Origin: a virus | Length of the DNA: 64,000 bases | Strand: one strand, 5' to 3' | Virus record (IMG/VR): IMGVR_UViG_3300024180_000005 | Coordinates: 1-64,000 of that record | In this document: positions 1 through 64,000 of the stretch, in pieces | Layout: each line of letters starts with the position of its first letter | Position numbering within the stretch: the stretch's first letter is position 1 | Made by a program: the position numbers and the translations under genes | Notes under the pieces: model-generated | What the model saw: only the letters and a program-made list of their open reading frames with translations | Databases searched by the model: none | Told to the model about the DNA's origin: nothing

Positions 1-190
1 CTATATTTTTAAAATACTCTTTTCTTGCTTTTGATATTTTCTCAATTCTCTCTAAATAACCATCACTATTTTTCTGTTCTAATTGTGAGCAATTTCTACA
101 AATAACTGAATTTTTAATCGCTCTATTTAGATTTGATTTACTTTTATATGTTAGTTCTTTATTACATTTTGGACAATTTCTAATATACAT
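1..190 (-). CDS. Partial zinc-ribbon protein (CPKC...CRNC), probably the N-terminus of a homing endonuclease-like gene; runs off the window
   Basis: ATG at 190 reads MYIRNCPKCNKELTYKSKSNLNRAIKNSVICRNCSQ... open to the window edge; TAATATATA box 4 nt upstream (195-203, minus strand). Confidence 0.6.
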   Translation of the reverse strand, partial: MYIRNCPKCNKELTYKSKSNLNRAIKNSVICRNCSQLEQKNSDGYLERIEKISKARKEYFKNI

Positions 191-1113
191 TAAGTATATA
201 TTAAAAAGTCTTTTCTATATTTAAGTAGCGCAATATCTTTTTGTTTACACTCCAATTCCGTGTCAAATTCAAGACCATATGTTTGAATTTCTTCATAAAT
301 GTAATCTGCATGTGCCGTATTTTTACCTGATGTATCTTCTAATGTTTTTGGTGAACTCATATGAGTCATAGGTTTTACATCACCCCATGTTGAACAAGCT
401 AATTTTAAAGCCTCTTCTTGTGAAATATCCTTAGGTCCATAATTGTGATGATGAAAATCGTGAGTTATTGGTATTCCAATTTCTTTATGTATCAAATCAT
501 ATAACATTTTTGTAGAATATTGATTTGGACCATCATCATTTTCCACAACTAATCTCTTTCTACAAGATTCACTTAAATTATAGAATTGTTTGCAAAATCT
601 TTCTGCGGCCTCTTCTCTAGTTGGTTTTGTTGTATTTACGTGTATATTTATAGGATAATAATGTGTTTGATCCAGACCCATTAAATCCATTATTTGTGCA
701 TGTTTATCTAATTCATCAATTGCATTTTCAACAACAACTGGATTTTCACTAGCAGGTATACAAAAATGTGTAGGATGAAATGATAATCTCATATCAACAC
801 TTTTGGCATAATCACCAATCTCTTTTAATTTTTTTGAAATCAAATCAAACTTTGGTAGATCCTCTAATTTATAGAAGCCAATACAGGGAAGTATATCACT
901 AGACATTCGATATACGAATATGTCATTTTCTTTATTCCATTTTATTATCTTAAACATATCATCTATATTTAAGAGAGCCAACTCGGTAACATATTGAAGA
1001 CCTTTACTCTCAAAAGTTTTTTTGATCATTCCTCTATTTACGGTAATGAAATCTTTCTTTTTCTTACCGTCATTTATCGAGATGTTTATACAACAATATC
1101 CTACTCTATTCAT
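190..1113 (-). CDS. uvsE: UV DNA damage endonuclease UvsE
   Basis: GYCCIN, YRMSS, RLSFHP, INIHV, RLVVENDD, HDFHHH, HADY, ECKQKD motifs of the UvsE/UVDE family. Confidence 0.92.
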   Translation of the reverse strand: MNRVGYCCINISINDGKKKKDFITVNRGMIKKTFESKGLQYVTELALLNIDDMFKIIKWNKENDIFVYRMSSDILPCIGFYKLEDLPKFDLISKKLKEIGDYAKSVDMRLSFHPTHFCIPASENPVVVENAIDELDKHAQIMDLMGLDQTHYYPINIHVNTTKPTREEAAERFCKQFYNLSESCRKRLVVENDDGPNQYSTKMLYDLIHKEIGIPITHDFHHHNYGPKDISQEEALKLACSTWGDVKPMTHMSSPKTLEDTSGKNTAHADYIYEEIQTYGLEFDTELECKQKDIALLKYRKDFLIYT

Positions 1114-1137
1114 TTTTTTAAATTATTTTTTAAATTA

Positions 1138-1413
1138 TTATTTATACACAAATATGTTTATTGGAGCGTCTTTAATAAAGAAATGTTTATTCTTCTCAAA
1201 CAACCTAAAATACTTTCTAGATTCTAATAATATAGTCAATCTATAAGCAGCGTCGTTCGCTTCTTCCTCGGTCATATCGTACGCCATAGCAGGACCTACC
1301 AAATCACTATAGTGTTTGGCACCAACTTCTTTACAAAGAACGCCAATAAATTGTTCGTTGCTTATATTAGTTATGAATTCTGATCCAGAGTTTGTTTTGA
1401 TAGTCCTGCTCAT
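1138..1413 (-). CDS. Hypothetical protein (start likely ATG 1413)
   Basis: ORF; TATATTTG promoter box at 1425-1432 lies inside the longer ORF call. Confidence 0.6.
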   Translation of the reverse strand: MSRTIKTNSGSEFITNISNEQFIGVLCKEVGAKHYSDLVGPAMAYDMTEEEANDAAYRLTILLESRKYFRLFEKNKHFFIKDAPINIFVYK

Positions 1414-1438
1414 ATCTTTTTTTACAAATATACTACTT

Positions 1439-1885
1439 TTATTCAAATTTCGGAAACAACTTTAGGAAGTTCTTGTATCTGTTTTTGTGTTTCTTAGAAG
1501 GAACTCTTATTTTTCCCGAATGAGAACCACTTGAACCCCAGTTTATCGTATTAGTTACCGGATTTTGATTGTCTTTTCTTTCCGGTTTTGGCATAGAATC
1601 ATTTTTTCGATAATAACTTCTTCTATATGTAGAAGTCCAGACATTCATTATTTCATCATCATTTAAACCTTTTGAATAATAATATTCAAATACTTCTTTT
1701 CTTTCTTCATGTTCTTTAGACTTCGGATTGACTCCTAAGAATGATTCAAGTTCAATCTTCTTATTCTTTAAAAGTATCTGAAGCTTTGCTTCTCTAAGCA
1801 CATCAATAGGAAGTTTACACTTTGGCCTAAACTGTAGTTTAGTCATAAGATATTTTATTCTTCTTTCTTTTTCTTTTACCTTCAT
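1439..1885 (-). CDS. Hypothetical basic protein (start likely ATG 1885)
   Basis: ORF; TATATTTG box at 1890-1897 just upstream; carries LREAKLQILL motif. Confidence 0.6.
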   Translation of the reverse strand: MKVKEKERRIKYLMTKLQFRPKCKLPIDVLREAKLQILLKNKKIELESFLGVNPKSKEHEERKEVFEYYYSKGLNDDEIMNVWTSTYRRSYYRKNDSMPKPERKDNQNPVTNTINWGSSGSHSGKIRVPSKKHKNRYKNFLKLFPKFE

Positions 1886-1929
1886 TTTACAAATATACGA
1901 TTTTTTATATATAAATAAAAACAAAAATT

Positions 1930-2163
1930 ATGGAAGATAGATTTAAAGTAAATAAAAGAAAGGAAAAACTGATGTATTTAGCAGGCTTTTTATTTTCAGG
2001 TATTATAAACATCATATTTTGGTTCTCATTCCCAAGTATTTTAAGTGAATCACTACCCGAAGATTTACCATTTATATATTTAGGTGGATTTGCGGCAGTA
2101 GGAAGCTTTATTGCACTTATAATACATTATATTATGTATTCAAATATAACTAAAGATAAGTAA
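1930..2163 (+). CDS. Small two-TM membrane protein
   Basis: Two hydrophobic stretches; TATAAATA at 1909-1916. Confidence 0.65.
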   Translation: MEDRFKVNKRKEKLMYLAGFLFSGIINIIFWFSFPSILSESLPEDLPFIYLGGFAAVGSFIALIIHYIMYSNITKDK

Positions 2164-2181
2164 TTTTGTATTTTAAAATTT

Positions 2182-2190
2182 TAATATATA
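2182..2190 (+). promoter_or_regulatory. Putative late promoter box TAATATATA, 4 nt before ATG
   Basis: Recurrent motif with fixed spacing; resembles T4 late promoter TATAAATA. Confidence 0.7.
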
Positions 2191-2194
2191 ATAT

Positions 2195-2746
2195 ATGAAG
2201 ATTAGAAAATTTATAGAGTTCATAACAGAAGAATTGAATGATACTCCAGAGTCTTATATAGAGACTGCATTAAAGCAACTACAAAATAAGATAGGAAAGA
2301 TGTTTGAGGATCAAATAGAAATGGAAGATGAAAGAGAGGGTAATATTTCCATAGAAGATGCGAAGTCAAATTCAAAAGGTAAAAAAATTAGTTTTAAGGA
2401 TTTAGGAGTTCAATTGGAAAGTTCTGAGATATCTAAATATTCAAAATTATATGACTCACTTACTATAAAATTTAGTGATAGTAATTCAACATATAACATG
2501 TTACTTTTAATAGATTTAAAAGATGCGATGCCAAAGGATCCAGATAAAGATTTCTCATATAAAGATATCGAATCTTGTTTCATTAAGTTTAAAAAGTATG
2601 ATTTACAAACATTTGAGGTTATAGGGCAAATGACAAAGAATGTTAAGATTAAAGATATCGATGAAGAATTTTTAGTGGATCTTAAAATTGAACTTGATGA
2701 AGATTTTAGTGATGATGATGAAAAACTTGAAATAGAGACTGAATAA
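2195..2746 (+). CDS. Acidic hypothetical protein with CTS-like N-terminus (MKIRKFIEFITEE)
   Basis: ORF, late box, downstream terminator. Confidence 0.75.
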   Translation: MKIRKFIEFITEELNDTPESYIETALKQLQNKIGKMFEDQIEMEDEREGNISIEDAKSNSKGKKISFKDLGVQLESSEISKYSKLYDSLTIKFSDSNSTYNMLLLIDLKDAMPKDPDKDFSYKDIESCFIKFKKYDLQTFEVIGQMTKNVKIKDIDEEFLVDLKIELDEDFSDDDEKLEIETE

Positions 2747-2772
2747 AAACGACATAATTGTCGTTTTTTTTT
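2745..2772. terminator. Intrinsic terminator
   Basis: AAAAACGACA-taat-TGTCGTTTTT plus T-run. Confidence 0.75.
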
Positions 2773-2805
2773 GTTAGGAAACTAAATATTAATAATAAAT
2801 AGTAT

Positions 2806-3312
2806 ATGAGTGTAAATATAGTAACAAATTTTCAAATAATAAATAAAATAAAAAAATCTAGATATTTTAGAACTAATCTAGGTTTAGTAGCAACTGTTGA
2901 TAAAAATGGTTCTAGAAAGTATAATGATAAAGATTCTTTCTCAATGTTCTATAACTCACTTTATAACACTATAATATATGCACAGGGTAATATAGGTAAT
3001 ATAAAATTCTATACCGACCATTTCATACGTGATGAAGTTATGGCAGTTTATTTTGGAGATAACTTTGAAGAGTTTATATTCGATTGGGATGAAACTATTT
3101 TCAAAGAAAAAGGTATGGATTTTTATCTCGGACATATATTAAAAGAGGTTGAAACTAAATATGAGGAAAAATTATTAAAGGATGATTTAAAGAAAATTGA
3201 AGAAAAACCATTAGGTAATCCTGATTTAATATCACAGAACCCTGGTTCTGTATCATATGCTGACATACAGGCATATTTAGAAAAGAAAAGAAAAGAGAGG
3301 TATTCAGGTTAA
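2806..3312 (+). CDS. Hypothetical protein
   Basis: 168-aa ORF; TAATAAATA 4 nt upstream (2793-2801). Confidence 0.75.
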   Translation: MSVNIVTNFQIINKIKKSRYFRTNLGLVATVDKNGSRKYNDKDSFSMFYNSLYNTIIYAQGNIGNIKFYTDHFIRDEVMAVYFGDNFEEFIFDWDETIFKEKGMDFYLGHILKEVETKYEEKLLKDDLKKIEEKPLGNPDLISQNPGSVSYADIQAYLEKKRKERYSG

Positions 3313-3551
3313 TTATAGAGTATAGATGCTAAATATAAATAAACTAAGTATTTATCTTCTTTATCTAAATCATCAAAATCGTAACTAAGTTCTATATCCT
3401 CATCTTCTTGAAAGATATTTAGATATATCTTATTATCTTCCTTTACATACTCTATAGAATTAAATGTTGCTATACCAAGATCTAAGTCGATTATTAACTC
3501 AGTCAATCCAATACCCATTATACGGATCATCTTAGTAACCTTTCTTTTCAT
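3309..3551 (-). CDS. Hypothetical protein
   Basis: ORF; TAATATATA 4 nt upstream on minus strand (3556-3564). Confidence 0.7.
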   Translation of the reverse strand: MKRKVTKMIRIMGIGLTELIIDLDLGIATFNSIEYVKEDNKIYLNIFQEDEDIELSYDFDDLDKEDKYLVYLYLASILYN

Positions 3552-3643
3552 TATTTATATATTAAATAAAAGTAGATTTTTTTTTAGGAAGTGTCTTTTT
3601 GAATTGGTTTTTTAATATATACTAAAAAATAAATATTTTATTT

Positions 3644-4945
3644 ATGAATATACTTAAGTATGGTGATTATATCACAGAAAAGATGGCATACTCAATGATT
3701 TTAGAATCTAAGGTTGTACTTTCACAAAAGTTTATAAATCTTCTTACTAGAATGAAGAGTAATAATAAAATTGCCGCATCGATTTTAAGTTTTCAATCTA
3801 AGGATGTTGATGGTATTGCACAAAATTATATAGATTCAACAGATTCTAAAGAAGAATTATCTTTTACTCCGGATAGAAGAGTTCAACAGATGATAGAAGG
3901 TAAACCAGAATATTATAAAGTTACTAATTCAGGAAGATATCTTACACATAGTGATAGAAATAATAAAATATTCGAAAGACTTGGATATGATAAAGAAGGG
4001 AGATCCAATTGGGCACCAGATATGGGAACAATAGTAGAAATATTATCAGAAACACAAAGTAATGCTAGTAATAATACATATTGCATGGTTAAAGAAATAA
4101 ACCACACCGGTACTGAACCAAGAATTGGTGTAATAAACAAGGTAGCTATGCAAATTGATAGTGATGAATTCTTGGAAATATGGAAAACTGCTAGAAATCC
4201 TGTTAAAGTTGGTAGATTCGCTAGAGCATTTTTAACTAAGGCGAAAGTATCATTTACTGATCAAGATATTGAAGAGTTTGTAAATCAATACAAAGCAACT
4301 TATGACTTTGCCGCAGATATATTAAAACAATTTGATATTGTTCAAGGTTCTAAGATCACACACTGGTATTGGCATGAGAACTACCAAAATGGTGGTGGTA
4401 CTTTAAATAATTCTTGTATGTCCGAAGTAGATGAAGAGTGGCTTGATATTTATTCTCAAAATAATAATGTAAGTCTTGTTATTTTATATAATGATAATGG
4501 TGAGGTTAAGGATGGTAAATATGTTTCAAATTTAATAAAAGGTAGAGCCATTCTATGGGATTGTAAAATAGATGGGCAAAGTGCACAATTTATGGATAGA
4601 ATATACACAACACAAGATTCAGATGTAGTTCTTTTCAAACAATTTGCAGAGAAAAATGGTTGGTGGTATAAAACTGATCAATCTATGTCTCCTGAAGAGG
4701 ATATAACAAATGGTAGTTCTGTTAAAAGTGCAAAAATAGTAAGTGAATTGGGAAATTCTGACCTTCCTTATTTACCGTATATGGATACAATGTGTTTCAT
4801 AAATACAAGTAATGGAATAGTTGGTAACTCATTGAAAGTGGTAGATCCGGACAGAGAATTTGTAGATGATTATGAAGATTATGATGGTGCAATTAGAGTT
4901 GCCCGATCAACAGATGGTGAATGGTATACAGCTGACAACTACTAA
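3644..4945 (+). CDS. Uncharacterised phage protein (SCM / GRAxxW / FMDRIY / PYMDT motifs), paralog of 55620-57380, CTS-like N-terminus
   Basis: Colinear motifs shared with 55620-57380; starts MNILKYGDYITE. Confidence 0.8.
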   Translation: MNILKYGDYITEKMAYSMILESKVVLSQKFINLLTRMKSNNKIAASILSFQSKDVDGIAQNYIDSTDSKEELSFTPDRRVQQMIEGKPEYYKVTNSGRYLTHSDRNNKIFERLGYDKEGRSNWAPDMGTIVEILSETQSNASNNTYCMVKEINHTGTEPRIGVINKVAMQIDSDEFLEIWKTARNPVKVGRFARAFLTKAKVSFTDQDIEEFVNQYKATYDFAADILKQFDIVQGSKITHWYWHENYQNGGGTLNNSCMSEVDEEWLDIYSQNNNVSLVILYNDNGEVKDGKYVSNLIKGRAILWDCKIDGQSAQFMDRIYTTQDSDVVLFKQFAEKNGWWYKTDQSMSPEEDITNGSSVKSAKIVSELGNSDLPYLPYMDTMCFINTSNGIVGNSLKVVDPDREFVDDYEDYDGAIRVARSTDGEWYTADNY

Positions 4946-4963
4946 AAAATAATAATAAAAAAT

Positions 4964-5212
4964 ATGAAACATATTAAAAAGTTCAATGAAATAAATGAAA
5001 GTACTGACTTTAAAGGAAATGATTTATTACGTTCTAAATTAGATGAGATTTACGAACTTCTTAAAGAAGAAATAAAATCATCTGAAATTGAAGACTTTTA
5101 TGATGCAGAAGAAATGATTAACAAATATGTCTCAAATCATCTAAGTGAAAAACTTTGGAGTGATAAAGATCTAGAGGATTGGATGAAGAAAAGAGAATTT
5201 GGTGAAGAGTAA
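4964..5212 (+). CDS. Small acidic protein with CTS-like N-terminus (MKHIKKFNEINE)
   Basis: ORF followed by terminator. Confidence 0.75.
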   Translation: MKHIKKFNEINESTDFKGNDLLRSKLDEIYELLKEEIKSSEIEDFYDAEEMINKYVSNHLSEKLWSDKDLEDWMKKREFGEE

Positions 5213-5233
5213 AAAATTTACCAACACCTTAAT

Positions 5234-5267
5234 AAAAAAAAAGAGACTCATTTGAGTCTCTTTTTTT
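5234..5267. terminator. Bidirectional intrinsic terminator
   Basis: A-run GAGACTCA-tt-TGAGTCTC T-run between convergent genes. Confidence 0.8.
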
Positions 5268-5703
5268 ATTTCATTAGATAATTTACAACATTTACCCAAT
5301 TTTCAAATGGTTTTTCTCCAAAATGTATCCATTCACCTTCAAACTCTTCTTGTCCGTATCCTCCCTGGTCGTCTATAAGATAATCTCCTTTAACCAAAGA
5401 TTTGTTTGGTATCAATATAGTCTTCTTAACTACATCTGGTCCCAAATGATCTAAAACCCATTGAACCTTTTCTGTATAGCAGTTCACGTTCTGAAAAGAA
5501 GGACGTGTTAAGATCCATACGTCATACTTAGTTTCAAGCAATCTATATGATTCGACTGCATCTTTTATTTCGTCTAATTTAAGGAAGAATCCCCATTGCG
5601 ATTGTGGATAAGGCTGAAGAGGGTTAAGCTATTTTGCTTTCTTTGATGCACCATAGAAGTCGCACATAACACCATCCATATCCACATATATAGTCTTTTT
5701 CAT
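5266..5703 (-). pseudogene. 5'(3')-deoxyribonucleotidase (NT5C, HAD family) interrupted by one in-frame TAG at 5629-5631
   Basis: From ATG 5703: MKKTIYVDMDGVMCDF...KAK*LNPLQPYPQSQWGFF..., same frame as the 5266-5541 ORF with ILT and GDYLIDD motifs. Confidence 0.8.
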
Positions 5704-5715
5704 AATACAAAGATA

Positions 5716-6381
5716 CTAAAAATTTGGTTTGTTCTCTTCTAATTTTGATAAAATATATTCCATTGCTTCTTCTGCAGTATCTACAATCTTGAATAGATTT
5801 AAATCTTCTTTAGATATCATACCATCTTCTAACATAGTTTTTTTTATCCATTTAATCATTCCTTTCCAATATTCTTTCCCAACTAAAACAATGGGAAGAA
5901 TTCTTAGATGTCCTGTCTGCATAAGAGTCAGTGTCTCAAATAATTCGTCAAGAGTTCCAAATCCACCTGGAAAACCAACAAACGCTTGTGAATATTTCAA
6001 AAAGAAAACTTTCCTAGTAAAGAAATACCTACATGTAACTAATTTATCAATAAAACTATTAGCACTTGCTTCAAATGGTAGTTCTATTTGTAATCCTACT
6101 GATTTACCGTCATTACCATATGCACCACTATTGGCGGCCTCCATTATACCTGGTCCACCACCTGTTATTACACCATATCCATTTTTAGCTATCAATTCAG
6201 AAAGCTTAACCGCCTCTTTGTAATATTTATCATCTTTATTAGTCCTAGCAGATCCAAATACTGATATACAAGGTGATAACTCAGACAACTCATCAAACCC
6301 TTTTATAAACTCACTTTGTATTCTCAAAACCTGCCAGGCATCTTCGGCCTTCTGGTTATATTTCCATTTTTGGTCTTTCAT
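5716..6381 (-). CDS. LOG-family (TIGR00730-like) nucleotide phosphoribohydrolase
   Basis: VFGSAR, ITGGGPGIMEAAN, RK, FPGGFGTLDELFE motifs. Confidence 0.92.
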   Translation of the reverse strand: MKDQKWKYNQKAEDAWQVLRIQSEFIKGFDELSELSPCISVFGSARTNKDDKYYKEAVKLSELIAKNGYGVITGGGPGIMEAANSGAYGNDGKSVGLQIELPFEASANSFIDKLVTCRYFFTRKVFFLKYSQAFVGFPGGFGTLDELFETLTLMQTGHLRILPIVLVGKEYWKGMIKWIKKTMLEDGMISKEDLNLFKIVDTAEEAMEYILSKLEENKPNF

Positions 6382-6398
6382 TTATTTTTCATTTATTT

Positions 6399-6791
6399 TT
6401 ATAGTATATTTAAAAATTTCAAATGTTGTTCTAACTTAGTATTATATTCAGAAAATGCTCCTTTTTTCAAATCTTCAAATGTTATCCATTTTACAACACC
6501 AGTTTCTTTGGTTGATATTTCACCTTCATAATCAGTTACTAAATAAACTGCAGCTACAAATTCACCATCTTCTCTTAAAAAGATTGGTATTGTGTTTTTT
6601 ATATCTAGACCGGTTTCTTCTCTTACTTCTCTTATAACACCTTCTTTCATACTTTCACCTACATCTACTTTACCACCCGGAAGTCCAAATGATGTAGAAT
6701 TATCTTTTCGAGATACTCCCAAAAGTTCTGTCTTATCTTCATTAAAGATAAGTGCAACTGCTGCTAGTTTTGCTTGTTTCGTTTCTATCAT
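6399..6791 (-). CDS. Nudix hydrolase (start likely ATG 6791)
   Basis: Nudix box GGKVDVGESMKEGVIREVREETG; TATATTTG box at 6809-6816. Confidence 0.9.
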   Translation of the reverse strand: MIETKQAKLAAVALIFNEDKTELLGVSRKDNSTSFGLPGGKVDVGESMKEGVIREVREETGLDIKNTIPIFLREDGEFVAAVYLVTDYEGEISTKETGVVKWITFEDLKKGAFSEYNTKLEQHLKFLNIL

Positions 6792-6819
6792 AAAGTATAT
6801 ATTACATACAAATATAAAA

Positions 6820-6845
6820 AAAAATCCCACCAAAGTGGGATTTTT
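6820..6845. terminator. Terminator downstream of dnaK
   Basis: AAAATCCCAC-caaa-GTGGGATTTT. Confidence 0.75.
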
Positions 6846-6849
6846 AAAT

Positions 6850-8742
6850 TTATTTTACTTCTTCAAAGTCTGCATCTTCTACTTTATCATCACTGCTTGA
6901 TTCACTAGACTCATTAGTATTATTCTCGGTTGCACTTTCTTGATACAATCTAGTACTAATCTCATTCCAACTCTCATTTAACTTTTGAGATGCCTCATCA
7001 ACCTTAGTAACATCTTTCTCACCATATGCAACTTTTAGTGATTCTAAATCTGTTTTTAAAGTAGATTTGTCTTCTTCGGTCAGCTTTTCTTCAAATTCTT
7101 TCATCTGTTTCTCGGTTTGGAATATTTGACTATCTGCTTGGTTTAATTTCTCAACCTTTTCCTTTTCGAGTCTATCAGATTCCGCGTTTGCCTCAGCATC
7201 TGCTTTCATTTTTTCAATCTCTTCTTTTGTAAGCTGAGATCCGCCTTCGATTCTGATTTTGTTTTCTTTACCAGTTGCTTTATCCTGTGCAGAAACGGAC
7301 AAGATTCCATTTGCATCTATATCTAAAGTTACCTCAATCTGAGGAACTCCTCTAGGTGCAGACATAATACCATCAAGGTTAAACTTACCTAATGAACGAT
7401 TATCTTTTGCCATTGGTCTTTCTCCTTGTAGAACATGTAGCTCTACTGATGGTTGATTATCTGATGCAGTTGAAAAGGTTTCACTCTTTCTTGTTGGAAT
7501 TGTTGTGTTTGCCTCAATCAATTTTGTGAATACACCACCCATCGTTTCAATTCCTAATGATAAAGGAGTTACATCTAATAAAAGAACATCTGTAATTCCA
7601 CCATTTAATACCGCACCTTGAATAGCAGCACCTAAAGCAACAACTTCATCAGGATTTACTGATTTATTAGCTTTCTTACCAATGAACTTCTCGATACCTT
7701 CTTGTACTGCAGGAATTCTTGTAGTACCACCTACTAAAATTACTTCATCAATATCACTCACTTCCAGATCCGCATTTTTTAATGCACTCTTTGCACATGC
7801 AACTGCTCTATCAACCAAAGGTGTTATCATTTGCTCGAATTTGGCTCTTGTCAATTTTTTAACAAAGTGTAATGGTAATCCATCTTGTGCAGTAATATAC
7901 GGTAGGTTTATTTCAGATTCAGATGTTGATGATAATTCAATCTTAGCCTTCTCTGCAGCTTCTTTCAATCTTTGTAATGCCATTGGATCTTTTGCCAAGT
8001 CCATTGAATGTTCAGATTTAAACTCTTCTAACATCCAATTGATTATTTCATTATCAAAATCATCACCACCTAAGTGAGTATCACCGTCAGTAGATTTAAC
8101 TTCAAATACACCATCACCTATCTCCAATACAGAAACATCATGAGTTCCACCACCACAATCAAAAACTAGTATTTTAGAATCTGAGTTTTTCTTATCCAAA
8201 CCATATGCCAATGCTGCAGCAGTTGGTTCATTGATAATTCTTTCCACTTTTAAACCTGCAATCTCACCAGCTTCAATAGTTGCTGTTCTTTCCGCATCTC
8301 CGAAGTAAGCCGGAACTGTAATAACCGCTCTAGTAACTTCATGTCCTAAATAATCTTCGGCAGTTTTTTTCATTTTCTGTAAAATAATTGCAGAAAGTTC
8401 TTGAGGTGTATAATCACGACCATCAATGTTTACAACAGGTACATTTCCTTTTTTAGATTTCTTAACCTCATAAGGAACACGCTTTACTTCATCTGTACAA
8501 ACAGAATAATCCTTTCCAATAAACCTTTTAATAGAGTATATTGTATTTTTTGGATTTGTAACTGCTTGTCTTTTTGCAGGATCACCTATTTTTCTATCAG
8601 TTCCCGAAAATGAAACAATTGATGGTGTTGTTCTTCTCCCTTCAGAATTACTAATTACTACAGGTTCTCCGGCCTCAACAACTGCACAGGCCGAATTTGT
8701 TGTTCCGAGATCAATCCCGATAATTACATTACTTTTACTCAT
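6850..8742 (-). CDS. dnaK: Hsp70 chaperone DnaK
   Basis: [52 protein letters not shown]-terminal DADFEEVK. Confidence 0.98.
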
Positions 8743-8772
8743 ATTTATTTATTTTTATTTTTAAAATTATAT

Positions 8773-8787
8773 TCAAATTATGTGCCA
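8773..8787 (-). promoter_or_regulatory. Sigma54-like -24/-12 promoter for dnaK (TGGCACATAATTTGA)
   Basis: Matches TGGCAC-N5-TTGC with one mismatch, 30 nt upstream of the dnaK ATG. Confidence 0.6.
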
Positions 8788-8869
8788 AAAAATATTTATG
8801 ACACCGAAATTTAATATATATATGAAAATATAATAGAAAGTTTATGATAGATTTCCTGTAAGGTTAGAT

Positions 8870-9198
8870 ATGTACTATGAAAATGATATCTACACTGCCA
8901 CAACCAAAAAAAATACTGACACGGAACCTGACACAGAACCTGACACAGAACCTGACACAGAAATATCTTTCATCTATTATGTAACTTAACAAATATTGCA
9001 GGTGGTAAGTCAAACAAAACAGAATATACATCAAGTAATAAAAAAACAACATTAGAATATGATAAAAATAAATACATATTATCTCTAATCTCTAAAGGTC
9101 TTAAAAATAAAGAAATTTCAGAATTGGTCGGTATATCCGAAAGAACTTTATATAGGATGAAATCAAATTTAAAAACAAAAAAAGTCTCAGAAATCTGA
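8870..9198 (+). pseudogene. Broken ORF ending in a helix-turn-helix (possible decayed endonuclease/HTH gene)
   Basis: MYYENDI...DTEPDTEP...FIYYVT*, then in another frame LCNLTNIAGG...SKGLKNKEISELVGISERTLYRMK*. Confidence 0.45.
8916..8963. repeat. 4 x 12-bp tandem repeat CTGACACAGAAC
   Basis: Units at 8916, 8928, 8940, 8952 (first and last with one mismatch). Confidence 0.95.
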
Positions 9199-9207
9199 GA
9201 CTTTTTT
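9178..9207. terminator. Intrinsic terminator
   Basis: AAAAAAGTCTCAG-aaat-CTGAGACTTTTTT. Confidence 0.75.
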
Positions 9208-9292
9208 AATATTTACTTGATATGTCATACTATTATTATTTATAATACGTTATATTGATTAAAAGTTGTTTTGAAATAGTAATATATACTAT

Positions 9293-9577
9293 ATGTTCGA
9301 ATTTATAACTAAGTCTATTACAACATTTATCAATAAATTGATGAAATCATTTGGTGTACATGATGATGGATTCAGTGCGAGGAAAATGACCGCATTTATT
9401 GTTGTTTTACTTATAGTATATACTCATTACAAATGGTTGAAATCTTGTTACAGTAATAATGACTTCGGTTTATTGCCACAAGTATTGATGATTGATTTTA
9501 CTGCATTACTAACCTTATTGGGTTTAACAACCTGGGAAAAGATTAAAACTATGCAAAGTGATAAAGATAAGAAATAA
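9293..9577 (+). CDS. Two-TM membrane protein (holin-like topology)
   Basis: Two hydrophobic helices, charged C-terminus, late box 9280-9288. Confidence 0.6.
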   Translation: MFEFITKSITTFINKLMKSFGVHDDGFSARKMTAFIVVLLIVYTHYKWLKSCYSNNDFGLLPQVLMIDFTALLTLLGLTTWEKIKTMQSDKDKK

Positions 9578-9721
9578 TTATTTTATAATTATTTCGGTTC
9601 CAATTCCTCGACCAGTTTTTTTATAAAAAGGAACCCATTTATATCCACCATTTTTCGAAAATCTTCTAATTTTAATCTTACCTCTTTTTCTTTTAAAATC
9701 ATTAAAATTTTTTAATTTCAT
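9578..9721 (-). CDS. Small basic protein (MKLKNFNDF...)
   Basis: Likely start ATG 9721 overlapping the end of the upstream gene. Confidence 0.45.
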   Translation of the reverse strand: MKLKNFNDFKRKRGKIKIRRFSKNGGYKWVPFYKKTGRGIGTEIIIK

Positions 9722-9923
9722 CTTCCCATTCTTTTTTTGATATAGACATAGTTGATTTATTAAAGTGTTTATGTGCATCATTTTGCTCTTTTGTTCCTCG
9801 ATTGAAGTTCCAAAACTTTGCAACTTCAGAAGAACATTGTAGTATGACAATTAGTCCACCACCATCTGTTCTGTAAAGGTACTCTCCACAGAGAGAGCAC
9901 CTGTACTTTTCAATCTTAGTCAT
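9702..9923 (-). CDS. Small Cys-containing hypothetical protein
   Basis: RCSLCG; packed downstream of the RNA ligase. Confidence 0.6.
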   Translation of the reverse strand: MTKIEKYRCSLCGEYLYRTDGGGLIVILQCSSEVAKFWNFNRGTKEQNDAHKHFNKSTMSISKKEWEDEIKKF

Positions 9924-9933
9924 AAACTATATA

Positions 9934-11145
9934 TTAATCTTCGTTTTCGTCTTCTGGTACATCTATAAAGAAAATAGAGGCATCTCTTTCTTTCAAAAAT
10001 TCTCTGGCGATTTTCAACTTTCTTGTTTGATCGGATACCCAATCTTTTGCTAAGTCATAGACATCAGTGTTTCCTTTTGATAAAGACATAACGTATCCAA
10101 AGTTTCTTTCTTTTCTATATTTCAAGGCGAAAGTCTTTCTCATTAGTTGTAATCTTAAATCTCCAGTCCAGTCTTTACCTACACCACCTTCAATAAACAA
10201 CTCATAAGATTCATTTATATCTTTTACTTTTTCAGAAACAGCGTGTTTTACAACAGCTATTATCTTTTCGATTCTAGCATGTGCCTCTACTTCTTCTTCT
10301 GGTATTTGACCTAAAATATCATCGATTTTTTCATCCAAAACATATCTAACCAAAACATGTTCTCTATATAAGTCATTAGTCAATAAACCATGTCTCTCAC
10401 AATACCAAGATGTTTTAATCTTTATGAAAAGACCGTTCGTAAATTCTATGATCCATCCTTCTTTATCTTCTACTTTATTAGACATTTCAATAATCTCATC
10501 TAATGAATAAGTATAAGATGGTGCAACTTTCAAAGTGCCTATTTCTTTAGAGAATTTAGATAAGTCTAAATATTCACCAGTTTTATTATCTCTTAATCTT
10601 AGTAAAATCAATTCTTCATCTAAGTATCTTAAAACGATTCTATTATTTGGTGCAACATATTCAAATATAGCAACATAATCGTTATCTAAAGACCAGTCTA
10701 CGAATCTTTTCAAATCCGTGTTTGATTTATATAATCTATTCATACCCAATGCTTGATCAGACTCGAAAGACATTTTAGATTTACCTAAAACAGAACCATT
10801 TGGTAATCTTACGAAAGATGCGATGGAACCATCTTCTTTGTTATAGATTGATTTTATTTTTAAATCCTCAACTAAAGAATATTGAGACTCCGCAACTTGG
10901 TTTAAGTTAAAGAATTTGTGTAGTAATAAATATCTTTTGAATAAAGAACCATCCTTGTTAAAAACATACGTCAATCCCCTCATTTCGAATGCCAAGTTGT
11001 CTATGAAGTCAGAATATTGTGCAAGTCTATAGTTGAATATAGATACATTATACCCATCAATCACAAACTTTGATTCATAGAATGTTGAATCTATACCTAA
11101 AGTAAGTGTAGCCGCTTCGTCATATGATAATAAGTATCTTTCCAT
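9934..11145 (-). CDS. T4 Rnl1-like RNA ligase
   Basis: EMRGL, KFFNLN, motif I KEDGS, FEYVAPNNRIV, EGWII, KIK. Confidence 0.9.
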   Translation of the reverse strand: MERYLLSYDEAATLTLGIDSTFYESKFVIDGYNVSIFNYRLAQYSDFIDNLAFEMRGLTYVFNKDGSLFKRYLLLHKFFNLNQVAESQYSLVEDLKIKSIYNKEDGSIASFVRLPNGSVLGKSKMSFESDQALGMNRLYKSNTDLKRFVDWSLDNDYVAIFEYVAPNNRIVLRYLDEELILLRLRDNKTGEYLDLSKFSKEIGTLKVAPSYTYSLDEIIEMSNKVEDKEGWIIEFTNGLFIKIKTSWYCERHGLLTNDLYREHVLVRYVLDEKIDDILGQIPEEEVEAHARIEKIIAVVKHAVSEKVKDINESYELFIEGGVGKDWTGDLRLQLMRKTFALKYRKERNFGYVMSLSKGNTDVYDLAKDWVSDQTRKLKIAREFLKERDASIFFIDVPEDENED

Positions 11146-11162
11146 CTTCGTTGTTTAGAATA

Positions 11163-11170
11163 CAAATATA
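11163..11170 (-). promoter_or_regulatory. Bacteroidota-type -7 promoter box TATATTTG (TAnnTTTG)
   Basis: Upstream of RNA ligase; same box recurs before at least 11 minus-strand genes. Confidence 0.75.
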
Positions 11171-11195
11171 AGAAATTTATTTTAATATATAATAT

Positions 11196-11840
11196 ATGAA
11201 GTATATAAAACAGTTTGAAAACTTTCTAATAAATGAGGGTAGGTATGATAAAATAAGTAATGAGATATCATCTAGTATATTTAATCACTGGAAAAATGAT
11301 TTTTTATCAGGTGAAGTGGAATCTACTTTTGAAGATACTTTTGAAAATAAAGATTTGTATATCGACATAGTAGCAGTTATTAACTTTTCAAAGGATTATG
11401 AGAAAGGTTTAACTATTGATGCTGGTGCTGATGAATCAACTAATTATATTGAAGTTTGTTTTGAGGTAAACCCAGATTTACTCCCAAGATTTTGGCAAGA
11501 AATATCTATGAATTTAAAAGATGTTATTAGACATGAAATTGAACATCTTACACATGGAGATGGTGAAAACTTAAACCCATATAAAAAAATGGAAGATGAT
11601 AGATTCATAAGAGATATGATTTCTGCAAAGATTTTACCTAAATCCATGTATTTTAAGTTGGAAAAAGAAATAGATGCTAATCTACAGGGAATGTATTTTA
11701 GAGCAAAAAAAGAACACAAACCACTTTCAGATATAATCAACCAATATTTAGATTTACAAGATATTACAATTGATGAGAAGAATGATATACTAGATCTTTG
11801 GAGAAAGAGGGCAGAGATTCTTAATCTACCTAATTTTTAA
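11196..11840 (+). CDS. HExxH putative metalloprotein with CTS-like N-terminus (MKYIKQFENFLINE)
   Basis: RHEIEH...EIDA zincin-like motif; late box 11183-11191. Confidence 0.7.
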   Translation: MKYIKQFENFLINEGRYDKISNEISSSIFNHWKNDFLSGEVESTFEDTFENKDLYIDIVAVINFSKDYEKGLTIDAGADESTNYIEVCFEVNPDLLPRFWQEISMNLKDVIRHEIEHLTHGDGENLNPYKKMEDDRFIRDMISAKILPKSMYFKLEKEIDANLQGMYFRAKKEHKPLSDIINQYLDLQDITIDEKNDILDLWRKRAEILNLPNF

Positions 11841-11852
11841 GATATATACGAT

Positions 11853-12362
11853 ATGAGTAGAAAATCTTCAATAAATAAAATTAAGAGAGATAACTCTAAA
11901 TCTAAAAGTATAGAGGCCGCTATGTGTATGTATCTATATGAGAAATCACATTCACCAATCACAACCAGATTTACAGGAATGGGTCTTCAAGAGTGTGATG
12001 TAATATCTATATCAAAATCTGATTATATATATGAGTATGAGATTAAGACAAGTAGAGCGGATTTTAAAAAGGATTTTATTAAAGAGAAACACACACATAT
12101 AATAAATGAGAAATATACAAAAACTATTAAAGGTGAGTTAGTTTATTTATTACCAAACTATTTTAGTTTTGTTACACCAAGAGATTTGATAACTGTAGAT
12201 GAAGTTCCTGATTATGCTGGTTTAATCTATATGAATGAGGATTCTTCCTTTGAAGTCATAAAGAAACCAAAGTTATTACATAAGACTAAGGCAAATGAAG
12301 AGTTCATACGAAAGTTGGCACACAACCTAAGCTGCAAGCTTATTTTCAATAAAATAGTTTAG
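11853..12362 (+). CDS. PD-(D/E)XK nuclease-fold protein (MmcB-like)
   Basis: ECDVI...EYEIKTSRADFKKD...PNYFSFVTP...VPDYAGLI. Confidence 0.75.
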   Translation: MSRKSSINKIKRDNSKSKSIEAAMCMYLYEKSHSPITTRFTGMGLQECDVISISKSDYIYEYEIKTSRADFKKDFIKEKHTHIINEKYTKTIKGELVYLLPNYFSFVTPRDLITVDEVPDYAGLIYMNEDSSFEVIKKPKLLHKTKANEEFIRKLAHNLSCKLIFNKIV

Positions 12363-12778
12363 GATTTCTTTTCTTTTTTATATCTATCAATAACTCTCTT
12401 ACGTAACTCTGTTGTAGAGAATGAATGTTTTCTAGTATTATAATACATTTCAATATGATCTAAATCTTTACCAGTAAATTCTTTCTCTTTATATTCTTCA
12501 CCAATAACTCTTAAATTTATTGGATATGTGTATAGAATATCTAATAGGTCTTTTTCGGTAGAATAAACAACAACTTCATCAACATATTTACAAGATTCTA
12601 ATTGTATAAACCTCTCAACAACACTTTGTATTGGTTTATTCTTTTCTGGTCTATCTATAGTTGGATCTGTTTGAAGTCCTACTATAAGATAGTCACATTT
12701 AGATTTTGCTTCTTTTAACATCATTATATGTCCTGCGTGAAATAGATCAAAGCAAGAACAAGTGAATCCTGTCTTCAT
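12359..12778 (-). CDS. Cytidylyltransferase (TagD / glycerol-3-phosphate cytidylyltransferase-like)
   Basis: FDLFHAGH, LIVGLQTD, YVDEV, SFSTTELR. Confidence 0.9.
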   Translation of the reverse strand: MKTGFTCSCFDLFHAGHIMMLKEAKSKCDYLIVGLQTDPTIDRPEKNKPIQSVVERFIQLESCKYVDEVVVYSTEKDLLDILYTYPINLRVIGEEYKEKEFTGKDLDHIEMYYNTRKHSFSTTELRKRVIDRYKKEKKS

Positions 12779-13014
12779 ATATTCAATAAAAATAGATTTA
12801 ATATTCGATCAGTCTTGTCGAATTGGTTTCCTTTAGAATCGGTTACGCTTATCTCACCACTAACGAAGTTCTCTATCAGAAAGTAATCGTTGATAATATC
12901 ATCACTCTCACACTTTTCGAAAACGACATGTTCTTTTGTCTCCCAGGCATAGGAGATTCCAAGTTCTTTTCGTTTTCTAAAAAGATTCGTGTTTGTGGCT
13001 CTTTCTGAAATCAT
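12775..13014 (-). CDS. Hypothetical protein
   Basis: ORF with 4-nt overlaps to both neighbours. Confidence 0.6.
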   Translation of the reverse strand: MISERATNTNLFRKRKELGISYAWETKEHVVFEKCESDDIINDYFLIENFVSGEISVTDSKGNQFDKTDRILNLFLLNI

Positions 13015-13220
13015 AATACCTTGATTTCTTTAGGTATCTGATTTTCTGTTATTTCGTATTCCTTTATATTAGTTTTTGTGTTGTTCACAACTACGAATTT
13101 AAAAGTCGTCTTGTTATCATATGTTCTTCTAACATGGTAATACTCGTCTATAGAACCATGCGTATGCACGGTTCCCAAATGCTTTCTATCTTCTGTATAA
13201 TTCAATATTTCCATATTCAT
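13011..13220 (-). CDS. Hypothetical protein
   Basis: ORF overlapping the next gene. Confidence 0.55.
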   Translation of the reverse strand: MNMEILNYTEDRKHLGTVHTHGSIDEYYHVRRTYDNKTTFKFVVVNNTKTNIKEYEITENQIPKEIKVL

Positions 13221-13247
13221 TATATGGAAAAGTCTAAAAATGTTTTA

Positions 13248-13433
13248 TTATAAAGATGATTTAGCAGACTCATATTGTTTATCCGAAAGAACTTTTATCT
13301 CTCTTCCATTAAACTCTTCTTTAGAAAGATATTTACTCGTCTTTAAAGTTTTTTGTAATGATAATATAAAGGTATTTGTCCCATCATATTTTCTTATTTT
13401 CTTATTAAGTTCTACTTTTTCTTCTATTTTCAT
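13248..13433 (-). CDS. Hypothetical protein
   Basis: 61-aa ORF with protein-like composition. Confidence 0.6.
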   Translation of the reverse strand: MKIEEKVELNKKIRKYDGTNTFILSLQKTLKTSKYLSKEEFNGREIKVLSDKQYESAKSSL

Positions 13434-13507
13434 TTTACTATTTTTTATAAAATTACATATAAACTTTGTATAATCAAAATTATATAAGAAATAAAAAATA
13501 TTATTAT

Positions 13508-13996
13508 ATGATAATAAAGTTAAGAGCAGAAGATATTGTAAAACGTTGTTTATGGGATAATTATGTTTACTACATACTTAGCGGTTCCGATAAAGAGGCA
13601 CAAAGGATTCTTAATGAAAATGAAGAAGTAGAGATTAGTGAGAAAGATGCACTTGTAATTGGATTACTTAAAGTTATTGAAACTGATAATCTTATCCACA
13701 AGTTTAATGGATACATAATGGAAGTATTGACAAATAAATCTTTAAAGGAAAAAGATACATTATTAGTTAGAAAGAAGGCATTGGATGCCGCATTAGATAA
13801 GTTTGTTGATAAATTTCCTGATTATTGGAAACCAGGTGCCAATTATAGACATGGTCTATCAGATTTAGTTGAATATATTGAAAATATGAAATCTTCAATA
13901 GGATTATTAGAGGTTTATAAAATTGTTGATAAAAATATAACTTTTGAGTTTTATAACTCAAATAACGTAAGAAAACTATTAAAATTTAACTATTGA
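13508..13996 (+). CDS. Hypothetical protein (start likely ATG 13508)
   Basis: First gene of the grpE-dnaJ run. Confidence 0.7.
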   Translation: MIIKLRAEDIVKRCLWDNYVYYILSGSDKEAQRILNENEEVEISEKDALVIGLLKVIETDNLIHKFNGYIMEVLTNKSLKEKDTLLVRKKALDAALDKFVDKFPDYWKPGANYRHGLSDLVEYIENMKSSIGLLEVYKIVDKNITFEFYNSNNVRKLLKFNY

Positions 13997-13999
13997 GAA

Positions 14000-14494
14000 A
14001 TGAAAAAGGATAAAGTTGAAGATATAAAAACAGAAGACAATATAAGTGGTGAAGATTACACGAATTATACGGTAACACAGGATTCTACATTAGAAGAAAA
14101 ACTGAAAGAAGAACAAAATAAATACTTACTTCTTTACTCAGATTTTGAAAACTACAAAAAAAGAACTCATAAAGAAAAAGAAGAACTGAAAAATAATACT
14201 AAAGTAAGTATGATAACTTCAATCTTAGATATGGATAATGATTTGGAACTTGCCATTAAAAATATAAAAGATGATTCTGCACGAGAAGGTGTTGAACTTA
14301 TTGTATCTAAAGTTCATACTTTTTTAAGATCACAAGGTATCGAAACTATACAAACAGAAACTTATGATATAGACTTACATGATGTTGTTTCAGTTTTAGA
14401 TATTGGTGAGACCAAGATTGTTGATGTTATTAGTAAAGGTTATTCATTAAATGGTAAACCATTTAGATATCCTAAAATTGTATTGGGTAGATAA
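14000..14494 (+). CDS. grpE: Nucleotide exchange factor GrpE
   Basis: SDFENYKKR, ILDMDNDLELA, KGYSLNGKPFRYPKIV. Confidence 0.9.
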   Translation: MKKDKVEDIKTEDNISGEDYTNYTVTQDSTLEEKLKEEQNKYLLLYSDFENYKKRTHKEKEELKNNTKVSMITSILDMDNDLELAIKNIKDDSAREGVELIVSKVHTFLRSQGIETIQTETYDIDLHDVVSVLDIGETKIVDVISKGYSLNGKPFRYPKIVLGR

Positions 14495-14495
14495 A

Positions 14496-14996
14496 ATGTC
14501 AAGTAACATAATAAAAGATTTAAAGAGTAAACCGGAATATAGAAAATTCATTATAGAATCTCTTTGTCAAGGAGAAAGAGATTTAGAAAGTCTATTAGAT
14601 TATGTAATAGATAATAAGTTACATATTTTTGATATTGATGATTTCCAAGGTTCATTTTATTATGAAGATGATGAAACAATAGACTTAGTTCTCCCTACAA
14701 TTAGAAGAGTTTGGGGAAGAGTTTTCATTGATCCACCAGAAATACTTAAAGAAAAGAAGTTGGAATTTTTCCAACTTCTTTTTGATATTGACGACTTTAT
14801 AGATTATTTGTTAGATATAATACCAAAAGTCAAAACTTCTTTAATAGAATTTGATAAATTGGATAGAACCGCAGAAACTTTGGTTCTAATTGTTGATAAC
14901 TATATTTCGAGACTTTTGGAAGAAACTCGCAATAGCGACGATATATTAGCAGATATAAGAGATTTAAAAATAAAGAAAACATTAAGAAGATGGTAA
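14496..14996 (+). CDS. Hypothetical protein with LPTIRRVW segment and C-terminal IRDLKIKKTL motif
   Basis: ATG immediately after the grpE stop. Confidence 0.7.
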   Translation: MSSNIIKDLKSKPEYRKFIIESLCQGERDLESLLDYVIDNKLHIFDIDDFQGSFYYEDDETIDLVLPTIRRVWGRVFIDPPEILKEKKLEFFQLLFDIDDFIDYLLDIIPKVKTSLIEFDKLDRTAETLVLIVDNYISRLLEETRNSDDILADIRDLKIKKTLRRW

Positions 14997-15334
14997 ACTG
15001 GTATATAAATAGTAAATTATCTAAGACTCAACAATATTTAAAGAAAGTAGAAGAGACGGTCGGACCATTTATGGAATATTTTATAGGTAGAATCTCGGAT
15101 ATTGAAGAATATGACATAGAAAAGATAGAAGAACTTTATAAAGAGATATTTGATGAGCTACCAGTTATGAGACTTCGCACAAGTAAAGACTATAACTATT
15201 CTCCATATTCAAAAGAAATGGAGATATGGCTAGAATACAACTCGTACACAGATATAATCTTTGTCGACCCTAAGAAGTCGATAAGAAGAGAGATACAACT
15301 AAACAACCTATTTAAAGATGATGAAAAAATATGA
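14990..15334 (+). CDS. Hypothetical protein with C-terminal RREIQLNNLF motif
   Basis: ORF overlapping both neighbours. Confidence 0.7.
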   Translation: MVNWYINSKLSKTQQYLKKVEETVGPFMEYFIGRISDIEEYDIEKIEELYKEIFDELPVMRLRTSKDYNYSPYSKEMEIWLEYNSYTDIIFVDPKKSIRREIQLNNLFKDDEKI

Positions 15335-15608
15335 TGATTTTAAAAAAGATAAAGATGCACTTTATCTAACGAAAGAGGAGATAGCCACAGTCAAATGGAC
15401 TAAATATGTGATTGTCGTACCTACAGAGGAAGACAGAAACGAACTTATGGAAGCATTCGAACATATCCACTACTCTGACATAGATACAGACAACATAGCG
15501 GTCAACCAGCTCGCACACGAGTATCTGGATGATGATAGAGAACCAGGAACATACAACAACATAGTAGTAGATCCAGTCGCTTATGAAAAAATGAGAGTAA
15601 AGAGGTGA
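15318..15608 (+). CDS. Hypothetical acidic protein
   Basis: ORF in operon. Confidence 0.7.
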   Translation: MMKKYDDFKKDKDALYLTKEEIATVKWTKYVIVVPTEEDRNELMEAFEHIHYSDIDTDNIAVNQLAHEYLDDDREPGTYNNIVVDPVAYEKMRVKR

Positions 15609-15847
15609 AGACAGTTATTTTTAAAATACCAGTTGGTAGAATGCCAACATCTAAAAAGAAATGGTGGCAGATTTGGAGAAAGAAAGGTGATTCTGCAGAC
15701 GAAGCTATTGCTCGAGCAATTTAAAAATATTCCGAAGATCTAAATTGGAAACGTATAGATAGAAGGTGGAAGATAAACAAAATATATAGTCTTGGGATAG
15801 AAAATACTTTTCCTTATAAAAAAGATTATTGGCTCCCTAATAAATAG
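15605..15847 (+). pseudogene. Unannotated 80-codon reading frame resembling a T4 gp20 portal segment, with in-frame TAA at 15722-15724
   Basis: GTG overlaps previous stop; MKTVIFKIPVGRMP...ADEAIARAI*KYSED...PYKKDYWLPNK*. Confidence 0.55.
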
Positions 15848-15869
15848 TAAAAAAATATAACAAAAAACA

Positions 15870-16925
15870 ATGAGTGATTATTATAGCATTTTAGGCGTCG
15901 ATAGAAACGCCAGCGAAGAACAAATCAAGAAAGCTTATAGAAAGAAAGCGATGGAATTCCATCCTGATAAAAATCCAGGCAACCCTACAGCTGAAACAAA
16001 ATTCAAAGAAGCGGCTGAAGCATATGATGTACTTTCAGATGCTGGTAAAAAGTCTAACTATGACAATTATGGTTCTACTAACGGAAATCCTTTCGGAGGT
16101 GGTGGTAATCCATTCGGTGGTCACGGATTTGATATGGAAGATATCTTCTCTCAATTTGGAGATATTTTTGGAAATAGAGGTGGTAGACAACAAAAAAGAC
16201 AAAAAAAGGGATCTGATTTGAGAATTAAGGTGGTTCTTAATATAGATGAGATACTAAAAGGTTGTACTAAAAAATTAAAATATAAAAGACAAGTAAAATG
16301 TGATCCTTGTAATGGTCAAGGTGGTACTGATATACGAGAGTGTTTAACTTGTAATGGTCGTGGACACAGAATCGTTGTTCAGAATACACCATTTGGTCAA
16401 ATGAGAACCGAAACAACTTGTCCAGATTGTAATGGTAGTGGTAAACAAATTAAAAATAAGTGTAATCATTGTCATGGTGAAGGAACTCAATTAAAAGAAC
16501 AAGTTGTTGATGTTGAAATACCTGTTGGTGTTTCAACGGGTATGCAACTTACTATGCAACAATTTGGTAACTATATCAGAGATGGTATTGCAGGTGATTT
16601 ACAGATAATAGTTGAAGAGGCACAGGATTTTTCATACAAAAGAGAGAATAATAATATCATAGTTGAGAAAACCATTTCTGTTATTGATGCAATATGTGGA
16701 TCACACATTAAAGTTTCAACACCAAATGGTGAAATGTCAGTTTATATAGAACCAGGAACAACACATGGTAAGACTCTAAGAATAGGTGGTAAAGGAATTC
16801 CTGATATACATTATGGATTAGGCGACTTATTTATCAGAATAAATATTAAAATACCAAAAAATATTGATTTAGACGAGAAACATCTTTTAGAGAAACTAAA
16901 AGATTCTAAAAACTTCCAAGTCTAA
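15870..16925 (+). CDS. dnaJ: Chaperone DnaJ
   Basis: J-domain HPD, G/F-rich linker, four CxxCxGxG repeats, C-terminal domain. Confidence 0.97.
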
Positions 16926-16961
16926 AAATGATATTTTTATATATAAATAAAAAATAATTTT

Positions 16962-17396
16962 ATGTTAAGTTTAAATAAAATATCAATATCATGTTCAGAT
17001 TCTAAAGTATTAGATGAAATATTTAATATTTTAAATACAAAGTCTGTTGATTATGATATGAATAATTATCATCTATATTCTAAAAGCAATGTTAATTTTC
17101 TAGAATTATTTTTTGATGGTACAAAACCTTATGATGAATTTGGATTTGAATGGGCATATATAGAATCTTGTGTTAAATCTGAATCTATTTTACTAAATAT
17201 TTACTCGAATAATGGAAATCTTTCGATTTGGGTGGCGGAATTACTCAAGAAATATAAAATGTATAAACCAATAGAATTTGAAATAGACATTTCAATAGAA
17301 ATAACAAAGTCTGTTAAGTTTAAAAACTATGATATTAAAAAATATTGGATTGAAAGTGAATTACCAAAAGTAATTCAAAATAAAAAGGGTCTCTAA
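16962..17396 (+). CDS. Hypothetical protein
   Basis: ORF; TATAAATA at 16942-16949. Confidence 0.65.
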   Translation: MLSLNKISISCSDSKVLDEIFNILNTKSVDYDMNNYHLYSKSNVNFLELFFDGTKPYDEFGFEWAYIESCVKSESILLNIYSNNGNLSIWVAELLKKYKMYKPIEFEIDISIEITKSVKFKNYDIKKYWIESELPKVIQNKKGL

Positions 17397-17413
17397 TTAG
17401 AGACCCTTTTTTT
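17382..17413. terminator. Bidirectional terminator
   Basis: AAAAAGGGTCTCT-aatt-AGAGACCCTTTTT. Confidence 0.8.
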
Positions 17414-17588
17414 AATATATTATTTTTTTATGTTTAGGTTTTCTATTATAATCCTTTACAGATTTATGTACCTTATGTTTAGAAACCCAGCCTGTTGAGT
17501 TTTCTAACTCTATCTCTCGAGATGTCTTTTTATAAACATTTAGTATTTCCTTTTGTGTTATTTTCCCTATTTTTATTATACCCTTCAT
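17412..17588 (-). CDS. Unannotated 58-aa basic protein with ArfA-like C-terminus
   Basis: MKGIIKIG...KHKVHKSVKDYNRKPKHKKIIY*; TATATTTG box 17610-17617; ends at terminator. Confidence 0.65.
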   Translation of the reverse strand: MKGIIKIGKITQKEILNVYKKTSREIELENSTGWVSKHKVHKSVKDYNRKPKHKKIIY

Positions 17589-17642
17589 AGTTTCTATTCA
17601 TTAGAAATACAAATATAATAAAAATTACTTTATTTAAAAAAT

Positions 17643-20600
17643 CTATTCATATAAAATTGATATACTTCTAGTATAAGAATTTGATGGATATGTTTTTAAA
17701 ATTGATCCAGATCCATAATAATTTCCACCATTTGGATAATTAGTATTATTACTATAATATGTTCCACTTGATGTAGTTACAAAGGCTCTGAAAAATATAA
17801 TATTTGGCACATAATTAGTTTGTCCCAATGTACCACTTATAGGCCCTGATATGTTACCGGTATTGACTTCAAATGTAGTAGGTCCTATTGATGTAGAATA
17901 TGTAAAATAATTAGATATTGTTGGTGTGGTTGATGATGTTGCCCAACAAACTCCAGTATTTATTATTGTTTCTTCAGTATTTATTATATTTGAAAAAGTA
18001 ATTGATATAATACCCGGGAAAAATTCACTAACATTTTGTACAATAGGATCTATATCAATACTTATTGTTGTATTGAATGTCCAATTTTCATCAGACCAAG
18101 GATTAGGACCTTGCCAGATAGGTGTGTAACCAGTTTCCCACCCATTTTGCCAAGTGTTTATTATATCATAAACTCTTACGTGTCTAAATGCTCTAACTGA
18201 TGCAGTAGAACTCTTTGAAACATCATCTTTTATCAAACCAGTTGAACTTAAACTTTTAAATTCATATGCATATGCAGTGTTTGTTCCAGATTCTGTAGAT
18301 GACCAATATAATGGTTTAAGTAAATCACTACCTAAAACACTATCAATTACTTGTGATGCATTAAATGCGCTATTTAACTCAGTTATTGAGGGTAGATACC
18401 AATTCGTAAACCCACCTCCAGTATAGTCATCACATAATTTTGCAGCAGATGTTGTATGACCTGGTTGTGACATTATAGTATTACTATTAGATATACCATT
18501 GTGTTCAGAGGTGGCATTTGAAGCACTTGCAGAAACGTTACTAAAAACAGAAGAACTACTTATGTCTTCTAAAGACATAACTAAATAGTTAAATACGTTT
18601 GTTGGGTATTTCCACATAGCAACTATTATACCACCACCATAAAGTTCACCTATATACCTATAATTAGTTGGTTTTGTTAGGAAATAACTTTTATCAACCC
18701 ATGTACAGAGTCCATTTTCATCTGACCTAAGTATCTTATTATTACCTTTACCTTCAATATCCAAAACAAGATTTTGTGATATTGAGAATGTTGGATTACC
18801 ATTAAACTCATGTGAGAAAAATTTATTAGAGTCATTATATTCATCCTCATAAGAATGTTTAAAAGTATCATAGTTATTTTTAACCTCTTCATATGATAAA
18901 GTTTTATAGTAAACTCTAACTTGTGCAACATCACCATTAAAGGGGTACCATTGTGTTGGGTATGTATATTGAAATCCTAAAGGCCTATCAGTACCCTGTC
19001 CATCTCCAATTGCGAAGTTAAAGTCATTACCACCAAATTTACTTTGTGTACCTGTATTATAAGATTCTACACTTTTTATACCATTTATGTAAACTTTAGA
19101 AAGTGTATTATTTGATATGGTTTCGGTTGTAAAAACAACATGATACCATTTATTTAATTCTAAACCAGATGTTGATCTCAAATATGTTTGTTTGTTATTT
19201 ATATAATTTGAAAATAAAATTTTATCATTTTGGAATCCAAAATATGGTAGAACCTGACCCATAAACATATTTACCGATCCTGTTAGATTAGTATTAGGTG
19301 AGGAAACAGTGCCTGTACATCTAATCCAAGCTTCCCAACTCATATTTTCAGAAAGTATAATAGGATCATATTCTATTTTTGTGTTAAATCCATTAAATGT
19401 GAAGTACTTTCCTGGATATGGAGTTTGACTACTAGAATAAGTAGGTGATACATAACCGCTAGTAGTAACTATATTACCATCCGTGTGATTGCCACTGAGT
19501 TCTATTATTGTATTACCCGAACCACTATATGAACTATTTGAATCAAAATTCATTTTTAAATTGTTTTGCATAACACTTGGTAAAATCTCATATCTCTTCT
19601 TCTCAATGTTATAATTCTTCATTATTTCGTCTTTTGTAAGTGACCTATTGTAGATTCTAAATATAGAAACATCCATATTCATAAAATATTTATCAACAGA
19701 TTTCCAACCACCTATTCTACCAAAACCACCATTAAAATTTGTATTACCTAAACTTTGTGTACCAATAACTTGAGATAAAACTTGTTCATTCCCGTTTATA
19801 TAAATTTTATTATTACTATATGATTCACCACTAACCATTTCGAAAACATAATGTGCCCATCTATCGATAATATTTAAATTCTGAACGGTTGTATTCGATA
19901 TACCATATAAATCAGCAGCACCCGTATTAAAACCTAATCCACCACCAGATGTATAAACATCATAAATATTCCAACCAAAAATCATACTACCACTATATGG
20001 TGTTCCGTTTGGACCCAATTTTAACCAGGCCTCAACGGTAATTTTTGTTGAATTTCCAATTGGTGCCTTAAAATCAACATAAGAACCTATATTACTAAAA
20101 CTGGCAGAAGAAAATCTTAGAAATCCACTATCATCCGTAAAATAAACTGGCCCAGTTGCTTGATAACCACCATCTGTACCAGAAACAATTACTTCATCTA
20201 TTGATGGTCCTGTATATACCGATGATGATGTATATGATGCATTAGGTGCTGTTATTTTTATAGAAACAGTTTTTCCGTGATAAGAGTATAATGGTATTTT
20301 TATATCACTTGTACTCAAACCGGTTCCTGTAACTTCTTTTAATAAAGTATATGGTGTTGAATATCCCTCTTTCTGAATTGAAATATAAACATTAATATTT
20401 GCACCTGAGGAATTTAAAATAGAAGAAACATCAGATGTTTGAAACTGAATACTACTATCTTTATATTCAACTAAAAAGTATTTAGAAATAAAACTAGAAG
20501 TACCACCATTATTATACATAATAGGAGTTGTAGTTACTGAGTTTGTAATATTAGTTAAATACCACTCATCATATATAAAGTTTCCTAATGCATCACGATA

Positions 20601-21866
20601 ACTATTTCCAGAGTATGTTGTACCAGGTCCATTTATATTACTAATAGTAGGTAGTATATCGATTGTTGTACCCTCTGAAGATGTAGGTGGGTAAGATGAT
20701 AAATTAAATGAATATGATGATGTCATTCCTGAACTAACCAAATCTACCCATCTACTAGATGTTCCTAATAATTTATAAGTAGAATCTGAAAAAGACTTAT
20801 CATTGGTTACATCTAAATTTAAACACAAACCATCACCGACATATTTTGATTCTTTTCTTACTGCCCTTATTCTAGGTGGATTACTACCAAAATATGCATC
20901 TTCTTTTTTAGAAATCTTAAACCATCCATTGTCATTTGTATAACAAAATTCGGAAGAATATTCAGTTGATGACCAATATCCACTATAAGAAATTGTATCT
21001 ATACTCTCTGAATTTAGAATTTTATTTACAACACCTGATTGATTGTAAATAGTGTTCAATTCATAATATGATGGTAGATACCAATCATCATATCCACCTG
21101 CTCTATAATCCGCACAAACTTGTGCGGCACTACCTGTTACTCCGTACTTACTAGACTCTTCCATAATTGATATAGTATTCAACCTACCATTATATAAACT
21201 TTGTGCATTTTCTCCAATTAGAATTGTACTCATAGTTGAGGTAATAAAAGGATCAAAGGAAGTTCCGTCATAAATCCATTGTGAGTAAATAGATCCATTT
21301 TCATCAAAATAACCATCAGTACTTTTTAAATCCTCTAAAGATACTATCAAAACTTTTTCATCATCACCTTCTAACCAAACATCAATTACTATACCACCAC
21401 CATAAAATTCACCTATATAATGACCAAAATTAAATAATGATTTTATTGGTTTCCAATTAACTATACCCGAAGAATCTGATGTAAGAACTCTTTCTATTCC
21501 TTCATTTGCATCTTTGATAAAAAGTGGATTTACTATTGTAACTCCATCGTCTGATAATTCATAACCACTATCCGAAACTCTAAATTGAACTGGTGTACTA
21601 TATACATTTGAACCTAAACCATTATCATATGCATAGGCAACCGCATAGTAAGTATTGTTAGGTATATTTTCAAAAGTTGCAGAGAATGTACCAACTTCAT
21701 TATAAGATATGGATCTAATAGTTCCACTTGTTACGGTAGAAAGATCCGTACTATATATAATACCACTATCAAGTATAATTTCACCAGAATTGACTGAAAC
21801 ACTATAAGAAAAGTCAATTTTATTTTTTAATCTTCCTGTGGCTGATATTACATTTACAATTACCAT
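17643..21866 (-). CDS. Large virion/tail-fibre-like protein with two DUF1566-type (C-lectin fold) and two LamG/ConA-like domains
   Basis: Two YIGExYGGGI...WYLPS..EL...YWSSTE...RAxR modules; two EAW...WxHxV...YING...RxYxxxL LamG modules; Ser/Thr/Gly-rich. Confidence 0.8.
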   Translation of the reverse strand: MVIVNVISATGRLKNKIDFSYSVSVNSGEIILDSGIIYSTDLSTVTSGTIRSISYNEVGTFSATFENIPNNTYYAVAYAYDNGLGSNVYSTPVQFRVSDSGYELSDDGVTIVNPLFIKDANEGIERVLTSDSSGIVNWKPIKSLFNFGHYIGEFYGGGIVIDVWLEGDDEKVLIVSLEDLKSTDGYFDENGSIYSQWIYDGTSFDPFITSTMSTILIGENAQSLYNGRLNTISIMEESSKYGVTGSAAQVCADYRAGGYDDWYLPSYYELNTIYNQSGVVNKILNSESIDTISYSGYWSSTEYSSEFCYTNDNGWFKISKKEDAYFGSNPPRIRAVRKESKYVGDGLCLNLDVTNDKSFSDSTYKLLGTSSRWVDLVSSGMTSSYSFNLSSYPPTSSEGTTIDILPTISNINGPGTTYSGNSYRDALGNFIYDEWYLTNITNSVTTTPIMYNNGGTSSFISKYFLVEYKDSSIQFQTSDVSSILNSSGANINVYISIQKEGYSTPYTLLKEVTGTGLSTSDIKIPLYSYHGKTVSIKITAPNASYTSSSVYTGPSIDEVIVSGTDGGYQATGPVYFTDDSGFLRFSSASFSNIGSYVDFKAPIGNSTKITVEAWLKLGPNGTPYSGSMIFGWNIYDVYTSGGGLGFNTGAADLYGISNTTVQNLNIIDRWAHYVFEMVSGESYSNNKIYINGNEQVLSQVIGTQSLGNTNFNGGFGRIGGWKSVDKYFMNMDVSIFRIYNRSLTKDEIMKNYNIEKKRYEILPSVMQNNLKMNFDSNSSYSGSGNTIIELSGNHTDGNIVTTSGYVSPTYSSSQTPYPGKYFTFNGFNTKIEYDPIILSENMSWEAWIRCTGTVSSPNTNLTGSVNMFMGQVLPYFGFQNDKILFSNYINNKQTYLRSTSGLELNKWYHVVFTTETISNNTLSKVYINGIKSVESYNTGTQSKFGGNDFNFAIGDGQGTDRPLGFQYTYPTQWYPFNGDVAQVRVYYKTLSYEEVKNNYDTFKHSYEDEYNDSNKFFSHEFNGNPTFSISQNLVLDIEGKGNNKILRSDENGLCTWVDKSYFLTKPTNYRYIGELYGGGIIVAMWKYPTNVFNYLVMSLEDISSSSVFSNVSASASNATSEHNGISNSNTIMSQPGHTTSAAKLCDDYTGGGFTNWYLPSITELNSAFNASQVIDSVLGSDLLKPLYWSSTESGTNTAYAYEFKSLSSTGLIKDDVSKSSTASVRAFRHVRVYDIINTWQNGWETGYTPIWQGPNPWSDENWTFNTTISIDIDPIVQNVSEFFPGIISITFSNIINTEETIINTGVCWATSSTTPTISNYFTYSTSIGPTTFEVNTGNISGPISGTLGQTNYVPNIIFFRAFVTTSSGTYYSNNTNYPNGGNYYGSGSILKTYPSNSYTRSISILYE

Positions 21867-21881
21867 TTTATTTATTTTATT

Positions 21882-23375
21882 TTAATCAATAGAGAAAAGA
21901 TATCCAAAATTACCCAGAACATTATATTTGAACTTGGCAACTCTCTTACCAGTTCCTGGACCGGATGAATATATAACATCTATTTTTGTACCATAAGAAT
22001 TTAAAGACATACTTGCACCAGCAGTTGGATTTATCCATTGATATTGATTTGATGGATTTTTTATAGGTGTACCACCTTTATATAAATCAACATTCAAAAT
22101 TACCAAAGGTGTTGAATCAAGTCTTGTTTGATCACCCATTACGAAATTGGGTACCCAAGATCCAACATACCAATGTGCCTTTGCTTCTATTTCTATTTCA
22201 GATTGACCAGGATAATAATATTTAAAGGCATTTAAATTTATTAAAACGGTTTCATATCCAAATCCAGTATTATCATCAGCATGCCATAATATCGAATAAG
22301 TAGAACTTTGTGGATGTGTTGGGAAATCGGGCGTCCAACCACTACCAACATAGTAGGCACCATATCCAGATTCAGATGCAGGCTCATCAGGGTAAACCAT
22401 TGTAGTCCTAGTATCCAAATCAACCTCACCCGAAAATTGATAAGTCATAATTATATAATCTGCATCAAAATTAAATGATATTTGAGAGTCATCTGCAATT
22501 CTAAAAGGTCTAACCTTTGCAAAATTGGATTTAAATATAGCGGCTATATCTAAATTTCGAATAGAACTTGTACCGGCTAAAACACCCCATGAAGTTGATG
22601 CGCTATTCTCCGTAGAAGACCAATAATAATCAGAATCATTTGATGAAACTAATCCCGTGTCTGTGTAACTACCACCAGGACCAGTATCGGTTGTTTCATT
22701 TTTCGTGTATTTAGTTTTACCAAAGGTTAAAAGATTTATATTACTTGGTAATACTGAATCTGTTGTGTATGTATATTCAGGAAATGTAGGTAGTACCGTA
22801 ATATTAACAACATCTAATTTAGGTTCATTTTTATCATATGAGAAACTATCTAAAACTTTATTGAAAATAGAAGCATTGTTTATTAAATAATTAAGTTCAT
22901 ATATAGATGGTAGAAACCAATCATCCCATACTCCTGTTCCTAAGTCCGGATTAGAATAGTCTAAACATAATTGTGCTGCCGATGTTGTGGATTGTGTGCT
23001 TATTAGTAAACTATTACTCGCACCAAATGAATTATAACTAGCAGATGCTGATAAATTCTGTATATCAGACCATTCAAAGCCATAAATAAATGAGGTTACT
23101 CCACTTGAAACAACAGTAGTTGATATATTTTCAGTAGCCGCGATAAGACATCTTTCTAAACCATTTTCAGTCCATACTCCAACTACAACACCACCACCAA
23201 AAAACTCACCAATATAATGATTATTTGGCTTATCGGAAACATAATCAGTTATTGTTTTCCAATTTGAATAACCATTCCCATCTGATATAAGTACTTTATC
23301 AGATGATTGTCCACCATCCTGAATAATTAGATTTTTATTTATAGTAAAGTTTGTTCTATTAATTGAATGTCCCAT
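21882..23375 (-). CDS. Virion protein with DUF1566-type domain
   Basis: HYIGEFFGGG...WFLPSIYEL...YWSSTE...VRPFR; GAATATATA box 4 nt upstream. Confidence 0.75.
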   Translation of the reverse strand: MGHSINRTNFTINKNLIIQDGGQSSDKVLISDGNGYSNWKTITDYVSDKPNNHYIGEFFGGGVVVGVWTENGLERCLIAATENISTTVVSSGVTSFIYGFEWSDIQNLSASASYNSFGASNSLLISTQSTTSAAQLCLDYSNPDLGTGVWDDWFLPSIYELNYLINNASIFNKVLDSFSYDKNEPKLDVVNITVLPTFPEYTYTTDSVLPSNINLLTFGKTKYTKNETTDTGPGGSYTDTGLVSSNDSDYYWSSTENSASTSWGVLAGTSSIRNLDIAAIFKSNFAKVRPFRIADDSQISFNFDADYIIMTYQFSGEVDLDTRTTMVYPDEPASESGYGAYYVGSGWTPDFPTHPQSSTYSILWHADDNTGFGYETVLINLNAFKYYYPGQSEIEIEAKAHWYVGSWVPNFVMGDQTRLDSTPLVILNVDLYKGGTPIKNPSNQYQWINPTAGASMSLNSYGTKIDVIYSSGPGTGKRVAKFKYNVLGNFGYLFSID

Positions 23376-23397
23376 TATCTATATATTCAAAAACCAA

Positions 23398-23520
23398 ATC
23401 AAAAAATAAATATTTTATATTCCCATTTTTTTGAACCACAGTCAAAAACTCTATTAATATAACCATCTTTAACCAACTTGTCTTTTCTATAATTAAATCT
23501 ATGTACTCTAAAACCAATTT
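23398..23520 (-). pseudogene. Remnant C-terminus of a third KYG-repeat/Hef-like endonuclease
   Basis: Reads IGFRVHRFNYRKDKLVKDGYINRVFDCGSKKWEY..., matching the KLxKxG...I(F/Y)xCG ends of 26499 and 34587. Confidence 0.55.
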
Positions 23521-23595
23521 AGATAAAATAGAGCTGGAGACTATGTTTATTTTATGTATTGTAGATTTAATATATATAAGAAACTAATATTTAAT

Positions 23596-24378
23596 ATGAG
23601 TGATGAATACATACCATATCAAGGAGGTCTTACAATTGAAGAGTTTATTGATAGTGTCAATACTGAACTAACAATAGGTTGTTCTTTACCAAAGACATTA
23701 CCAGATGCTATGATTAGGCAAATTGTCGAAAAAAGAGCAATGCCTTGGTTTTATAGAACTTATCAATATGCAGTTCAAAAAATGTATTTCTTGGTTAAGA
23801 AAGATGCATTCACTAGTGAAGAGTTTACAAAATATAATTATGTTAGTGTTCCTTGTGAAATACAATCAGTTACATATTTATATGAAGTAAGAGGAACTAG
23901 TCTTTTCCAATTAGGTATAAATAGTCCTAACTTATCTGTAAACTTAGGGGTTACAAATCAACCATATTTATCGTCATATGTAACAACAATTGGTGAGTTA
24001 GGTACTTATAAAACATTATTAGATAATATGTCTGATATGATGAACCAATTAAATAAATATACTCTTAAATATCAATTTAACCAGTTAAATCATAGATTAC
24101 ATATTTTAACAAATGTTGAATATGATGTGATTATGGAAGCATATGCTAATATACCACCGGAAAACCTTTACAACGATGATTTGTTTTTCAAATATTGTGT
24201 AGGATATGCAAAACAAGCATTAGGGAATATGGTGGGAAGATATGATTTTTCTCTTCCCGGTGGTGTTAAGATACAAGCAGCAGACTTGGTTTCTCAAGGG
24301 AAAGAAGAGGTTAAAGAAGTTGAAGAGGAAGTGAAAGGTCAAAGTAATTCAAGTTTCTTTTTCATGGTTAAGAAATAA
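23596..24378 (+). CDS. T4 gp13-like neck (head-tail adaptor) protein (start likely ATG 23596)
   Basis: YQFNQLNHRLHI...AKQALG...LPGGVKI...GKEEVKEVEE pattern typical of gp13; TAATATATA at 23568-23576. Confidence 0.75.
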   Translation: MSDEYIPYQGGLTIEEFIDSVNTELTIGCSLPKTLPDAMIRQIVEKRAMPWFYRTYQYAVQKMYFLVKKDAFTSEEFTKYNYVSVPCEIQSVTYLYEVRGTSLFQLGINSPNLSVNLGVTNQPYLSSYVTTIGELGTYKTLLDNMSDMMNQLNKYTLKYQFNQLNHRLHILTNVEYDVIMEAYANIPPENLYNDDLFFKYCVGYAKQALGNMVGRYDFSLPGGVKIQAADLVSQGKEEVKEVEEEVKGQSNSSFFFMVKK

Positions 24379-24443
24379 CCAATTGATTATCAATAAGTTA
24401 TTTTCAATATTAGGAAATAGTTATGAAATTTAATATATAAAAA

Positions 24444-25223
24444 ATGATACTTAGATACGAACAACTTAATGAAAATAAGATGTGGTACAAAACAATACCA
24501 CAGATATTAGAATGGATAGATTCAAAATCTGACCTTTATTGGATTTGGATAGACACAGAAACAACTGGCATAGGAGGTCCGAAAAAAGAACAACTTACAC
24601 AAGTTTCCGCAATAGTTACTAACTACAACTTCAATAATAATTCATTCAATGAGGTTGATACTTTTGATAGAAAGATCAAACTAACATCGGATATAAAATC
24701 TAGATATGATATACCTGGTGATAATAGTAGAAGAATTTTAAGTTTTAATCACTATGGATCTGGCGGTTACAAATATGAAGAAGAAAGTGAAGTCGTTTAT
24801 GATTTCTTCAAATGGATAGAAGATTATTCACCTTGTTTAGGTATTGCACAAAATGCGAGTTTTGATATGAATATGTTAGCAGGTAGATCCGATAATAAAA
24901 TAAAATTTGAAGTATTCGATACTAAGATGTTGATTCAATTATATTATTTACCACTTTTACAAAAACTGGGAGAAACTGACTCTAAATATTCAGAAATTGT
25001 AAGTTCTATAGGAACTTCAACAAGAGATAATGGATTGATTTCTTCTTCTATGGCGAAGATTGGTCCGGCACTTGGTCTAAGTATGGATAACTATCATGAT
25101 GCGATTACAGATTGTAGAATCACTATTGAGATGTATAGAAAGATTGTTGATTTTTTAAAAGAGAATAAACATATCGATATAAGCAAATATCAAAACGATA
25201 GAATCAGAACAATAAGAAAATGA
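24444..25223 (+). CDS. DEDDh (DnaQ-like) 3'-5' exonuclease with CTS-like N-terminus
   Basis: DTETTG, AQNASFD, DT, HDAITD; late box 24431-24439. Confidence 0.88.
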   Translation: MILRYEQLNENKMWYKTIPQILEWIDSKSDLYWIWIDTETTGIGGPKKEQLTQVSAIVTNYNFNNNSFNEVDTFDRKIKLTSDIKSRYDIPGDNSRRILSFNHYGSGGYKYEEESEVVYDFFKWIEDYSPCLGIAQNASFDMNMLAGRSDNKIKFEVFDTKMLIQLYYLPLLQKLGETDSKYSEIVSSIGTSTRDNGLISSSMAKIGPALGLSMDNYHDAITDCRITIEMYRKIVDFLKENKHIDISKYQNDRIRTIRK

Positions 25224-25290
25224 AATACCTAAGATATAATGATGCTAGAGAAACTTTGATAGACAAGAAGTACAAAACTTAATATCATAA

Positions 25291-25323
25291 ATAAAGCCGG
25301 TCGAGTGACCGGCTTTATTTTTT
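25291..25323. terminator. Intrinsic terminator
   Basis: ATAAAGCCGGTC-gagt-GACCGGCTTTAT-TTTT. Confidence 0.8.
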
Positions 25324-25388
25324 CGTTTATACTAATCAGAAACCATCTTCAAGAGTCAGTAAATATCTCTTTTCTTTACGTTCATAGT

Positions 25389-25703
25389 TTAGTAAAAAAT
25401 ATATTTTTCATCTTCTTTGATACAATAGATTGAGATTGGGTAGATTCTCAACTCATCATTACTTTCATCCACTATAAACCTCATAGAACCATCTATGATA
25501 TCTGTGTTTACAATTTTAATTGTTGCGTGATGTAATCCTTTCAGAACTGAATAGGTGATGTCGTCTAATTCTTCAGTAAGAACCATATAGTTATCCTTTC
25601 CTTGTATCTTACCGGATAATCCATCGATAAAGTAAGCCTTTTCTATAATCTCTCTAAGTGAATCTGTTGCAGAACACTCTACTTTAATTTCATGTTTTAC
25701 CAT
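25389..25703 (-). CDS. Hypothetical protein
   Basis: 104-aa ORF. Confidence 0.7.
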   Translation of the reverse strand: MVKHEIKVECSATDSLREIIEKAYFIDGLSGKIQGKDNYMVLTEELDDITYSVLKGLHHATIKIVNTDIIDGSMRFIVDESNDELRIYPISIYCIKEDEKYIFY

Positions 25704-25767
25704 TTCTTTTTATTTAGTTATTAAAAAATTTTATTTGAAATATTTATATTGATAAAATATATAAAGT

Positions 25768-25977
25768 TTAATTATGATAAACAATATTTATAGACGTTAT
25801 ATCTTCAATAGTAAAATTTACTATCTCTTTGAATAGTTCAAAACCTGTAAGACTCTCATAGTCATTTTGATTTTTGTTTATCTTTTTTATGATTGGGATA
25901 AGAGAATTTATCTGTTTGTGTGTAACCTCAATCTTTTCGCGACTATCTTCTGTATCTATTACTAAAAAACCTCTCAT
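25768..25977 (-). CDS. Hypothetical protein
   Basis: 69-aa ORF. Confidence 0.6.
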   Translation of the reverse strand: MRGFLVIDTEDSREKIEVTHKQINSLIPIIKKINKNQNDYESLTGFELFKEIVNFTIEDITSINIVYHN

Positions 25978-26013
25978 ATAAGTTCTTATTTTTTCTTATA
26001 TATAAGTTTTTTC

Positions 26014-26377
26014 TTACACCAATATATTTTTTATTTCTTCAGAACCATCAGGATTCGCTGAATGTATTACGTATTCTGGAAATTTAGTTTTTCTTTCATT
26101 ACAATAACTTAACAGAAACTTAACACAATCTAATCCAGTATAAACTCTTCCTTCATCGATATCAAACCATTCTTCAATAGGCAAACTTTCTTTAAGTTCT
26201 GCGACATCTGCCAAGTCATAATCGAATGCAACTAAATCAGGAACACCATTTTCTTCTATCCATTTTATGAACTGACCATAAGAACGTACAATGGAATATA
26301 CGAAAATCCGTTATTTGCCACATATATGTAGCACAATCTCTGGGAATTCGCCAATCGTCTAAAAATAACCTTTTCAT
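26014..26377 (-). pseudogene. Frameshifted cyclic-phosphate-processing receiver-like (cREC) protein, paralog of 58397-58816
   Basis: MKRLFLDDWRIP... changes frame near 26290 into IVRSYGQFIKWIEENGVPDLVAFDYDL...TGLDCVKFL...IHSANP; TATGTTTG box 26382-26389. Confidence 0.75.
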
Positions 26378-26409
26378 ATTACAAACATACGGACAAATTT
26401 TAATATATA

Positions 26410-26500
26410 TAGTATAATCCGACTTAGGACCGGATATAGATTACGCCCCACGGGTACTATATGAAAACCACTGAATTCGCTCCTCGGTGGTTTTCTTTTT
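26410..26500 (+). ncRNA. Candidate ~90-nt structured non-coding RNA
   Basis: TAATATATA at 26401-26409, GC-rich hairpins, 12-bp terminal stem plus T-run, no plausible ORF. Confidence 0.55.
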
Positions 26501-28235
26501 AGAGAATAATTTCAAATTTAATCTGACCACAATCAAATATTTTATAGGCACCAAAATTATCCTCCATTATCTTTGATTCTGAAAGGTTTTTATCATATCC
26601 CATTTTTATCAATTTTGATTTTTTCCATTTTTGTTTATTTGATCTTTTTTTATCAATTAAGTATGAGTAGTTTGGATAACTAGTACTTTTAACATAAAAT
26701 CCCAATTTATAATATAAATCACCTATTGACCAAGAAACATCAGAGAAGGATATAATCCTTTTTACATCATAATTTTTAATGAAATATTTCATTAGTCTGG
26801 ATGCACCACCTATAACATTAATATTTTTTTTATTACAAAACCTTGATAAGTTCCACTCATCACTCAACATGCTTTTCCTACCCTCGAAATGATCAAATGT
26901 CATTAAACTAACCAACTCATCATCGTAATATAAACCAATTTTCTTAGAGGCTGATGTATAACCTTGTATATGATTCTCATCTAGAAATTCTCTATACTCA
27001 CTTATATCTATAACCTCTTTTATAATACATTTTCTGGCATATATTTTATTTTTAGTTAGACCTAACCAATTTGTGATTTGTGATTTTATAATATCCTTTT
27101 TAAGATTCCAATCATCTTCCCAAATATGAATTATTCTAATTTCTCTTTCTTTAAAGTATTTGGTTTTATCAAGGTGGTAGTTTTTATCTTTAAATAATTC
27201 AGAGTGCCAATAAAGACCATTAAATTCAAATCCTATTTTCAAATCAGGTAAATAAATATCTATTTCCAAACCATCCCTATAACTCTGAATTATTTCACCA
27301 TCATATATACCTTTTATATAATCTAAAATTTCAATTTCTTTAAATGATGATGTTTTATTGACCGGATAACAAATTGTACATTGTTTATTATCTAGTTTAA
27401 GTCTTGAGTGATATAAATGTGAATTTGTTTCATAATAATGATCATTTTCTACACACTTAATTAGGTGTTTACCCTTACCTAAGTATTTAAAATAGTTTTT
27501 ATCACTATTTAAATTTGTTTTTATACTAGATGATCTATATTTTTCAAAAATGAGTTCTCTATATTTTTCAGATTTAGTGAAATTATCAACACCATATTTT
27601 TCTAAATTGGTTTTCTTTATTCTTTTGATAAAATCTTCGGTTTTAGTATAACTATCAAAACCGTATTTTTTATTTGAAGTTTCTTTTATTTTATTTTTAA
27701 TAATTTCTGATTTGAATGGATTATCGACTCCGTAATTTTCAAATGTTGTTTTCACCTTTTTCTTTTTAACACTTTCAATCTTTGATATATTATCAACACC
27801 ATATTTTTCAATACATGTTTCTTTGTATTTTAAATTTATTGATTCATAATCTAAATTTTCTTTTGATTTTGATATCTTATCTTTAACAGTATCTAGAATT
27901 GACGTATTTTCAACACCATATTTTTCTAAATTATTTTTCTTATAATTATATAATTTTTTATCTTTTAAAATAGGATCATTATTTGAACAAGATTTTGAAC
28001 AATATTCTCTATAACCTCTTTTATATGATAAAAATTTAACATCACCATCACAGACTTTACAAGTAGGTTTATTATTTTTAATTAAATATACTTTCTCTGA
28101 AATTGAATCACCTGGACATTTATCTAAAAAAGAATATAAATTATTTAAGTTTTTAGATACCCATTGCTCTTTAACCGAATTTAATTCTATTTTAGATAAA
28201 TATATTTCATATTCTTTTTTAACTATTTCATTCAT
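26499..28235 (-). CDS. Homing-endonuclease-like (Hef-type) protein: Zn ribbon, KYG repeats, PD-(D/E)XK/Vsr-like domain, C-terminal GNAT-like domain
   Basis: CKVC/YCSKSC, five xYG repeats, EIDIYLPDLKIGFEFNGLYWHS, NHIQG...LSRFC...GGASRL; start likely 28235 (TTATATATA 4 nt upstream). Confidence 0.8.
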   Translation of the reverse strand: MNEIVKKEYEIYLSKIELNSVKEQWVSKNLNNLYSFLDKCPGDSISEKVYLIKNNKPTCKVCDGDVKFLSYKRGYREYCSKSCSNNDPILKDKKLYNYKKNNLEKYGVENTSILDTVKDKISKSKENLDYESINLKYKETCIEKYGVDNISKIESVKKKKVKTTFENYGVDNPFKSEIIKNKIKETSNKKYGFDSYTKTEDFIKRIKKTNLEKYGVDNFTKSEKYRELIFEKYRSSSIKTNLNSDKNYFKYLGKGKHLIKCVENDHYYETNSHLYHSRLKLDNKQCTICYPVNKTSSFKEIEILDYIKGIYDGEIIQSYRDGLEIDIYLPDLKIGFEFNGLYWHSELFKDKNYHLDKTKYFKEREIRIIHIWEDDWNLKKDIIKSQITNWLGLTKNKIYARKCIIKEVIDISEYREFLDENHIQGYTSASKKIGLYYDDELVSLMTFDHFEGRKSMLSDEWNLSRFCNKKNINVIGGASRLMKYFIKNYDVKRIISFSDVSWSIGDLYYKLGFYVKSTSYPNYSYLIDKKRSNKQKWKKSKLIKMGYDKNLSESKIMEDNFGAYKIFDCGQIKFEIIL

Positions 28236-28356
28236 ATTGTATATATAAGCCATAACATCTCTCCTATAAAAGAAAGCCAGTATTGTTTAATATAATTTAA
28301 CATTAAAATAATAAACAAATAAGTTAAAAAAATATATATAACTTAAATAAAAATTT

Positions 28357-29322
28357 ATGGAAAATACAGAGAACATATTAAAAGAAAACCCGGGAAGATT
28401 CGTTCTATTCCCTATTGAACACAATGACATCTGGGAAATGTATAAAACTGCGGAACATTCATTTTGGACTGCAGAAGAGATTGATTTAGCACAGGACTTA
28501 ACAGACTGGGATAATAAACTTAATGATGATGAAAGACACTACATTAAAAATGTATTGGCATTTTTTGCAGCATCGGATGGAATCGTAAATGAGAATTTGG
28601 CAGAAAATTTTGTTAAAGAGGTTCAATATGCAGAAGCGAAAAGTTTTTATGGTTTCCAAATTGCAATGGAGAATGTTCATTCTGAGACTTACTCTCTTTT
28701 AATTGATACCTATATTAAAGATGAAAAAGAAAAGGATCATTTATTCAATGCAATCGATACTGTTCCTTCTGTTAAGAAGAAAGCTGATTGGGCACTTAAA
28801 TGGATTGAATCAGAATCATTTGCAGAGCGTTTAATCGCTTTCGCAGCGGTAGAAGGTATCTTCTTCTCAGGATCATTCTGTTCTATCTTCTGGTTGAAGA
28901 AAAGAGGTTTGATGCCAGGATTAGCTTTCTCAAATGAGTTGATTTCAAGAGATGAAGGTTTACATTGTGAGTTTGCTTGTTTATTACATAACAAACACAT
29001 AGTAAATAAAGTTTCTCAAGAAAGAATTACTCAGATCATTACGGAAGCGGTTGAGATTGAAAAAGAGTTCGTAACAGATTCTTTACCGGTATCACTTATT
29101 GGTATGAATGCAAAGTTGATGCAACAATACATTGAGTTCGTTGCCGACTATTGGTTAAGTGAGTTAGGTTGTCAAAAGGTTTATAACACCGAAAATCCAT
29201 TCGATTTTATGGATATGCTTTCTTTACAAAATAAGAGCAATTTTTTTGAAAAAAGAGTTTCTGAATACCAAAAAACATCAGATAAGAATATCGACTTTGA
29301 TAATATGGATGATGACTTTTAA
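28357..29322 (+). CDS. nrdB: Ribonucleotide reductase class Ia beta subunit
   Basis: [55 protein letters not shown]. Confidence 0.97.
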
Positions 29323-29391
29323 AAACTTACCGTTTAAGTCAATTAAAACCTACTTTTAGTAGGTTTTTTTATATAAAAAAAAATATAAAAT

Positions 29392-30237
29392 ATGAATGTT
29401 CTTTCATTATTCGATGGTATGTCTTGTGGACATATTGCATTAGACAAACTTGGAATCGAAGTTGATCAATACTTTGCATCTGAAATAGAAGATGCATCTA
29501 TTAAAGTAACTATGAAAAATTATCCAAATACTATACAACTTGGTGATGTTACTAAAGTAGAGGGTAAAGATTTACCAAAAATTGATTTATTGATTGGTGG
29601 AAGTCCTTGTCAATCATTTTCAAATGCAGGAAATGGTTCAGGATTTGATGGTAAGAGTGGATTATTTTATGAATGGGTAAGACTTTTAAAAGAAACTAAT
29701 CCTAAATACTTTATGTTGGAAAATGTAAAGATGAAAAAAGAATGGCAAGATGTTATTACTGATATTTTAGGTGTAAAACCAATTCTTATCAATAGTAATA
29801 TTTTTTCCGCTCAGAATCGTCAGAGACTTTATTGGACTAATATTCCAATGGATCCTTTACCCGATGATAAAGAGATTTATATCGAAGACATATTAGAGAC
29901 CAACTTTGATTCAAAGTATTGGTTACCTGAAAAGAATGCAGGATTGTTGAGTAAAAAAGTCGATATAACTGGTGCTCCCAATATTTGTTGTATAGATGTC
30001 TATAACAAGAGATATAAAAAAGATAGAAAAAGCCCTACTCTCACACACCCTTGTCATAACTCTCTAAGACTTTTACAAGATGGTAAATTCAGAAAGCTTA
30101 CACCGATTGAATGTGAAAGACTTCAGAATGTACCGGATGGTTATACAGAAGGTGTTGCAGATACACATCGATATGCAATGCTTGGAAACGGCTGGACCGT
30201 GGATGTCATAGCACATATATTTAAAAACCTCGACTAA
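29392..30237 (+). CDS. DNA (cytosine-5) methyltransferase
   Basis: LSLFDG, GGSPCQ, ENV, QNRQRLYW, ECERLQ, LGNGW. Confidence 0.95.
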   Translation: MNVLSLFDGMSCGHIALDKLGIEVDQYFASEIEDASIKVTMKNYPNTIQLGDVTKVEGKDLPKIDLLIGGSPCQSFSNAGNGSGFDGKSGLFYEWVRLLKETNPKYFMLENVKMKKEWQDVITDILGVKPILINSNIFSAQNRQRLYWTNIPMDPLPDDKEIYIEDILETNFDSKYWLPEKNAGLLSKKVDITGAPNICCIDVYNKRYKKDRKSPTLTHPCHNSLRLLQDGKFRKLTPIECERLQNVPDGYTEGVADTHRYAMLGNGWTVDVIAHIFKNLD

Positions 30238-30250
30238 ACGAGGTTTTTTT
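30223..30250 (+). terminator. Intrinsic terminator
   Basis: AAAAACCTCG-actaaa-CGAGGTTTTTTT. Confidence 0.75.
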
Positions 30251-30275
30251 GTTTTTGAAAAATAATATATAACTT

Positions 30276-30566
30276 ATGAAGATATTAAGATTTGAAGATT
30301 TTGAAATGACGAATGAGGCATTACCAAGACAACAATCAGTAAATCAGTTAAAAAAAGTTATGAAGATGTCTGCTAAAACAGATATCGGAAATCGTATCTC
30401 TGATATGAACAAGCAAGGTGCTAATATACAATATATTCAAAACCCTATTGATTCGGGTATTGAGTCATATGAAGATTATGAAAAGCATAATAAAAAATTC
30501 GTTTCTTCTTGGAATTTAAAAGGTATGTTGAGTCCATTTAAAGTAAAGAAAGTTAAAGATATATAA
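30276..30566 (+). CDS. Hypothetical protein, CTS-like N-terminus (MKILRFEDFEMTNE)
   Basis: ORF; late box 30263-30271. Confidence 0.75.
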   Translation: MKILRFEDFEMTNEALPRQQSVNQLKKVMKMSAKTDIGNRISDMNKQGANIQYIQNPIDSGIESYEDYEKHNKKFVSSWNLKGMLSPFKVKKVKDI

Positions 30567-30580
30567 AAATAAAACGAGAT

Positions 30581-30901
30581 ATGAAATACTTAAAAAGGTT
30601 TAATGAGGCGATAAATGAAGAATATTTTTCACTGACTGATAAATATAATGAGTTGCCTGATGATATGATATTTCCAAGAACCGAAGGACATGATGAGTGG
30701 TTGAAGAATACACCAACCCATATCAAATTACTTTCGATGCTTTGTGGGTTATTAGATGCTGATTTAGTAGAAAGATTTCAACTCGATAATACTTTTTTTG
30801 TGGCTTTGAAAAATGAGTATGAGTATACTGGATTTGAATTAACAAAAGATGAGGTTATAGAATCTTGTCATAAACTTAAAAAGGAAGGATTTTTAAAATA
30901 A
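30581..30901 (+). CDS. Hypothetical protein, CTS-like N-terminus (MKYLKRFNEAINE)
   Basis: ORF in tandem array. Confidence 0.75.
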   Translation: MKYLKRFNEAINEEYFSLTDKYNELPDDMIFPRTEGHDEWLKNTPTHIKLLSMLCGLLDADLVERFQLDNTFFVALKNEYEYTGFELTKDEVIESCHKLKKEGFLK

Positions 30902-30904
30902 GAT

Positions 30905-31432
30905 ATGAAGAACATAAAGACATATGAAGGATTTTTTGACTTCTTTAAAAAGAAGAAGTCTGAAGACGACCAGATTGGAGAAGACTATCTAAAAAGACTT
31001 AAGAATTTAAAATCCTTTTTAGAAAAAGGAGGTGTATCTCCATATGAGATTGTTTCTAAACACGACATTGATGAGGATAGTAAATATCTTAGATATACTT
31101 TAACATTTGACGACGGTGCCATAAGAATTTGTAAGGTAGAGGCCGATAAAAAATATAGACAAGGATGGAATCTACAAACACAGAAAGAATTCATCGAACG
31201 AGGGTGTGTAAAGAAGAACAATCATGTTCTTTATTTACTTGATATCAAAAGAGTAGAAGAATGTCTTTTAGCAGACTGGACTATATTGGAAGATATTTTC
31301 GAAATGGCAGAATGGTGCTTCAACAAAAACCAGAAAAACATTAGAATAAACAAGATAAAAGGTGATATGAACCCATCAGCGGATCTATTAGATGATGATA
31401 TTTGGGGTGATACTCCTTTAGACAGAAGGTAA
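30905..31432 (+). CDS. Hypothetical protein, CTS-like N-terminus (MKNIKTYE)
   Basis: ORF in tandem array. Confidence 0.75.
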   Translation: MKNIKTYEGFFDFFKKKKSEDDQIGEDYLKRLKNLKSFLEKGGVSPYEIVSKHDIDEDSKYLRYTLTFDDGAIRICKVEADKKYRQGWNLQTQKEFIERGCVKKNNHVLYLLDIKRVEECLLADWTILEDIFEMAEWCFNKNQKNIRINKIKGDMNPSADLLDDDIWGDTPLDRR

Positions 31433-31435
31433 ACT

Positions 31436-32344
31436 ATGAAATACTTAAAACTATACGAACAATTTAGACTTATCTTGGAAAAATTAGATAGTCAAGGAAA
31501 AAAATTATTTTTACTATGTGGACCAAGTGCTACTGGTAAAACTTATTTAGCTGGTCAAATCGGAATTGAACACTGGACGAAATCAACAGATTTTAAAGGT
31601 AATTGTCTAATTACAACTGATGGTGAAGATGGTGAACAAGAAAAAATTACTGAGTTATTGGAAGCAAAAGGTTGTCCTAAGTTAGCAGAGATATCAAAAT
31701 CTGATATAAACAATATTGGTGGAGTTTTTATGATTGCTTATGTAGGTGATGGTGTAGATAAAAAATGGTTTGACCAGTGGAAGAATGAAGCTGATGAAGA
31801 AGAAAAGAGTATTCTAAATCCATTATTTGAGATTCTTACTAAAGAAAATACTTTTTGTCCACAAACGATTACACAACAAGATAGTAGAGTTTTAAAACTA
31901 GCACTAATTTCTTATTTATGGGGACCTGGTACAATTTTATTTGATGATGTTAGACCAACAATCACTAAGTTTTATGATGACATAACAGAGTATATTATTT
32001 ATACACCGATTACTACTTATTTAAGTGATAATCTAGTGAAGAGAACTTCTGGTGAACCTGATATGAATATAAAAGGTAAGATTGAAAAGTTTTTTGAATG
32101 GTTTCAATTATCAGAAACTCCTGATACTTCATTTCCTGATGATAAAAAATACACATTGGACGAGATTGAAGAATCTATGGAAACAATAAAAACAAAAATA
32201 ACTATTGAAGATTTTATCACTATTTCTAAAATAACTGATAAAATGAAAGAAGATGGTTTCTACTTTAAAAAGGGTGGAATTCAAGGAGATAAAGATAAAA
32301 GTCCTGTGTTTAATTCAAGAGGTGGTGATAGTTTATCACTATAA
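31436..32344 (+). CDS. P-loop NTPase/kinase-like protein, CTS-like N-terminus (MKYLKLYEQFRLILE)
   Basis: Walker A GPSATGKT; ILFDD Walker B-like. Confidence 0.75.
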   Translation: MKYLKLYEQFRLILEKLDSQGKKLFLLCGPSATGKTYLAGQIGIEHWTKSTDFKGNCLITTDGEDGEQEKITELLEAKGCPKLAEISKSDINNIGGVFMIAYVGDGVDKKWFDQWKNEADEEEKSILNPLFEILTKENTFCPQTITQQDSRVLKLALISYLWGPGTILFDDVRPTITKFYDDITEYIIYTPITTYLSDNLVKRTSGEPDMNIKGKIEKFFEWFQLSETPDTSFPDDKKYTLDEIEESMETIKTKITIEDFITISKITDKMKEDGFYFKKGGIQGDKDKSPVFNSRGGDSLSL

Positions 32345-32362
32345 AATTTTAATATATAAACT

Positions 32363-32650
32363 ATGAGATATTTAAAAACATTTGAAAACTACAATGATAA
32401 GACTTTGGCAAGGGAGATTGCAGAAGACTTACTACCAAGATTACAAAAAATCAGAGATGAAAAAGGAATCTTTACTGCAAGTATGTTTGATAACTACATG
32501 GAAGAAAGAAAAGGTGATCTTAAGTTAACTGATGAAGTTATGGCAGAACTTGTTGATTTGGGATTCCAATTCGATTATGATGATTCGGAAGATGAAGACT
32601 TTGACGATGATTTAGATGCAGATTCAATATTTAATTATAACTTAAATTGA
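32363..32650 (+). CDS. Acidic-tailed protein, CTS-like N-terminus (MRYLKTFE)
   Basis: ORF; late box 32350-32358. Confidence 0.75.
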   Translation: MRYLKTFENYNDKTLAREIAEDLLPRLQKIRDEKGIFTASMFDNYMEERKGDLKLTDEVMAELVDLGFQFDYDDSEDEDFDDDLDADSIFNYNLN

Positions 32651-32714
32651 ATATTAAAAAAATAAATAAATAATATGAAATTACCTATATTATTAAACCA
32701 TAAATGAAATACTT

Positions 32715-32744
32715 AAAAAAAGACTCATTTTGAGTCTTTTTTTT
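32715..32744. terminator. Bidirectional terminator
   Basis: AAAAAAAGACTCA-tt-TTGAGTCTTTTTTTT; near-copy of the 5234-5267 hairpin. Confidence 0.75.
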
Positions 32745-32919
32745 ATATAAATTTTTGAACTCATATTATTGTATAATTAGTTTCATAATTGAGTTATCTT
32801 CTATCCATGCACATTTAACCATATTACCACCCATTTCTTCGTACATCATATCTTCCGGAAGTTCATTGAACTCTTTTTCTGTAAAGTTTTTAACTTTTTC
32901 CATTATTTATCGATTTTTA

Positions 32920-33090
32920 TTATTTTAATACCATATACTTAACACCATCAACAATCTTAGTAATATACTTACCAGTTTCTTTTTTCTCTACTTTCTTAGT
33001 AGCTCTTTTAGTAGCAGTTTTACCTTTAACACTTTTATCTGTTTCACCATATTTTTGTTTGATAAACTCTTTCATTGAAATTCTTTCCAT
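32920..33090 (-). CDS. Unannotated 56-aa Lys-rich protein
   Basis: MERISMKEFIKQKYG...KYMVLK*; TATCTTTG box 33117-33124. Confidence 0.55.
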   Translation of the reverse strand: MERISMKEFIKQKYGETDKSVKGKTATKRATKKVEKKETGKYITKIVDGVKYMVLK

Positions 33091-33195
33091 AATTATCTTA
33101 TTTTTTTAGTGTTTAACAAAGATAAATAATTTATTCAAATACAAAACATATTTTAAAACCTATTATATAAAACTCATAAATAAAAAATAAATAAA

Positions 33196-33423
33196 ATGGA
33201 AAAACACGATTTACATCACGAGTTTCCTCAACACGAGGAAAGAATTCATGAATTAAAGATTTCTAATAATCATTTCAAGAAGTTATTTGGCGAGTATCAC
33301 CAAATAAATAAAGATATACATAGACTTGAAGTTAGTGAAAACTTTACTGATGATGAACTAACAAAGATTAAACAAAAAAGACTTCATTTAAAAGATGAAT
33401 TATTTAGTATTATAAACTCTTAA
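33196..33423 (+). CDS. DUF465/YdcH-family coiled-coil protein
   Basis: HDLHHEFP...HFKKLFGEYH...KRLHLKDEL. Confidence 0.85.
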   Translation: MEKHDLHHEFPQHEERIHELKISNNHFKKLFGEYHQINKDIHRLEVSENFTDDELTKIKQKRLHLKDELFSIINS

Positions 33424-33527
33424 ATATAAGAAAAATTATTTAAATAACCTAAACTTTTATACAAAAATTTAATATAAATAATAACTAGACAAGGTGTTTA
33501 GTAAATAAAACAAATAAAAAGCAAATT

Positions 33528-34490
33528 ATGGCAAATGAAATGGATGACTTATTCAATGGAGGATTGGATAGTAAAATGGACTTCTTAAACGAAGCAAAAT
33601 CGAGTAACAACAATGACGGAATCTACAGAGTAGATCTTAAATTGACAAAAGATGAGAAAAAGGGATGGAGATCTGTAGTAAGATTTTTACCTAACTTAAC
33701 ACAAGAGGGTAAGATAGGGCAATCTGCGATCGAGAAGATCTCGCATTACGTAGATATTAAATCTGCAAGAGAGTTAAGTGGATGGTTTGATTCTGCGAAA
33801 AACTTTAATGAGAAATGTCCTTTAACTGATTTATACTACCAGATGCAGAATTCTAAAAATGCAGTTTTGATGGAGAAATCAAAACAGTTAAAGTATTCTA
33901 AAAAATACTACTCTTATGTTTTAGTATTAGAAGATGAACAACAACCAGAATTAGTTGGTAAGATTATGGTTTTCCAGTACGGTAAAACTATTAAAGATAA
34001 AATCATGGCTGAGAAAAACGGAGAAATATCTGGAGTTCCTTGTAATGTTTTTGACTTATCAGCTGGAAAGGATTTCGTTCTTGTTGTTAAGAAAATTCAA
34101 ACTGGTGATGAAACATACCCTGATTACAAAATGAGTATGTTTAAAGGAGAAACAACATCTTTACCTATTTACAAAAATGGTATTTTCAAAAATGCACCTT
34201 TAGAAGATGGTAAAATCGCACCGAATGCACAAGCGGTTGTTAAAAATTTCTTATTAGAAAGAAGTGTTGACTTGGAAGATTTCTCACCAAAAAGATTGAC
34301 TGAGGAGCAACAAGTTAAAATTACTGAGATTTCAAACTTTTTAACTGGTAAAGCAAGTTCTTCATTTAGTGGATCTAAAGAGTCTAAACCATCATCAGAA
34401 GATTTTTCTTTTGAGGAAAACTTTTCTGAGAAAGCAACTGCAACATCTACAACCTCTACAGAAGAGGATGATTTCTTTGCAGACCTTTAA
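33528..34490 (+). CDS. T4 gp32-like single-stranded DNA-binding protein
   Basis: SVVRFLP, CP, YYSYVLVLED...PELVGKIMVFQYGKTIKDKI, FDL..GKDF, YPDY, acidic tail DDFFADL; TATAAATA at 33473-33480. Confidence 0.9.
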   Translation: MANEMDDLFNGGLDSKMDFLNEAKSSNNNDGIYRVDLKLTKDEKKGWRSVVRFLPNLTQEGKIGQSAIEKISHYVDIKSARELSGWFDSAKNFNEKCPLTDLYYQMQNSKNAVLMEKSKQLKYSKKYYSYVLVLEDEQQPELVGKIMVFQYGKTIKDKIMAEKNGEISGVPCNVFDLSAGKDFVLVVKKIQTGDETYPDYKMSMFKGETTSLPIYKNGIFKNAPLEDGKIAPNAQAVVKNFLLERSVDLEDFSPKRLTEEQQVKITEISNFLTGKASSSFSGSKESKPSSEDFSFEENFSEKATATSTTSTEEDDFFADL

Positions 34491-34507
34491 TTTTCATTTG
34501 AAACACA

Positions 34508-34542
34508 AAAAAAAACTCTAATTTTCATTAGAGTTTTTTTTT
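34508..34542 (+). terminator. Intrinsic terminator after the SSB gene
   Basis: AAAAAAACTCTAAT...ATTAGAGTTTTTTT. Confidence 0.7.
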
Positions 34543-34586
34543 GTTTCAAATATATAACAGGGTATACCACTTTTAATATATAAAAT

Positions 34587-36548
34587 ATGATAATTAGTAA
34601 ACTAGTATTAGTTAAAAGTTCCAAATATTATAAAAACTTGGGATATGATATAGATGATAAGTATATAAAAGTTGATATATTACATTTACCAAAAGGATCA
34701 CATGTTATGATTTTATCAAAGTGTGATTATTGTAATAATGAGAAAGAAGTTTCATATAAAAACTATAATAGGAATATATCAATAAATGGTAAATTTTCGT
34801 GTTCTATAAAATGTGGAGTTTTAAAATCAAAGGAAACAAATTTAGAAAAATATGGTGTTGAATCAACGAATCAATTAGATTCAAAGAAATATAAATCTAA
34901 AAAGAGTCTGTTAAAAAAATATGGTGTTGATCATGTTTCAAAATTAGAATCTAGTAAAAAATCCAAAAGTATTAAAATGTTATCTAAATCTAATGAAATA
35001 TCCAATAATATTAAAAAATATTGGGAAAGCTTAGAAAGAGATGATATTGAAAGAATAAATAATAAGAGGGAATTAAGTAATATAAAGAAATATGGTTTTA
35101 AAAATGTTTCACAAGTTGAATTATTTAAAGAAAAGGTTAAGAAGACTAACTTAGAGAAATATGGTGGTTATACATATCAATCTAATATTTTGATGAGTAA
35201 GGTAATTGATACAAACTTGGAGAAATATGGTGTAACACATTCATCTAGTAATACTAAAATTAAAGAAAAGGTTAAGAAGACTAACTTAGAGAAATATGGC
35301 TTTGAATGTGTCAGTAAATCACCTATAATTAAAAAGAAGATAATTGATACAAATTTAGAGAAGTATGGCGTTGAAAACATTATGTTTTTACCAAACATTG
35401 TTAAGAATTTGAATGATAAGTTTTATAAAAAATACAAAGTAAATAGTTATTTTAAAACAGATGAATTTAAAAATAGTATAAAGTATAATCCGGTTGCAAA
35501 TGAGATTTTCAGAAAAAATCTTATAATTAACAATCATGAAAATTATATAAGTTATATTTCTAATAATATCTCTGAATTTAAATGTGATTGTGGTAATTCT
35601 CATACTTTTCAAATAAGTAGTGTTAATTTCCATAATAGAAATAATTCAAATCTACCTTTATGTACAATATGTTTCCCAATTGGTGAAAACTCATCTCTTA
35701 AAGAAATTGAATTAAGAAATTATATAAATTCAATTTATGAGGGTAAAATAATAAGTTCGTATAGAGATGGTTTAGAAATAGATATTTATTTACCTGATTT
35801 GAAAATAGGTTTTGAATTCAATGGTCTATATTGGCATTCCGAAGAGTATAAAGATAGAAACTATCACATAGATAAAACAAATTATTTTAAAAATAGAGGT
35901 ATAAGAATAATACACATCTGGGAAGATGATTGGGACAACAAAAAAGAAATAATTAAAAGTCAAATTATAAATTGGATTGGATCATCAACTAATAAAATAT
36001 ATGCAAGAAAGTGTGAGATTAGAGAAGTTGGTCAGTTAGATTATAAACTTTTTTTAGATAATAATCATATACAAGGTTTCATAAGATCAAAAATAAGAAT
36101 TGGTTTATATTATAAAGATGAATTGGTTAGTTTGATGACATTTGATAATTTAGAAGGTAGAAGAGTAATGCAAGAAGGTGGGTGGAATTTATCTAGGTTC
36201 TGTAATAAATTAAATATAAATGTAATCGGAGGGGCTTCTAAGTTATTAAAACATTTCATAAAATATTATAAACCAAATAGGATAATTAGTTATGCAGACT
36301 TAAGTTGGAGTAATGGGAAGCTTTATTATAAATTAGGATTTGAATTATCTAATATATCAAAGCCTGATTATAAGTATATAAACGAGAGTGTTCGTATAAA
36401 CAAACAAAAATTTACAAAAAGTAGGTTAAGAAAACTAGGATATAATACTTCCAGAACAGAAGATGAAATAACTAAGGAATTGGGTTTATCAAAAATATAT
36501 GGTTGTGGTCAATTAAAATTTGAACTTTTACTAGATAAATTACTATAA
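34587..36548 (+). CDS. Homing-endonuclease-like (Hef-type) protein with ~8 KYG repeats; paralog of 26499-28235
   Basis: CDYC, TNLEKYG repeats, identical SYRDGLEIDIYLPDLKIGFEFNGLYWHSE block, NHIQG, LSRFC, GGASKL, SYAD; late box 34574-34582. Confidence 0.82.
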   Translation: MIISKLVLVKSSKYYKNLGYDIDDKYIKVDILHLPKGSHVMILSKCDYCNNEKEVSYKNYNRNISINGKFSCSIKCGVLKSKETNLEKYGVESTNQLDSKKYKSKKSLLKKYGVDHVSKLESSKKSKSIKMLSKSNEISNNIKKYWESLERDDIERINNKRELSNIKKYGFKNVSQVELFKEKVKKTNLEKYGGYTYQSNILMSKVIDTNLEKYGVTHSSSNTKIKEKVKKTNLEKYGFECVSKSPIIKKKIIDTNLEKYGVENIMFLPNIVKNLNDKFYKKYKVNSYFKTDEFKNSIKYNPVANEIFRKNLIINNHENYISYISNNISEFKCDCGNSHTFQISSVNFHNRNNSNLPLCTICFPIGENSSLKEIELRNYINSIYEGKIISSYRDGLEIDIYLPDLKIGFEFNGLYWHSEEYKDRNYHIDKTNYFKNRGIRIIHIWEDDWDNKKEIIKSQIINWIGSSTNKIYARKCEIREVGQLDYKLFLDNNHIQGFIRSKIRIGLYYKDELVSLMTFDNLEGRRVMQEGGWNLSRFCNKLNINVIGGASKLLKHFIKYYKPNRIISYADLSWSNGKLYYKLGFELSNISKPDYKYINESVRINKQKFTKSRLRKLGYNTSRTEDEITKELGLSKIYGCGQLKFELLLDKLL

Positions 36549-36557
36549 TAAATAAAT

Positions 36558-36625
36558 GCAGTGTTAGCATAAGTAATGCGCTATACTACCAGTATAGAGA
36601 TTCTGTTCAAATCAGAACACTTGCT
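36558..36625 (+). tRNA. Degenerate tRNA-Gly-like element, anticodon ACC
   Basis: D arm GCAT/ATGC, anticodon arm CTATA-CTACCAG-TATAG, T arm TCTG-TTCAAAT-CAGA, acceptor GCAGTGT/ACACTTGC with a bulge, discriminator T, then CTA. Confidence 0.6.
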
Positions 36626-36644
36626 CTAAAAAATAAAAATCATT

Positions 36645-37604
36645 ATGAGTCTAAATAATAAGACATTTAAAGACAACAAAACCGGTGAAATTATAAAAGT
36701 AATTGATTCGTTTGAAAATATAGCAATTCTAGAAAATAAAACTAAAATTGATAAAAGGAGACTTATGGATCCAAATCATTTTACAGAACAAATAGATCCT
36801 TCTTCATTTTTCAATACACAAAATGCATATGATGATTTATTTGAGAAAATAAAAACCATTCCAACGGATAGATTACCTGATGATAATGGTGAGATTAAAC
36901 CAGTAGTAAATATCGATAGTAGGTATACACCACCTGTAGAAGATGATAGTGCGGTGATATATGGTACTATTGATGATGAGAAGGAAGAGTTGGCTAGAAA
37001 ATATGGAGTTAATAATGTTAATACTGAATCTACTTCTCGACAAAATGAAGTTTTTGCTAAAATACTTGGGGATAGTGAAGAATTAAATGAGTTACCTTTT
37101 GTAGATTCAAAATCTTTTACCAATGAGGAACCACATGTTCAAAGTGTTGATGTTGATAGTAATAACGAAAAGGTATATTTACAACCCAAAGAAGATCCCA
37201 TTTACACAATGTTTAGAGGTGTTAAAAGATCAGTAAACTTCAACCTTGATTTGAAATTGGAAAATAAAATACCAAGATTAGATTTCATAGAAATGATGGA
37301 AGACTCATACGAAAAAAGTATTATTGACTTTTTGGCCGAGGAATTTATGAATGAATTATTAAAAGACCCAAAGGTTTTAAAAGAAAGTATAAAGGCGAAA
37401 ATAAGTGAAATGGTTTATAAGAAAAAAACTACAAGAAAGTCAGTTGCTAAAAAGCCAGTTGCTAAAAAATCAGTTGCTAAAAAGCCAGTTGCTAAAAAAT
37501 CAGTTACCAAACCAATTTCGAGTAAAAGAAATCTTAAAAGAGACTTAACAGACTCGACAAAAGATATAAATATAGTAAAAAAAGAGACTGAGCAAAATGA
37601 TTGA
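36645..37604 (+). CDS. Hypothetical protein with histone H1-like AKKP/AKKS repeat tail
   Basis: 319-aa ORF, KSVAKKPVAKKSVAKKPVAKKSV. Confidence 0.75.
   Translation: MSLNNKTFKDNKTGEIIKVIDSFENIAILENKTKIDKRRLMDPNHFTEQIDPSSFFNTQNAYDDLFEKIKTIPTDRLPDDNGEIKPVVNIDSRYTPPVEDDSAVIYGTIDDEKEELARKYGVNNVNTESTSRQNEVFAKILGDSEELNELPFVDSKSFTNEEPHVQSVDVDSNNEKVYLQPKEDPIYTMFRGVKRSVNFNLDLKLENKIPRLDFIEMMEDSYEKSIIDFLAEEFMNELLKDPKVLKESIKAKISEMVYKKKTTRKSVAKKPVAKKSVAKKPVAKKSVTKPISSKRNLKRDLTDSTKDINIVKKETEQND
37441..37505. repeat. Exact 30-bp tandem duplication (15-bp subunits) within a CDS
   Basis: CAGTTGCTAAAAAGCCAGTTGCTAAAAAAT x2 plus partial. Confidence 0.9.
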
Positions 37605-37998
37605 TGAGAGATTTTTAACAGCTGCAATAAATATTAGAAGAACCTATTTAAAACTAACTTCTAATTTAGATTTATATAAAAATAAGGCAGAAGTAACTTT
37701 ATTAAAGTTAGAGAAGGCATACGATGATCTTGAGAAATTAAATATAAGGATAAAAGAAGGTAAAAAAAATGGGTCGGATGATGAAGTTAAAGACGACTTG
37801 TTAAAAATATTCTCAGAAATTGAGGATGAGGGTAATAGAATCGAGAAATTTTTAGAACCTTTAAATAAAGAAATTGAAAAGTTGGCAATTGAAGAACAGC
37901 AGTTATATAGCAATATTTGTAAGGCTCATTCAAATTTATCTGAAGATGATATAGTAGATATTGTCAGAAAAAGATTGACAAAAGAAAACCTCTTGTAG
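37597..37998 (+). CDS. Coiled-coil hypothetical protein
   Basis: ORF overlapping previous; terminator at 37982-38020. Confidence 0.7.
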   Translation: MIDERFLTAAINIRRTYLKLTSNLDLYKNKAEVTLLKLEKAYDDLEKLNIRIKEGKKNGSDDEVKDDLLKIFSEIEDEGNRIEKFLEPLNKEIEKLAIEEQQLYSNICKAHSNLSEDDIVDIVRKRLTKENLL

Positions 37999-38049
37999 TA
38001 GCGAGAGGTTTTCTTTTTTTATATATAATAAAAAGATTTCAACTCTCAA

Positions 38050-39987
38050 ATGGCTAAAATTTCAAAATATGTTAAGTTAGATAGAGATATATTATTAGAA
38101 TATATCTATAATGATGGTAACATGATTAGTGACCAGTATAAAATACTGGTTGACTCAAGAGATAACAGAAGATCGTATATAGCAGGAGACTTAAGTGGTA
38201 CAGGTAATACAAATATTAAAGGTCAAGAGAATCAACTTTTTAAGTTAGATTCTGTTTCTGGAAAATATGGTATCGTAAACCCAGATTATTACTCATATCT
38301 TCAGTATAAAGAATTTTCTTCTAGTATTCCTGTTAGACATGATACTATTAAAGTTCATATACCAATAAATTGGACTTTTGGTGAACACTTAGGTTTCTAT
38401 ATCAGAGTTTATACTTTAGATGAGACCAATACAAACCCATTTGAGATTTCCAATTTCTATTTTGATATGACAAATGTTTCTCAGCAATATTTGTTAAACT
38501 ATTCTACACCACCTTTATTATTTCAAGAAAAACTTTGGGGAAAAACTATAGAAATAGAGGTTCCGGCTATAAATGAAATCGCAACTCAAAAAGTTGATGG
38601 TAGTCCAAAAGAAGATAGTATAAATTACAACCTTACAAATGGTATCGGTTTGAGTATAACTGCACCAATTTTTATCGACTTTTTCTTCATTGATGGTATA
38701 CAAAAAGTTAATGGTATATCAACATACATACTTGCAGGAAAAGTAACAACTACAATCCCACAAACTCCAGAATTTGAAAGATTAGGTCTTGTTGTAAAAC
38801 ACTCGACGGAAGGGGACTTTTTTGAAATTCACGGAACCTATAATGATAATATTGCAGAATTCAAAAAGTTCATAGATGATTCATTTACTATGGGACATAG
38901 ATACTATGTACAATATAACATAACAACATATGAACAAAATATTCGTGGGAAAACAACAACTGTAACTGTTCATGATGGTTTTAATGAAACAATAGAATAT
39001 AGACCAATTATAAAATTTTCTACTACAACCGCAATAATAGATGTTGAGATGAGACTTATCGATTCTGTTGATGATTCGTATATTCTAAGGAGAGCATCAT
39101 ATGGTATGTTACAAGATGAAGTTTCTAAATATAGTACAAATATGTTAAAAATAAATTTAACAAATGCCACAAAGCCTAAAATCTATAATGTTAAAAATGC
39201 AATTGATGCATCTTTACTAGGTGTTACTAACGCAATGGGTAGGACTACAACACCAAGAGGTAGAACAAATAATATGGCATCAAGTGGTGCAGGATTCAAT
39301 GTTGGTATAGCAGTAAATAAAGGTGACTTAGGAAGTGGAAATAGTTTTGGTGCAGGTGTTGGTAATAATGGTGGTGTATTTGGTGGTAATTCTAATACTA
39401 CACAAGTACAAACAATAAAGGTTCCTTATCCAGTCCTTGTAGATAAATTTAACATAATAGGTAAATCAGAAAATTCTGTTTTTAATAATAATACCTTCTA
39501 TGGAAATGCAAAAATGCAAATAAAGATATACCCATTTGATAATATAATTAAATTTATAATTGCATCGGGTGATCCATTGAAGCCAGACTATTTAGATATG
39601 ACAGGTTTAGGTGAGATAAAACTTGTTTTTAAAAATGATAACACAACACAGGAGTTTCCATTGATGATAGAATCAAGTGATATAAATCTTAAATTAGGAC
39701 AAATTGTGTTTAAATTACCACAAAGTAAAGTTTTAAGTGTTAAAAAGATATATGAATCAGGTGTAAATATATTTTATATAACATCATTTAATCAGGGAAA
39801 TACTTCTGTAGTTTATACTGGATTATATCAAATATTTGATAATCTTAAAAATGTTTCAGATCTTAATAAAGATTCTGTGGTAGTTGGTAATTCGGCTATA
39901 AATCAAGATCCTAAATTACCTAGAGAAACCGCAGTGGTTACTAGAAAATTAATAACAAGTGAAACGGCACCTACTAAAAAGGGTTAG
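38050..39987 (+). CDS. Large hypothetical, probably structural, protein
   Basis: 645 aa, beta-rich, Gly/Asn linker, adjacent to gp3-like gene. Confidence 0.7.
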   Translation: MAKISKYVKLDRDILLEYIYNDGNMISDQYKILVDSRDNRRSYIAGDLSGTGNTNIKGQENQLFKLDSVSGKYGIVNPDYYSYLQYKEFSSSIPVRHDTIKVHIPINWTFGEHLGFYIRVYTLDETNTNPFEISNFYFDMTNVSQQYLLNYSTPPLLFQEKLWGKTIEIEVPAINEIATQKVDGSPKEDSINYNLTNGIGLSITAPIFIDFFFIDGIQKVNGISTYILAGKVTTTIPQTPEFERLGLVVKHSTEGDFFEIHGTYNDNIAEFKKFIDDSFTMGHRYYVQYNITTYEQNIRGKTTTVTVHDGFNETIEYRPIIKFSTTTAIIDVEMRLIDSVDDSYILRRASYGMLQDEVSKYSTNMLKINLTNATKPKIYNVKNAIDASLLGVTNAMGRTTTPRGRTNNMASSGAGFNVGIAVNKGDLGSGNSFGAGVGNNGGVFGGNSNTTQVQTIKVPYPVLVDKFNIIGKSENSVFNNNTFYGNAKMQIKIYPFDNIIKFIIASGDPLKPDYLDMTGLGEIKLVFKNDNTTQEFPLMIESSDINLKLGQIVFKLPQSKVLSVKKIYESGVNIFYITSFNQGNTSVVYTGLYQIFDNLKNVSDLNKDSVVVGNSAINQDPKLPRETAVVTRKLITSETAPTKKG

Positions 39988-40055
39988 AGGAATCTAAAAT
40001 TAAATATATATAGAAATTACAATTTAATTGTAAATAAAAAATAGTCCCATTAGTT

Positions 40056-40655
40056 ATTCGTCTTTCCAGTCAGTCCTCCCAATTTGTCTTTAATTTACCG
40101 CAAGATTTCTTAAAGCCAGAAACTATAGATACATATCAACCCGTCTTAGAGAAGAATTGGGTACAATATGAGAATGTTATAGATTATCTTAATTCTACTA
40201 TTAAGTCTGTTAATTTTCCAGGAATATCATTTGATATGCCAAAGCAAATATTAATGAGAGGTAAAGAAAGACAATTTAAACCTGCACAAAATGTTCAAGA
40301 TATAACAACAACTCATGAGTTGACTGTTACATTTAGATCAGTAGATGCCGATTTAAATTATTGGCTTATGTTTGATGTATTGACTAAACATTACCTTGAT
40401 GTTGAAAACGCATTCTTAAATCCATTTACTATAACTTGTGTAGATATACATAGGGACGCATTATATGTGATAAGATTTTATGAGATTATATTAAAATCTT
40501 TGTCGGATAATACCTTTAATTATTCACAACAAAAAGTTGTTGCTAAAGACTTTACAATGACCTTCCACTTTAATTTCTATGATATAGAGTTTATCTTGGA
40601 TAAGAGTAAGGTTCTGGAACTTGGTGCATTACCTCAGATTATTCAACGTCTTTAA
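40056..40655 (+). CDS. T4 gp3/tail-tube-like protein; frame open 66 codons upstream of ATG 40236 with no ATG/GTG/TTG
   Basis: IRLSSQSSQFVFNLP...IKSVNFPGISF...ELTVTFRSVDADLNYW resembles the gp3 family S-x-N-x-PG-x-S...L-x-x-x-F...D...NY pattern. Confidence 0.6.
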   Translation: MRLSSQSSQFVFNLPQDFLKPETIDTYQPVLEKNWVQYENVIDYLNSTIKSVNFPGISFDMPKQILMRGKERQFKPAQNVQDITTTHELTVTFRSVDADLNYWLMFDVLTKHYLDVENAFLNPFTITCVDIHRDALYVIRFYEIILKSLSDNTFNYSQQKVVAKDFTMTFHFNFYDIEFILDKSKVLELGALPQIIQRL

Positions 40656-40812
40656 TCTTATTATAAAGTTTATCAATAGAGTTCTTTCTTTTCCAAGATT
40701 TTGAAGAAGCCATATTCTGAATATTTTTTATTATATCAGCATCTATGTTCTTTGCGAGTTCTTCAGAAAGAATCTTCAGAAGTTCATCTTCTACGTTTAT
40801 GTTATCTTTCAT
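40639..40812 (-). CDS. Unannotated 57-aa protein resembling a major-capsid (gp23) helix
   Basis: MKDNINVEDELLKILSEELAKNIDADIIKNI...KRKNSIDKLYNKIKDVE*; ATG overlaps the acetyltransferase stop. Confidence 0.65.
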   Translation of the reverse strand: MKDNINVEDELLKILSEELAKNIDADIIKNIQNMASSKSWKRKNSIDKLYNKIKDVE

Positions 40813-41333
40813 ATTAAATTAAATCTACTAAATAAATCATCAAAATTAGATGAACATAAAAGAGGTGATATTTCATTAATTATTTGTTCATCCATATACC
40901 ACCACTTTAGTTTTAATAAATTACTTATTATTTCATCACCAAAACGATATTTAATAACTTTTGCCGGATTACCACCAACTATTGAATATGAGGGAACATC
41001 TTTAACAACATGTGAATTATTTGCTATAACTGAACCATCACCAATTTTAACACCACTCATTATAGTTGTGTTGGTTCCTATCCAAACATCATTACCTATT
41101 ATAACATCACCATTAGTTTTAGGATGGCCTTGTCCATTAAATCTATCAAATGTTCCTAACTCAACATGACCAAAAGGATATGTAGTTACCCAATCAGTTC
41201 TATGGTTACCACCTAAAAATACTTTTATATTACCACCAATAGAACAAAATGATCCAATATGTAATTGAGAACCTTCTCCCCAAGAAAATAAATTAATGTT
41301 ATTATGTCCATATGTATATCTACCAACTTTCAT
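40809..41333 (-). CDS. CatB/Vat-like hexapeptide-repeat O-acetyltransferase
   Basis: IGSFCSIG, NHRTDWVTTYPF, IGNDVWIG, VGGNPAKVIKYRF, KWW. Confidence 0.92.
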   Translation of the reverse strand: MKVGRYTYGHNNINLFSWGEGSQLHIGSFCSIGGNIKVFLGGNHRTDWVTTYPFGHVELGTFDRFNGQGHPKTNGDVIIGNDVWIGTNTTIMSGVKIGDGSVIANNSHVVKDVPSYSIVGGNPAKVIKYRFGDEIISNLLKLKWWYMDEQIINEISPLLCSSNFDDLFSRFNLI

Positions 41334-41427
41334 TATTTTATTTTTGAGTACTTTGGATTCAGACTATTTAATAGATTAGTTATTGCAACTATTAATAATT
41401 AGTGGTATAATTGTGACTACTCAAATT

Positions 41428-42009
41428 TTATTTTCTTTTTAATACAGTTAAACCGTTATTATTTTCATATTTTTCATATATTAACCATTTACTACCATTT
41501 TCTGTTTCTAAGAAATCTAAAACCGCATTCCATAATCCGTTTTTATTTGTAGATTTATTCTTAATATCATCACTCGCATGTTCATATATTTCTTCATCAA
41601 CTAAACCAAATGATGTTGTATCATGTAAAATTATATATTTTGATGACTTATTTGAGTGCAAATTCAATTCTTGTATTAATTGGTTATAGGTATGTAAAGT
41701 ATCAATAAATAATAAATCTGTTTTTTCTATTTCAATATTCAAAACATCAGATTCTATAAAAGTATAATCAATGCCATATTTATTTGCAATTTCAACCACA
41801 TCATTTATTTTTTGGTTTTTTACAATATCATAGCTAATCATTTTTTTTGGATTGGACATCAACAAAGGCCAAGTTGATGAAACCCATCTAACTCCCATCT
41901 CAGTTATATGATCACATTCTTTACCATATTTTAATAAAGTAGGTAAATGTTCATTGATATCAGATGAAATATTACACTGTTCTTTATAAATTAATTCTAT
42001 TTCTTTCAT
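41428..42009 (-). CDS. Class I SAM-dependent methyltransferase-like protein
   Basis: EMGVR, SYDI, DLLFIDTLHTY, ILHDT, NNGLTVL. Confidence 0.8.
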   Translation of the reverse strand: MKEIELIYKEQCNISSDINEHLPTLLKYGKECDHITEMGVRWVSSTWPLLMSNPKKMISYDIVKNQKINDVVEIANKYGIDYTFIESDVLNIEIEKTDLLFIDTLHTYNQLIQELNLHSNKSSKYIILHDTTSFGLVDEEIYEHASDDIKNKSTNKNGLWNAVLDFLETENGSKWLIYEKYENNNGLTVLKRK

Positions 42010-42087
42010 TTTAATATTATATTTTTTATTTATTGGTTGTGTTTACTCAATATTTACTATCTTTATAAGATAGTTTAATGGTAAAGT

Positions 42088-42852
42088 TTACGATAATAAT
42101 TTAAAGTTTTTATACTTTTCCATTATTTTATTATATAGATTCTCATCTAAACTTATATTTTTTAAATCTGACCATTTTTCTATTATTAAAATAGGGTATT
42201 CTTTATAGTAAGAAATATTTATACTATTCGTGACGACTGGAATCGATTTAAAGTATATAGACTCCCAAGTCTTATGACAATCTATACCATTACCATTTGG
42301 TGATATAACAAAATAACTTTTAGATATCTCACGTAAGTAGGACTCAAAATCAACTCTTTCTGAATTTTTAATTGGATATATACTATTTAAACATGTTGTT
42401 CTTTCATTCATATTAGTATTAATATCTATATTACAATATACGTTATTTACTTTTTTATTATTTTCTATCATTACCTTTTTTATAATATCGGTATTACCGT
42501 GTGGCCACCTAATATTCGCAATTCCAATTGGAATAGAAAATAATTTATAATGTAAAAAGTTAATATTCTGACCATACCATTTTAGTAAATAATCATTATT
42601 CATTATTGATAAATAACTATCATTTATAGAAAGATCACTATTATGTGTATATAATATAAATTTATTTTTAATATTTGGAAGAATAATTGATTTAAAATCA
42701 TTTAACATATCTGTTTTAACAAATATCTTCATCCCATCAAATTGATTAACTTTATTAATATCAAATTGATAAAACTCATCGTATATAAAATCACATTTCT
42801 TTCTATATCCCATCCCAGTTATAAAAGGAAGTGAATCTTTTGTTAAATCCAT
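42088..42852 (-). CDS. Exostosin/GT47-like glycosyltransferase
   Basis: THNSD, IPIGI, SKSYFVISPNGNGIDCHKTWES...IPVV. Confidence 0.75.
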   Translation of the reverse strand: MDLTKDSLPFITGMGYRKKCDFIYDEFYQFDINKVNQFDGMKIFVKTDMLNDFKSIILPNIKNKFILYTHNSDLSINDSYLSIMNNDYLLKWYGQNINFLHYKLFSIPIGIANIRWPHGNTDIIKKVMIENNKKVNNVYCNIDINTNMNERTTCLNSIYPIKNSERVDFESYLREISKSYFVISPNGNGIDCHKTWESIYFKSIPVVTNSINISYYKEYPILIIEKWSDLKNISLDENLYNKIMEKYKNFKLLS

Positions 42853-43562
42853 AGGTTATTAATCATTTTATCTATTTCCAATTTATATTGTGAATATGGT
42901 CTAAGTGAGTGACAATCTATATAATATCCCTTTTTTAAGGTATCAATATCATAAACCCAATTAGATCTATCAATCCTATTCATAGCCATACCATATTTCC
43001 AACCTCTCTCAGTTAGATATATTTTATCTCTATAATTAAACTCATTAACACATTTACCGAAATAAAGTTCATCAGTATCCCATCCCTGTTCAAACTTTGA
43101 CAACCTATCACAATATTCACCAAATTCACATTTTAAATCCAAAACATCGTTAAATATCTGACCTTTGCCAACATTATAGCATAACGGATATCTAGTTGTG
43201 TTATAAGCATCTGAACTTAATATAGCCAAACTATCATCATTTAGTTCATTAACTATATTATTAAAATAATAATGACTGAGAGGTAGCATATCTATATCGG
43301 ATGTTATACAAACATCATCTAGGTAATATTTTGTTATATACATTCTAACAATTTGTGACTGAAAGGCTGTTGAATAACCATCAACTGATTTTACTTCATG
43401 TATTATATGGTCGTCATTATCGGTAACTAAATCCTTATCAGATATTAAAACTAATATAGGTTTTATTTTAATTAATTTAATCCAAAGATCCCTAACAATT
43501 GGCCAGAAATCCAAATACATAGGATTACTATCAGAAGCTACTATCGCGTAATCAATTTTCAT
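42843..43562 (-). CDS. Putative glycosyltransferase (DxD)
   Basis: SQIVR, TSDIDMLPL, YPLCY, WDTDE, RIDR, DCHSLRP. Confidence 0.65.
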   Translation of the reverse strand: MKIDYAIVASDSNPMYLDFWPIVRDLWIKLIKIKPILVLISDKDLVTDNDDHIIHEVKSVDGYSTAFQSQIVRMYITKYYLDDVCITSDIDMLPLSHYYFNNIVNELNDDSLAILSSDAYNTTRYPLCYNVGKGQIFNDVLDLKCEFGEYCDRLSKFEQGWDTDELYFGKCVNEFNYRDKIYLTERGWKYGMAMNRIDRSNWVYDIDTLKKGYYIDCHSLRPYSQYKLEIDKMINNLWI

Positions 43563-43571
43563 TTATATGTA

Positions 43572-44234
43572 TTAAGTTTTTAATTTTTTTAATTTATTTT
43601 CTAATTCATTCATTATTCTAACATCACCAGTTCTATCACCAATAGTTTTACATCTAAAATGAAAATAATCAAAAATATTATCCGGGACCGGAGTATTTTT
43701 TATATCCAACCTTTTAGAAAAAGTTGGATAAATTCCAATATCTCTTAATAAACAAGCAAGTGCTACATCATCTATAAACTGATGATTCCATTTATTTCTA
43801 TTTTCTACTACTTTTTCAACTAAATCTTTGGATATAAAATATCCACAACCACTAGCGAAATTTATATCACCATGATTACCTATAATACCGTTATAAAACT
43901 CATTAAAAGGTTTATCATCTAAATAGTCAACTAACTTCTCAATATTAACATAACTGCTACTATTGGTCCTAAAGATATAATCAAAATTATTACCTTTTAA
44001 TAAAATCTCAAAAGCTCTAATAGTTTTATACCCTATATTATTATAACCTTCCGGATAGTTTGTTATTATTTTATCTTCATAAATGTACTCATCTTGCCCA
44101 CCATGGTAAAAAAATACTTTTACATTATCTAGATTATGATTTGCCCAAGTTTTTTTTATACAATTCTCCAACATAACATAAGGTTCTTGATAATGACTCA
44201 ATACCAATATTATTACATTTTTTCTATTTGACAT
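43572..44234 (-). CDS. Putative GT31-like glycosyltransferase
   Basis: KT..AF, FDYIFRTNSSSY, FASGCGYFISKD, DDVAL. Confidence 0.7.
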   Translation of the reverse strand: MSNRKNVIILVLSHYQEPYVMLENCIKKTWANHNLDNVKVFFYHGGQDEYIYEDKIITNYPEGYNNIGYKTIRAFEILLKGNNFDYIFRTNSSSYVNIEKLVDYLDDKPFNEFYNGIIGNHGDINFASGCGYFISKDLVEKVVENRNKWNHQFIDDVALACLLRDIGIYPTFSKRLDIKNTPVPDNIFDYFHFRCKTIGDRTGDVRIMNELENKLKKLKT

Positions 44235-44238
44235 TATC

Positions 44239-44913
44239 CTAAAAATTTTTTATTATTTTCCAAAAATCAGGATGTCTCTCATTATTTGAATCAAAAACAT
44301 CACCAACAAATTCATAATCTACTCTTTTAGATGGGAATAATCTAGTCTCTCCACCAAAATTCAAACCAAATTCTGAATGCTCCATCGCCGTATTGGTGAT
44401 AAGTGAATAAACACATTTTCCTAAAAAGTCTTGATCAATTCCCTTTCTCTGAAACTGATTCCAACCTTCAATTAATTTAATTATTTCAATTTTTCTCATT
44501 AATCCATTTCGTGAACCCCACATACCACCCAAAATAGGAACCGTATGATAAGGGTGATCTCTCATTATGTGAAAATCTTTATCTGATTCTAGCCACTCAT
44601 TTACGGCATTTACTTCTCTCTCAGATATTCTAGAGTCACAATCTCTGGATAAAAATATATCAACATCTAAATCCTCAGATGCCCAGAATCGCCAAAACAT
44701 ACCGTGGAATGAGTCCTTTGAATCCACTAATATAACCTCAACATTATCACCTTTAATTGTTTCTATTAATTCTGTTTTTGAATTTTTATCAATATAAAAT
44801 CTACAAATCCAACCGGGATAATAAATTTTAGACAATTCTATATTTTTTAGTGCACCAACCCAATACATTGGGTCATCACCCCAAAGACTATAAGCTATTA
44901 TATTTTTAGACAT
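44239..44913 (-). CDS. Putative glycosyltransferase
   Basis: YSLWG, YPGW, MFWRF, RDCDSR, MRDHPYH, GGMWG, DQDFL. Confidence 0.7.
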   Translation of the reverse strand: MSKNIIAYSLWGDDPMYWVGALKNIELSKIYYPGWICRFYIDKNSKTELIETIKGDNVEVILVDSKDSFHGMFWRFWASEDLDVDIFLSRDCDSRISEREVNAVNEWLESDKDFHIMRDHPYHTVPILGGMWGSRNGLMRKIEIIKLIEGWNQFQRKGIDQDFLGKCVYSLITNTAMEHSEFGLNFGGETRLFPSKRVDYEFVGDVFDSNNERHPDFWKIIKNF

Positions 44914-45646
44914 TTAATAAATTTATTTTTTCTATAACACGATCAAACCTAGATTTATTAGGTATTTTATGAATAGGAGAAACTATGCTATCAACAAATC
45001 TTTCTCTTTGATGCCACATATGTATTATAGTATTATTTAGTAGATTTGTTGTCTGAAATTCCTCACCAAAAACAGGTTCTAAATATTTAAATTTTATTCC
45101 ATTGTCTTTCAAAACCCACATAAAATCATAATAAGGCTCTGTTTCTGGCTTCCAAATCATACCCAAAGGTTTACCAGAAGATCCAAATTCCATATTATAC
45201 TCATAGTGTGAATGATTTCTTTTCTCATATGGATAATCCTCTATCCATTCCTTTTTAAATTGTGGAATTTTTTTCCTATTATGCCAAGTGTCTATACATT
45301 TTCTATTCATTATCATAAAAAATGAATTAAGCGCCATGTGATTACCACTCCTATACTCAAAATGACCATCTGGAGGTCCGGCAATATCAATATTATTATC
45401 TTCCATTTCTTTAATAAGATTTATTATCTCATCATTAGATGTTATAAAACAATCTTCGTCTATATGTACATACCAATCTGATTCAAAATCTTTTGAAAAG
45501 TTCAACCAATCATACCAAACCATAAACCATCCCTTTCTACCATCGAATTTAATATGATTAGAATCTGGGAAATTTTTTCTTATACATTCATCTTGTGTTT
45601 TTTGTATATCTGAAAATGTACTTGTTGTAAAAAATGTTATTTTCAT
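44906..45646 (-). CDS. Putative glycosyltransferase (DxD)
   Basis: HIDEDCF, NSFF, EPYY, HMW. Confidence 0.6.
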   Translation of the reverse strand: MKITFFTTSTFSDIQKTQDECIRKNFPDSNHIKFDGRKGWFMVWYDWLNFSKDFESDWYVHIDEDCFITSNDEIINLIKEMEDNNIDIAGPPDGHFEYRSGNHMALNSFFMIMNRKCIDTWHNRKKIPQFKKEWIEDYPYEKRNHSHYEYNMEFGSSGKPLGMIWKPETEPYYDFMWVLKDNGIKFKYLEPVFGEEFQTTNLLNNTIIHMWHQRERFVDSIVSPIHKIPNKSRFDRVIEKINLLNV

Positions 45647-46374
45647 ATTTTAATATTTATTTTTGTTGTTTCGATGAATTTTTTTATCTGTGTACAAAAT
45701 AATCCATCCTTCCCTCTTAAATAATCATCTGGATTAGAAGTTATAGAATCATCTATTCTCCAAACACCACCTAATTTAATCATATCAGAATAAAAGAAAC
45801 TTGCAAATTCGGTCCAACTGATATAATCATAGTTTGTCTTATGTGTACGGTGGTTTATAATCTCATTTTCTATATGATATATTTTAATCCCTAAACGATT
45901 AGCAACCATAGGTAACCAAAAATCCCACCATGGCATTCCAATTACATAGTTTTTATTGTAAAAAAGTTCAATATTTTTTTTATCAAAAATAAACAAATCA
46001 TATCCATCGGGAAATGGGTAAGAAGGGACATCACCCAATTCCCATCTCGTTGCTATAACTAAGGAATCATCAAAGAATTTATTTAGTTTTATTTTTTTAT
46101 TAAGTATAATATCAGAGTTAACTATAGCACATTTATCAGTATTAGTCAATTTTATAGCATCTAATATAGCATCTAATCTTACCAAAGTTTTTTTATCAAC
46201 CTGAAATGTTTTTCTGGTCTTAACTATGTTAACATCAGGATATAAATCTTTTATAATTTCTATCTCTTCTTCCGTATTTACGGTATAAACATCATATTCC
46301 TTACACCAAGAATCGATTGCCTCTTTTTGTGCATCAAAATTACCATATGGGTTTATTGTTGTAAATACTTTCAT
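45643..46374 (-). CDS. Putative glycosyltransferase-fold protein
   Basis: IVNSDI, GYDLFIF, GMPWWDFW; within GT cluster. Confidence 0.6.
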   Translation of the reverse strand: MKVFTTINPYGNFDAQKEAIDSWCKEYDVYTVNTEEEIEIIKDLYPDVNIVKTRKTFQVDKKTLVRLDAILDAIKLTNTDKCAIVNSDIILNKKIKLNKFFDDSLVIATRWELGDVPSYPFPDGYDLFIFDKKNIELFYNKNYVIGMPWWDFWLPMVANRLGIKIYHIENEIINHRTHKTNYDYISWTEFASFFYSDMIKLGGVWRIDDSITSNPDDYLRGKDGLFCTQIKKFIETTKINIKI

Positions 46375-47078
46375 TAATTAACTTCCAATCTTTTTTCAAC
46401 AGACATAGATTGTCTATTCTTCCAAGTAATATCATCTTCACCCCATTTAGCATTATAAGCTTGGTCTGCTTGGTCTGCTTCTCTTTTACCGGCAGCGTAA
46501 TGTAAATGTTCAAACATCGTCTCATCGTTCAACCTATCGTCGTAAAGTAGGTTTAAATCTTTTAAATTATTATATAACTCACAGTCGCTAAACATGTGGT
46601 TGTATGCGGGATGGTATATAACTCCATTCATTTTTCTTAAACAACCATAAGTCATTATAGGAATAGTAATGGCAGGATGTAACATATTAGATGAGTCTGG
46701 TAATTGATAGCCATCTCTAACCATCAATCCAACATCTCCTTTCCCTTCTAACTTATTAGTTAAGTACGTGTCCCATCCTTGTGGTGCCATAAAGTCATCG
46801 CTTGCAAAGATAACAATATCACTATCTTCACATTTACCCATCTTAATACCTAAGTTAGAAGATAATTGATAGGATGGATAACAAACACCAATCTTATTTG
46901 TATTTAATGTAATTAAAAAGTTATTTTTTAAATAATCTTTTAATTCTGTAGCCTGTTGTTCCCAATTAACCGCAACGTAGGTTTGTATATTTGATGGATT
47001 ATCTGCTCGTTTAATCCATTCAGTGTGCATTTCTTTAAATTGTTGAGGGCGAATTGTTGCCCATAAAATGTGTATCAT
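46374..47078 (-). CDS. GT2-like glycosyltransferase
   Basis: ATIRP, ASDDF, TIPIM, YHPAY, FSDCE, FEHLH. Confidence 0.7.
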   Translation of the reverse strand: MIHILWATIRPQQFKEMHTEWIKRADNPSNIQTYVAVNWEQQATELKDYLKNNFLITLNTNKIGVCYPSYQLSSNLGIKMGKCEDSDIVIFASDDFMAPQGWDTYLTNKLEGKGDVGLMVRDGYQLPDSSNMLHPAITIPIMTYGCLRKMNGVIYHPAYNHMFSDCELYNNLKDLNLLYDDRLNDETMFEHLHYAAGKREADQADQAYNAKWGEDDITWKNRQSMSVEKRLEVN

Positions 47079-47153
47079 AAAATTTATTTTATTTTTCTGG
47101 AATTTTAATAGAATAAAGAGTTTGAATTTAATTACTTATTTATATAAAAAAAG

Positions 47154-47183
47154 AAAGAGAGAGTTTTAAACTCTCTCTTTTTT
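47154..47183. terminator. Terminator after clpC
   Basis: AAAGAGAGAGTTT-TA-AACTCTCTCTTT. Confidence 0.7.
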
Positions 47184-47184
47184 A

Positions 47185-49302
47185 TTATTCATCTTTTTTC
47201 TTTCTTGGCTTCCTAGTGGCCTTTTCTATAATAACAAATGATTCATCATCTTCTTTGTTATAATCTAGTAAGAATTTTGTCCCTTCTTTTGGATTATTCT
47301 CAATGATATAATCTGTTACAATATCATCAACCCATCTTTGAATTGCCCTCTTTAAAGGTCTAGCACCATATTTAGGATCATACCCTACTTCAACTAAGTG
47401 ATCTTTCAAAGTTTCAGTTATTTCAGTTGGGTAACCAATATCTGCAGCCCTTTTAACAGTTTTAACTAACTCTAAGTCTACAATTTTAAGAATCTCTTCT
47501 TTACCTAAATCTCTGAAGTAGATAATTTCATCAATTCTGTTGATAAACTCTGGTGCGAATTTGTTTTTCAACTCTTTCTCTAGGATACCTTTGATTTCTT
47601 CATCTCTTACATTTTCTTTATTCTTTGTAGAGAATCCAACTCCTGTACCGAAATCTTTAACTAATCGAGTACCTACATTTGAAGTCATTAAGATAATACA
47701 GTTTTTAAAACTTACTTTTCTTCCGTGTGAATCGGTAACTTGACCATCATCTAACATCTGTAAGAATAGGTTAAATACTTCTGGATGTGCTTTCTCAATC
47801 TCATCAAAAAGAATAACTGAATAAGGCTTTCTTCTAATTCTATCAAGAACATTGGTATCTTCATAGCCAACATATCCTGGTGCAGAACCTTGTATTTTAG
47901 ATAAAGAGATTTTATCCATATATTCTGACATATCTAATCGAATCAAAGAATCTTCAGAATCAAATAAATATTTTGCAATTTGTTTAGCTAACTCGGTTTT
48001 ACCAACTCCCGAATTACCAATAAGCATTCCAGAAAAAACCGGCTTGTTAGCATCTTTCATACCAACTCTACCTCTTTGAATTGCTCTTACAACTTTCTTA
48101 ACGGCATCATCTTGACCAATAACCTTTCCACAAATCTCAGAACCCATCTTAGCAAGTCTTGTATTTTCTTTCTCACCAACTTTTTGTAAAGGAATACCAG
48201 TCATCATAGAGACTACTTGTGCAACATTATCCTCGGTAACTATTTGTTTATTTCTAGAAGATTCTTCTTCCCAGTCTTTTCTTGCCTTTTCTAAACTCTC
48301 ATTTAATTGACGTTCAACATCTCTTAATTTAGCAGCATCTTCATATTTCTGTGATCGAATAACTTCATTTTTCTTCTCTTTTATATCGGCTATTTTATTC
48401 TCAATATCTGTAATTTCTTTAGGAACTACAATATTTGAAATATGTACTCTTGATCCGGCCTCATCTAGTGCATCAATTGCCTTATCTGGTAAAAATCTAT
48501 CGGTAATATATCGATCTGTTAAATCAACACAAGCCTTAATTGCTTCTGTTGTATATTCAACATTATGGTGAGACTCATATTTATCTTTAATATTATTTAA
48601 GATTTCCATACTTTCTTCAGAAGAAGCAGCCTCAATTGTAACTTTTTGGAATCTTCTTTCTAAAGCACCATCTTTCTCAATATGTTTTCTATACTCATCA
48701 AGTGTAGTTGCACCAATGATTTGTATCTCACCTCTTGCCAATGCTGGTTTAAACATATTAGATGCATCCATTGATCCAGAAGCACCACCGGCACCAATCA
48801 TTGTATGAATTTCGTCGATAAATAAAATAACATCCGTATTTTTCTCCATCTCTGTCATAAGAGCTTTAATTCTTTCTTCAAATTGTCCTCTATATTTAGT
48901 ACCAGCAACCATTGACGCCAAGTCTAGCATAACAACTCTTTTATTGAAGAGAATTCTACTTACTTTTCTTTGAATAATTCTTAAAGCTAATCCTTCTGCT
49001 ATAGAAGATTTACCTACACCTGGTTCACCAATTAAAATTGGATTATTCTTTTTTCTTCTTGCTAAAATTTGAGAAACTCTTTCGATTTCTTTCTCTCTTC
49101 CAACAATTGCATCAAGTTTACCATCTTCTGCCATTTTAGTCAAATCTCGACTATATGTATCTAGAACCGGAGTTTTAGACTTTGCGTCAGTTTTTTTACC
49201 TGAACTATAAGAACTATCATCATCATCATCATCAAATGTCGCCTTCATATTTGGCAATCCTTTAAGGTATTCATCCCCTTTTGATTTTTTATTATTTCCC
49301 AT
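47185..49302 (-). CDS. clpC: ClpC-type AAA+ unfoldase lacking the Clp N-domain
   Basis: GEPGVGKS, KYRGQFEER, IDEIH, UVR-like YEDAAKLRD, GNSGVGKT, ClpP-binding GVGF loop, GARPLKR. Confidence 0.9.
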   Translation of the reverse strand: MGNNKKSKGDEYLKGLPNMKATFDDDDDDSSYSSGKKTDAKSKTPVLDTYSRDLTKMAEDGKLDAIVGREKEIERVSQILARRKKNNPILIGEPGVGKSSIAEGLALRIIQRKVSRILFNKRVVMLDLASMVAGTKYRGQFEERIKALMTEMEKNTDVILFIDEIHTMIGAGGASGSMDASNMFKPALARGEIQIIGATTLDEYRKHIEKDGALERRFQKVTIEAASSEESMEILNNIKDKYESHHNVEYTTEAIKACVDLTDRYITDRFLPDKAIDALDEAGSRVHISNIVVPKEITDIENKIADIKEKKNEVIRSQKYEDAAKLRDVERQLNESLEKARKDWEEESSRNKQIVTEDNVAQVVSMMTGIPLQKVGEKENTRLAKMGSEICGKVIGQDDAVKKVVRAIQRGRVGMKDANKPVFSGMLIGNSGVGKTELAKQIAKYLFDSEDSLIRLDMSEYMDKISLSKIQGSAPGYVGYEDTNVLDRIRRKPYSVILFDEIEKAHPEVFNLFLQMLDDGQVTDSHGRKVSFKNCIILMTSNVGTRLVKDFGTGVGFSTKNKENVRDEEIKGILEKELKNKFAPEFINRIDEIIYFRDLGKEEILKIVDLELVKTVKRAADIGYPTEITETLKDHLVEVGYDPKYGARPLKRAIQRWVDDIVTDYIIENNPKEGTKFLLDYNKEDDESFVIIEKATRKPRKKKDE

Positions 49303-49332
49303 ATTTTTAGTTTAAAGTTATTTTTATTATAG

Positions 49333-49680
49333 TTACTTTTTTATAAAAGTTGTTTTATTATTATTTAATATCTCATCGATTAAATTATCTCTTATATCAG
49401 ATTTACTATGTATATATATATTTTCACATCTGATACTTATAGACATATTTCGATTAAATTCTATATCGATTGTCTTTATATATGAATGACTTGATTTAAA
49501 TTTCATTGTATATATTTCAAATATTTTTCCTCGATCATATAAACTTATAAATTCATCATAATATTCTGGATGATTCTTAATATCAAATTTTAGATACATA
49601 ATTGCACAATTCTCAAATGAGAGTTGTGTTTCACATTCCAAAACATAGAAATTTTTATCACCAATCTTTATACAATTCAT
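49333..49680 (-). CDS. Hypothetical protein with C-terminal IRDNLIDEIL motif
   Basis: ORF overlapping upstream gene. Confidence 0.65.
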   Translation of the reverse strand: MNCIKIGDKNFYVLECETQLSFENCAIMYLKFDIKNHPEYYDEFISLYDRGKIFEIYTMKFKSSHSYIKTIDIEFNRNMSISIRCENIYIHSKSDIRDNLIDEILNNNKTTFIKK

Positions 49681-50237
49681 GCTAATTTTACCTTATTTGG
49701 ATTTAAAAAATCTCTTAGAAATACATTCTTCTCACCACCAACAAATTTTACCCATTCGGAGTAGATCATCTTTTCTTTGCCAGTTGAATGTAAAAAGTAT
49801 CCGTCTTTTCTCATTTTTTCTATCTTACTACTATTCATCATACTATCTTGAAGATATGAAAAGTGGTTTTCCATAACCCAATCTCCAAAATCTAAATAAA
49901 CTTTTCTATTAAATACTCTTTCATCTATAATAAAAGTAATTGCAGTCATTTGATCACCCAAATCTGGTTCGTTGAACGAGGAACATATAACACCATTTTC
50001 TAATAGAGTATTGTATGTTTGATTAAGTGTTCCTAATCTCTCAGTATTATTATTAGTAGTACCACCATTAAGTAGAATTACAGTTTTCCAATATTTGGCC
50101 CAATCTAAATAATCATTTGAGTTAAAATTTACCAGACTATATTCAGTTAAAGCATGGGAGAATTGTATTCCCATTTGTATACCAGTTAGTTGGTAGTTGA
50201 CAAATCCATACATTCTCAATTCTAATTTATTTTCCAT
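49677..50237 (-). CDS. Peptidyl-tRNA hydrolase 2 (PTH2)-like phage protein
   Basis: GIQFSHA...W..KTVILLNGG...FNEPDLGDQMTAI. Confidence 0.6.
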   Translation of the reverse strand: MENKLELRMYGFVNYQLTGIQMGIQFSHALTEYSLVNFNSNDYLDWAKYWKTVILLNGGTTNNNTERLGTLNQTYNTLLENGVICSSFNEPDLGDQMTAITFIIDERVFNRKVYLDFGDWVMENHFSYLQDSMMNSSKIEKMRKDGYFLHSTGKEKMIYSEWVKFVGGEKNVFLRDFLNPNKVKLA

Positions 50238-50301
50238 ATAATCTTATATATATGAAGAATAGAAAGTTTAATATATACAGAAAGGAAAACAATAAAATAC
50301 A

Positions 50302-51235
50302 ATGGATATAATAGTTAGATTAAAAAACCATAATACTAAACTATCAATTTCTAATTTAGAATTATATAAAAATGATAGTTCTAAACTAAATTTTAGATGT
50401 GAGTGTGGTTATGAATGGTCTGCAGTATACAGAGATATATTGAGATCAAAAAGAAATAATGGTTGTGTAAAATGTCAAAAAAGAAGTAAATCTGAAAGAG
50501 TATATACTTTATCAAATGATGTTTATTTAAAAAGAGTTAATGAATATTGGGGGGGATAAGATTGAAGTTTTGGAAGAGTATAAAAAGGGAGAAGATAAAA
50601 TTAAAATTTTATGTAAAGTTTGTGATAATGTATGGAATCCAACTGCTAGATCATTATTGAGAGGAAACGGATGTCCAAAATGTGGACATGAGAAAACAAA
50701 ATTATCTCGTATTAAAAGTAATGAAAAATATTTAGAAGAGTTGAAATATGTTCATGATGATAGAATAACTTTAATCGATAAATATATTAATAGTAATACA
50801 AAAGTTAATTTCAAGTGTTGTTTGTGTGATAATACATGGTTAGCCAATCCTAACATGATATTAAGAGGAAGAGGTTGTCCAAAGTGTAAATTTTCCAAAG
50901 GTGAGTTATTAATTTCAAAATTATTAAAAGATATAGATATAGAATTTAAGGAACAATTTATTATAAAAGGATTAAAAACTAACAAAGGTGGTACACCTAG
51001 ATTTGATTTCGCAATTTTTGAAAACAATGTTTTAACAAAAATTATTGAATATGATGGAATTTTACATTTTGAACCTGTTAATAAATTTGGAGGATTAAAA
51101 AGACTAAAAGAACAAAAAGAAGTTGATGATTTTAAAAATAAATATTGTATCAAAAATAATATTAAAATGATAAGGATACCATATTATGACATTTCAAAAA
51201 TAGACATTGAATATCTAAAAAATAAAATTATTTGA
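50302..51235 (+). pseudogene. Zn-ribbon-repeat PD-(D/E)XK/Vsr-like endonuclease split by a G7 run at 50549-50555
   Basis: Removing one G fuses 50302-50559 and 50540-51235 (...NEYWGDKIEV...); three CxxC..W...GCxKC repeats, SKGE, RFDF, IEYDGILH, IRIPY. Confidence 0.8.
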
Positions 51236-51707
51236 TACGACTAGAAAGACTTCTATTACTAAATTGCTTCAAACCGCTAACTTCTAATAGACTTTTCTTC
51301 TCTATAAATTCGGGTATTATAAGATCATAATCTTCAGTAGGTATCTCTACCTCTGCAACTATCATATGACATTTATTCGAAAAAATATCTACTTCCCATT
51401 TCAAATCAGAGTCTAAATATATTCTTCTTTCTTTAGTTATATATCTACCGTTAGATTTCTTACACTCTTTAACAAATGAGTCGAATTCGTATTTTGATAA
51501 GTCTATTTCTTCTTCAATATTCGATATATCAGAAACTCTTGTCTTTACCGTATGAACCCATTTGATACCAGATATGTTAGACTCCATTGATCTAGCTCGT
51601 TCCCAAATACCATCTACTTTAAGATACCATTGTTTGATTTTTATAACCTCATCTGGTTTTAAATCCGGAACTCCTTTTAATAAAAACTTTCTTTCAATCT
51701 CTATCAT
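51228..51707 (-). CDS. CYTH-domain (triphosphate tunnel) protein
   Basis: EIERKFL, ITKER, WEVDIF, AEVE, FSNRSL. Confidence 0.88.
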   Translation of the reverse strand: MIEIERKFLLKGVPDLKPDEVIKIKQWYLKVDGIWERARSMESNISGIKWVHTVKTRVSDISNIEEEIDLSKYEFDSFVKECKKSNGRYITKERRIYLDSDLKWEVDIFSNKCHMIVAEVEIPTEDYDLIIPEFIEKKSLLEVSGLKQFSNRSLSSRIK

Positions 51708-52152
51708 CTTCGCTAATATGTTTTTTTACCCAATCTTCTAACTTTTCAAAGTAATATGAAATTGATATCAAACCAATAGTAAGAACTATTGGTGTTAAAA
51801 TAAGTCCCATTCCACATAATATACCTATTGCAGATATAGTCCAAATAAGGGTTGCGGTAGTCAATCCGGTTATTTTATCTTTATTTTGTATAATTGCACC
51901 TGCACCCAAGAAACCAATTCCAGTTACTATAGTAGATAACATTCTTGTTGGATCAGCCAAATTATAATACTCTGCTGCAAGGAAAGATGTTATTGTAAAA
52001 ATGGATGAACCAACACATATAAGTATATTTGTTCTTATTCCTGCTACCTTATTTCGTTTCTCTCTTTCGAGTCCTACTAATGCACCACATATAGTGGCAA
52101 CACCAACTTTTGGTAATACACTCAATAGTGTAATTATTTCATTTATAAACAT
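51694..52152 (-). CDS. MgtC/SapB-family membrane protein
   Basis: GLERE..NKVAGIRT, DPTR, TGIGFLGAGAI, GLTTA. Confidence 0.92.
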   Translation of the reverse strand: MFINEIITLLSVLPKVGVATICGALVGLEREKRNKVAGIRTNILICVGSSIFTITSFLAAEYYNLADPTRMLSTIVTGIGFLGAGAIIQNKDKITGLTTATLIWTISAIGILCGMGLILTPIVLTIGLISISYYFEKLEDWVKKHISEDDRD

Positions 52153-52228
52153 AATACTATTTATAAAAAATTATGTTTTGTGTTTTAAAAATAGTAAAAT
52201 TTAATATTACACATTTAATATATATGAT

Positions 52229-52663
52229 ATGAAATATTTAAGATTTTTTGAAGCAAAGGACGATTTGGAAAAAGACCATATACTAACTTCTTTAAAAGCA
52301 TATATGAAAGAGGTTGACAAAAACTGGAACTATATAACTCCACTAGATCTCAAAAAAGATTTGGACAAAGATCCGAATAAATACTTTCTACTTGATATAA
52401 GAAAACCAGAAGATTTCAATACTGGTCACATTAAAGGTTCAAAGAATATCTTTTGGAAAGAATTGCTTGAAAATTTAGACAAACTTCCTAAAGATAAAAA
52501 AATAGTTTTAATATGTTATGTTGGACATACATCAAGTCAAATGTTGATTTCTCTTCGCATGTTAGGATATGATGTTATATCATTGAAATTTGGAATGGGA
52601 GTTTCCCCAGTAGAAGGAGTGCCTGTTTCGGGGTGGCTTGATTATGGATTTCCTGTAAAATAA
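52229..52663 (+). CDS. Rhodanese-like protein with CTS-like N-terminus (MKYLRFFE)
   Basis: LLDIR...GHIKGSKNI...ICYVGHTS...GW; late box 52216-52224. Confidence 0.85.
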   Translation: MKYLRFFEAKDDLEKDHILTSLKAYMKEVDKNWNYITPLDLKKDLDKDPNKYFLLDIRKPEDFNTGHIKGSKNIFWKELLENLDKLPKDKKIVLICYVGHTSSQMLISLRMLGYDVISLKFGMGVSPVEGVPVSGWLDYGFPVK

Positions 52664-52702
52664 AAAATCAGACTATTCATCCGATTCTTTCAGTTTCTTA
52701 TC

Positions 52703-53023
52703 TCATTTTCTTGTTTCTCCTACGAAAACTATATTATGGTCTCTTACCAGTCTTTCTAAATGAAGATTGTCTTTTTTATATAGATAGAACTTCCCTTCTT
52801 TGTATGTCTCAACGAATAAATATTCTTCACCGTGTAGCTCGACTCCGTATAACCTATCTTCTTTACCAATACCAATCTCTGTATGGTCATTTCGTTTAAG
52901 CCAAGTAAGTATTCCGTTGCCTTCTTCATTTGTCATTATATCGATATATTTAAAAATATACATATCTTCTAATTCGTCTAATATCCATTTTTTTGAATCA
53001 ACTTCAAAATATACTTTTTTCAT
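52703..53023 (-). CDS. Hypothetical protein
   Basis: ORF in minus-strand run. Confidence 0.6.
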   Translation of the reverse strand: MKKVYFEVDSKKWILDELEDMYIFKYIDIMTNEEGNGILTWLKRNDHTEIGIGKEDRLYGVELHGEEYLFVETYKEGKFYLYKKDNLHLERLVRDHNIVFVGETRK

Positions 53024-53268
53024 ATTCCTAATTCATTTATTTTAAAATCTCTTGTTTCATCCAGATCCAATGTTCTTAGATGTCTTTCATGTACAACTAT
53101 GTCGTATTCTTCATCATCTAAAGAAAAGAAAACTCTTATATAGTTTTTGTTTTCAAAAGTAGCTTTATAGATACAACCAGATTTTAGAGGTTCATAGCAA
53201 AATTCTCTGATTTCGTTATCATCCGATATTAATTTTACATACATATTACATTCCAATTTTTTTCTCAA
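53020..53268 (-). CDS. Hypothetical protein with C-terminal TRDFKINELGI motif
   Basis: ORF; true start may be a downstream ATG. Confidence 0.6.
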   Translation of the reverse strand: MRKKLECNMYVKLISDDNEIREFCYEPLKSGCIYKATFENKNYIRVFFSLDDEEYDIVVHERHLRTLDLDETRDFKINELGI

Positions 53269-53617
53269 CTATAGTCTCAAGTAATCTTTCCATCTCAGAA
53301 GACATTTCTACTTCAACATCATCAATAAGGAATCTGTTGATAGAAACAACTGCTTCGTCTAAACAAAAATCAGATGCAGGTGGAGTCCAATAGTCGCCAG
53401 GACATTCGTCAAAATATCCACATAAATTAAGTGAGTATTCTATAACAACACAAACATCTTCGTTTCCAACTGGATTAAAAGAGATCCACTCTTCATCTAA
53501 AGAAACAGAACCTTCATTTTCCAATATCAAATCAGGGAATTTATCACATTTTTTAAAATCACCATCAGAGAATGTTAAGTTGTTGAAATCAATTGTGTAT
53601 GTTTGCTCTAGATTCAT
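53246..53617 (-). CDS. Acidic hypothetical protein (GDYWTPP)
   Basis: ORF; TATATTTG box 53640-53647. Confidence 0.7.
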   Translation of the reverse strand: MNLEQTYTIDFNNLTFSDGDFKKCDKFPDLILENEGSVSLDEEWISFNPVGNEDVCVVIEYSLNLCGYFDECPGDYWTPPASDFCLDEAVVSINRFLIDDVEVEMSSEMERLLETIVEKKIGM

Positions 53618-53686
53618 ATCTTTTTCGTTTTTGTTTCTACAAATATAAACACTAAAAGCCGAATAGACAACTATTCGGCATAAAAA

Positions 53687-54205
53687 TTATAAACTTTTAC
53701 TTTCTTTTCTAAGGAATGTTAGGTAATCAAACTTCTTAAACTTATTATTGACTTTATCTTTATATCTCTCTGATAAGTAAACTTCATTATTTAATCCTAG
53801 TTGTTCTACCCATTTAATGAAAAATTCATTTGCTTCATTAAAGTCAGTTGTTCTTAAACTGGCTTCATTATAAGGTTCTATCCCATTTATAACATTCCTA
53901 TTAATGTGTTTAGTAACAGTTACTTGATAGTATTTAGTTGTACCATTTGCATCCAATTCCTCTTGTGTAAAGTTTTTTTTCACATTATGAGTACCACGAT
54001 ATCCAGCCTCATTAAATGATTCTGAGAACGAGATATGTATTTTATCTCTTCTAAGCTTATTGAATTTACTAGCTAATGCTATCTCACTTCTATGTCTAAA
54101 GATTTCAAATAGTGATTGTATAACCCATCCACCTTTAATTTTCTTAGCTCTTTCTATTACTGTTCCATCATTTGTCATCCGTAGTGTATTTTTATATTCT
54201 AACAA
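53687..54205 (-). CDS. Hypothetical protein
   Basis: ORF followed by hairpin 53658-53679. Confidence 0.6.
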   Translation of the reverse strand: MLEYKNTLRMTNDGTVIERAKKIKGGWVIQSLFEIFRHRSEIALASKFNKLRRDKIHISFSESFNEAGYRGTHNVKKNFTQEELDANGTTKYYQVTVTKHINRNVINGIEPYNEASLRTTDFNEANEFFIKWVEQLGLNNEVYLSERYKDKVNNKFKKFDYLTFLRKESKSL

Positions 54206-54281
54206 ATATAATCATTTTATAAAATTCTCTAAAGAAACGACTTATAAAACCAAATAATTTAATTTTTTTCATACTATCTGG

Positions 54282-54764
54282 TTAAGTTAAAAATATGATT
54301 GAATCGTATTTTTCTTCCTCAGAAGGTGTTTGATATGAATCTATCATAGATTTTATAACAAATGGTGGTATCCATTTATTTTCATTGATATTCCTAATCT
54401 CATTTCTTTTATTATATTCTTCCTCGGATAATATTGGAAATACAACTGCAATACGTGAAAAGTTTTTATCAAAGTTATTCAAAGTTGATAGTCTTCTTTT
54501 AATAACCATATTAGTCATGTCTATAATAACATTCTCTTTTAAAGAATTTGCTTGTTTTAATCGTAATGATAGTACTCGATCGACTTCTTTGTGATCGACC
54601 TCTTTAAATGCTAAATTATAGTCTCTAGATCCAAAAACTTCCATTACTATCTCGTCACGAGATATAACTTTAGTATCTGAGTAATTTTGTTTTATGTATG
54701 TTGATTTGCCCGAAAGTGTAGGTCCAATCATGATCATAACAAATGGTTCTTTAATATTTTTCAT
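54282..54764 (-). CDS. AAA_33 / polynucleotide kinase-like P-loop protein
   Basis: GPTLSGKST, SRD, IIDMTN..RR, IP..VI..M...Y..P; TATCTTTG box 54769-54776. Confidence 0.85.
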   Translation of the reverse strand: MKNIKEPFVMIMIGPTLSGKSTYIKQNYSDTKVISRDEIVMEVFGSRDYNLAFKEVDHKEVDRVLSLRLKQANSLKENVIIDMTNMVIKRRLSTLNNFDKNFSRIAVVFPILSEEEYNKRNEIRNINENKWIPPFVIKSMIDSYQTPSEEEKYDSIIFLT

Positions 54765-54815
54765 AAATCAAAGATAAGTAATCTTTTTCGAATGAACAAA
54801 TTTAATATATAAAAT

Positions 54816-55613
54816 ATGAGTGGAATAGTAAGTAAACAAATTTTAAATAAAAACATTTTATTTTATTTCGATGCTGCAAATAAAAAATCATACGATGGTT
54901 TTAGTAATTTAGGATATAGTCTTGTTTTAGGGACAACCGCATCTTTATTAACCGGAGTTACCTGGAGTTCAAGTAATGTAGGAGTTATGAATTTCAATGG
55001 TACTTATTCAATCGGTTTAACAACATATGCGGTAGATTCATGGATTAGTTGTGGTGATAGAATACCTGTTATTGCACCAAGTTTCCCGATAACATTAGAA
55101 GCATGGATAAAACCAAGAAAACTTAATGGTGGGACAGGTCCTGTTACTCAAGGAATTTTTGCATTAGATTCTATGGAACAGTTTCCCGGAAATTATTATG
55201 GTGTTGAAATTGTAATAACTCCAAATGATGGTTCTGATACTATGAATTTAGGTGCTGGATATTATAATGGTAGTGGGTATGGTGTTGGTTCAAGAAGATC
55301 CGGGACTACTAGTATTAGACCTGTTATATGTGGTGTTTGGAATCATGTTGTTGCGGTGATTGCGGGTTTAAATGATATAAGATTATATGTAAATGGTGTT
55401 AGTGTTTCAAGTACACTTTCTGGTTCAGGCACGAGCTTAGTATGGAGTGGTGGTTTAGGTAAAACTGTTATAGGTAAAACTGCTGGCTACTATAAATATA
55501 TTTTTGATGGTGACATTGCGATGGTTAGAGCATATAATGAATCATTAAGTATTGATGATGTTAAAAGTCAATATAATCTACATACCATAAGATTTGGATT
55601 AAAATCAATATAA
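54816..55613 (+). CDS. LamG/ConA-like domain virion protein
   Basis: FDAANKKSY, TLEAWIKP, WNHVV, LYVNG, FDGDIAMVRAYN; late box 54803-54811. Confidence 0.8.
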   Translation: MSGIVSKQILNKNILFYFDAANKKSYDGFSNLGYSLVLGTTASLLTGVTWSSSNVGVMNFNGTYSIGLTTYAVDSWISCGDRIPVIAPSFPITLEAWIKPRKLNGGTGPVTQGIFALDSMEQFPGNYYGVEIVITPNDGSDTMNLGAGYYNGSGYGVGSRRSGTTSIRPVICGVWNHVVAVIAGLNDIRLYVNGVSVSSTLSGSGTSLVWSGGLGKTVIGKTAGYYKYIFDGDIAMVRAYNESLSIDDVKSQYNLHTIRFGLKSI

Positions 55614-55619
55614 ATAAAG

Positions 55620-57380
55620 ATGATTGAAAAATATAATGAGTTTATTTTAGAAAGGATGATTAAAGAGTCTACTCTTTATGTATCTCCTGATATACTTAAA
55701 AGGTTACAAAGTATTAATAGTGAAATATCAAATGATTTATTAAACCAGTTAGGACAAAATGTAAAACCAGATGTGACTTTCTTAGATGGAAGTGATAAGG
55801 ATGGTGAACTCACTTTCATCACTATGAGGAATGCCGTTAAAAAACTTTCAAACCTTTATAATGGAAATGATAGTCTTGTTAAAAATATTGAGAATCCGGT
55901 TGGTGTAAATGCCACAAAGTATGCAATGGATGTTTCTAAAATGTTGATGAGTGATGATCCTGGATTCTGGACTCAATCAAGAAACCCTATAAAAATAGGA
56001 AAACTTATAAGAAAAATATTCCCTGGTAAATATTCAGATGTCGATATTGAAAAGTTTGTAAATGAATTTAAGAGTTCTAGTGAAAAGGATGCTGAAAAAT
56101 TTATATTAGTAGAAGGAGAAGATATTGATAAATATTATTGGTACGAAAGTTATCGAGAGGAAAAAGGTGATTTAGGAAGATCTTGTATGTCTAGAAAGAA
56201 GAACTTATTCGATATCTATGTTAAAAATCCAGATGTTTGTAAACTTTTAGTTCTTTTAGAGAATGATAAAGTAATAGGAAGATCACTTATTTGGAAAATA
56301 TTTAGTAATAATAAATCTAATGATATTGAGTATTTTATGGATAGACAATATACTATTGAACAATCAGATGTTGTTAAATTTCAAAAATATGCAAGTAATA
56401 AGGGTTGGGCTTACAAAACATATAATAACCACTATAGCTTTTCAAAAATAACATTCAATGGTGAAGAGTTTTATTGTGATATTATCGTTAAAGTGGATCC
56501 CGAAGATTATGAATATTATCCTTATATGGATACTTTCAGAAGATACAATTTTATAACTGGTGAACTTTTCAATGATGACGATATATCTAATAATGGTGGT
56601 CAATATCTATTAGATGATACTGAGGGTGATTTTACTGAAATAGAAGATGGTAAATGGTCTGAATTTCTTCAGCGTATGGTTAATAGTGAAAATGCGGTTT
56701 GGTCGGAACCATACGGTGATTATTTAGATGAGACTAGTTCGGTTTATATAGCAAGTGGAGATTTTGAAGGTTGGTATTATGAGGAGGATGATGATATCAT
56801 ATACTCGGATTGGGAAGAACGTTATATTCATATAGACGATTGTTTTTATTCTAATGATATGGATGAATATATTTTAAGTGAAAATGCAGTAGAAGGTGTT
56901 TATAAGATATTAGATGATCTTACTTTTGAAGTAAGTTTCTATCATGAACGTGATGATGAATTGATGACTGTGGATAAGGAATTAGACTGGTATAAAGTTC
57001 TTTGTGAAAAAAATAGTAATTGGACTAATGTTGATTTTATAAAAAATGACTTAATGAAAAATAACTATAAAAGTTTTCCTAAAAAATTCCTAGTTCATGT
57101 TTATAAAGCTGAGGAAGAAGAAGTGTATCTAACCGTAAGGGATGCTAAGATATTAGGTTTTAAATTTGATAAAGAAGATAAAAAAGAAATATGTGACTTT
57201 GAATATCATAAAAAATTAGAAGATGCTAAACTATTAAGTATTTTGATTGATAAACTTGTAAATGATCTTATTCCAAATACAGAAAATATTGCAGATGAAG
57301 GAGAAGATGATATGAAGAAAATGTATCAAGATCGTATTGATAGAGTTTGGAATAGAATGCCAAATAGTTATGAGGGATAA
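55620..57380 (+). CDS. Uncharacterised SCM/FMDR/PYMDT-motif protein with acidic C-terminal region, paralog of 3644-4945, CTS-like N-terminus
   Basis: KIGKLI, DIEKFVNEFK, SCM, GRSLIW, FMDRQYT, YPYMDT. Confidence 0.8.
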   Translation: MIEKYNEFILERMIKESTLYVSPDILKRLQSINSEISNDLLNQLGQNVKPDVTFLDGSDKDGELTFITMRNAVKKLSNLYNGNDSLVKNIENPVGVNATKYAMDVSKMLMSDDPGFWTQSRNPIKIGKLIRKIFPGKYSDVDIEKFVNEFKSSSEKDAEKFILVEGEDIDKYYWYESYREEKGDLGRSCMSRKKNLFDIYVKNPDVCKLLVLLENDKVIGRSLIWKIFSNNKSNDIEYFMDRQYTIEQSDVVKFQKYASNKGWAYKTYNNHYSFSKITFNGEEFYCDIIVKVDPEDYEYYPYMDTFRRYNFITGELFNDDDISNNGGQYLLDDTEGDFTEIEDGKWSEFLQRMVNSENAVWSEPYGDYLDETSSVYIASGDFEGWYYEEDDDIIYSDWEERYIHIDDCFYSNDMDEYILSENAVEGVYKILDDLTFEVSFYHERDDELMTVDKELDWYKVLCEKNSNWTNVDFIKNDLMKNNYKSFPKKFLVHVYKAEEEEVYLTVRDAKILGFKFDKEDKKEICDFEYHKKLEDAKLLSILIDKLVNDLIPNTENIADEGEDDMKKMYQDRIDRVWNRMPNSYEG

Positions 57381-57396
57381 AATGTAAAGGTGATTA

Positions 57397-58110
57397 TTAT
57401 TTGATTGATAATACTCTCACCTTTGCATTTTTTGTACTGAATATTCTATGATAACCATCGATAATTTTCCATTTATCACCTGACTTCTTTACAACTCCTC
57501 TAATACCACTATAGATTTTATCAGAATAAAAATTCAATTCCTTCTTAGATACTTTATCTAAATGACCTTTCGATCCAAATATTATGTCTGTCTTATCTAT
57601 TGTAATAGATTCATAGTTTGCATCAACAATCTCTGGTAGAACTTTACCATACTCTAAATTCAAAAGATATTCTACCTTCTCTTTTAAAGTAGAAAGAGAG
57701 AATACTAAAAAAAGTTCTGACTCGATTTTATCTGCGATATTTTCTTTAATTTTAACATCACCTATTTCATCACCATAATAACCACCTTCAATTTCGATAT
57801 CCCAGTTTTGGTTTTCCCATATTTTATATGATCTTAGTATTCTATCAATCGTATAAATATCTATGTCTTTACCTACTCCATAAAGTACTTCGTTGATTGC
57901 GTTATTTCTGTCTGCTACTTTACCTTGCTCAAAGAAATCGTCATATATTTTTTTAACAATAAAAGATACGTCTACTGATTCAATACACACATCATAAATA
58001 CTACCACATCTACATATACCTTCATCATCACATCCATAATTTTCACAATCATAGCTGTTACTATAGTCTACATAAACGCCGTTGTATTGAAATGTTATAT
58101 CTTTGAGCAT
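57397..58110 (-). CDS. Cys-cluster protein with C-terminal ParB-like motif
   Basis: CENYGC..EGICRC; IIDGYHR. Confidence 0.6.
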   Translation of the reverse strand: MLKDITFQYNGVYVDYSNSYDCENYGCDDEGICRCGSIYDVCIESVDVSFIVKKIYDDFFEQGKVADRNNAINEVLYGVGKDIDIYTIDRILRSYKIWENQNWDIEIEGGYYGDEIGDVKIKENIADKIESELFLVFSLSTLKEKVEYLLNLEYGKVLPEIVDANYESITIDKTDIIFGSKGHLDKVSKKELNFYSDKIYSGIRGVVKKSGDKWKIIDGYHRIFSTKNAKVRVLSIK

Positions 58111-58400
58111 CTTCTTCTTAATTTATATTTTTTACCTTCTATAAGTTTAAAACCATAGAATTTACCATCCTTCATTTTGAAGTATATACTTTTTAAGGCA
58201 TCTGCCGGTAAATCATGCCAACCAGAATGTACCAACTCTTCTTCACAAAATGGATACCAAGCATTTAATCTATTTACTTTTCTACCATCTATTAAATTGA
58301 TTGGCTCATCAAAGTATAAGAAACGTGAATCCCCTAAAGTTTCGTTTTTCTTATAAATAGTCTTTATTCTACCTACTAAATGTGCTTTTATAAAATTCAT
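58095..58400 (-). CDS. Hypothetical protein
   Basis: ORF in operon. Confidence 0.6.
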   Translation of the reverse strand: MNFIKAHLVGRIKTIYKKNETLGDSRFLYFDEPINLIDGRKVNRLNAWYPFCEEELVHSGWHDLPADALKSIYFKMKDGKFYGFKLIEGKKYKLRRRCSKI

Positions 58401-58816
58401 ACATTTTCCCCCTCTACAAATCCTTTGTGATAATATCTGAAATCATCATATTTAATACCTTCTACTTTATCTAAGTAATTAGTTATTGCACCAATTATAT
58501 TTTGACGACCATTAGTATTGTCTGAATGAACGTACCAACTTTTAGGAAATGGTTTATCATTATCTAAGCAATATCCGATTACATAATCAACTGCATTCTT
58601 TCCGGTCATTTCTTTTCCTTCTTTATCAAAACAAGCCAAATCGTGGTCGAAAGAGATTAAGTCAATGTCGTCGAATTTAGTGTTTATAACGTCTGTAAAG
58701 TCGTCATATGTTCTAACAATAGTCCAGTCTGAATCTTTAGAATAAGCGGCTCCTAACCCTTTAGAAGAGTTGTGTGCCATACCTGTGGATCTGATATCAT
58801 CTAAAAATAATTTCAT
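58397..58816 (-). CDS. Cyclic-phosphate-processing receiver-like (cREC) protein
   Basis: LFLDDIR, WTIVRTY, ISFDHDL, TG, VHSDN..G. Confidence 0.8.
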   Translation of the reverse strand: MKLFLDDIRSTGMAHNSSKGLGAAYSKDSDWTIVRTYDDFTDVINTKFDDIDLISFDHDLACFDKEGKEMTGKNAVDYVIGYCLDNDKPFPKSWYVHSDNTNGRQNIIGAITNYLDKVEGIKYDDFRYYHKGFVEGENV

Positions 58817-58817
58817 C

Positions 58818-58988
58818 TTAGTCTAAATAAATGTTTAATTTTTCTGTAAAGTAGTAATCTAAAAATACACCCTGGTGTATCAACTGTTCATATTCATAAA
58901 GATTTGTACAAGTTGACAATCTATCGATAATAAAGTTTGCGTAGATTTGTCCAAAATATTTTGCTATTGATTTTAATTTAGTTTTCAT
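58818..58988 (-). CDS. Hypothetical protein (start likely ATG 58988)
   Basis: ORF abutting the cREC gene. Confidence 0.55.
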   Translation of the reverse strand: MKTKLKSIAKYFGQIYANFIIDRLSTCTNLYEYEQLIHQGVFLDYYFTEKLNIYLD

Positions 58989-59073
58989 ATTATTGTTTTT
59001 TTTTATAAAGATACGAATTTTATATGACTTGAACAAGTTATTATTCAAAAAACATGTAACATCATGATATACT

Positions 59074-59706
59074 TTATAACTTTAATATTTTGTTTTGTTC
59101 CTTACCCAATATTTCGAATCTCTTCCAGTATCCAGAGCTTATAGACTCTTTGTCTAGTCCTGTATAATATACGGTACCACCAATATCTACTTTAATTATC
59201 TTTGGCACATCAAAGTTTTTGACGTTTTTGTATTTTTCACAAAGTTTTAAATCCGATAATTGTTCGATATAATTGAAAACATGACGATCAAATGAAGATT
59301 TCATTCTTTCCAATCTTCTAAGTTCTTCACCAAGCTCGAATTTTCTTTTGTTATTTAAGATAAAGTCTATCTTTTCTTCTCTACACTTTACAATATCCTT
59401 TGAAAAAGTAACTCTATCTGTTGAGTAGGACCATCCAAAATTGTCGTCTTTTCTTATAGAGTATTTACAAGTGATTCCATCTCTATCAAAGAAGACATGA
59501 ATTTCACCGCTTTCCATTGGTTCAACTTCATTTATTATCTTATTCATAAATTCAGAAAATTCTTGTCTTCTTTTAAGTGATCTTTCTTCAACACGAAGAT
59601 ATAGGTCATGTATATCTTTTAAAGTCCATTCTTTTGGATCTCTGTTGAATTTTAATTTAAACTCATATTCTTTCAAGAAATTTACTCCAAGATTTTTATT
59701 ATACAT
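59074..59706 (-). CDS. Hypothetical protein with REEKIDFIL motif
   Basis: 210-aa ORF. Confidence 0.7.
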   Translation of the reverse strand: MYNKNLGVNFLKEYEFKLKFNRDPKEWTLKDIHDLYLRVEERSLKRRQEFSEFMNKIINEVEPMESGEIHVFFDRDGITCKYSIRKDDNFGWSYSTDRVTFSKDIVKCREEKIDFILNNKRKFELGEELRRLERMKSSFDRHVFNYIEQLSDLKLCEKYKNVKNFDVPKIIKVDIGGTVYYTGLDKESISSGYWKRFEILGKEQNKILKL

Positions 59707-59709
59707 ATT

Positions 59710-59952
59710 TTATTTTTTTAAAGTCTCATCAATTCTTATATCTCTTTCAATCACTTCTTTATTTTGTTTGTACCAAATTCTAAAGTCACATCCATAATAT
59801 ATGAGCTCTTTTATAGTTCTACCATCTTCTTCGTATTCAGCACTACATGTTTGACCAATCATGAATCTATTAAAACTTTCTTTCCAGATATCCGGAATTT
59901 CAGATTCTCTAATATCTCTACATTCTTCGTATATTTCTTTTAAATTTTTCAT
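59710..59952 (-). CDS. Hypothetical protein with C-terminal ERDIRIDETL motif
   Basis: ORF in operon. Confidence 0.65.
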   Translation of the reverse strand: MKNLKEIYEECRDIRESEIPDIWKESFNRFMIGQTCSAEYEEDGRTIKELIYYGCDFRIWYKQNKEVIERDIRIDETLKK

Positions 59953-60206
59953 ATCGTTTCTTCTTCAGATTTTAAATTTTGTGCAACAGATAATGTCCCG
60001 GATAAAACCTGTACCATGTCTTTGTTGTATCTATTATCTTTTATAGAGATTTCAATGTCCTCTATAATCTTTTCGATTGTTTGTCCTTTTTCTTTAAGCA
60101 TCTCTTTTTGTCCACTACAAGGAACCATACAGAATTTTGTTCTTGGCATACCATTCTCTATTTCGTAGAGGCATTGACATTTTGGTTTATTAAGAGTTTT
60201 GTCCAT
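59949..60206 (-). CDS. Hypothetical Cys-containing protein
   Basis: ORF; TATATTTG box 60224-60231. Confidence 0.65.
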   Translation of the reverse strand: MDKTLNKPKCQCLYEIENGMPRTKFCMVPCSGQKEMLKEKGQTIEKIIEDIEISIKDNRYNKDMVQVLSGTLSVAQNLKSEEETI

Positions 60207-60282
60207 TTTATTTTTTTAGAGTACAAATATACGAATATATAACAAACAATAAAAGAGCTTCGGCTCTTTTATTTAGAATATT

Positions 60283-61485
60283 TTAGTGCCAAATATCATC
60301 ACTATAATCGTAACTATCAAAATCATTTTTCAAACCCATATAGTCACCTAAATCATCACCTTCTGAATAATCTAACTCTGGTAAGAATTCTAACAAATCA
60401 TTTCTATCACATTCTGTTTTGTGTTCACCTGTTTCATAGTATGCAGTAAGACTTAGTCCATCCCAATCAATACTTTTAAACACAATATCTAATGATAAAA
60501 GTAAGTCTTCGATAAGAACTTTTTCGTGTTCGATTCTTTCTTCACATAAATCTACTTTTACTACTTTTTTAGAATATTTTTTAATCTCTATACTAGAGAC
60601 ATATCCATATTTATTATCATAGAACCAAACTTGTTCAGTTTTTTCTTTTGCTTTACCCCAACTAGGTTTAGTTTTAGTGTAAGAGAAATCATCCTCATCA
60701 TCATAATATCTTGAATAAGATCCATAAGACGAGCTATAATAAGATTTATATTCAGTTGTACCTGGTTCACGCTCTACTGGTAATGCATTCCAATCTACTT
60801 TTAGACAAGCTTCTGCAAGCTTTTCTAAGTGTTTTATATCCTGTCTTTCAGAGAATGTATGTTCGCTATAATAACCAACAGAGATGTTTGTACATTCTGC
60901 ATAGATATCAACAAATTGAACAGAGTCTGTTAAGACACCAGTATCATCATTTTCATATTTGAAGGTTGGTTCTACATCATTTAATGCTTTTGATAATGCA
61001 GTACCGAAAGTATCTGAACAACATCTTGCACTACTTTGAAAAGTAATGATTGAATTAGTTCCTCTACGGTCAAATGAAATAACTTTATTTATACCTTCAA
61101 TCTTTTTAATTTTTTGTGCTTCCGCAACTTTTCTAGAACCAATACAACCAACTTCTTCACCTAAGAAGAAGTAGTAAAGTCCAGGTATGTTATTCTCAAT
61201 CATATTTAACATCACAGTAACACCTGCTTTATCATCTGCACCTAAAATAGATTTACCATCTGTTTTGATTATATCACCTTCAAATACGTGAGTTATATCA
61301 GTAAGTGCAGAAGTTGCGGTATCTAAGTGTGCAGTGAACATAACATCAGATTTACCAATTTTGATGAATAAATTTCCAAATTCATCAGTTTTTAAACCAT
61401 CCACTAAAAGTGTAAATAATTCAGTTTCTGTTCCGTGTGGATATGTTCTTGTTGTTAGCTCTAAAAATTTATCTCTAATATTCAT
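60283..61485 (-). CDS. M28/M20-clan zinc peptidase-like protein (start likely ATG 61485)
   Basis: AHLDT, GADDKAG, EEVGCIGS, FDRRG, NISVGYYSEHT; TATATTTG box 61506-61513. Confidence 0.85.
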   Translation of the reverse strand: MNIRDKFLELTTRTYPHGTETELFTLLVDGLKTDEFGNLFIKIGKSDVMFTAHLDTATSALTDITHVFEGDIIKTDGKSILGADDKAGVTVMLNMIENNIPGLYYFFLGEEVGCIGSRKVAEAQKIKKIEGINKVISFDRRGTNSIITFQSSARCCSDTFGTALSKALNDVEPTFKYENDDTGVLTDSVQFVDIYAECTNISVGYYSEHTFSERQDIKHLEKLAEACLKVDWNALPVEREPGTTEYKSYYSSSYGSYSRYYDDEDDFSYTKTKPSWGKAKEKTEQVWFYDNKYGYVSSIEIKKYSKKVVKVDLCEERIEHEKVLIEDLLLSLDIVFKSIDWDGLSLTAYYETGEHKTECDRNDLLEFLPELDYSEGDDLGDYMGLKNDFDSYDYSDDIWH

Positions 61486-61581
61486 AATATATCTTGTTTG
61501 TTTTACAAATATAAGGATAAAATAGTTATTCACAAAATTTAGAAAGATTTTAAATAGATTTTATTTTTTAATATATAACTT

Positions 61582-63825
61582 ATGAAAAAAAACTCTGATC
61601 TTTTAAATGGTACTATACAAATTTTTGATAAATTTGATATCACTGCAAGTAATGGTGATACTACAGAAACACCTACTTTCACAACAATTGGAAGTGAATA
61701 CATATTAAGTTTTACAAGTTTAGAAAAAGTTTTAAATTTTAAAACTTTTCGGTATGATACATTAGGAATGACTAGTAATAGATACTTAGAAAATTCTTAT
61801 AGAATTTCGAGGGATGGTAATAGTTGGACAGAATGGATGCCATTAAATAGAAATATTGACAACTTTCCTTTGATAGACCCTAATGATTTACTCTTCTTAG
61901 ATGTTAAATGGGTTAGATCAGGAAGTTCTGAGATTGGAACAATAAGAATTTTAGAATATTTTTTAGAAGGAGAACTTGATAGAAATGTAGTTGATGATGG
62001 TAGTGTAATTCAATTAAAACCAGGTAAAGAAGTAATAATGAAGGCACCTTATATATATAAGGTTTTTTCGGTAAGTGATATAGAAGTTATTTCTGGATAT
62101 GATTTAAGTAATGTGGTAATAAAATTTAGATATTCACAAGATAGTGAAAGAACATGGTCTAATTGGGAATTATTTACAAAAGAAAATATAATAACTACTA
62201 GGATAAATCCGATTAGATTTTTTCAGATAGAATATAGTATAGTAAATAATGGTACAACAAATGTTTCTATACAAGATGTTAATATAATTGGAGATATTCA
62301 AAATGTTAGTAATGATTATTTTAAAACAAATCTTATGGGTATAAGAGAGTGTTGTAAATCAAACTTAACAGGATATACTGATGAAAATGGAAATTGGGTA
62401 GAAGGAACTGGGGCTAATATAGGCTCACTTGGTAATTCATTATCTGGTGATTCTTGCACTACTGATAGTTCTTTACCAGTAATGTCTAGTGATGAAAAGG
62501 CAAACCTTTATAATCCATATCAACAAAATACTGCAATGGATCTTTTGAATAAGTTAAGTACTGATGCACAACAAGTTTTTGGACACGAAACTATATACTT
62601 TTGTACAGATCCTGATAAAAAAGGACAGGATCACACTATGCATGAGTATCAATTATTTAATGTTGTTTGTGAAGGTAATATAAAAGTATCTGTTGATGGT
62701 AATAATTTCCCGGATAGTCAAATAGTTATGAATCAATTTGATTTAAATTTATTTGAACAAATGGAAGTTCATATAACTAAAAAGGCATTTAAAGAAATAT
62801 TTGGACCTCAAAGAAGACCTTCAAAAGAAGACTTCTTATATTTCTGTAACCTTAATAGAATGTATCAAGTTGATCATGCACAACAATTTAGAAACTTTAA
62901 TAATTCTGCGGTTTATTATAAATTACATTTGAAAAAATACAGTCAAAAGGCAAATGTACAGGCTGGTACTCCGGATATTGCAGATACTTTAAAACAACTT
63001 ACTAATAATAGTACACTTGATTCTCTTATGGGTATCGAAAAAACTCAAGATAAAGCAGCAGTTGCAAATAAGGATCAATTAAAAACATTAAGTAAGGACC
63101 CAATAAGACTTGATTATAAGGTACAAATTGATAAAGAATTGATTGAAAACTCTAGTACAATAATATCAAAATCAAATTATGACATGGCATCAGTTGATTA
63201 TAGAACTACTGGTGTTAGTTATAAAAATTTAGATGCACAATTAAGAGTTTCCGATAATATAGGATATTATGTTTGGTTTAACATACATAATTATATACAA
63301 GGTGAGTTATATAACTTATTTAACTACTATGATGATGCTAATTCATTGGGTTGGAGAGCTGATATAATAGATGATGATATAGTATTTATGGCAAATGATA
63401 CTGAATATAAATTTCATTTAAAAGGAAATCCAACTAATGATGTTATTGCATTAGATGAAGATGTTTGGTATTGTTATGTGCTTAATGTTGACCAACGAAG
63501 TAGAGAATTATCACAGTGGATTTATAAAAGAGATATTTATGATGAATCTGCAGGTGGTTCTGCAATAAGTACCATTTTACAAAATGTTTATAAAGATACA
63601 CAAACTATTACACCTTTTGAATATCTTATTGAGGGTAATTATTGTAGTATATTAGGATCTGATATGAAAATAACAAATATTAGATTATTCTTAGATATTA
63701 TACCAGAAAGTTATCATAATAAAATATTGAATCAATATATAATAGGTGATGATTCTAAACATATGGTTTTCGCAGATAATGCGACCACTAGAATTTATCT
63801 ACCGAATTTTCCATATAACGAATAA
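61582..63825 (+). CDS. T4 gp14-like neck protein core with long N- and C-terminal extensions
   Basis: Central FGHETIYF...EY...EVHITKKAF...P..EDFLYF...MYQVDH...YYKLHLKKY pattern; late box 61569-61577. Confidence 0.7.
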   Translation: MKKNSDLLNGTIQIFDKFDITASNGDTTETPTFTTIGSEYILSFTSLEKVLNFKTFRYDTLGMTSNRYLENSYRISRDGNSWTEWMPLNRNIDNFPLIDPNDLLFLDVKWVRSGSSEIGTIRILEYFLEGELDRNVVDDGSVIQLKPGKEVIMKAPYIYKVFSVSDIEVISGYDLSNVVIKFRYSQDSERTWSNWELFTKENIITTRINPIRFFQIEYSIVNNGTTNVSIQDVNIIGDIQNVSNDYFKTNLMGIRECCKSNLTGYTDENGNWVEGTGANIGSLGNSLSGDSCTTDSSLPVMSSDEKANLYNPYQQNTAMDLLNKLSTDAQQVFGHETIYFCTDPDKKGQDHTMHEYQLFNVVCEGNIKVSVDGNNFPDSQIVMNQFDLNLFEQMEVHITKKAFKEIFGPQRRPSKEDFLYFCNLNRMYQVDHAQQFRNFNNSAVYYKLHLKKYSQKANVQAGTPDIADTLKQLTNNSTLDSLMGIEKTQDKAAVANKDQLKTLSKDPIRLDYKVQIDKELIENSSTIISKSNYDMASVDYRTTGVSYKNLDAQLRVSDNIGYYVWFNIHNYIQGELYNLFNYYDDANSLGWRADIIDDDIVFMANDTEYKFHLKGNPTNDVIALDEDVWYCYVLNVDQRSRELSQWIYKRDIYDESAGGSAISTILQNVYKDTQTITPFEYLIEGNYCSILGSDMKITNIRLFLDIIPESYHNKILNQYIIGDDSKHMVFADNATTRIYLPNFPYNE

Positions 63826-63856
63826 AAAAAAGAGATATTTTAATTATCTCTTTTTT
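63824..63856. terminator. Bidirectional terminator
   Basis: AAAAAAAGAGATA...TATCTCTTTTTT between convergent genes. Confidence 0.7.
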
Positions 63857-64000
63857 GAGTTCTAATTCTCCAAGCTTCTAAGTCTCTTTCCATGAATTTT
63901 CTAATTCTTTTGGAAATATTTATTGAATTTTCATCACAGAATTTTCTATATTCTTCTAGAAGTTTATCCGGTAATCTTAGTGAGAACATTTTATCTTTTG
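63840..64000 (-). CDS. Partial ribbon-helix-helix (CopG/Arc-like) DNA-binding protein
   Basis: KDKMFSLRLPDKLLEEYRKFCDENSINISKRIRKFME...*. Confidence 0.65.
   Translation of the reverse strand, partial: KDKMFSLRLPDKLLEEYRKFCDENSINISKRIRKFMERDLEAWRIRTQKRDN

Follow-up and report, generated by a model that had tools for sequence, protein, structure and literature searches.

In phage T4, late promoters carry a TATAAATA box roughly one turn of the helix ahead of the start, and gp55 reads them together with gp33 and the gp45 clamp (PMC2988020, PMC7892883). The Thermus phage phiYS40 is summarised in PMC3594737 as producing leaderless middle and late transcripts (Sevostyanova 2007). In Deinococcus-Thermus, the start codon of leaderless genes follows the -10 motif TANNNT at 6-7 bp (PMC12340547). 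In the bacteroidote Flavobacterium johnsoniae, transcription starts 4-5 nt after a TAnnTTTG -7 box, the -33 element being TTTG, and 87% of mRNAs carry leaders longer than 10 nt; translation initiation in Bacteroidota needs A-rich unstructured upstream sequence and does not use Shine-Dalgarno pairing (PMC6847099).

The window examined here is the first 64 kb of an 80,218-bp contig, itself a fragment about 16% complete. Its source is a huge marine T4-related phage of Bacteroidota with a genome of 29% G+C, likely near 0.5 Mb in full. The genomic setting is T4-like, with gp32, UvsX, Rnl1 and gp23- and gp20-type head genes. An unbiased count of 9-mers at -13 to -5 of ORF starts returned TAATATATA as the most frequent word. 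The first-pass annotation had listed 16 starts at which a form of this box is followed by exactly 4 nt and ATG, and all 16 were recovered as described. Twelve are exact TAATATATA-N4-ATG, those at 2806, 23375(-) and 28235(-) are one base off, and the one at 11853 has two mismatches at N4 or one at N6. Two more exact N4 sites were found beyond that list, with ATG at 6791(-) and 9923(-). Across the whole contig, 14 of the 21 exact boxes have an ATG at spacer 4, and every other spacer from 0 to 18 holds at most one exact box. In 200 third-order Markov simulations, exact N4-ATG sites numbered 0.22 on average and 2 at most; with one mismatch allowed, 23 N4 sites were observed against an expectation of 3.9 and a maximum of 9. 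No in-frame ATG lies between the upstream stop and any of the 14 exact N4 ATGs, whose ORFs encode 63-747 aa. The 4-nt spacer is variable, as had been reported, yet it ends in T at 11 of the 14 sites. About one gene in six of the source phage has the late box exactly 4 bases before its start codon.

Four of the exact N4 sites are on the minus strand. The box and ctta precede a 63-aa ORF at 188..203, and the box and aata an 80-aa ORF at 3549..3564. The two newly found sites are at 6789..6804 (cttt, 130 aa), where the exact box is preceded, 4 nt upstream, by a host-type TATATTTG, and at 9921..9936 (gttt, 73 aa), where the RNA-ligase-like gene upstream terminates at the TAA of the box. On the plus strand, genes whose products begin with a recurring N-terminal tag follow the exact box at 2182..2197 (atat, 183 aa, tag MKIRKFIEF), 11183..11198 (atat, 214 aa, tag MKYIKQFENF), 30263..30278 (actt, 96 aa), 32350..32365 (aact, 95 aa) and 52216..52231 (tgat, 144 aa). 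Further plus-strand sites precede a 94-aa ORF (9280..9295, ctat), a 259-aa RNase T-type exonuclease whose orthologues were compared (24431..24446, aaaa), a 653-aa DUF7487/HNH-type nuclease (34574..34589, aaat), a 265-aa protein with a Laminin_G_3 domain (54803..54818, aaat) and a 747-aa protein (61569..61584, actt).

Variant boxes at N4 comprise TAATAAATA with one mismatch (2793..2808(+), gtat, 168 aa), GAATATATA before a 497-aa tail-fibre-like gene (23373..23388(-), gata; gene 21882-23375), which is followed by a 1407-aa virion-protein-like gene, and TTATATATA before a 578-aa DUF7487/HNH-type nuclease (28233..28248(-), caat), for which an alternative ATG lies 18 nt upstream. The site at 11838..11855(+), before a 169-aa ORF, reads either as AGATATATA plus cgat, with two mismatches, or as TAAGATATA plus 6 nt.

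Not all boxes abut a start codon. Exact boxes are followed by a 22-nt A-rich leader at 3613..3646(+) (ATG 3644, 433 aa), a 24-nt leader at 50269..50304(+) (ATG 50302, 85 aa) and a 19-nt leader at 23568..23598(+) (ATG 23596, 260 aa). At 38019..38052(+), TTATATATA and a 22-nt leader precede ATG 38050 (645 aa); the orthologue of this gene in G001, a near-complete relative, has an exact box plus 20 nt. An exact box at 8812..8820(+), in a 550-nt gap after dnaK, lacks any gene within 45 nt. Both there and at 3613..3646, A occupies the fifth position past the box. At 26401..26497(+), an exact box and 4 nt precede a non-coding RNA of about 85 nt that ends in an intrinsic terminator; this RNA is conserved in relatives, where the terminator covaries. 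Neither the box nor the small RNA at 26401 had a match in Rfam. The terminator loop was considered as an anti-Shine-Dalgarno mimic, an idea that was dropped because half of the relatives carry CUACU rather than CUCCU.

We compared the layout across about 2 Mb of relatives, comprising 403 unique boxes. The first-pass annotation had proposed a genome-wide histogram of box-to-ATG distances; the N4 peak recurs among 69 related loci and in a relative of 476 kb. Spacers of 4, 5, 6, 7, 8 and 9 nt occurred 103, 44, 15, 9, 1 and 1 times, and spacers of 0-3 and 10-12 nt were absent. A second group spans 13-30 nt and is densest at 17-25 nt; about half of the box-driven genes have such a leader, the main virion genes among them. 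In G001 the leadered box precedes the portal gene (phrog_213, E 4e-59), two tail-fibre genes and a virion structural protein gene, and a one-mismatch box, TTATATATA, lies 24 nt before the ATG of the gp23-like capsid gene. The box-ATG layout is common to the whole clade. All 24 orthologues of the 61582 gene retain the box, at a spacer of 4-8 or 21-25 nt. A metagenome scan with the 54816 protein returned two loci only, and the start-bearing one, L121, had no upstream box.

In an information profile of 164 boxes, the surrounding signal amounts to a T immediately 5' of the box plus a weak A-tract roughly 17 nt upstream of it, with nothing like a -35 element. The lack of a -35-like signal, the leadered virion genes, the non-coding RNA and the switching of spacer among orthologues together argue that the box is a promoter and not a translation element. 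We propose that TAATATATA is the late-gene promoter of a clade of 0.4-0.5 Mb T4-related Bacteroidota phages, consisting of one A/T-rich box that spans about -13 to -5 and lacks a -35 partner. The earlier comparison with T4 late promoters is indirectly supported as to architecture, given the absent -35 element and the virion genes behind the box in relatives, but not as to consensus, which is TAATATATA and not TATAAATA.

Like the T4 late promoters, the box is a single A/T-rich element of 8-9 bp at the -10 position that precedes virion genes. A candidate ORF of the gp55 family, by a weak profile match, is present in relatives. Unlike here, the T4 boxes do not abut start codons: an ATG lies 2-9 nt downstream of 4 of 32 TATAAATA boxes, no more than in a reversed-pattern control. 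The candidate sigma is also smaller than the 185-aa gp55. That ORF, of 121-132 aa, is found in all four near-complete relatives and matches phrog_234 (T4 gp55), its sole PHROG match, at E values of 4e-7 to 1.5e-5, which are weak. A direct search with T4 gp55 gave no match, nor did comparison of the relatives' ORF with solved structures. The gp55-like sigma factor that the first-pass annotation proposed to look for elsewhere in the genome has a candidate in the relatives and no match on the source contig, which is about 16% complete. The gp45 C-domain was not detected in five records with Pfam gp45-slide_C, a search in which control genomes also fell below the cut-off. Host RNA polymerase carrying the small gp55-like sigma would be the most likely reader of the box; the relatives also encode a sigma-70-family factor, which could be an alternative reader. 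A multisubunit phage RNA polymerase of the phiKZ/AR9 type was rejected because no RNA polymerase beta-type gene (Rpb2_6) was found in five records.

The bases downstream of the box point to where transcription may begin. Among leadered sites, A occupies the fifth position after the box in 91% of those in G001 and in 84% of those pooled, figures partly confounded by the A-rich leader, and T or A precedes that A. The same position is A in 7 of 7 non-N4 exact boxes in the contig, and in the N4 class it is the A of the ATG. We take the fifth base after the box as the predicted transcription start. A start at this position predicts an edge in the spacer distribution such as the sharp one seen at spacer 4. 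With ATG 4 nt past the box, the RNA would have AUG as its 5' end and its translation would be leaderless. Genes for capsid, portal and fibres belong to the other half of those driven by the box, which would instead be expressed with A-rich leaders, at box-to-ATG distances of 14-30 nt. The idea that transcription starts at the A of AUG thus agrees with the box geometry for the short-spacer genes and does not extend to the roughly half of box-driven genes that are leadered. At spacers of 5-7 nt the start may slide to the A, or a leader of 1-3 nt may remain. The spacers of 5-8 nt in relatives imply a sliding start or a tolerance of leaders of 1-4 nt, so a strict 5'-AUG is not guaranteed.

Promoters of the host type have the same layout. 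TAATATATA lacks the TTTG core of the Bacteroidota primary-sigma promoters and is a promoter class separate from the sigma-A -33/-7 type; genuine TAnnTTTG boxes occur separately in these phages. In G001 the counts of TAnnTTTG at spacers 0-6 were 2, 3, 7, 2, 22, 10 and 4. Besides the 22 G001 genes at spacer 4, two clear gene starts in the source have this arrangement, both on the minus strand: TATCTTTG plus attt before a 160-aa ORF (54762..54776, box 54776-54769) and TATATTTG plus taaa before a 148-aa ORF (1883..1897, box 1897-1890). The former and the late box at 54803 are arranged back to back, sharing an intergenic gap of 51 nt (54765-54815). Since TAnnTTTG boxes also peak at spacer 4, the N4 layout is not confined to late genes, and its earlier description as a late trait is not supported. 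The distance of 4-5 nt from box end to predicted start is the same for both promoter types. Because a host box whose start lies 4-5 nt downstream peaks at N4 as well, the best reading, and one we regard as probable from the arrangement of the sequences, is that N4 messages begin at the AUG itself and have no leader.

Host-type promoters used in this way would make leaderless expression a general habit of the clade. The first-pass annotation's idea that leaderless messages could be favoured when host translation changes is a conjecture for this clade. All four near-complete relatives encode bS21 and an S1-like protein. A bolder proposal, to which we give a low probability, is that the clade runs about one fifth of its genes as true leaderless mRNAs from host-type and phage promoters, with its own bS21 and S1-like protein biasing ribosomes, and so has built a second initiation channel in a phylum that rarely uses leaderless messages. 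Most mRNAs of F. johnsoniae carry leaders, which tells against assuming that leaderless translation is efficient in Bacteroidota.

phiYS40 resembles the source phage in being a large lytic phage, and its later genes, in the review summary (PMC3594737), are on leaderless messages thought to gain from changed host initiation machinery. It belongs to another phage lineage and infects a phylum in which leaderless messages are widely used. Its starts were mapped, whereas those given here are predicted; in the present clade, the layout extends to host (early-type) promoters, and the main virion genes retain leaders. In Deinococcus, too, leaderless genes are marked by a -10 element whose short distance from the ATG is fixed, and the TAATAT within the phage box ends 7 nt before the ATG. 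That element serves the housekeeping sigma of cells from another phylum, whereas the box here is phage-specific and is used in a phylum whose sole profiled host species has leaders of more than 10 nt on 87% of its mRNAs (PMC6847099).

If the box is a promoter, the start may nevertheless lie elsewhere, for instance within the box or 1-3 nt ahead of the ATG, so that very short leaders would be used in ordinary initiation by the 30S subunit free of Shine-Dalgarno pairing. We consider this unlikely. It would account for the spacers of 5, 6, 7 and 8 nt at 44, 15, 9 and 1 of the 403 boxes, which also occur among orthologues of a single gene, and it would accord with the reliance of Bacteroidota on A-rich unstructured upstream sequence (PMC6847099). 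However, the absence of spacers of 0-3 nt and the near absence of those of 8-12 nt fit a start at box+5 together with a dislike of leaders of 4-8 nt. Whatever the spacer, 67-89% of short-spacer sites have a T in front of the ATG, which is the expectation for a start that tracks the A, and the host-type box, for which the start distance is known, also peaks at 4 nt.

The box might alternatively act in RNA, either enhancing translation initiation or marking a site of RNase processing, within a longer transcript begun farther upstream. It sits where ribosome-binding signals sit, in phages of a phylum that uses A/U-rich upstream signals, and several N4 genes lie inside same-strand gene runs (30276-32650). 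This reading is very improbable: half of the boxes are 14-30 nt from the ATG, the box also heads a non-coding RNA, divergent gene pairs leave about 50 nt for both promoters (54765-54815), a host DNA promoter box has equal spacing, and no conserved upstream element was found that would be fit to be the real promoter.

Equally little credence is given to a spacing that was inherited rather than selected, through the copying before many genes of a promoter-plus-start cassette with the N-terminal tag MK[YH]LK..E.F. Tag-like N-termini are indeed concentrated in the short-spacer class (50 of 171, against 5 of 132 leadered), and tagged genes stand in tandem at 30276-32650. About 70% of short-spacer genes nevertheless lack the tag, the 4-nt spacers and first codons vary among sites, orthologue spacers drift without falling below 4, and a sequence-unrelated promoter type has the same spacing. 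Chance meeting of an A/T-rich word with ATG in a 29% G+C genome is refuted, with a negligible residual probability: TA-rich 9-mers are common and composition alone predicts about 11 exact boxes against the 21 present, but 14 N4-ATG sites far exceed the simulated maximum and the same peak recurs among the relatives.

How Bacteroidota ribosomes choose start codons is still debated, in a phylum without Shine-Dalgarno pairing. A literature search on the motif or on leaderless phage messages in Bacteroidota found nothing specific. Should transcription prove to begin at the AUG, the layout would represent the first systematic leaderless expression in Bacteroidota phages, to judge from the literature consulted. 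The clade would then provide more than 100 natural promoter-AUG junctions, with spacers of 4-8 nt, for testing the Bacteroidota ribosome on a 5'-terminal AUG, and a testable link to the ribosomal proteins that its phages carry. Gene starts in huge-phage genomes could be corrected by the rule that the start is the ATG 4-5 nt after the box. Public seawater metatranscriptomes contain the source phage itself, in nine RNA runs, which opens the leaderless idea to immediate testing.

The two classes of box-driven genes also differed just inside the coding region. A was present at +4 in 74% of the short-spacer class and in 53% of the leadered class (p 2.6e-4), an indirect hint of leaderless translation, though the excess may stem from protein classes rather than from RNA recognition.

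The contig is a single viral sequence of 80,218 bp and 29% G+C, 16% complete according to CheckV, and the window forms its first 64 kb. T4-type functions listed for it are gp32, an Rnl1-type RNA ligase, a UvsX-like recombinase, DnaK, a UvdE endonuclease, two large DUF7487/HNH nucleases and fibre-like proteins with Laminin_G_3 domains. A gp32 scan identified related IMG/VR loci, 69 in all, on contigs as long as 483 kb; four relatives (G001-G004) are 385-483 kb long and 91-98% complete. Public runs with the contig were seawater metagenomes and metatranscriptomes. Gene calling was crude: it relied on codon-bias scoring and took the first ATG. SD-like 4-mers were seen upstream of only 6 of 109 genes, and TAnnTTTG, the -7 box of the phylum, stood ahead of many, mostly as TATATTTG or TATCTTTG; together these features point to a Bacteroidota host.

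All 16 sites at which the first-pass annotation had placed a late-type box exactly 4 nt before an ATG were as described, and two more exact sites were found, with ATG at 6791(-) and 9923(-). Of the 21 exact TAATATATA boxes on the whole contig, 14 showed a spacer of 4 nt to ATG; 200 third-order Markov simulations gave a mean of 0.22 such sites and a maximum of 2. When one mismatch was allowed, 23 sites were observed compared to 3.9 expected. The ATG was the first in-frame ATG of its ORF (63-747 aa) at 14 of 14 exact sites. At 9928-9936 (-), the box contains the TAA that ends the RNA-ligase-like gene upstream (9934-11145), and the next gene therefore begins 10 nt past that stop. An upstream gene's stop codon likewise overlaps the box at 11838. 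Spacer-4 boxes directly precede three large HNH/homing-endonuclease-like paralogues (window 26499-28235 (-), window 34587-36548 (+) and contig 73659-74894 (+)), two of which carry DUF7487. A single tRNA-Gly (anticodon ACC) was located at 36558-36624 (+), directly after a nuclease gene.

The box-to-ATG layout is a clade-wide feature. Among exact boxes at the 69 gp32 loci, 71 had a 4-nt and 34 a 5-nt spacer to ATG, and a second hump lay at 17-25. The 476-kb relative G001, examined whole, holds 143 exact boxes; spacers of 4, 5, 6 and 7 nt to a gene ATG occurred 29, 16, 6 and 4 times, followed by almost none until 14-30. An unbiased 9-mer count over positions -13 to -5 relative to ORF starts put TAATATATA at the top (27 sites vs 10 for the runner-up). 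In a pooled set of 403 boxes with duplicates removed, spacers of 4 to 9 nt were counted 103, 44, 15, 9, 1 and 1 times, none fell at 0-3 or 10-12, and a second group spanned 13-30 nt, densest at 17-25. The mode of the pooled set was 4, and the peak was also present in G001. Genes of this short-spacer class make up about 18% of all genes in the window's contig, and likewise in G001. Of the genes driven by the box, only about half belong to this class; A-rich leaders are retained by the main virion genes. For the 747-aa gene at 61582, every orthologue retains the box, at a spacer of 4 in most and of 5, 6, 7, 8 or 21-25 in the others.

On sequence grounds, the box is a promoter, and probably a late one. 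It stands upstream, with a leader, of the G001 portal gene (phrog_213, E 4e-59), two G001 tail-fibre genes, one peptidase gene and a virion structural protein gene. The gp23-like major capsid gene is preceded by TTATATATA and 24 nt, and the UvsX gene of the window's contig by GAATATATA and 23 nt. No conserved -35-like element was found upstream of the box. At 26401-26497 (+), a box and 4-nt spacer are followed by a non-coding RNA of about 85 nt and an intrinsic terminator. Conservation of the unit extends to 12 relatives: of the 11 pairs of its terminator stem, 8 show compensatory changes and 0 are broken, and the loop, AAUUCGCU(A/C)CU, is invariant. The RNA had no Rfam match. Since the box heads a non-coding unit here, a translation signal would be out of place. 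An exact box at 8812-8820 (+), in the 550 nt that separate dnaK from the gene at 9293, has no gene behind it and may drive a further small RNA or a mini-ORF.

Three independent lines would place the transcription start at the fifth base after the box. This base is A in 91% of leadered sites in G001 and 84% of those in the pooled set, with T or A just before it and positions 1-3 variable. It is also A in all 7 exact boxes of the whole contig with other spacings, and a purine in homologues of the 26401 small RNA. T just before ATG was found in 67-89% of short-spacer sites compared to 54% of leadered genes. Given a start at this base, a left edge at spacer 4 is expected, because any shorter spacer would exclude the AUG from the transcript. 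The host-type TAnnTTTG box, unrelated in sequence, peaks at spacer 4 too: G001 counts for spacers 0-6 were 2, 3, 7, 2, 22, 10 and 4, the peak being 22 genes with exactly 4 nt between box and ATG. Start-site mapping in Flavobacterium johnsoniae put the start 4 or 5 nt past this box (PMC6847099). Clear gene starts at 1885(-) and 54764(-) show the same arrangement, with TATATTTG (1883-1897 (-)) and TATCTTTG (54762-54776 (-)), respectively. With host-type boxes at this exact 4-nt distance from ATG, early-type genes, too, seem to lack leaders. One host-type and one late-box promoter lie back to back within 51 nt at 54765-54815.

A leaderless message would be the best explanation of a late box adjoining ATG, and leaderless translation of the spacer-4 genes is predicted. 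The core of the earlier proposal of leaderless late mRNAs was therefore retained; its restriction to late genes was not, because host-type promoters share the layout. Such messages might gain an advantage once host translation is altered, as that proposal held. Spacers of 5-8 nt in relatives would imply a sliding start, or tolerance of 1-4 nt leaders. For the lambda cI leaderless message, A at +4 is a proposed recognition base (PMC10491246). This base was A in 74% of the short-spacer class vs 53% of the leadered class (p 2.6e-4), and in 61% vs 43% after removal of genes with the N-terminal tag MK[YH][LI]K..[EN].F, an excess that may be a weak additional hint of leaderless use. The tag occurred in 50 of 171 short-spacer genes vs 5 of 132 leadered genes in pooled relatives, and in the window in the genes at 2195, 11196, 30276, 32363, 52229 and others. 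The reason for its strong tie to the short-spacer class may be that tagged proteins are late packaging cargo, that cassettes were copied, or that the 5' coding sequence affects leaderless initiation.

No RNA polymerase beta-type gene was found in the relatives. In each of the four near-complete relatives, an ORF of 121-132 aa has the T4 gp55 family as its sole PHROG match (E 4e-7 to 1.5e-5), and a sigma-70-family factor is encoded as well. The gp55-like protein would be a candidate reader of the box; its gene is absent from the window's own fragment, which is 16% complete.

Unlike this clade, T4 itself does not have the adjoining layout: ATG lies 2-9 nt downstream of 4 of 32 TATAAATA boxes, and a reversed control pattern gives 6. 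phiKZ yielded no leaderless transcript, and leader lengths in AR9 are 26-491 nt. Leaders of >10 nt are carried by 87% of F. johnsoniae mRNAs (PMC6847099). The nearest precedent for the messages predicted here is Thermus phage phiYS40, whose middle and late messages mostly lack leaders and whose infection raises IF2 and lowers IF3 (PMC3594737). Validated leaderless genes of Deinococcus have TANNNT 6-7 bp before the ORF (PMC12340547); this geometry is equalled here, where the TAATAT of the box ends 7 nt before ATG.

Two translation-related genes were found in 4 of 4 near-complete relatives (G001-G004; loci L162-L165 and L167-L170): one for bS21 (65-72 aa), which passes the Pfam cut-off, and one for a protein of 364-374 aa that carries at least two S1 domains. 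On the window's own contig, the only S21-like stretch, at 76445-76573, is broken and falls below threshold. The real gp23-type capsid gene of the relatives encodes 560-590 aa. G001, G002 and G004 each have several extra ORFs of 57-93 aa with matches to short segments of the Pfam Gp23 model, in some cases above the model's cut-off, and G003 has two such ORFs (compare window 40639-40812).

Follow-up and report, generated by a model that had tools for sequence, protein, structure and literature searches.

Unrelated proteins of a marine megaphage begin with the same short peptide, and the best explanation that we can offer for it, with about an even chance of being correct on sequence evidence, is that it represents a T4-type capsid-targeting tag, enlarged in use. 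The window analysed here is the first 64 kb of an 80,218-bp record, itself a fragment of the phage genome. The initial annotation had described the shared start on some thirteen proteins; the peptide is real and more widespread than that. Its ten-residue consensus, M-K-[YH]-[LI]-K-x-[FY]-[EN]-E-[FS], opens 11–12 of the 110 ORFs of the fragment (0.01 expected), and about 21 ORFs, or about a fifth of the genes, when weaker forms and two stubs are included. In the related phage LR756502.1 the tag stands at the start of 101 of 962 ORFs. A shorter sister form, [KR]-[FY]-x-x-[FY]-[ILV]-x-E, is carried by the proteins starting at 2195, 3644, 24444, 30276 and 55620, and is kept in the LR756502.1 orthologues of the first three of these five. 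We found no published description of the tag in the literature. All 12 plus-strand starts first reported are present with the coordinates and peptides given for them. The remaining one, MKLKNFNDF at 9721, is a doubtful minus-strand reading within an overlapping ORF and was left out of the count. The members are as follows, with position matrix scores where available.

2195..2746, plus strand: 183-aa protein, short T4-like form MKIRKFIEFITEE; TAATATATA box at 2182-2190, 4 nt before the ATG
3644..4945, plus strand: 433-aa protein, short form MNILKYGDYITE; box at 3613-3621, 22 nt upstream
4964..5212, plus strand: 82-aa protein, long tag MKHIKKFNE then INE; score 28.9; no box of its own, directly behind 3644-4945
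9578..9723, minus strand: doubtful, MKLKNFNDF from an internal Met, about 47 codons; overlaps ORF 9702-9923; not counted
11196..11840, plus strand: 214-aa protein, long tag MKYIKQFENF then LINE; box at 11183-11191; score 25.4
24444..25223, plus strand: 259-aa exonuclease, weak tag MILRYEQLNE; RNase_T domain from residue 34; box at 24431-24439
25220..25282, plus strand: tag-only stub of 20 codons, MKYLRYND...; score 10.6
30276..30566, plus strand: 96-aa protein, MKILRFEDFE, resembling the short form; box at 30263-30271; gene 1 of a five-gene tagged array
30581..30901, plus strand: 106-aa protein, long tag MKYLKRFNE then AINE; score 29.1
30905..31432, plus strand: 175-aa protein, long tag MKNIKTYEGF; score 24.0
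31436..32344, plus strand: 302-aa protein, long tag MKYLKLYEQF then RLILE; score 26.0
32363..32650, plus strand: 95-aa protein, long tag MRYLKTFENY; box at 32350-32358; score 17.3
32704..32733, plus strand: tag-only stub of 9 codons, MKYLKKDSF then stop, at the array end
52229..52663, plus strand: 144-aa rhodanese, long tag MKYLRFFEAK; Pfam domain from residue 38; box at 52216-52224
55620..57380, plus strand: 586-aa protein, short tag MIEKYNEFILE, fitting the short-form pattern
Past the window: further members at 65430, 75547, 75987, 76399, 77284, 77606, 78033 and 79440

The tag sits at the very N-terminus, as does a T4-type capsid targeting sequence. When all six frames of the 80,218-bp record were translated, the strict regular expression MK.[ILV][KR].[FY][ENDQ] gave 12 matches, every one at an ORF start. 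The motif also withstood a shuffling control: 2000 within-protein residue shuffles gave an expectation of 0.01 and a maximum of 1, whereas the window has 6 matches and the record 11. A matrix score of at least 12 was reached at 113 of 1072 ORF starts and at 3 of 3654 internal Met sites (record and LR756502.1 together), and 334 of 349 matches in IMG/VR loci sit at the first Met after a stop. Conservation among tagged N-termini is limited to residues 1-10, with none beyond. The most conserved hydrophobic positions of the long form are position 4, which is L/I in 96% of tags, and position 7, which is F/Y in 96%. Within the tag, synonymous codons vary freely (His CAT 26 / CAC 31; Lys at position 5 AAA 42 / AAG 37), so selection acts at the peptide level; AAA is over-used at codon 2. 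A secretion signal peptide was considered and rejected, since K, E, N, D and S prevail at positions 5-6 and 8-14 and leave no hydrophobic run, where a core of at least seven residues is expected behind a basic start.

The closest relatives of the fragment are the 634-735-kb phages LR756502.1, LR745206.1, LR756504.1 and LR756501.1, the last being the 735-kb genome (UvsX 72-46% identical); nearest among them are the Mahaphage genomes of 634-642 kb. The Mahaphage clade holds the four largest genomes, with Bacteroidetes as predicted hosts (PMC7162821). Lak phages, which belong to the same broad clade, are without the tag, and this counts against a capsid-targeting role. Among the window's members, the LR756502.1 orthologue of the 2195..2746 protein keeps its tag as MKIRKFTEFINEE, those of the 3644..4945 protein and the 24444..25223 exonuclease start with MNIKKYDDYISE and MVSIKRFGQLNE, and the 30905..31432 protein has weak tagged homologues there. 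Neither the 2195..2746 nor the 31436..32344 protein matched a Pfam or PHROG family.

The tag behaves as a portable N-terminal module, kept at the peptide level, on proteins that are otherwise unrelated. According to Pfam, tagged bodies include rhodanese, exonuclease, RNA ligase, lysozyme, SET and HNH domains; Pfam recognises no domain in about 90% of the tagged proteins. The claim that enzymes are among the tagged proteins is supported. Neither Pfam nor PHROGs confirmed the proposed HExxH protein or SCM/PYMDT paralogues. That the bodies are unrelated is true in the main: after removal of the first 14 residues, 113 tagged proteins fell into 87 BLAST clusters, 78 of them singletons. Real paralogue groups also exist: tagged families with 14, 5 and 4 members, as well as the pair 75550/76004. 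Orthologues both gain and lose the tag; the RNA ligase, for example, is tagged in LR756502.1 and untagged in this record. One and the same rhodanese body occurs across phages with the long tag, with a T4-register tag (MKKFHQFINE), with a third tag (MKIYKIA) or with none, and a 476-kb phage has the third tag on its rhodanese and on four unrelated neighbours. The tags of other lineages (MKIIKIS) contain neither aromatic residues nor Glu, which counts against capsid targeting. In an AlphaFold model of the tagged rhodanese, residues 1-10 have a pLDDT of 46 and the domain exceeds 90, so that the tag is predicted to be a low-confidence appendage outside the fold. Tagged proteins are mostly acidic (median pI 4.8-5.6), and their genes are spread over many arrays.

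The likeness to T4 is most direct at the level of register. We confirmed MKTYQEFIAE at the start of T4 IpII and IpIII; its closest match in the window is MIEKYNEFILE (55620..57380). The pattern M-K-x-[FY]-x-x-[FY]-I-x-E occurs in T4 in IpII, IpIII and one 54-aa ORF, and in LR756501.1 at six ORF starts, such as MKTFNQFINE and MKKFNSFINE; reversed-pattern controls gave no match in either genome. The looser [FY]..[FY][ILV].E gave 3, 25 and 29 matches within the first 17 residues against 0.45, 2.6 and 1.85 expected, an enrichment of some 7- to 16-fold relative to internal positions. Mutagenesis in T4 assigned residues 4 and 7 to targeting and residues 8 and 10 to processing (PMC9026906). The two targeting positions are hydrophobic or aromatic in our tag as well, a match by pattern only. 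In sequence, the tag is related to the capsid targeting sequence of T4.

Complete relatives also have a head module of the T4 type. In LR756502.1, two tagged genes are followed by the portal (phrog_213), the head maturation protease and a Gp23-family capsid gene (PF07068, 99.5 bits), with a gp55-like late sigma factor near these head genes. The protease matches phrog_207 (E 6e-28) and is 27% identical to T4 gp21 residues 42-145 (pairwise E 2e-4), with the GExxHP and VSSR stretches kept; against this assignment, its Peptidase_S77 match in Pfam reaches 20-23 bits, under the curated cut-off of 27. LR756502.1 and the IMG/VR relative G007 each have a prohead protease of the gp21 family and a shell of the gp23 type. 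Two observations count against the reading. In two other IMG/VR contigs that bear the tag, with estimated completeness of 91% and 98%, neither the capsid nor the protease protein of LR756502.1 had a full-length match. The 80-kb record is itself without portal, protease and capsid genes, so we infer its head module from relatives with 46-72% UvsX identity.

The trailing [IL]-x-E that had been proposed as a processing site is common in this record, where about ten window members and the short form end in it, but it is not clade-wide (24% of tagged and 19% of control N-termini). Glu is found at position 8 or 9 in 87% of tags, and F/Y-x-E at positions 7-9 in 50%. The in-tag [IL]-x-E sites, which are candidate cut sites, favour F at P4, N at P2 and S/A/G at P1'. 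Cutting of the common MKHLKKFNES form would require F/Y at P3, for which we know of no precedent in gp21.

A second observation concerns the protein bodies behind the tag. In 138 tagged bodies the observed/expected ratio of [IL]-x-E is 0.91; untagged proteins, sampled in equal numbers, gave 1.12 +/- 0.055 (z = -3.85; none of 3000 samples fell this low), and [IL]-x-D is raised (z = +2.55). Replacing E by K, N, Q or S, or changing the spacing, gave no significant difference between tagged and untagged bodies, and A/G/S-x-E is not depleted in the tagged ones. The IMG/VR loci replicate the depletion (337 tagged, 1003 untagged ORFs; 1.03 vs 1.18 +/- 0.033, z = -4.6), with [IL]-x-D, -K and -N flat in that set. 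The effect is modest in size (13-19%) and not significant in LR756501.1 (n=55). Such depletion would fit exposure of the tagged proteins to a gp21-type protease.

The reported link between the tag and the TAATATATA box is real without being exclusive, as 6 of the 14 window boxes with an ATG 4 nt downstream head tagged genes. In LR756502.1, 40 of 101 tagged and 64 of 861 untagged genes have the box no more than 12 nt from the ATG (p = 2e-16); TAnnTTTG, the host-type promoter, was found upstream of 0 of 101 and 76 of 861, respectively. Tagged genes belong to the class driven by the T4-late-like box.

How might such a tag work? Late in infection, the phage would make numerous small proteins that evolve fast, together with a few enzymes, each with a short amphipathic segment at residues 1-10. 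Through its hydrophobic positions 4 and 7, this segment would dock the protein on the scaffolding core of the assembling prohead, and the gp23-type shell would enclose the protein. The gp21-type head protease would then cut after Glu at or just behind the tag, that is, F/Y-N-E before S, or F-[IL]-N-E before S/A/G, and the mature cargo would remain in the head and enter the host with the DNA. Docking, enclosure, cutting and injection are steps that we infer. The original interpretation is supported in part; the anti-defence or host-takeover roles that it suggested for the cargo are speculation. With the tag on about a fifth of the fragment's genes, the phage may carry a very large and varied protein cargo. 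More than 100 cargo species per genome would exceed by far what is known of capsid-targeting systems, and this counts against the reading.

Other readings account for part of these data. An unlikely one is that the tag addresses proteins to a late partner other than the capsid interior, with lineage-specific addresses; an assembly chaperone, the phage DnaK/DnaJ/GrpE, a tail or baseplate site and an intracellular compartment are candidates. The occurrence of different tags on one cargo in different lineages agrees with any receptor and tag that evolve together, most long-form tags are without a T4-type cut site, basic residues flank hydrophobic ones in the tag, and DnaK, DnaJ and an FtsH-like protease are encoded in the 80-kb record. 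Lys-Lys between two hydrophobic positions is, however, atypical of DnaK binding motifs and thus not a typical Hsp70-binding core, and an address explains neither the exact-register T4 matches nor why tagged bodies specifically avoid [IL]-x-E and shift to [IL]-x-D. The same FtsH-like protease could suggest that the tag is a degradation signal for a phage or host AAA+ protease (FtsH, ClpXP, Lon) which limits the lifetime of late accessory proteins, and certain N-terminal ClpX signals do begin Met-basic-hydrophobic. We consider this highly improbable: nothing links the tag to the FtsH-like protease, and neither resemblance to the T4 tag nor avoidance of the gp21 motif would be expected of a degron.

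Tandem arrays, the clear paralogues described above, the scarcity of Pfam domains and the tag-only stubs, which suggest rapid gene turnover, could also mean that the shared start is the best-kept part of a single very large, fast-diverging paralogue superfamily that arose by tandem duplication and has no sorting role. This is improbable given that the tag stands on unrelated folds (rhodanese, RNase_T, RNA ligase, lysozyme, SET, HNH), is present or absent among orthologues and differs between genomes on one rhodanese family, and that singletons make up 78 of the 87 body clusters. Even less probable in our estimate is a role in expression rather than sorting, in which leaderless or near-leaderless late mRNAs would need these ten codons for initiation or early elongation. 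The AAA excess at codon 2 speaks for it, as does the late-type box, whose end is 4-8 nt from the ATG in many tagged genes. Yet synonymous sites are free while chemically similar residues are kept, 8 of 14 window genes with a box 4 nt before the ATG are without the tag, and many tagged genes sit within operons that have no box. Matches in cellular genomes are mostly isolated and partly ORF-internal, with clusters only on low-GC contigs that, like phage contigs, have repeated tagged ORF starts; nor does this reading give a reason for the [IL]-x-E depletion.

Under the preferred capsid-targeting reading, the nearest known system is the T4 sequence of IpII and IpIII, MKTYQEFIAE, which is removed by gp21. 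Both tags start at residue 1 with M-K, span about ten residues with hydrophobic or aromatic residues three apart and then Glu, and move between unrelated proteins encoded by quickly evolving genes. Homologues of gp20, gp21 and gp23 occur in relatives of this phage, and exact-register copies of the T4 tag in LR756501.1. In contrast to T4, the window's form is three residues longer at the front, often misses the I-x-E processing end, heads 10-20% of all genes rather than three ORFs, and is carried by enzymes. Encapsulin cargo-loading peptides are generally comparable as short portable peptides that put unrelated enzymes into an HK97-fold shell, but they are usually C-terminal, have another motif, and are not known to be removed by a protease or to take part in delivery to another cell. 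In the giant phages phiKZ, 201phi2-1 and SPN3US, a gp21-family protease cuts dozens of head proteins after Glu, and the propeptides of head and ejection proteins are thought to target the prohead (PMC5694885). Those propeptides are mostly about 80 to >250 residues long, share no short motif and are cut at A/S/G-x-E (PMC5694885), unlike the ten-residue consensus shared here. We rejected a long propeptide of the phiKZ/SPN3US type for our proteins, as conservation stops at residue 10, Pfam domains begin at residues 34-38 and A/G/S-x-E is not depleted. The hyperplastic internal-protein loci of T-even phages have CTS-like starts on unrelated basic proteins and, like the arrays described here, consist of unrelated small genes with high turnover and only the targeting start in common (PMC9026906). 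Those loci hold few genes per genome and encode basic proteins (PMC9026906), whereas a complete relative of this phage has more than 100 tagged genes in many arrays, mostly for acidic proteins.

The starts that the initial annotation had listed as sharing one short N-terminal peptide are present in the virus record. The strict pattern MK.[ILV][KR].[FY][ENDQ] has 12 six-frame matches in this record, all 12 of them at ORF starts, where residue shuffling predicts 0.01. In the related megaphage LR756502.1 the same pattern occurs 58 times, nearly always at the first methionine of ORFs that are 45-356 residues long. The position matrix derived from the strict-pattern matches gives the consensus M-K-[YH]-[LI]-K-x-[FY]-[EN]-E-[FS], holds no information past residue 10, and marks 113 of 1072 ORF starts as opposed to 3 of 3654 internal Met sites. 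By this matrix, 12 of the 110 ORFs in the record carry the tag. Inclusion of a weaker short form and of two tag-only stubs raises the number to about 21 of roughly 110 genes. The stubs (20 and 9 codons; window 25220-25282 and 32704-32733) end runs of tagged genes and are likely what is left of cargo genes that have been lost.

The record (80,218 bp, 29% G+C; the window is its first 64 kb) is syntenic with LR756502.1 and is, for this reason, assigned to a megaphage of which it represents a fragment. It codes for DnaK, DnaJ, an FtsH-like protease, an RnlA-type RNA ligase, a gp32-like single-strand-binding protein, a UvsX recombinase, a helicase, and several homing endonucleases; portal, capsid, and terminase genes were not found in the 80,218 bp. 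The nearest records to its UvsX are uncultured phages of 642, 634, 636, and 735 kb (72, 70, 53, and 46% identity); Lak phages come next. These sizes agree with those of the largest four genomes in Al-Shayeb et al. 2020, which the paper assigns to the Mahaphage clade and for which it predicts Bacteroidetes hosts (PMC7162821). DNA of the phage is present in 2018 seawater metagenomes. Of the words sampled from the tagged array, 46-83% recur in the contigs of six metatranscriptome runs, word shares that suggest the presence of RNA. Features outside the tagged set are the following.

Features of the window and of one further locus (positions, strand, description)
6850-8742 (-), DnaK
15870-16925 (+), DnaJ
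47185-49302 (-), FtsH-like AAA protease
41428-47078 (-), run of seven similar-sized genes, about 190-250 residues each
26499-28253 (-), HNH/homing-endonuclease-like gene
34587-36548 (+), HNH/homing-endonuclease-like gene
50540-51235, HNH/homing-endonuclease-like gene
L001:13659-14894 (locus L001), HNH/homing-endonuclease-like gene
60283-61485 (-), M28-type peptidase-like protein (Pfam M28, 30.8 bits)

The two large ones among the four endonuclease-like genes (584 and 653 residues) match one and the same gene of LR756502.1. The M28-type protein belongs to phrog_4191, a family with another member at LR756502.1 229975-231351, where it is the second gene downstream from the one for the capsid.

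Synonymous codons within the tag vary about as freely as elsewhere: His is encoded by CAT 26 times and by CAC 31 times, Lys at position 5 by AAA 42 times and by AAG 37 times, and Leu by TTA (42), CTA (19), CTT (8), or TTG (7). The residue substitutions that do occur are chemically conservative. Together, these two observations place selection at the level of the peptide. A nucleotide-level motif, such as a promoter or an initial transcribed region, is ruled out by the free variation of synonymous sites.

The bodies behind the tag are mostly unrelated, as the initial annotation had claimed. Removal of 14 residues from 113 tagged proteins leaves sequences that fall into 87 BLAST clusters, 78 of which are singletons. 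Only about 9 of 109 tagged proteins contain a Pfam domain, and these domains (lysozyme, RNA ligase, rhodanese, SET, HNH, Toprim, DUF6576) are unrelated to one another; PHROGs and Pfam searches returned no family for most tagged proteins. The Pfam domain begins at residue 34 in the exonuclease and at residue 38 in the rhodanese, for which an AlphaFold model shows a pLDDT of 46 at residues 1-10 and above 90 in the domain. The RNA ligase is tagged in LR756502.1 and untagged in the record, and a small zinc-ribbon-like protein shows the same difference. The tagged proteins tend to be mildly acidic; the basic pI of T4 internal proteins was not seen among them.

The 544 homologues found for the rhodanese start with the long tag, with a tag in the T4 register (MKKFHQFINE, MKKYNQFINE), with a third tag (MKIYKIA or MKIIKIS), or with none. 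In a 476-kb phage, the third tag is common to the rhodanese and four unrelated neighbors, which indicates that a tag travels with the genome and not with the protein family. On the IMG/VR contigs L307 and L308 (476 and 296 kb, 39% G+C), M-K-[IL]-I-[KR]-[IV]-[SA] opens a rhodanese homologue and four unrelated adjoining ORFs, and many rhodanese homologues elsewhere begin with MKIYKIA or MRIYRVA. This start has the appearance of a second address tag, specific to its lineage.

Searched with a degenerate DNA pattern of the tag, IMG/VR yielded at least 120 stretches. The listed loci have a median of 29% G+C, come from contigs as long as 640 kb, and contain 349 tags, 334 of which lie at the first Met. 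In 596 Gb of cellular genomes, pattern matches are mostly single and partly within ORFs, which rules out a general feature of host translation. Clustered matches were confined to low-GC MAG contigs, each with many tagged ORF starts; these contigs are probably of phage origin and were binned with the MAG. Six contigs assigned to 'Candidatus Muiribacterium halophilum' (L160, L188, L203, L210, L241, L275) hold arrays of tagged paralogues (MKYIRTFNESTN), built of 21-residue repeats, whose lengths rise in steps of 21 residues from 203 to 413; these contigs, too, probably stem from a megaphage and ended up in the bin of a bacterial MAG. Among individual genomes, the pattern occurs 58 times in LR745206.1, 26 times in LR756504.1, and 11 times in LR756500.1, and the long-tag pattern is absent from LR756501.1 and Lak-A2; reversed-pattern controls gave zero in every genome counted. 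Three tagged proteins were compared by tblastn with 50,697 phage records; the only matches were two uncultured megaphages, with no isolate among them. Full-text literature searches for the peptide, and for capsid targeting together with megaphages, found no published description of the tag.

Tagged genes also share an upstream element. In LR756502.1, 40 of 101 tagged and 64 of 861 untagged genes have the T4-late-like box TAATATATA at most 12 nt from the ATG, usually at 4-8 nt (p = 2e-16). The Bacteroidota-type element TAnnTTTG precedes none of the 101 tagged genes and 76 of the 861 untagged ones. The box is also found before the portal gene of this phage, which has a gp55-like late sigma factor as well; that the box is a late one is inferred. 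An ATG follows 14 of the 19 boxes in the window at a distance of 4 nt, and since only 6 of these 14 genes are tagged, the tag is not required for box genes.

The head module of LR756502.1 is preceded by the tag: two tagged genes are followed by the portal gene, a gp21-like protease gene, and a Gp23-family capsid gene. The protease aligns with T4 gp21 over residues 42-145 and retains the GExxHP and VSSR stretches, with a Pfam S77 score below the curated cutoff. The T4 internal proteins IpII and IpIII begin with MKTYQEFIAE, in which targeting depends on residues 4 and 7 and processing on residues 8 and 10 (PMC9026906). LR756501.1, which is devoid of the long tag, has the short form M-I-K-K-[FY]-x-x-[FY]-I-N-E in 36 of 538 ORFs (7 expected). 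The exact T4-register pattern occurs in T4 in IpII, IpIII, and one small ORF, and in LR756501.1 at six ORF starts (e.g., MKTFNQFINE). The small T4 ORF (OL964735.1 16753-16917 (-), 54 residues, hypothetical) lies beside the primase gene and starts with MKTFKEFIKE in the register of the IpII/IpIII targeting sequence. The core [FY]..[FY][ILV].E is about 7- to 16-fold more frequent at N-termini than internally in all three genomes examined. Its members in the window are

2195, short-form member
3644, short-form member
55620, short-form member

The long form reads as this motif with three extra residues in front, and intermediates such as MKHVNKFSEFITEE exist. BLASTP of the LR756502.1 capsid protein against T4 gp23 aligned the N-terminal regions weakly (E = 0.016), with no Glu opposite the T4 maturation site; the I-N-E that occurs at residue 43 is no more than a candidate for this site. 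ORFs of 74-179 residues dispersed over related megaphage contigs (L040 of G002, L106 of G007; compare window 40639-40812) match short stretches of the capsid protein (residues 5-48, 30-87, and 504-555) and of the protease of LR756502.1. They may represent decoys, or modules resembling propeptides that are attached to other proteins.

Avoidance of [IL]-x-E would be expected in proteins confined together with a protease that is specific for this motif. In 138 tagged bodies, [IL]-x-E is found at 0.91 of expectation compared to 1.12 +/- 0.055 in untagged samples of equal size (z = -3.85), based on crude gene calls (longest ATG ORFs, chosen greedily). The IMG/VR loci replicate this depletion (1.03 for tagged, 1.18 +/- 0.033 for untagged; z = -4.6); in LR756501.1 (n = 55), it is not significant. 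[IL]-x-D is raised in tagged bodies (z = +2.55), while motifs with E replaced by K, N, Q, or S, or with a different spacing, gave no significant difference between tagged and untagged proteins. Since Asp at the cut position blocks processing in T4 (PMC9026906), a shift from E to D is the expected form of avoidance. As the effect is modest and the gene calls are crude, the depletion is supportive but not decisive.

We judge the chances to be about even that the tag is a capsid-targeting signal of the T4 type. This function would account for the resemblance to T4, for the head module and the late class of the tagged genes, for the portability of the tag, and for the avoidance of the protease motif. 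Against it stand the absence of head genes from the 80-kb fragment, the lack of a clear cut site in most long-form tags, and the tags of other lineages that are unlike the T4 tag; the number of cargo species would also be unprecedented. A different late-stage partner as the addressee ranks next and is rather improbable. A plain paralogue family is less likely, the bodies being mostly singletons once the tag is removed; so is an expression signal, with selection acting on the peptide, and so is a degron. The wider form of the capsid-targeting reading falls somewhat short of even odds: Bacteroidota megaphages would load more than 100 different proteins (10-20% of genes, including rhodanese, RNA ligase, lysozyme, SET, and HNH proteins) into the capsid by means of an expanded T4-type tag with address variants per lineage and deliver them with the DNA, so that sequence would directly reveal which proteins uncultured giant phages inject.

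If the tag loads heads, a role would be explained for a large share of the "dark" genes in the largest known phages. The genome of an uncultured phage would then yield a list of injected proteins, candidates for anti-defense and host-takeover functions, and a natural set of short tags compatible with T4-type heads might be of use in packaging foreign proteins into phage capsids. Even with a destination other than the capsid, a portable ten-residue address on at least a tenth of the proteome is unusual for a virus.

If the tag does load heads, the targeting principle of T4, known from a handful of proteins, would be an old and scalable system. The [IL]-x-E sites within tags favor F at P4, N at P2, and S, A, or G at P1', and the common F/Y-N-E-S of the long form has the same P2 and P1' preferences. 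The T4 site, F-I-A-E followed by A, is similar to the in-tag sites.

Follow-up and report, generated by a model that had tools for sequence, protein, structure and literature searches.

A predicted small structured RNA of uncultured phages with complementarity to the helix 69 region of 23S rRNA

Genes and signals around the intergenic island

The window analysed here is a stretch of 64,000 nt that is part of an 80-kb virus record (IMG/VR IMGVR_UViG_3300024180_000005), and it has a G+C content of about 28%. Two of its minus-strand genes, encoding a cREC_REC protein and a homing endonuclease, are separated by a 121-nt gap that contains an island with a G+C content of 43%. An earlier reading made from the letters alone (the sequence-only reading) had noted here a GC-rich island, a box at 26401-26409 with no ATG at +4, three hairpins, and a U-run, all of which were found again at the same positions.

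The divergent neighbour of the island is the cREC_REC gene (cyclic-phosphate processing receiver; 26014-26377, minus strand; Pfam PF20274, E = 3.6e-7 in the downstream frame), whose domain is linked to RNA repair. Three-frame translation indicates that in the window the reading frame shifts by +1 at about 26300-26315, where a TTTT run lies, and that this splits the gene; in contigs L005 and L008 it is intact as a 125-aa ORF, and the frameshifted copy may represent either a pseudogene or an error of assembly. A TATGTTTG box (26382-26389, minus strand; form TAnnTTTG) lies 4 nt before the cREC ATG and is conserved in L005, L008, L024, and L026. It resembles the -7 promoter element of the Bacteroidota and may act as one. 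Its distance from the ATG is the same as in the TAATATATA-N4-ATG arrangement described below and, because the two spacings are equal, both types of signal may yield leaderless mRNAs. A strong terminator is also present at 25289-25320 (plus strand), downstream of an RNase T-like exonuclease gene, and weak Rfam matches to STnc430 and Thr leader at 25212-25402 correspond to this terminator only.

On the other side of the island is a gene for a 584-aa homing endonuclease of the Hef-like/DUF7487 type (26499-28253, minus strand; Pfam DUF7487, E = 2.7e-22), and its DNA matches annotated Hef-like homing endonucleases of Campylobacter phages. Its stop codon abuts the third hairpin of the island, and it sits between the RNA gene described here and nrdB, which encodes the ribonucleotide reductase small chain (28357-29322, plus strand; Pfam Ribonuc_red_sm, E = 1.7e-116). 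In relatives, the RNA gene is followed in synteny by nrdB, and nrdB carries a box of its own, placed after the RNA gene's terminator. The sole tRNA gene in the window lies at 36558-36624 (plus strand) and was called by ARAGORN as tRNA-Gly with the anticodon ACC, which is odd for Gly.

The promoter-like box of the island, TTTTAATATATA (26398-26409, plus strand), has the core TAATATATA at 26401-26409. The window contains 19 copies of this core where 6.8 are expected, a count reached by none of 100 shuffles, and in 14 of these 19 copies it stands exactly 4 nt ahead of an ATG. The copy in the island is perfect and is followed by TAGT-ATA, such that ATA replaces the ATG of the genes. At least 12 distinct relatives have this box ahead of the RNA with unchanged spacing. 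The box is a putative phage promoter, which the sequence-only reading had supposed to be a late one. The retained spacing supports the proposal of the sequence-only reading that the island is an unannotated noncoding RNA gene of about 90 nt with its own promoter-like box and terminator.

The RNA is predicted to start at A26414, which corresponds to the A of the ATG behind other copies of the box, and its 3' end is placed within the U-run. The predicted transcript (26414-26500, plus strand) would thus be about 85 nt long (85-90 nt); covariance model score, fold energy, and single copy number all point to it. The 87-nt RNA from A26414 folds at -25 kcal/mol (z = -3.45), which was matched by none of 200 shuffles. 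At the 3' end, a 12-bp stem containing G+C pairs is followed directly by UUUUU (TTTTT at 26496-26500, plus strand, read from the sequence), the arrangement of an intrinsic terminator, and at least four T residues follow hairpin 3 in 77 of the 133 family members among the matches listed. Hairpin 3 is absent from the list returned by a terminator consensus scan of the window; its loop of 9 nt is probably too long for the tool, which allows up to 8. Contigs from four seawater metatranscriptome runs cover cREC (25959-26394) and the endonuclease and not 26395-26598; as contigs from standard libraries lose small structured RNAs, this gap is uninformative. Seawater contigs match the cREC and endonuclease genes (25700-27300) at an identity of at least 99%, which indicates that the sampled water contained the phage; since these libraries may include DNA carry-over, transcription is not implied.

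Covarying hairpins and the RNA family

Hairpin 1 (P1; 26417-26435, plus strand) has the stem ATCCG/CGGAT and the loop ACUUAGGAC, within which CUUAGGAC is conserved. P1 is weak in the fold of the single sequence and is supported mainly by the family alignment, in which its pairs covary (CG to AU or UA, GC to CG) and 95.8% of the cells are paired; in relatives, an extra covarying hairpin (P1a) is inserted into loop 1. Hairpin 2 (P2; 26434-26462, plus strand) has the outer stem AUAUAG/CUAUAU and a GCCC-CAC-GGGU cap at 26445-26455. Its outer stem shows a compensatory change from UAUAG/CUAUA to UGUAG/CUACA, and the GCCC/GGGU cap is swapped for a short loop in other members. Hairpin 3 (P3; 26463-26495, plus strand) has a 12-bp stem (26463-26474/26484-26495) and doubles as the terminator hairpin. 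Compensatory change was found in 5 of its 11 pairs in the close set. Among the matches listed (133 members), the top 6 nt of the P3 stem occur in 64 distinct forms that are 77-99% paired and include all Watson-Crick pair types, and the loop is unchanged despite this. The three hairpins had been drawn in the sequence-only reading, and their conservation and covariation hold; the drawing itself does not hold entirely, since hairpins 1 and 2 as first drawn overlap at 26434-26435.

A covariance model (R1) was built from nine close members with the window sequence left out, and it finds the window element at 71.5 bits (E = 2e-15). Pattern scans yielded about 27 close members, and pair statistics were obtained on 24 of them aligned to the model, so that the alignment is model-fitted. 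In these 24 members, 95.5% of the pair cells are standard-paired, a share that falls to 52% or less on sliding the 3' partners, and compensatory change is present in 15 of 30 pairs; the observed values were reached by none of 500 shuffles. A covariation analysis of homologs, which the sequence-only reading had proposed, therefore came out in favour of its hairpins. P1, P2, and P3 were also recovered independently by RNAalifold, with 10 compensatory pairs. The element is a structured RNA, and members of its family differ from each other by whole modules. In contrast, a loop-loop contact proposed earlier between AGGA in loop 1 and UCCU at hairpin 3 is not upheld: among the matches listed, 105 of 120 have UACU and the AGGA is unchanged, with no covariation between the two.

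Comparison of syntenic viral contigs, located with the cREC protein as the query, separates the RNA from the endonuclease. In L005/L014 and L008/L013 the order is cREC (minus), RNA (plus), and nrdB (plus), with the RNA oriented towards nrdB and the endonuclease absent. Therefore, the endonuclease gene of the window is an insertion, and hairpin 3 is more than the terminator of a convergent gene. P3 and the U-run would end the predicted plus-strand transcript. The sequence-only reading had named the lack of both a transcript and conservation of hairpins 1 and 2, with hairpin 3 left as just the endonuclease terminator, as grounds for abandoning the RNA; instead, hairpins 1-3 are conserved and covary, and relatives exist that do not carry the endonuclease. 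A different endonuclease gene, of the HNH type, lies on the opposite side of the element in L017/L019/L023. Its coordinates in L017 are 2493-3056 (plus strand), and an HNH gene also flanks the element in L155. Homing-endonuclease genes of various types seem to settle next to the conserved RNA gene, and such an assortment beside one island fits the strong conservation of that island.

The family extends well beyond these contigs. A relaxed pattern that keeps only the invariant blocks (UUAGGACC, then AAUUCGCUNCU) matches at least 120 loci in viral contigs (97 distinct among those listed), and a narrower pattern matches 26 metagenome loci. Among the viral loci are some in which hairpins 1 and 2 look quite different and some that lack the U-run. 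The UUAGGACC block, located at 26424-26431 in the window, is present in all members, which were selected by search patterns that contain it. A first structure pattern based on hairpins 1 and 2 was discarded, as it gave only chance matches in G+C-rich phages. The element occurs once in the 80-kb record and once in each of five phage genomes of 296-385 kb that are 93-100% complete. Additionally, a profile search found one member in LR756502.1, a published genome of a huge phage, where it precedes nrdB by about 1.4 kb. Most other members lie 7-31 nt downstream of an ORF on the same strand, and a comparison of the neighbouring genes of members found no gene family consistently linked to the RNA. 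Expression signals vary as well, from the TAATATATA-N4-ATG arrangement of the window to the TTGACA/TATACT promoters and AGGAG ribosome-binding site that come after other members. Hairpin-3-like terminators with the same loop also occur alone, in L043 (4052-4105, minus strand), about 50 nt after a full RNA, and in L048 (352-420, minus strand), behind a coding region.

The element belongs to a large, single-copy phage RNA family that is uncatalogued. An Rfam 15 cmscan of positions 25000-28000, a check that the sequence-only reading had suggested, returned no family for the element at E up to 10, and a scan of the loci of 13 other members returned none at E up to 1. Known self-cleaving ribozymes were rejected, as neither scan gave a ribozyme match at these thresholds. 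Nothing in the analysis pointed to the decoy, antitoxin, or packaging roles that the sequence-only reading had offered. ARAGORN finds no tRNA or tmRNA at the element, in agreement with the earlier remark that it is not a tRNA cloverleaf. Likenesses to the K-turn, T-loop, SRP, sarcin-ricin loop, and tracrRNA were dismissed because defining bases are missing. BLAST of the window RNA and three other members against GenBank phage records gave nothing or terminator-like noise. The family pattern is absent from the cultured phages KVP40, nt-1, HTVC008M, S-PM2, and P-SSM2, and the covariance model found no member in the Tenacibaculum phages pT24 and Larrie. The RNA is also missing from the complete 360-kb genome of a close relative (G001). 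Given its absence from this genome and from several cultured phages, it is dispensable for many phages. The searchable papers, queried by sequence and by topic, do not describe the RNA family.

Complementarity of the invariant blocks to 23S rRNA

The main feature of the element was missed by the sequence-only reading, namely its complementarity to 23S rRNA. Each of the two invariant blocks is the reverse complement of one of two neighbouring 23S segments that are universally conserved. E. coli numbering is assumed for the 23S molecule and was cross-checked against the offsets of Rfam matches and the anchor position of an operon scan.

Block A complements 23S positions of about 1909-1930, comprising the loop and 3' strand of helix 69 together with CCUAAGG, as indicated by RNAduplex and by the family consensus; for the window copy (26423-26446, plus strand) the span is about 1909-1929, with CUAAG. 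This consensus is (CC)UUAGGACC(GUUAUAGUU), also given as (CC)UUAGGACC(G-UAUAGUU), and it lies between hairpins 1 and 2. In the window, 26423-26432 is a perfect 10-nt match to 23S 1920-1929, and UAUAG and UUACG continue the match past small bulges. When 26422-26447 was scanned with RNAduplex against a whole 16S-23S-5S operon, the best duplex was at 23S 1907-1930, with an energy of -29.8 kcal/mol; the background for block A duplexes has a mean of -10.2 and an sd of 3.6 kcal/mol (1637 windows, one rrn operon).

Block B (26474-26484, plus strand) is the invariant 11-nt loop AAUUCGCUCCU of hairpin 3 (consensus AAUUCGCUNCU), identified from the family loops and a duplex scan. Its variants end in ..ACU (105/120), ..CCU (13/120), or ..GCU (2/120) among the matches listed, and the window carries the C variant. 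The block complements 23S at about 1929-1940 (GGUAGCGAAAUU, the unpaired junction to helix 70/71), with one bulged A and a G.U pair at the end. With the A variant of the loop, three of four rrn-containing loci have their best site at 23S 1929-1938 (-12.8 kcal/mol). The C variant of the window reaches only -11.2 kcal/mol at the 23S site, ranks 68-137, and has a C.U mismatch at U1931. Because its loop is the weak C variant, only block A argues strongly for pairing in this particular copy. A fragment of helix 68 (AGCAGCGAAUU, about 1877-1887) was considered as a loop target and rejected, since it fits the rare G variant only and is not universal.

The likeness to rRNA is also seen when bacterial genomes are searched. 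The two-block pattern, applied to one genome per prokaryote species, gave at least 120 matches, and most of the bacterial matches listed have a fixed length of 52 nt, come from many phyla, and correspond to 23S rRNA genes read in reverse complement. For L188 and L195, Rfam assigns the match to LSU rRNA on the opposite strand, and the L195 match is at about 1879-1930 of its 23S gene. The matched 23S region (about 1909-1940) comprises helix 69, the CCUAAGGUAGCGAAAUUCC that comes after it, and the recognition site of I-CeuI (PMC2790883, PMC7104398). The pattern fixes only 8 + 10 bases, and the majority bases that it leaves unforced agree with antisense 23S, namely CC before UUAGGACC and G-UA--GUU after it. 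Similarly, among the matches listed, 105 of 120 loops read ..GCUACU, compared with GCUACC in antisense 23S. Some of the long forms (L070, L080, L083, L104, L121, and L175) read CUACC-UUAGGACC, which is contiguous antisense of 23S 1921-1933, so that in these the first block overlaps the target of the loop in the same RNA.

The blocks are predicted to be more exposed than other parts of the RNA, and the target is physically plausible. At the level of secondary structure, 23S 1924-1944 is largely unpaired in the Rfam LSU consensus. The predicted mean unpaired probability across the family is 0.56-0.60 for block A, 0.72 for the loop, and 0.40 elsewhere, and for the window RNA the corresponding predicted values are 0.70-0.80, 0.83, and 0.44. 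Duplex folding of the whole RNA against the rrn operon was uninformative, with shuffles scoring equally, and hence the scans were carried out block by block. Sites complementary to the loop or to UUAGGACC inside the window occur at chance level, and a 9-nt match within cREC was rejected as a target because it is not conserved in L005 or L008.

Possible roles of the RNA

The reading that we favour, with a probability of roughly 0.55, is that 26414 to about 26498 (plus strand) is an independent sRNA gene whose product acts in trans by base-pairing with host 23S rRNA. As judged from sequence and predicted structure, the RNA probably pairs with the large ribosomal RNA of the host during phage infection. 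The phage's own promoter box of the TAATATATA type would drive the RNA, and hairpin 3 with its U-run would terminate it. The RNA may then pair with nascent 23S rRNA or with free 50S subunits, where the intersubunit face is exposed, with the loop of block B making a kissing-type first contact and block A subsequently invading helix 69. Pairing could keep 50S subunits from maturing or the subunits from joining, tag the rRNA for cleavage, or shield or re-tune ribosomes. An invariant target is the favoured explanation for blocks that are invariant across phages with very different expression signals. A wider proposal, to which we give slightly less than even odds, is that the family is a universal anti-ribosome RNA of many uncultured phages of different host phyla, present in single copy, that would dock on the helix 69-70 face of 23S rRNA and control assembly, joining, or rRNA breakdown in the infected cell. 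In this proposal the RNA may supply ribonucleotides to the phage ribonucleotide reductase, whose genes are often beside it. No natural phage RNA is so far known to target rRNA, and this one would be the first.

Several considerations bear on whether such pairing is feasible. An anti-helix-69 PNA inhibits the growth of E. coli (Kulik 2017, as cited in PMC7038079), and MazF-mt6 reaches the UU^CCU of helix/loop 70 in free 50S and not in 70S (PMC5408214). Against pairing, the order of the blocks is permuted with respect to a simple antisense RNA, with the 5' block matching the 5' part of the target, so that the complex would have to branch for both blocks to bind at once. Some of block A lies within P1 and P2 and would have to be opened, and in the mature 70S ribosome helix 69 is base-paired and bound by protein and the other subunit. 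Additionally, there are thousands of ribosomes to titrate, for which the RNA would have to be very abundant. The likeness to 23S could also stem by descent from a captured rDNA fragment.

Descent of this kind is part of an alternative that we consider unlikely, in which the element is a protein-binding or self-contained structural RNA (an RNP component, a sponge, or a decoy), a phage or host protein or a tertiary fold uses the invariant bases, and the 23S likeness is captured rDNA ancestry or a functional coincidence. An 11-nt loop that stays invariant as its stem covaries freely is a pattern also typical of protein-recognition hairpins, and the occurrence of hairpin 3 alone in L043 (as a second copy) and L048, the poor pairing of the window loop variant with 23S, and the permuted blocks all fit such an RNA. 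However, the neighbours of members differ widely and no protein gene is consistently linked, and it is hard to explain in this way why two blocks, together with unselected flanks, match adjacent segments of one rRNA region. Without selection, blocks of rDNA ancestry would not stay invariant over such diverse phages. A cis-acting role is considerably less probable still, whether as an nrdB attenuator or leader, as a terminator or insulator at the end of an operon, or as a stabiliser or processing site of a 3' end. The exact single copy per genome of about 300-385 kb speaks against it, whereas terminators and processing sites recur, and the downstream genes are unrelated among members, with the next gene convergent in L018 and L020. 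It is true that the element is upstream of nrdB in the group of the window, behind genes for the ribonucleotide reductase large subunit in L076, L117, L186, and L187, and directly after a same-strand ORF in most members. It is also true that P3 has the form of a terminator in 77 of the 133 members among the matches listed and, as the convergent endonuclease gene of the window has its stop codon right against it, may end that transcript too. Yet nrdB has its own box past the terminator, no alternative antiterminator pairing was found, and a mere terminator needs neither an invariant loop nor the UUAGGACC block. As for a riboswitch or nrdB leader, members share no constant class of downstream gene, and the Rfam scans described above gave no riboswitch match.

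Two further explanations do not invoke a functional noncoding RNA. The correspondence of the matched rRNA stretch to the I-CeuI recognition site (PMC2790883, PMC7104398) raises the question of whether the island is a DNA-level site, namely an rDNA-like homing-endonuclease site (TAACTATAACGGTCCTAAGGTAGCGA, of the I-CeuI type), a recombination hot spot, or a replication signal. The element does have endonuclease genes beside it, Hef-like in the window and HNH in L017 and L155, and a single copy would suit an origin or site. Nevertheless, the half-sites are separated and permuted, such that no intact site exists, and stem covariation, U-runs, and a fixed promoter box indicate RNA. Most members have no endonuclease gene beside them, and the genes that do occur differ in family and in side, which is what mere targeting of a conserved island would produce; we hold a DNA-level site to be very improbable. 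Least credible, to the point of being nearly dismissed, is a tiny leaderless ORF of 14-16 codons that begins with ATA or ATG 4 nt after the box. An ATG stands at the exact position of a leaderless gene in L005, L024, and L026, and in the window the ATA is followed by 15 more codons and a TGA; however, both the window and L008 have ATA instead of ATG. A 1-nt indel (window compared with L024) and a 14-nt insertion (L008) shift the frame with the nucleotides conserved, and conservation tracks base pairs rather than codons.

If the RNA does pair with 23S rRNA, it would give phages a direct RNA-RNA route to the most conserved intersubunit bridge of the ribosome, which was found in no searchable paper or RNA catalogue. 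Since all bacteria have an identical target, the same short RNA would work in any host, which would explain its spread over unrelated phages. It would also offer a natural starting point for inhibiting ribosomes broadly by antisense, and a means of studying 50S assembly. Even without pairing, a widespread, single-copy, and strongly covarying RNA that is absent from Rfam deserves a model and a name.

Loop-presenting antisense RNAs and trans-acting base-pairing sRNAs such as CopA/CopT, RNA I/RNA II, the lambda oop RNA, and Hfq-type sRNAs are likewise short and combine variable stems with conserved seeds exposed in a loop or linker; their own promoter and intrinsic terminator would correspond to the promoter-like box and the terminator hairpin of the phage RNA. 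The phage RNA also has exposed, conserved seeds complementary to its predicted target, with a strong block A and a weak loop in the window. In contrast to these RNAs, which act on an mRNA or a plasmid primer, its predicted target is the rRNA core, its seed is identical across host phyla, and its two seeds are permuted with respect to the target. Two exposed segments that read adjacent targets in the same 5'-to-3' order resemble the way in which EBS2 and EBS1 of group II introns read a contiguous IBS2-IBS1; the analogy is one of geometry only, as the phage RNA is about 85 nt long and has no intron, reverse transcriptase, or catalytic domains. Small RNAs that act through complementarity to conserved rRNA include the box C/D and H/ACA guide RNAs of archaea and eukaryotes (snoRNAs) and ribosome-associated ncRNAs. 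Unlike snoRNAs, the phage RNA has no C/D or H/ACA boxes, no genes for partner proteins were found, and its setting is that of bacteria and phages, and membership in these classes is not claimed. The closest precedent in terms of the target is that of synthetic anti-helix-69 oligomers, which, according to Kulik et al. (2017) as cited in PMC7038079, reach the same helix with a complementary strand and inhibit growth. Those PNAs are man-made, whereas the phage RNA would be a natural counterpart and carries a second block against 1929-1940.

Follow-up and report, generated by a model that had tools for sequence, protein, structure and literature searches.

The open reading frame at 40639-40812 on the minus strand of the window, the 64,000-nucleotide stretch of viral DNA analysed here (positions 1 to 64,000 of IMG/VR record IMGVR_UViG_3300024180_000005), is, on comparative evidence, a real gene that encodes a conserved protein under purifying selection. 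Judged from its sequence, the product is paralogous to part of the major capsid protein and has gained a basic helix. Its first helix is, as we hold with high confidence, homologous to the strand-loop-spine-helix segment in the P domain of gp23-type capsid proteins, from which it most likely arose by partial duplication. As a full explanation, a capsid-derived helical protein acting as an assembly-modulating mimic is a serious candidate, if short of an even chance. Stand-alone genes for the capsid spine helix were not described in the literature that we searched.

The frame of 57 amino acids had been predicted from the DNA alone, and the ORF listing contains it as described: its ATG overlaps the TGA of the acetyltransferase gene (ATGA), and its product contains both NVEDELLKILSEELAKNIDADIIKNI and KRKNSIDKL. 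Conserved copies in related genomes, which the original prediction had proposed to look for, were found in 62 close clusters and 436 clusters overall. The close homologues (51-64 aa, 61-93 % identity) came from a word-indexed search, and scans of viral and metagenome contigs added 51 further loci with members of down to 38 % identity, all of them small. An exhaustive profile search of 1.84 billion representatives delimited the mini family at 436 clusters with E <= 1e-3, of which 92 reached E <= 1e-10 and nearly all measure 40-85 aa. Among 13 close members, the median dN/dS by the Nei-Gojobori method was 0.19 at a dS of ~0.9, a sign of purifying selection. Contigs from metatranscriptome libraries span the mini gene (X8 contig, 40036-42040; X9 contig, 40229-40741), with assembled coverage that is even across the whole 6 kb, that may represent DNA carry-over and that speaks to neither strand nor timing. 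Promoter and terminator scans around the gene scored at or below the shuffle expectation. The features of the locus are collected in Table 1.

Table 1. Coordinates of the mini gene, its two segments and its neighbours in the window.
Feature	Position	Strand	Evidence and remarks
Mini gene	40639-40812	-	57 codons plus stop; ORF listing; conserved stand-alone protein
Residues 4-34, acidic amphipathic, homologous to the gp23/gp24 P-domain loop and spine helix	40711-40803	-	Pfam Gp23 profile 167-203; hhalign; genome and PDB searches
Residues 37-57, basic C-terminal helix (SKSWKRKNSIDKLY...)	40642-40704	-	Alignments A1, A2 and A4; almost invariant in the close subgroup
Hexapeptide-repeat acetyltransferase	40809-41333	-	Pfam Hexapep, E 4e-11; upstream; last enzyme of a glycan-type operon
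Convergent neighbour, ~199 aa	40038-40655 (open frame)	+	Tail-tube-family fold, weak evidence
Conserved neighbour, 645 aa	38050-39987	+	Links the window to 634-642 kb huge phages

AlphaFold2, supplied with the family alignment, predicts two helices for the mini protein (residues 7-36 and 38-56; mean pLDDT 90.9). A Foldseek search of the PDB with this two-helix model gave no match, as expected for so small a model, and the ESM Atlas held no usable match. Counted from the sequence, helix 1 carries a net charge of about -4 and the C-terminal third one of about +4. Residues E8, E10, E18 and D24 show little or no variation in the close 57-aa subgroup, and two of them, E18 and D24, are unchanged across the broad mini family. 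The window's close subgroup lacks the N-terminal lead-in, showing NIN where most members have G-[ILM]-D, and conservation there is highest in the basic tail, SKSWKRKNSI[D/E]KLY. No capsid counterpart of this tail was found, as matches between the mini-family profile and capsid proteins lie almost entirely at profile positions 3-53 of 71, that is, in the N-terminal part. The tail itself varies by subgroup (KRKNSIDKLY versus KKxKINKILEKIK). A T4 prohead-protease motif (L/I-x-E), sought by eye in the family alignment, does not occur at a conserved position.

The original prediction had likened the peptide to a conserved helix of T4-type capsid proteins, and T4 gp23 indeed carries DADAELSGILATEIMLEINREVVDWI at residues 285-310, in agreement with the helix pattern that had been described. 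In profile searches, the predicted similarity was marginal for the window protein taken alone and well beyond chance at the family level. The window protein aligned with positions 167-203 of the Pfam Gp23 profile (PF07068) at E 2.5e-4 and 21.0 bits, short of the gathering threshold of 24.4 bits; it matched phrog_138 ('major head protein') at E 1.1e-3, and its pairwise BLAST similarity to the capsid protein was weak. At the family level, Pfam Gp23 was matched at E <= 0.01 by 32 of 36 members, the lowest E being 1.6e-8. Gp23 was also the top match for every one of ten re-tested members (19.9-30.8 bits), three of them above the cutoff (25.5-30.8 bits) and seven at 19.9-24.3 bits. All these matches are confined to positions ~148-208 of the 376 in the profile. 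Other small Gp23-profile matches in related records (profile 219-261 and others, 13-19 bits) belong to unrelated ORFs and were taken as noise.

Comparisons between alignments and searches in the reverse direction led to the same capsid segment. Using hhalign, the broad mini family (A4) was aligned with an alignment of huge-phage capsid proteins together with T4 gp23 and gp24 (A3) at a probability of 87.7 % (P 3.4e-6) over 48 columns covering capsid residues 327-374, pairing mini sequences of the type '...DVQNIGEHYGLDIEEELASMLSHELAKSIDAEI...' with capsid sequences of the type '...EIEDIKANTGMDIVQKMESILVNELSQTISKQIV...'; a narrower family alignment reached a probability of only 29 %, over capsid residues 344-374. 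When the mini-family profile was run against eight complete phage genomes, the best match besides the mini gene was always a capsid ORF (E 2e-8 to 2e-5). In LR756502 and LR745206 it was the sole significant one, with 26.5 and 27.1 bits and E ~3e-6. The T4 genome gave two matches, gp24 (E 8e-6, 23.5 bits) and then gp23 (E 2e-3), and in five further complete genomes the top match was a capsid ORF of 551-609 aa (E 2e-8 to 2e-5), with 33 bits for LR756508 and 29.6 for a Flavobacterium phage. Among all PDB sequences, the top match was T4 gp24 residues 180-224 (E 0.0035), followed by gp23 chains. A tblastn search of 50,697 phage genomes with one 68-aa member yielded 235 records, and those of the listed matches that carry an informative annotation are major capsid genes, except two mini genes of huge phages.

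The residues that are conserved also coincide. Five positions are invariant in T4 gp23, gp24 and the huge-phage capsid proteins (G344, D346, L355, E358 and I363 in P0065 numbering), and they stand in register with G, D, L15, E18 and I23 of the mini family, in which the last three are invariant as well. Family-level statistics and reciprocal searches therefore identify the capsid resemblance as homology rather than chance. An ordinary amphipathic helix that happens to look like gp23, or a decaying relic of a capsid gene, deserves next to no credence: the sub-threshold score and the weak pairwise BLAST result of the window protein alone would fit such an origin, which is contradicted by the family statistics, the reciprocal searches, the purifying selection and the wide conservation.

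The phage lineage possesses a gp23-type capsid protein of its own: LR756502 and LR745206 encode proteins of 567-572 aa that score 89-96 bits, and the capsid protein of the lineage is 74-100 % conserved across many contigs. The capsid gene of these two genomes lies ~240 kb from the mini gene. As a side observation, an ORF of ~385 aa with tandem repeats of ~14 residues (...SEYIAENLDKNI.Y...) is located just upstream of the capsid gene in both (L094:2-1156 in LR756502; L095:3-1160 in LR745206); this ORF might encode a scaffold or core protein with which the mini protein could interact. The scores on own and foreign capsids bear on a further proposal, namely that the mini protein is a weapon between phages, a dominant-negative fragment that would poison capsid assembly of co-infecting T4-like phages. 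In its favour, capsids of other lineages resemble the helix about as closely as the own one does (26.5-27.1 bits for the latter against 33, 29.6 and 23.5). No discrimination against the own capsid is seen and nothing points to self-immunity, and we regard this speculative proposal as very improbable.

Despite its homology, the mini protein is, as far as sequence comparison goes, a derivative of the Gp23 family and not a capsid protein, because the window protein falls short of the Pfam threshold and the capsid fold is absent, while the homologous segment keeps the register and the conserved positions of the Gp23 family. The full HK97-type fold, with E-loop, P domain, A domain and the T4 insertion domain, takes up ~400-600 aa, whereas the mini protein comprises 57 aa and two helices. 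With T4 gp23 and gp24 (PF07068), it shares ~30-48 homologous residues in the same register, the invariant G, D, L, E and I, and an acidic amphipathic character. Unlike them, it is devoid of E-loop, A domain, insertion domain and the rest of the P domain, has gained a basic C-terminal helix, and is encoded by a separate gene far from the head genes. We also considered small head proteins of T4, of which gp67 reportedly resembles gp23. No match to gp67, gp68 or gp22 was obtained; with the mini-family HMM, gp67 scored -1.1 bits and gp68 0.0 bits, and no segment of either was aligned. Furthermore, the genes for gp67 and gp68 reside inside the head module, between portal and protease, whereas the mini gene lies outside any such module.

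Longer and fused relatives bridge the gap between mini gene and capsid. Searches with the window protein revealed none, but the exhaustive profile search did yield a few (P0227, P0209, P0231, P0323, P0324, P0329 and P0333). Three of them, P0329 (161 aa), P0324 (138 aa) and P0333 (119 aa), also hold the capsid strand that precedes the helix ('KLNVAWTPELVQDV...') and reach 43-56 bits with the Gp23 profile, and in P0323 (152 aa; 57 bits) the helix is joined to the C-terminal part of gp23; these relatives of 119-161 aa are thus all above the Pfam Gp23 threshold. In the four proteins, pieces of gp23 (strand and helix, two copies of the helix, or helix and C-terminal part) are combined with unrelated sequence, which suggests that capsid-fragment genes were born repeatedly. 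P0227 is of another kind, an FkbM methyltransferase fused in frame to a C-terminal mini-protein module, with the same gene order as in the window; the fusion is probably a read-through of the usual overlapping stop and start at the end of a glycan operon. In LR756501 (735 kb), a 175-aa ORF (L159:1507-2034, minus strand) ending in ...EQMMVDELTKTIQAEIVKKI... matches the mini profile at E 1.6e-5; it could be distantly related and carry another domain at its N-terminus. A match in P0221 (3,190 aa) was discarded as a false positive caused by identical weak repeats.

The record from which the window was taken is an 80-kb fragment (16 % complete according to CheckV), and near-identical DNA is present in many seawater metagenome runs. 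By its gene content, the virus is related to huge-phage genomes of 634-642 kb: the 645-aa neighbour, for which neither Pfam nor PHROGs provided a match, is 57-60 % identical in tblastn to ORFs in LR745206 (634 kb) and LR756502 (642 kb), and it has more distant relatives in records of 636 and 735 kb. Al-Shayeb et al. 2020 (PMC7162821) place curated genomes of 634, 636, 642 and 735 kb in the 'Mahaphage' clade, for which Bacteroidetes are predicted as hosts, and we equate LR745206, LR756502 and the 636- and 735-kb records with them, presuming from the matching lengths that they are the same genomes. The record further carries a T4-type RNA ligase, homing endonucleases, an Hsp70 and a ClpB/ClpC-like ATPase. 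Two large homing-endonuclease paralogues (DUF7487 / phrog_3339) lie less than 10 kb apart (window 26499-28253 and 34587-36548). The Hsp70 is full-length (817 bits) and the ATPase is of the ClpB/ClpC double-AAA type (6850-8742 and 47185-49302); this chaperone set could be relevant to the folding of a very large capsid shell.

Two genomic settings of the mini gene were found, and neither is a head module. In subgroup 1, which includes the window and the two Mahaphages, the mini gene terminates a sugar- or glycan-type operon of varying gene content. Upstream of it are acetyltransferase, methyltransferase and glycosyltransferase genes in the window, a PglD-like acetyltransferase, a DegT aminotransferase and a GT-D in L083, a nucleotidyltransferase in L085 and a GT11 fucosyltransferase in LR756502. 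Relatives do not share the juxtaposition with the acetyltransferase: in none of 80 loci holding a homologue of that enzyme was the mini gene found within 4 kb. On the other side, the mini gene converges on the ~199-aa gene followed by the ~645-aa gene, with overlapping 3' ends (by 17 nt in the window), in 30 of 53 related loci. The model of the ~199-aa protein is of low confidence (pLDDT 57), and all its fold matches are tail or tube-family chains, namely those of the T4 neck-tail and baseplate tube, Hcp and other tube proteins. Several observations concern this neighbour. Its frame in the window has no ATG, GTG or TTG start (40038-40238) and reads ...VIRLSSQ... where relatives begin with MRLSSQ..., which implies an ATA or ATT start or a sequencing difference; an RNA-library contig departs from the window by single bases at 40115 and 40128. 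In LR745206, an extra ORF of 199 aa (L093:6137-6736, minus strand) separates the mini gene from the tube-like gene and interrupts the conserved 3' overlap.

In subgroup 2, characterized by the tail KKxKINKILEKIK, the mini gene is situated between a 4HBT thioesterase and a thymidylate synthase gene, with start and stop overlapping. The operon, a replication module, also encodes a family-B DNA polymerase, a helicase and an Fpg/Nei-like glycosylase. One thymidylate synthase of this subgroup (L137:2466-4566) is split into pieces of 174 and 276 aa by a 234-aa ORF, which by eye looks HNH-endonuclease-like. A stand-alone mini gene was not found in LR756504, LR756501, LR756500, LR756508 or a Flavobacterium T4-like phage, all of which have the same capsid type; the gene is therefore lineage-restricted and dispensable for gp23-type assembly in general.

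These settings raise the question of whether the capsid-derived helix still has anything to do with capsids. It could have been exapted as a generic amphipathic module of a small regulator, or of a binder of nucleic acid or host protein acting through the basic tail. The contexts are non-structural, above all the operon of thioesterase, thymidylate synthase and DNA polymerase, and the block under the highest conservation in the close subgroup is the very part that the capsid lacks; according to the model, moreover, the hydrophobic faces of the two helices can bury each other, so that the protein may be a self-contained hairpin. Against this stands that the strongest constraint across the whole family falls on the capsid-invariant positions, acidic surface included, as would not be expected of a generic helix, and that the basic tail differs between subgroups. 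On balance, we deem an employment unconnected with the capsid possible, if on the unlikely side.

What the segment does in T4 gives a more specific lead. The stretch aligned to the mini family, roughly gp23 273-312 and gp24 179-224, takes in the last part of a P-domain strand, a loop (HGMD) and the first part of the spine helix. Mutations of T4 gp23 that alter head length, A268V, A275T, D285V and D287V/N, cluster at this segment, adjoining a short, negatively charged P-domain helix. At the quasi-threefold axes, this helix touches a patch of basic charge on a strand of the adjacent capsomer, and these charge contacts are common to gp23 and gp24 and are kept through expansion (Fang et al. 2022, PMC9546572). 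In the alignment, T4 D285 falls on the conserved D of the mini family and D287 on E8, which is invariant in the close subgroup. The conserved face of the mini helix may correspond to an exposed face of the capsid.

We therefore propose, tentatively, that the mini protein acts in trans as a mimic of the acidic P-domain surface of the capsid and thereby modulates head assembly. The free protein would display a conserved acidic helix surface which in T4 lies at or near the quasi-threefold contact between capsomers, and it would bind the usual partner of that surface, which may be a scaffold or core component or else the basic patch on the P domain of an adjoining capsomer. In this way, it could cap, delay or tune the association of capsomers while a very large head is being assembled, and the basic C-terminal helix might either mask the acidic helix within a hairpin or supply complementary charge. 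This role in assembly, one of those envisaged by the original prediction, is favoured because the residues conserved in the mini family are those conserved in the capsid, acidic surface positions included, as expected if that surface were still in use, and because T4 genetics places the determination of head length in this very segment. It is opposed by the non-head settings, whether among glycan operon and tail-like genes or in a replication module, by the apparent lack of the gene in related phages with the same capsid type, and by the loss of the G-x-D lead-in from the window subgroup (NIN for GID). A stricter form of the proposal holds that the mini protein, as a free copy of the length-determining capsid segment, sets the curvature at quasi-threefold junctions and helps to specify a very large triangulation number. 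We judge this form unlikely; if true, it would bear on how the triangulation number needed to package ~500-640 kb is reached, and a capsid-derived size regulator would be without known precedent.

Partial parallels exist among satellites. CpmB of SaPI1 and Sid of P4, both small and helical, change how capsids are assembled by sitting at an assembly interface; CpmB achieves this through its resemblance to part of an assembly protein. The mini protein differs in that it resembles the capsid protein itself and is encoded by the phage's own gene. The two satellite-encoded proteins are directed against the helper phage, and they mimic the scaffold, compete with it or build a cage around the shell.

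Another idea raised at the outset was that a capsid fragment might titrate a defence that senses capsids. Here, the mini protein would be expressed before the capsid and would fill the recognition site of a sensor without activating it. The premise that capsid surfaces, short or whole, are read by other proteins applies to capsid-triggered abortive infection (Gol/Lit, CapRel, Avs7 and Dsr1), and many bacterial sensors recognise major capsid proteins. However, CapRel and Lit/Gol are host sensors activated by binding of capsid protein, and the Gol segment that triggers Lit lies near the gp23 N-terminus, a part of the protein different from this helix. We know of no sensor for this capsid helix. 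Avs7 and Dsr1 are likewise activated by capsid protein, through extended interfaces on the whole fold (preprint 10.64898/2026.01.04.697583). As known sensors are switched on by binding, and the interfaces of Avs7 and Dsr1 are extended, a free fragment would be expected to trigger them or to be ignored. The mini gene, moreover, shows the evolutionary pattern of a stable lineage gene, with a single copy, a constant position and strong constraint over 38-93 % identity. In this it is unlike typical anti-defence genes with their patchy distribution and fast turnover, although it is lineage-restricted; and no match to a defence or anti-defence family was found in Pfam or PHROGs. The decoy reading gains a little from the replication-type operon of subgroup 2, which is presumably early or middle and may mean early expression, and from the large accessory repertoires of huge phages (PMC7162821). 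Taken together, we consider a decoy or inhibitor of this sort decidedly unlikely.

Several hundred small, unannotated ORFs in metagenomes of aquatic phages, with 'Gp23' matches below threshold, can now be recognised as one family, for which an annotation as capsid protein would be wrong. It has long been asked how gp23-type shells set their size, and genetic work on T4 leads to precisely the capsid segment from which the mini protein appears to derive. A conserved, separate copy of that segment in phages with some of the largest known heads offers a concrete and cheap reagent with which to test it. If the mini protein instead acts on host immunity or on an unrelated target, it would plainly exemplify the recruitment of a capsid fragment to a new function.
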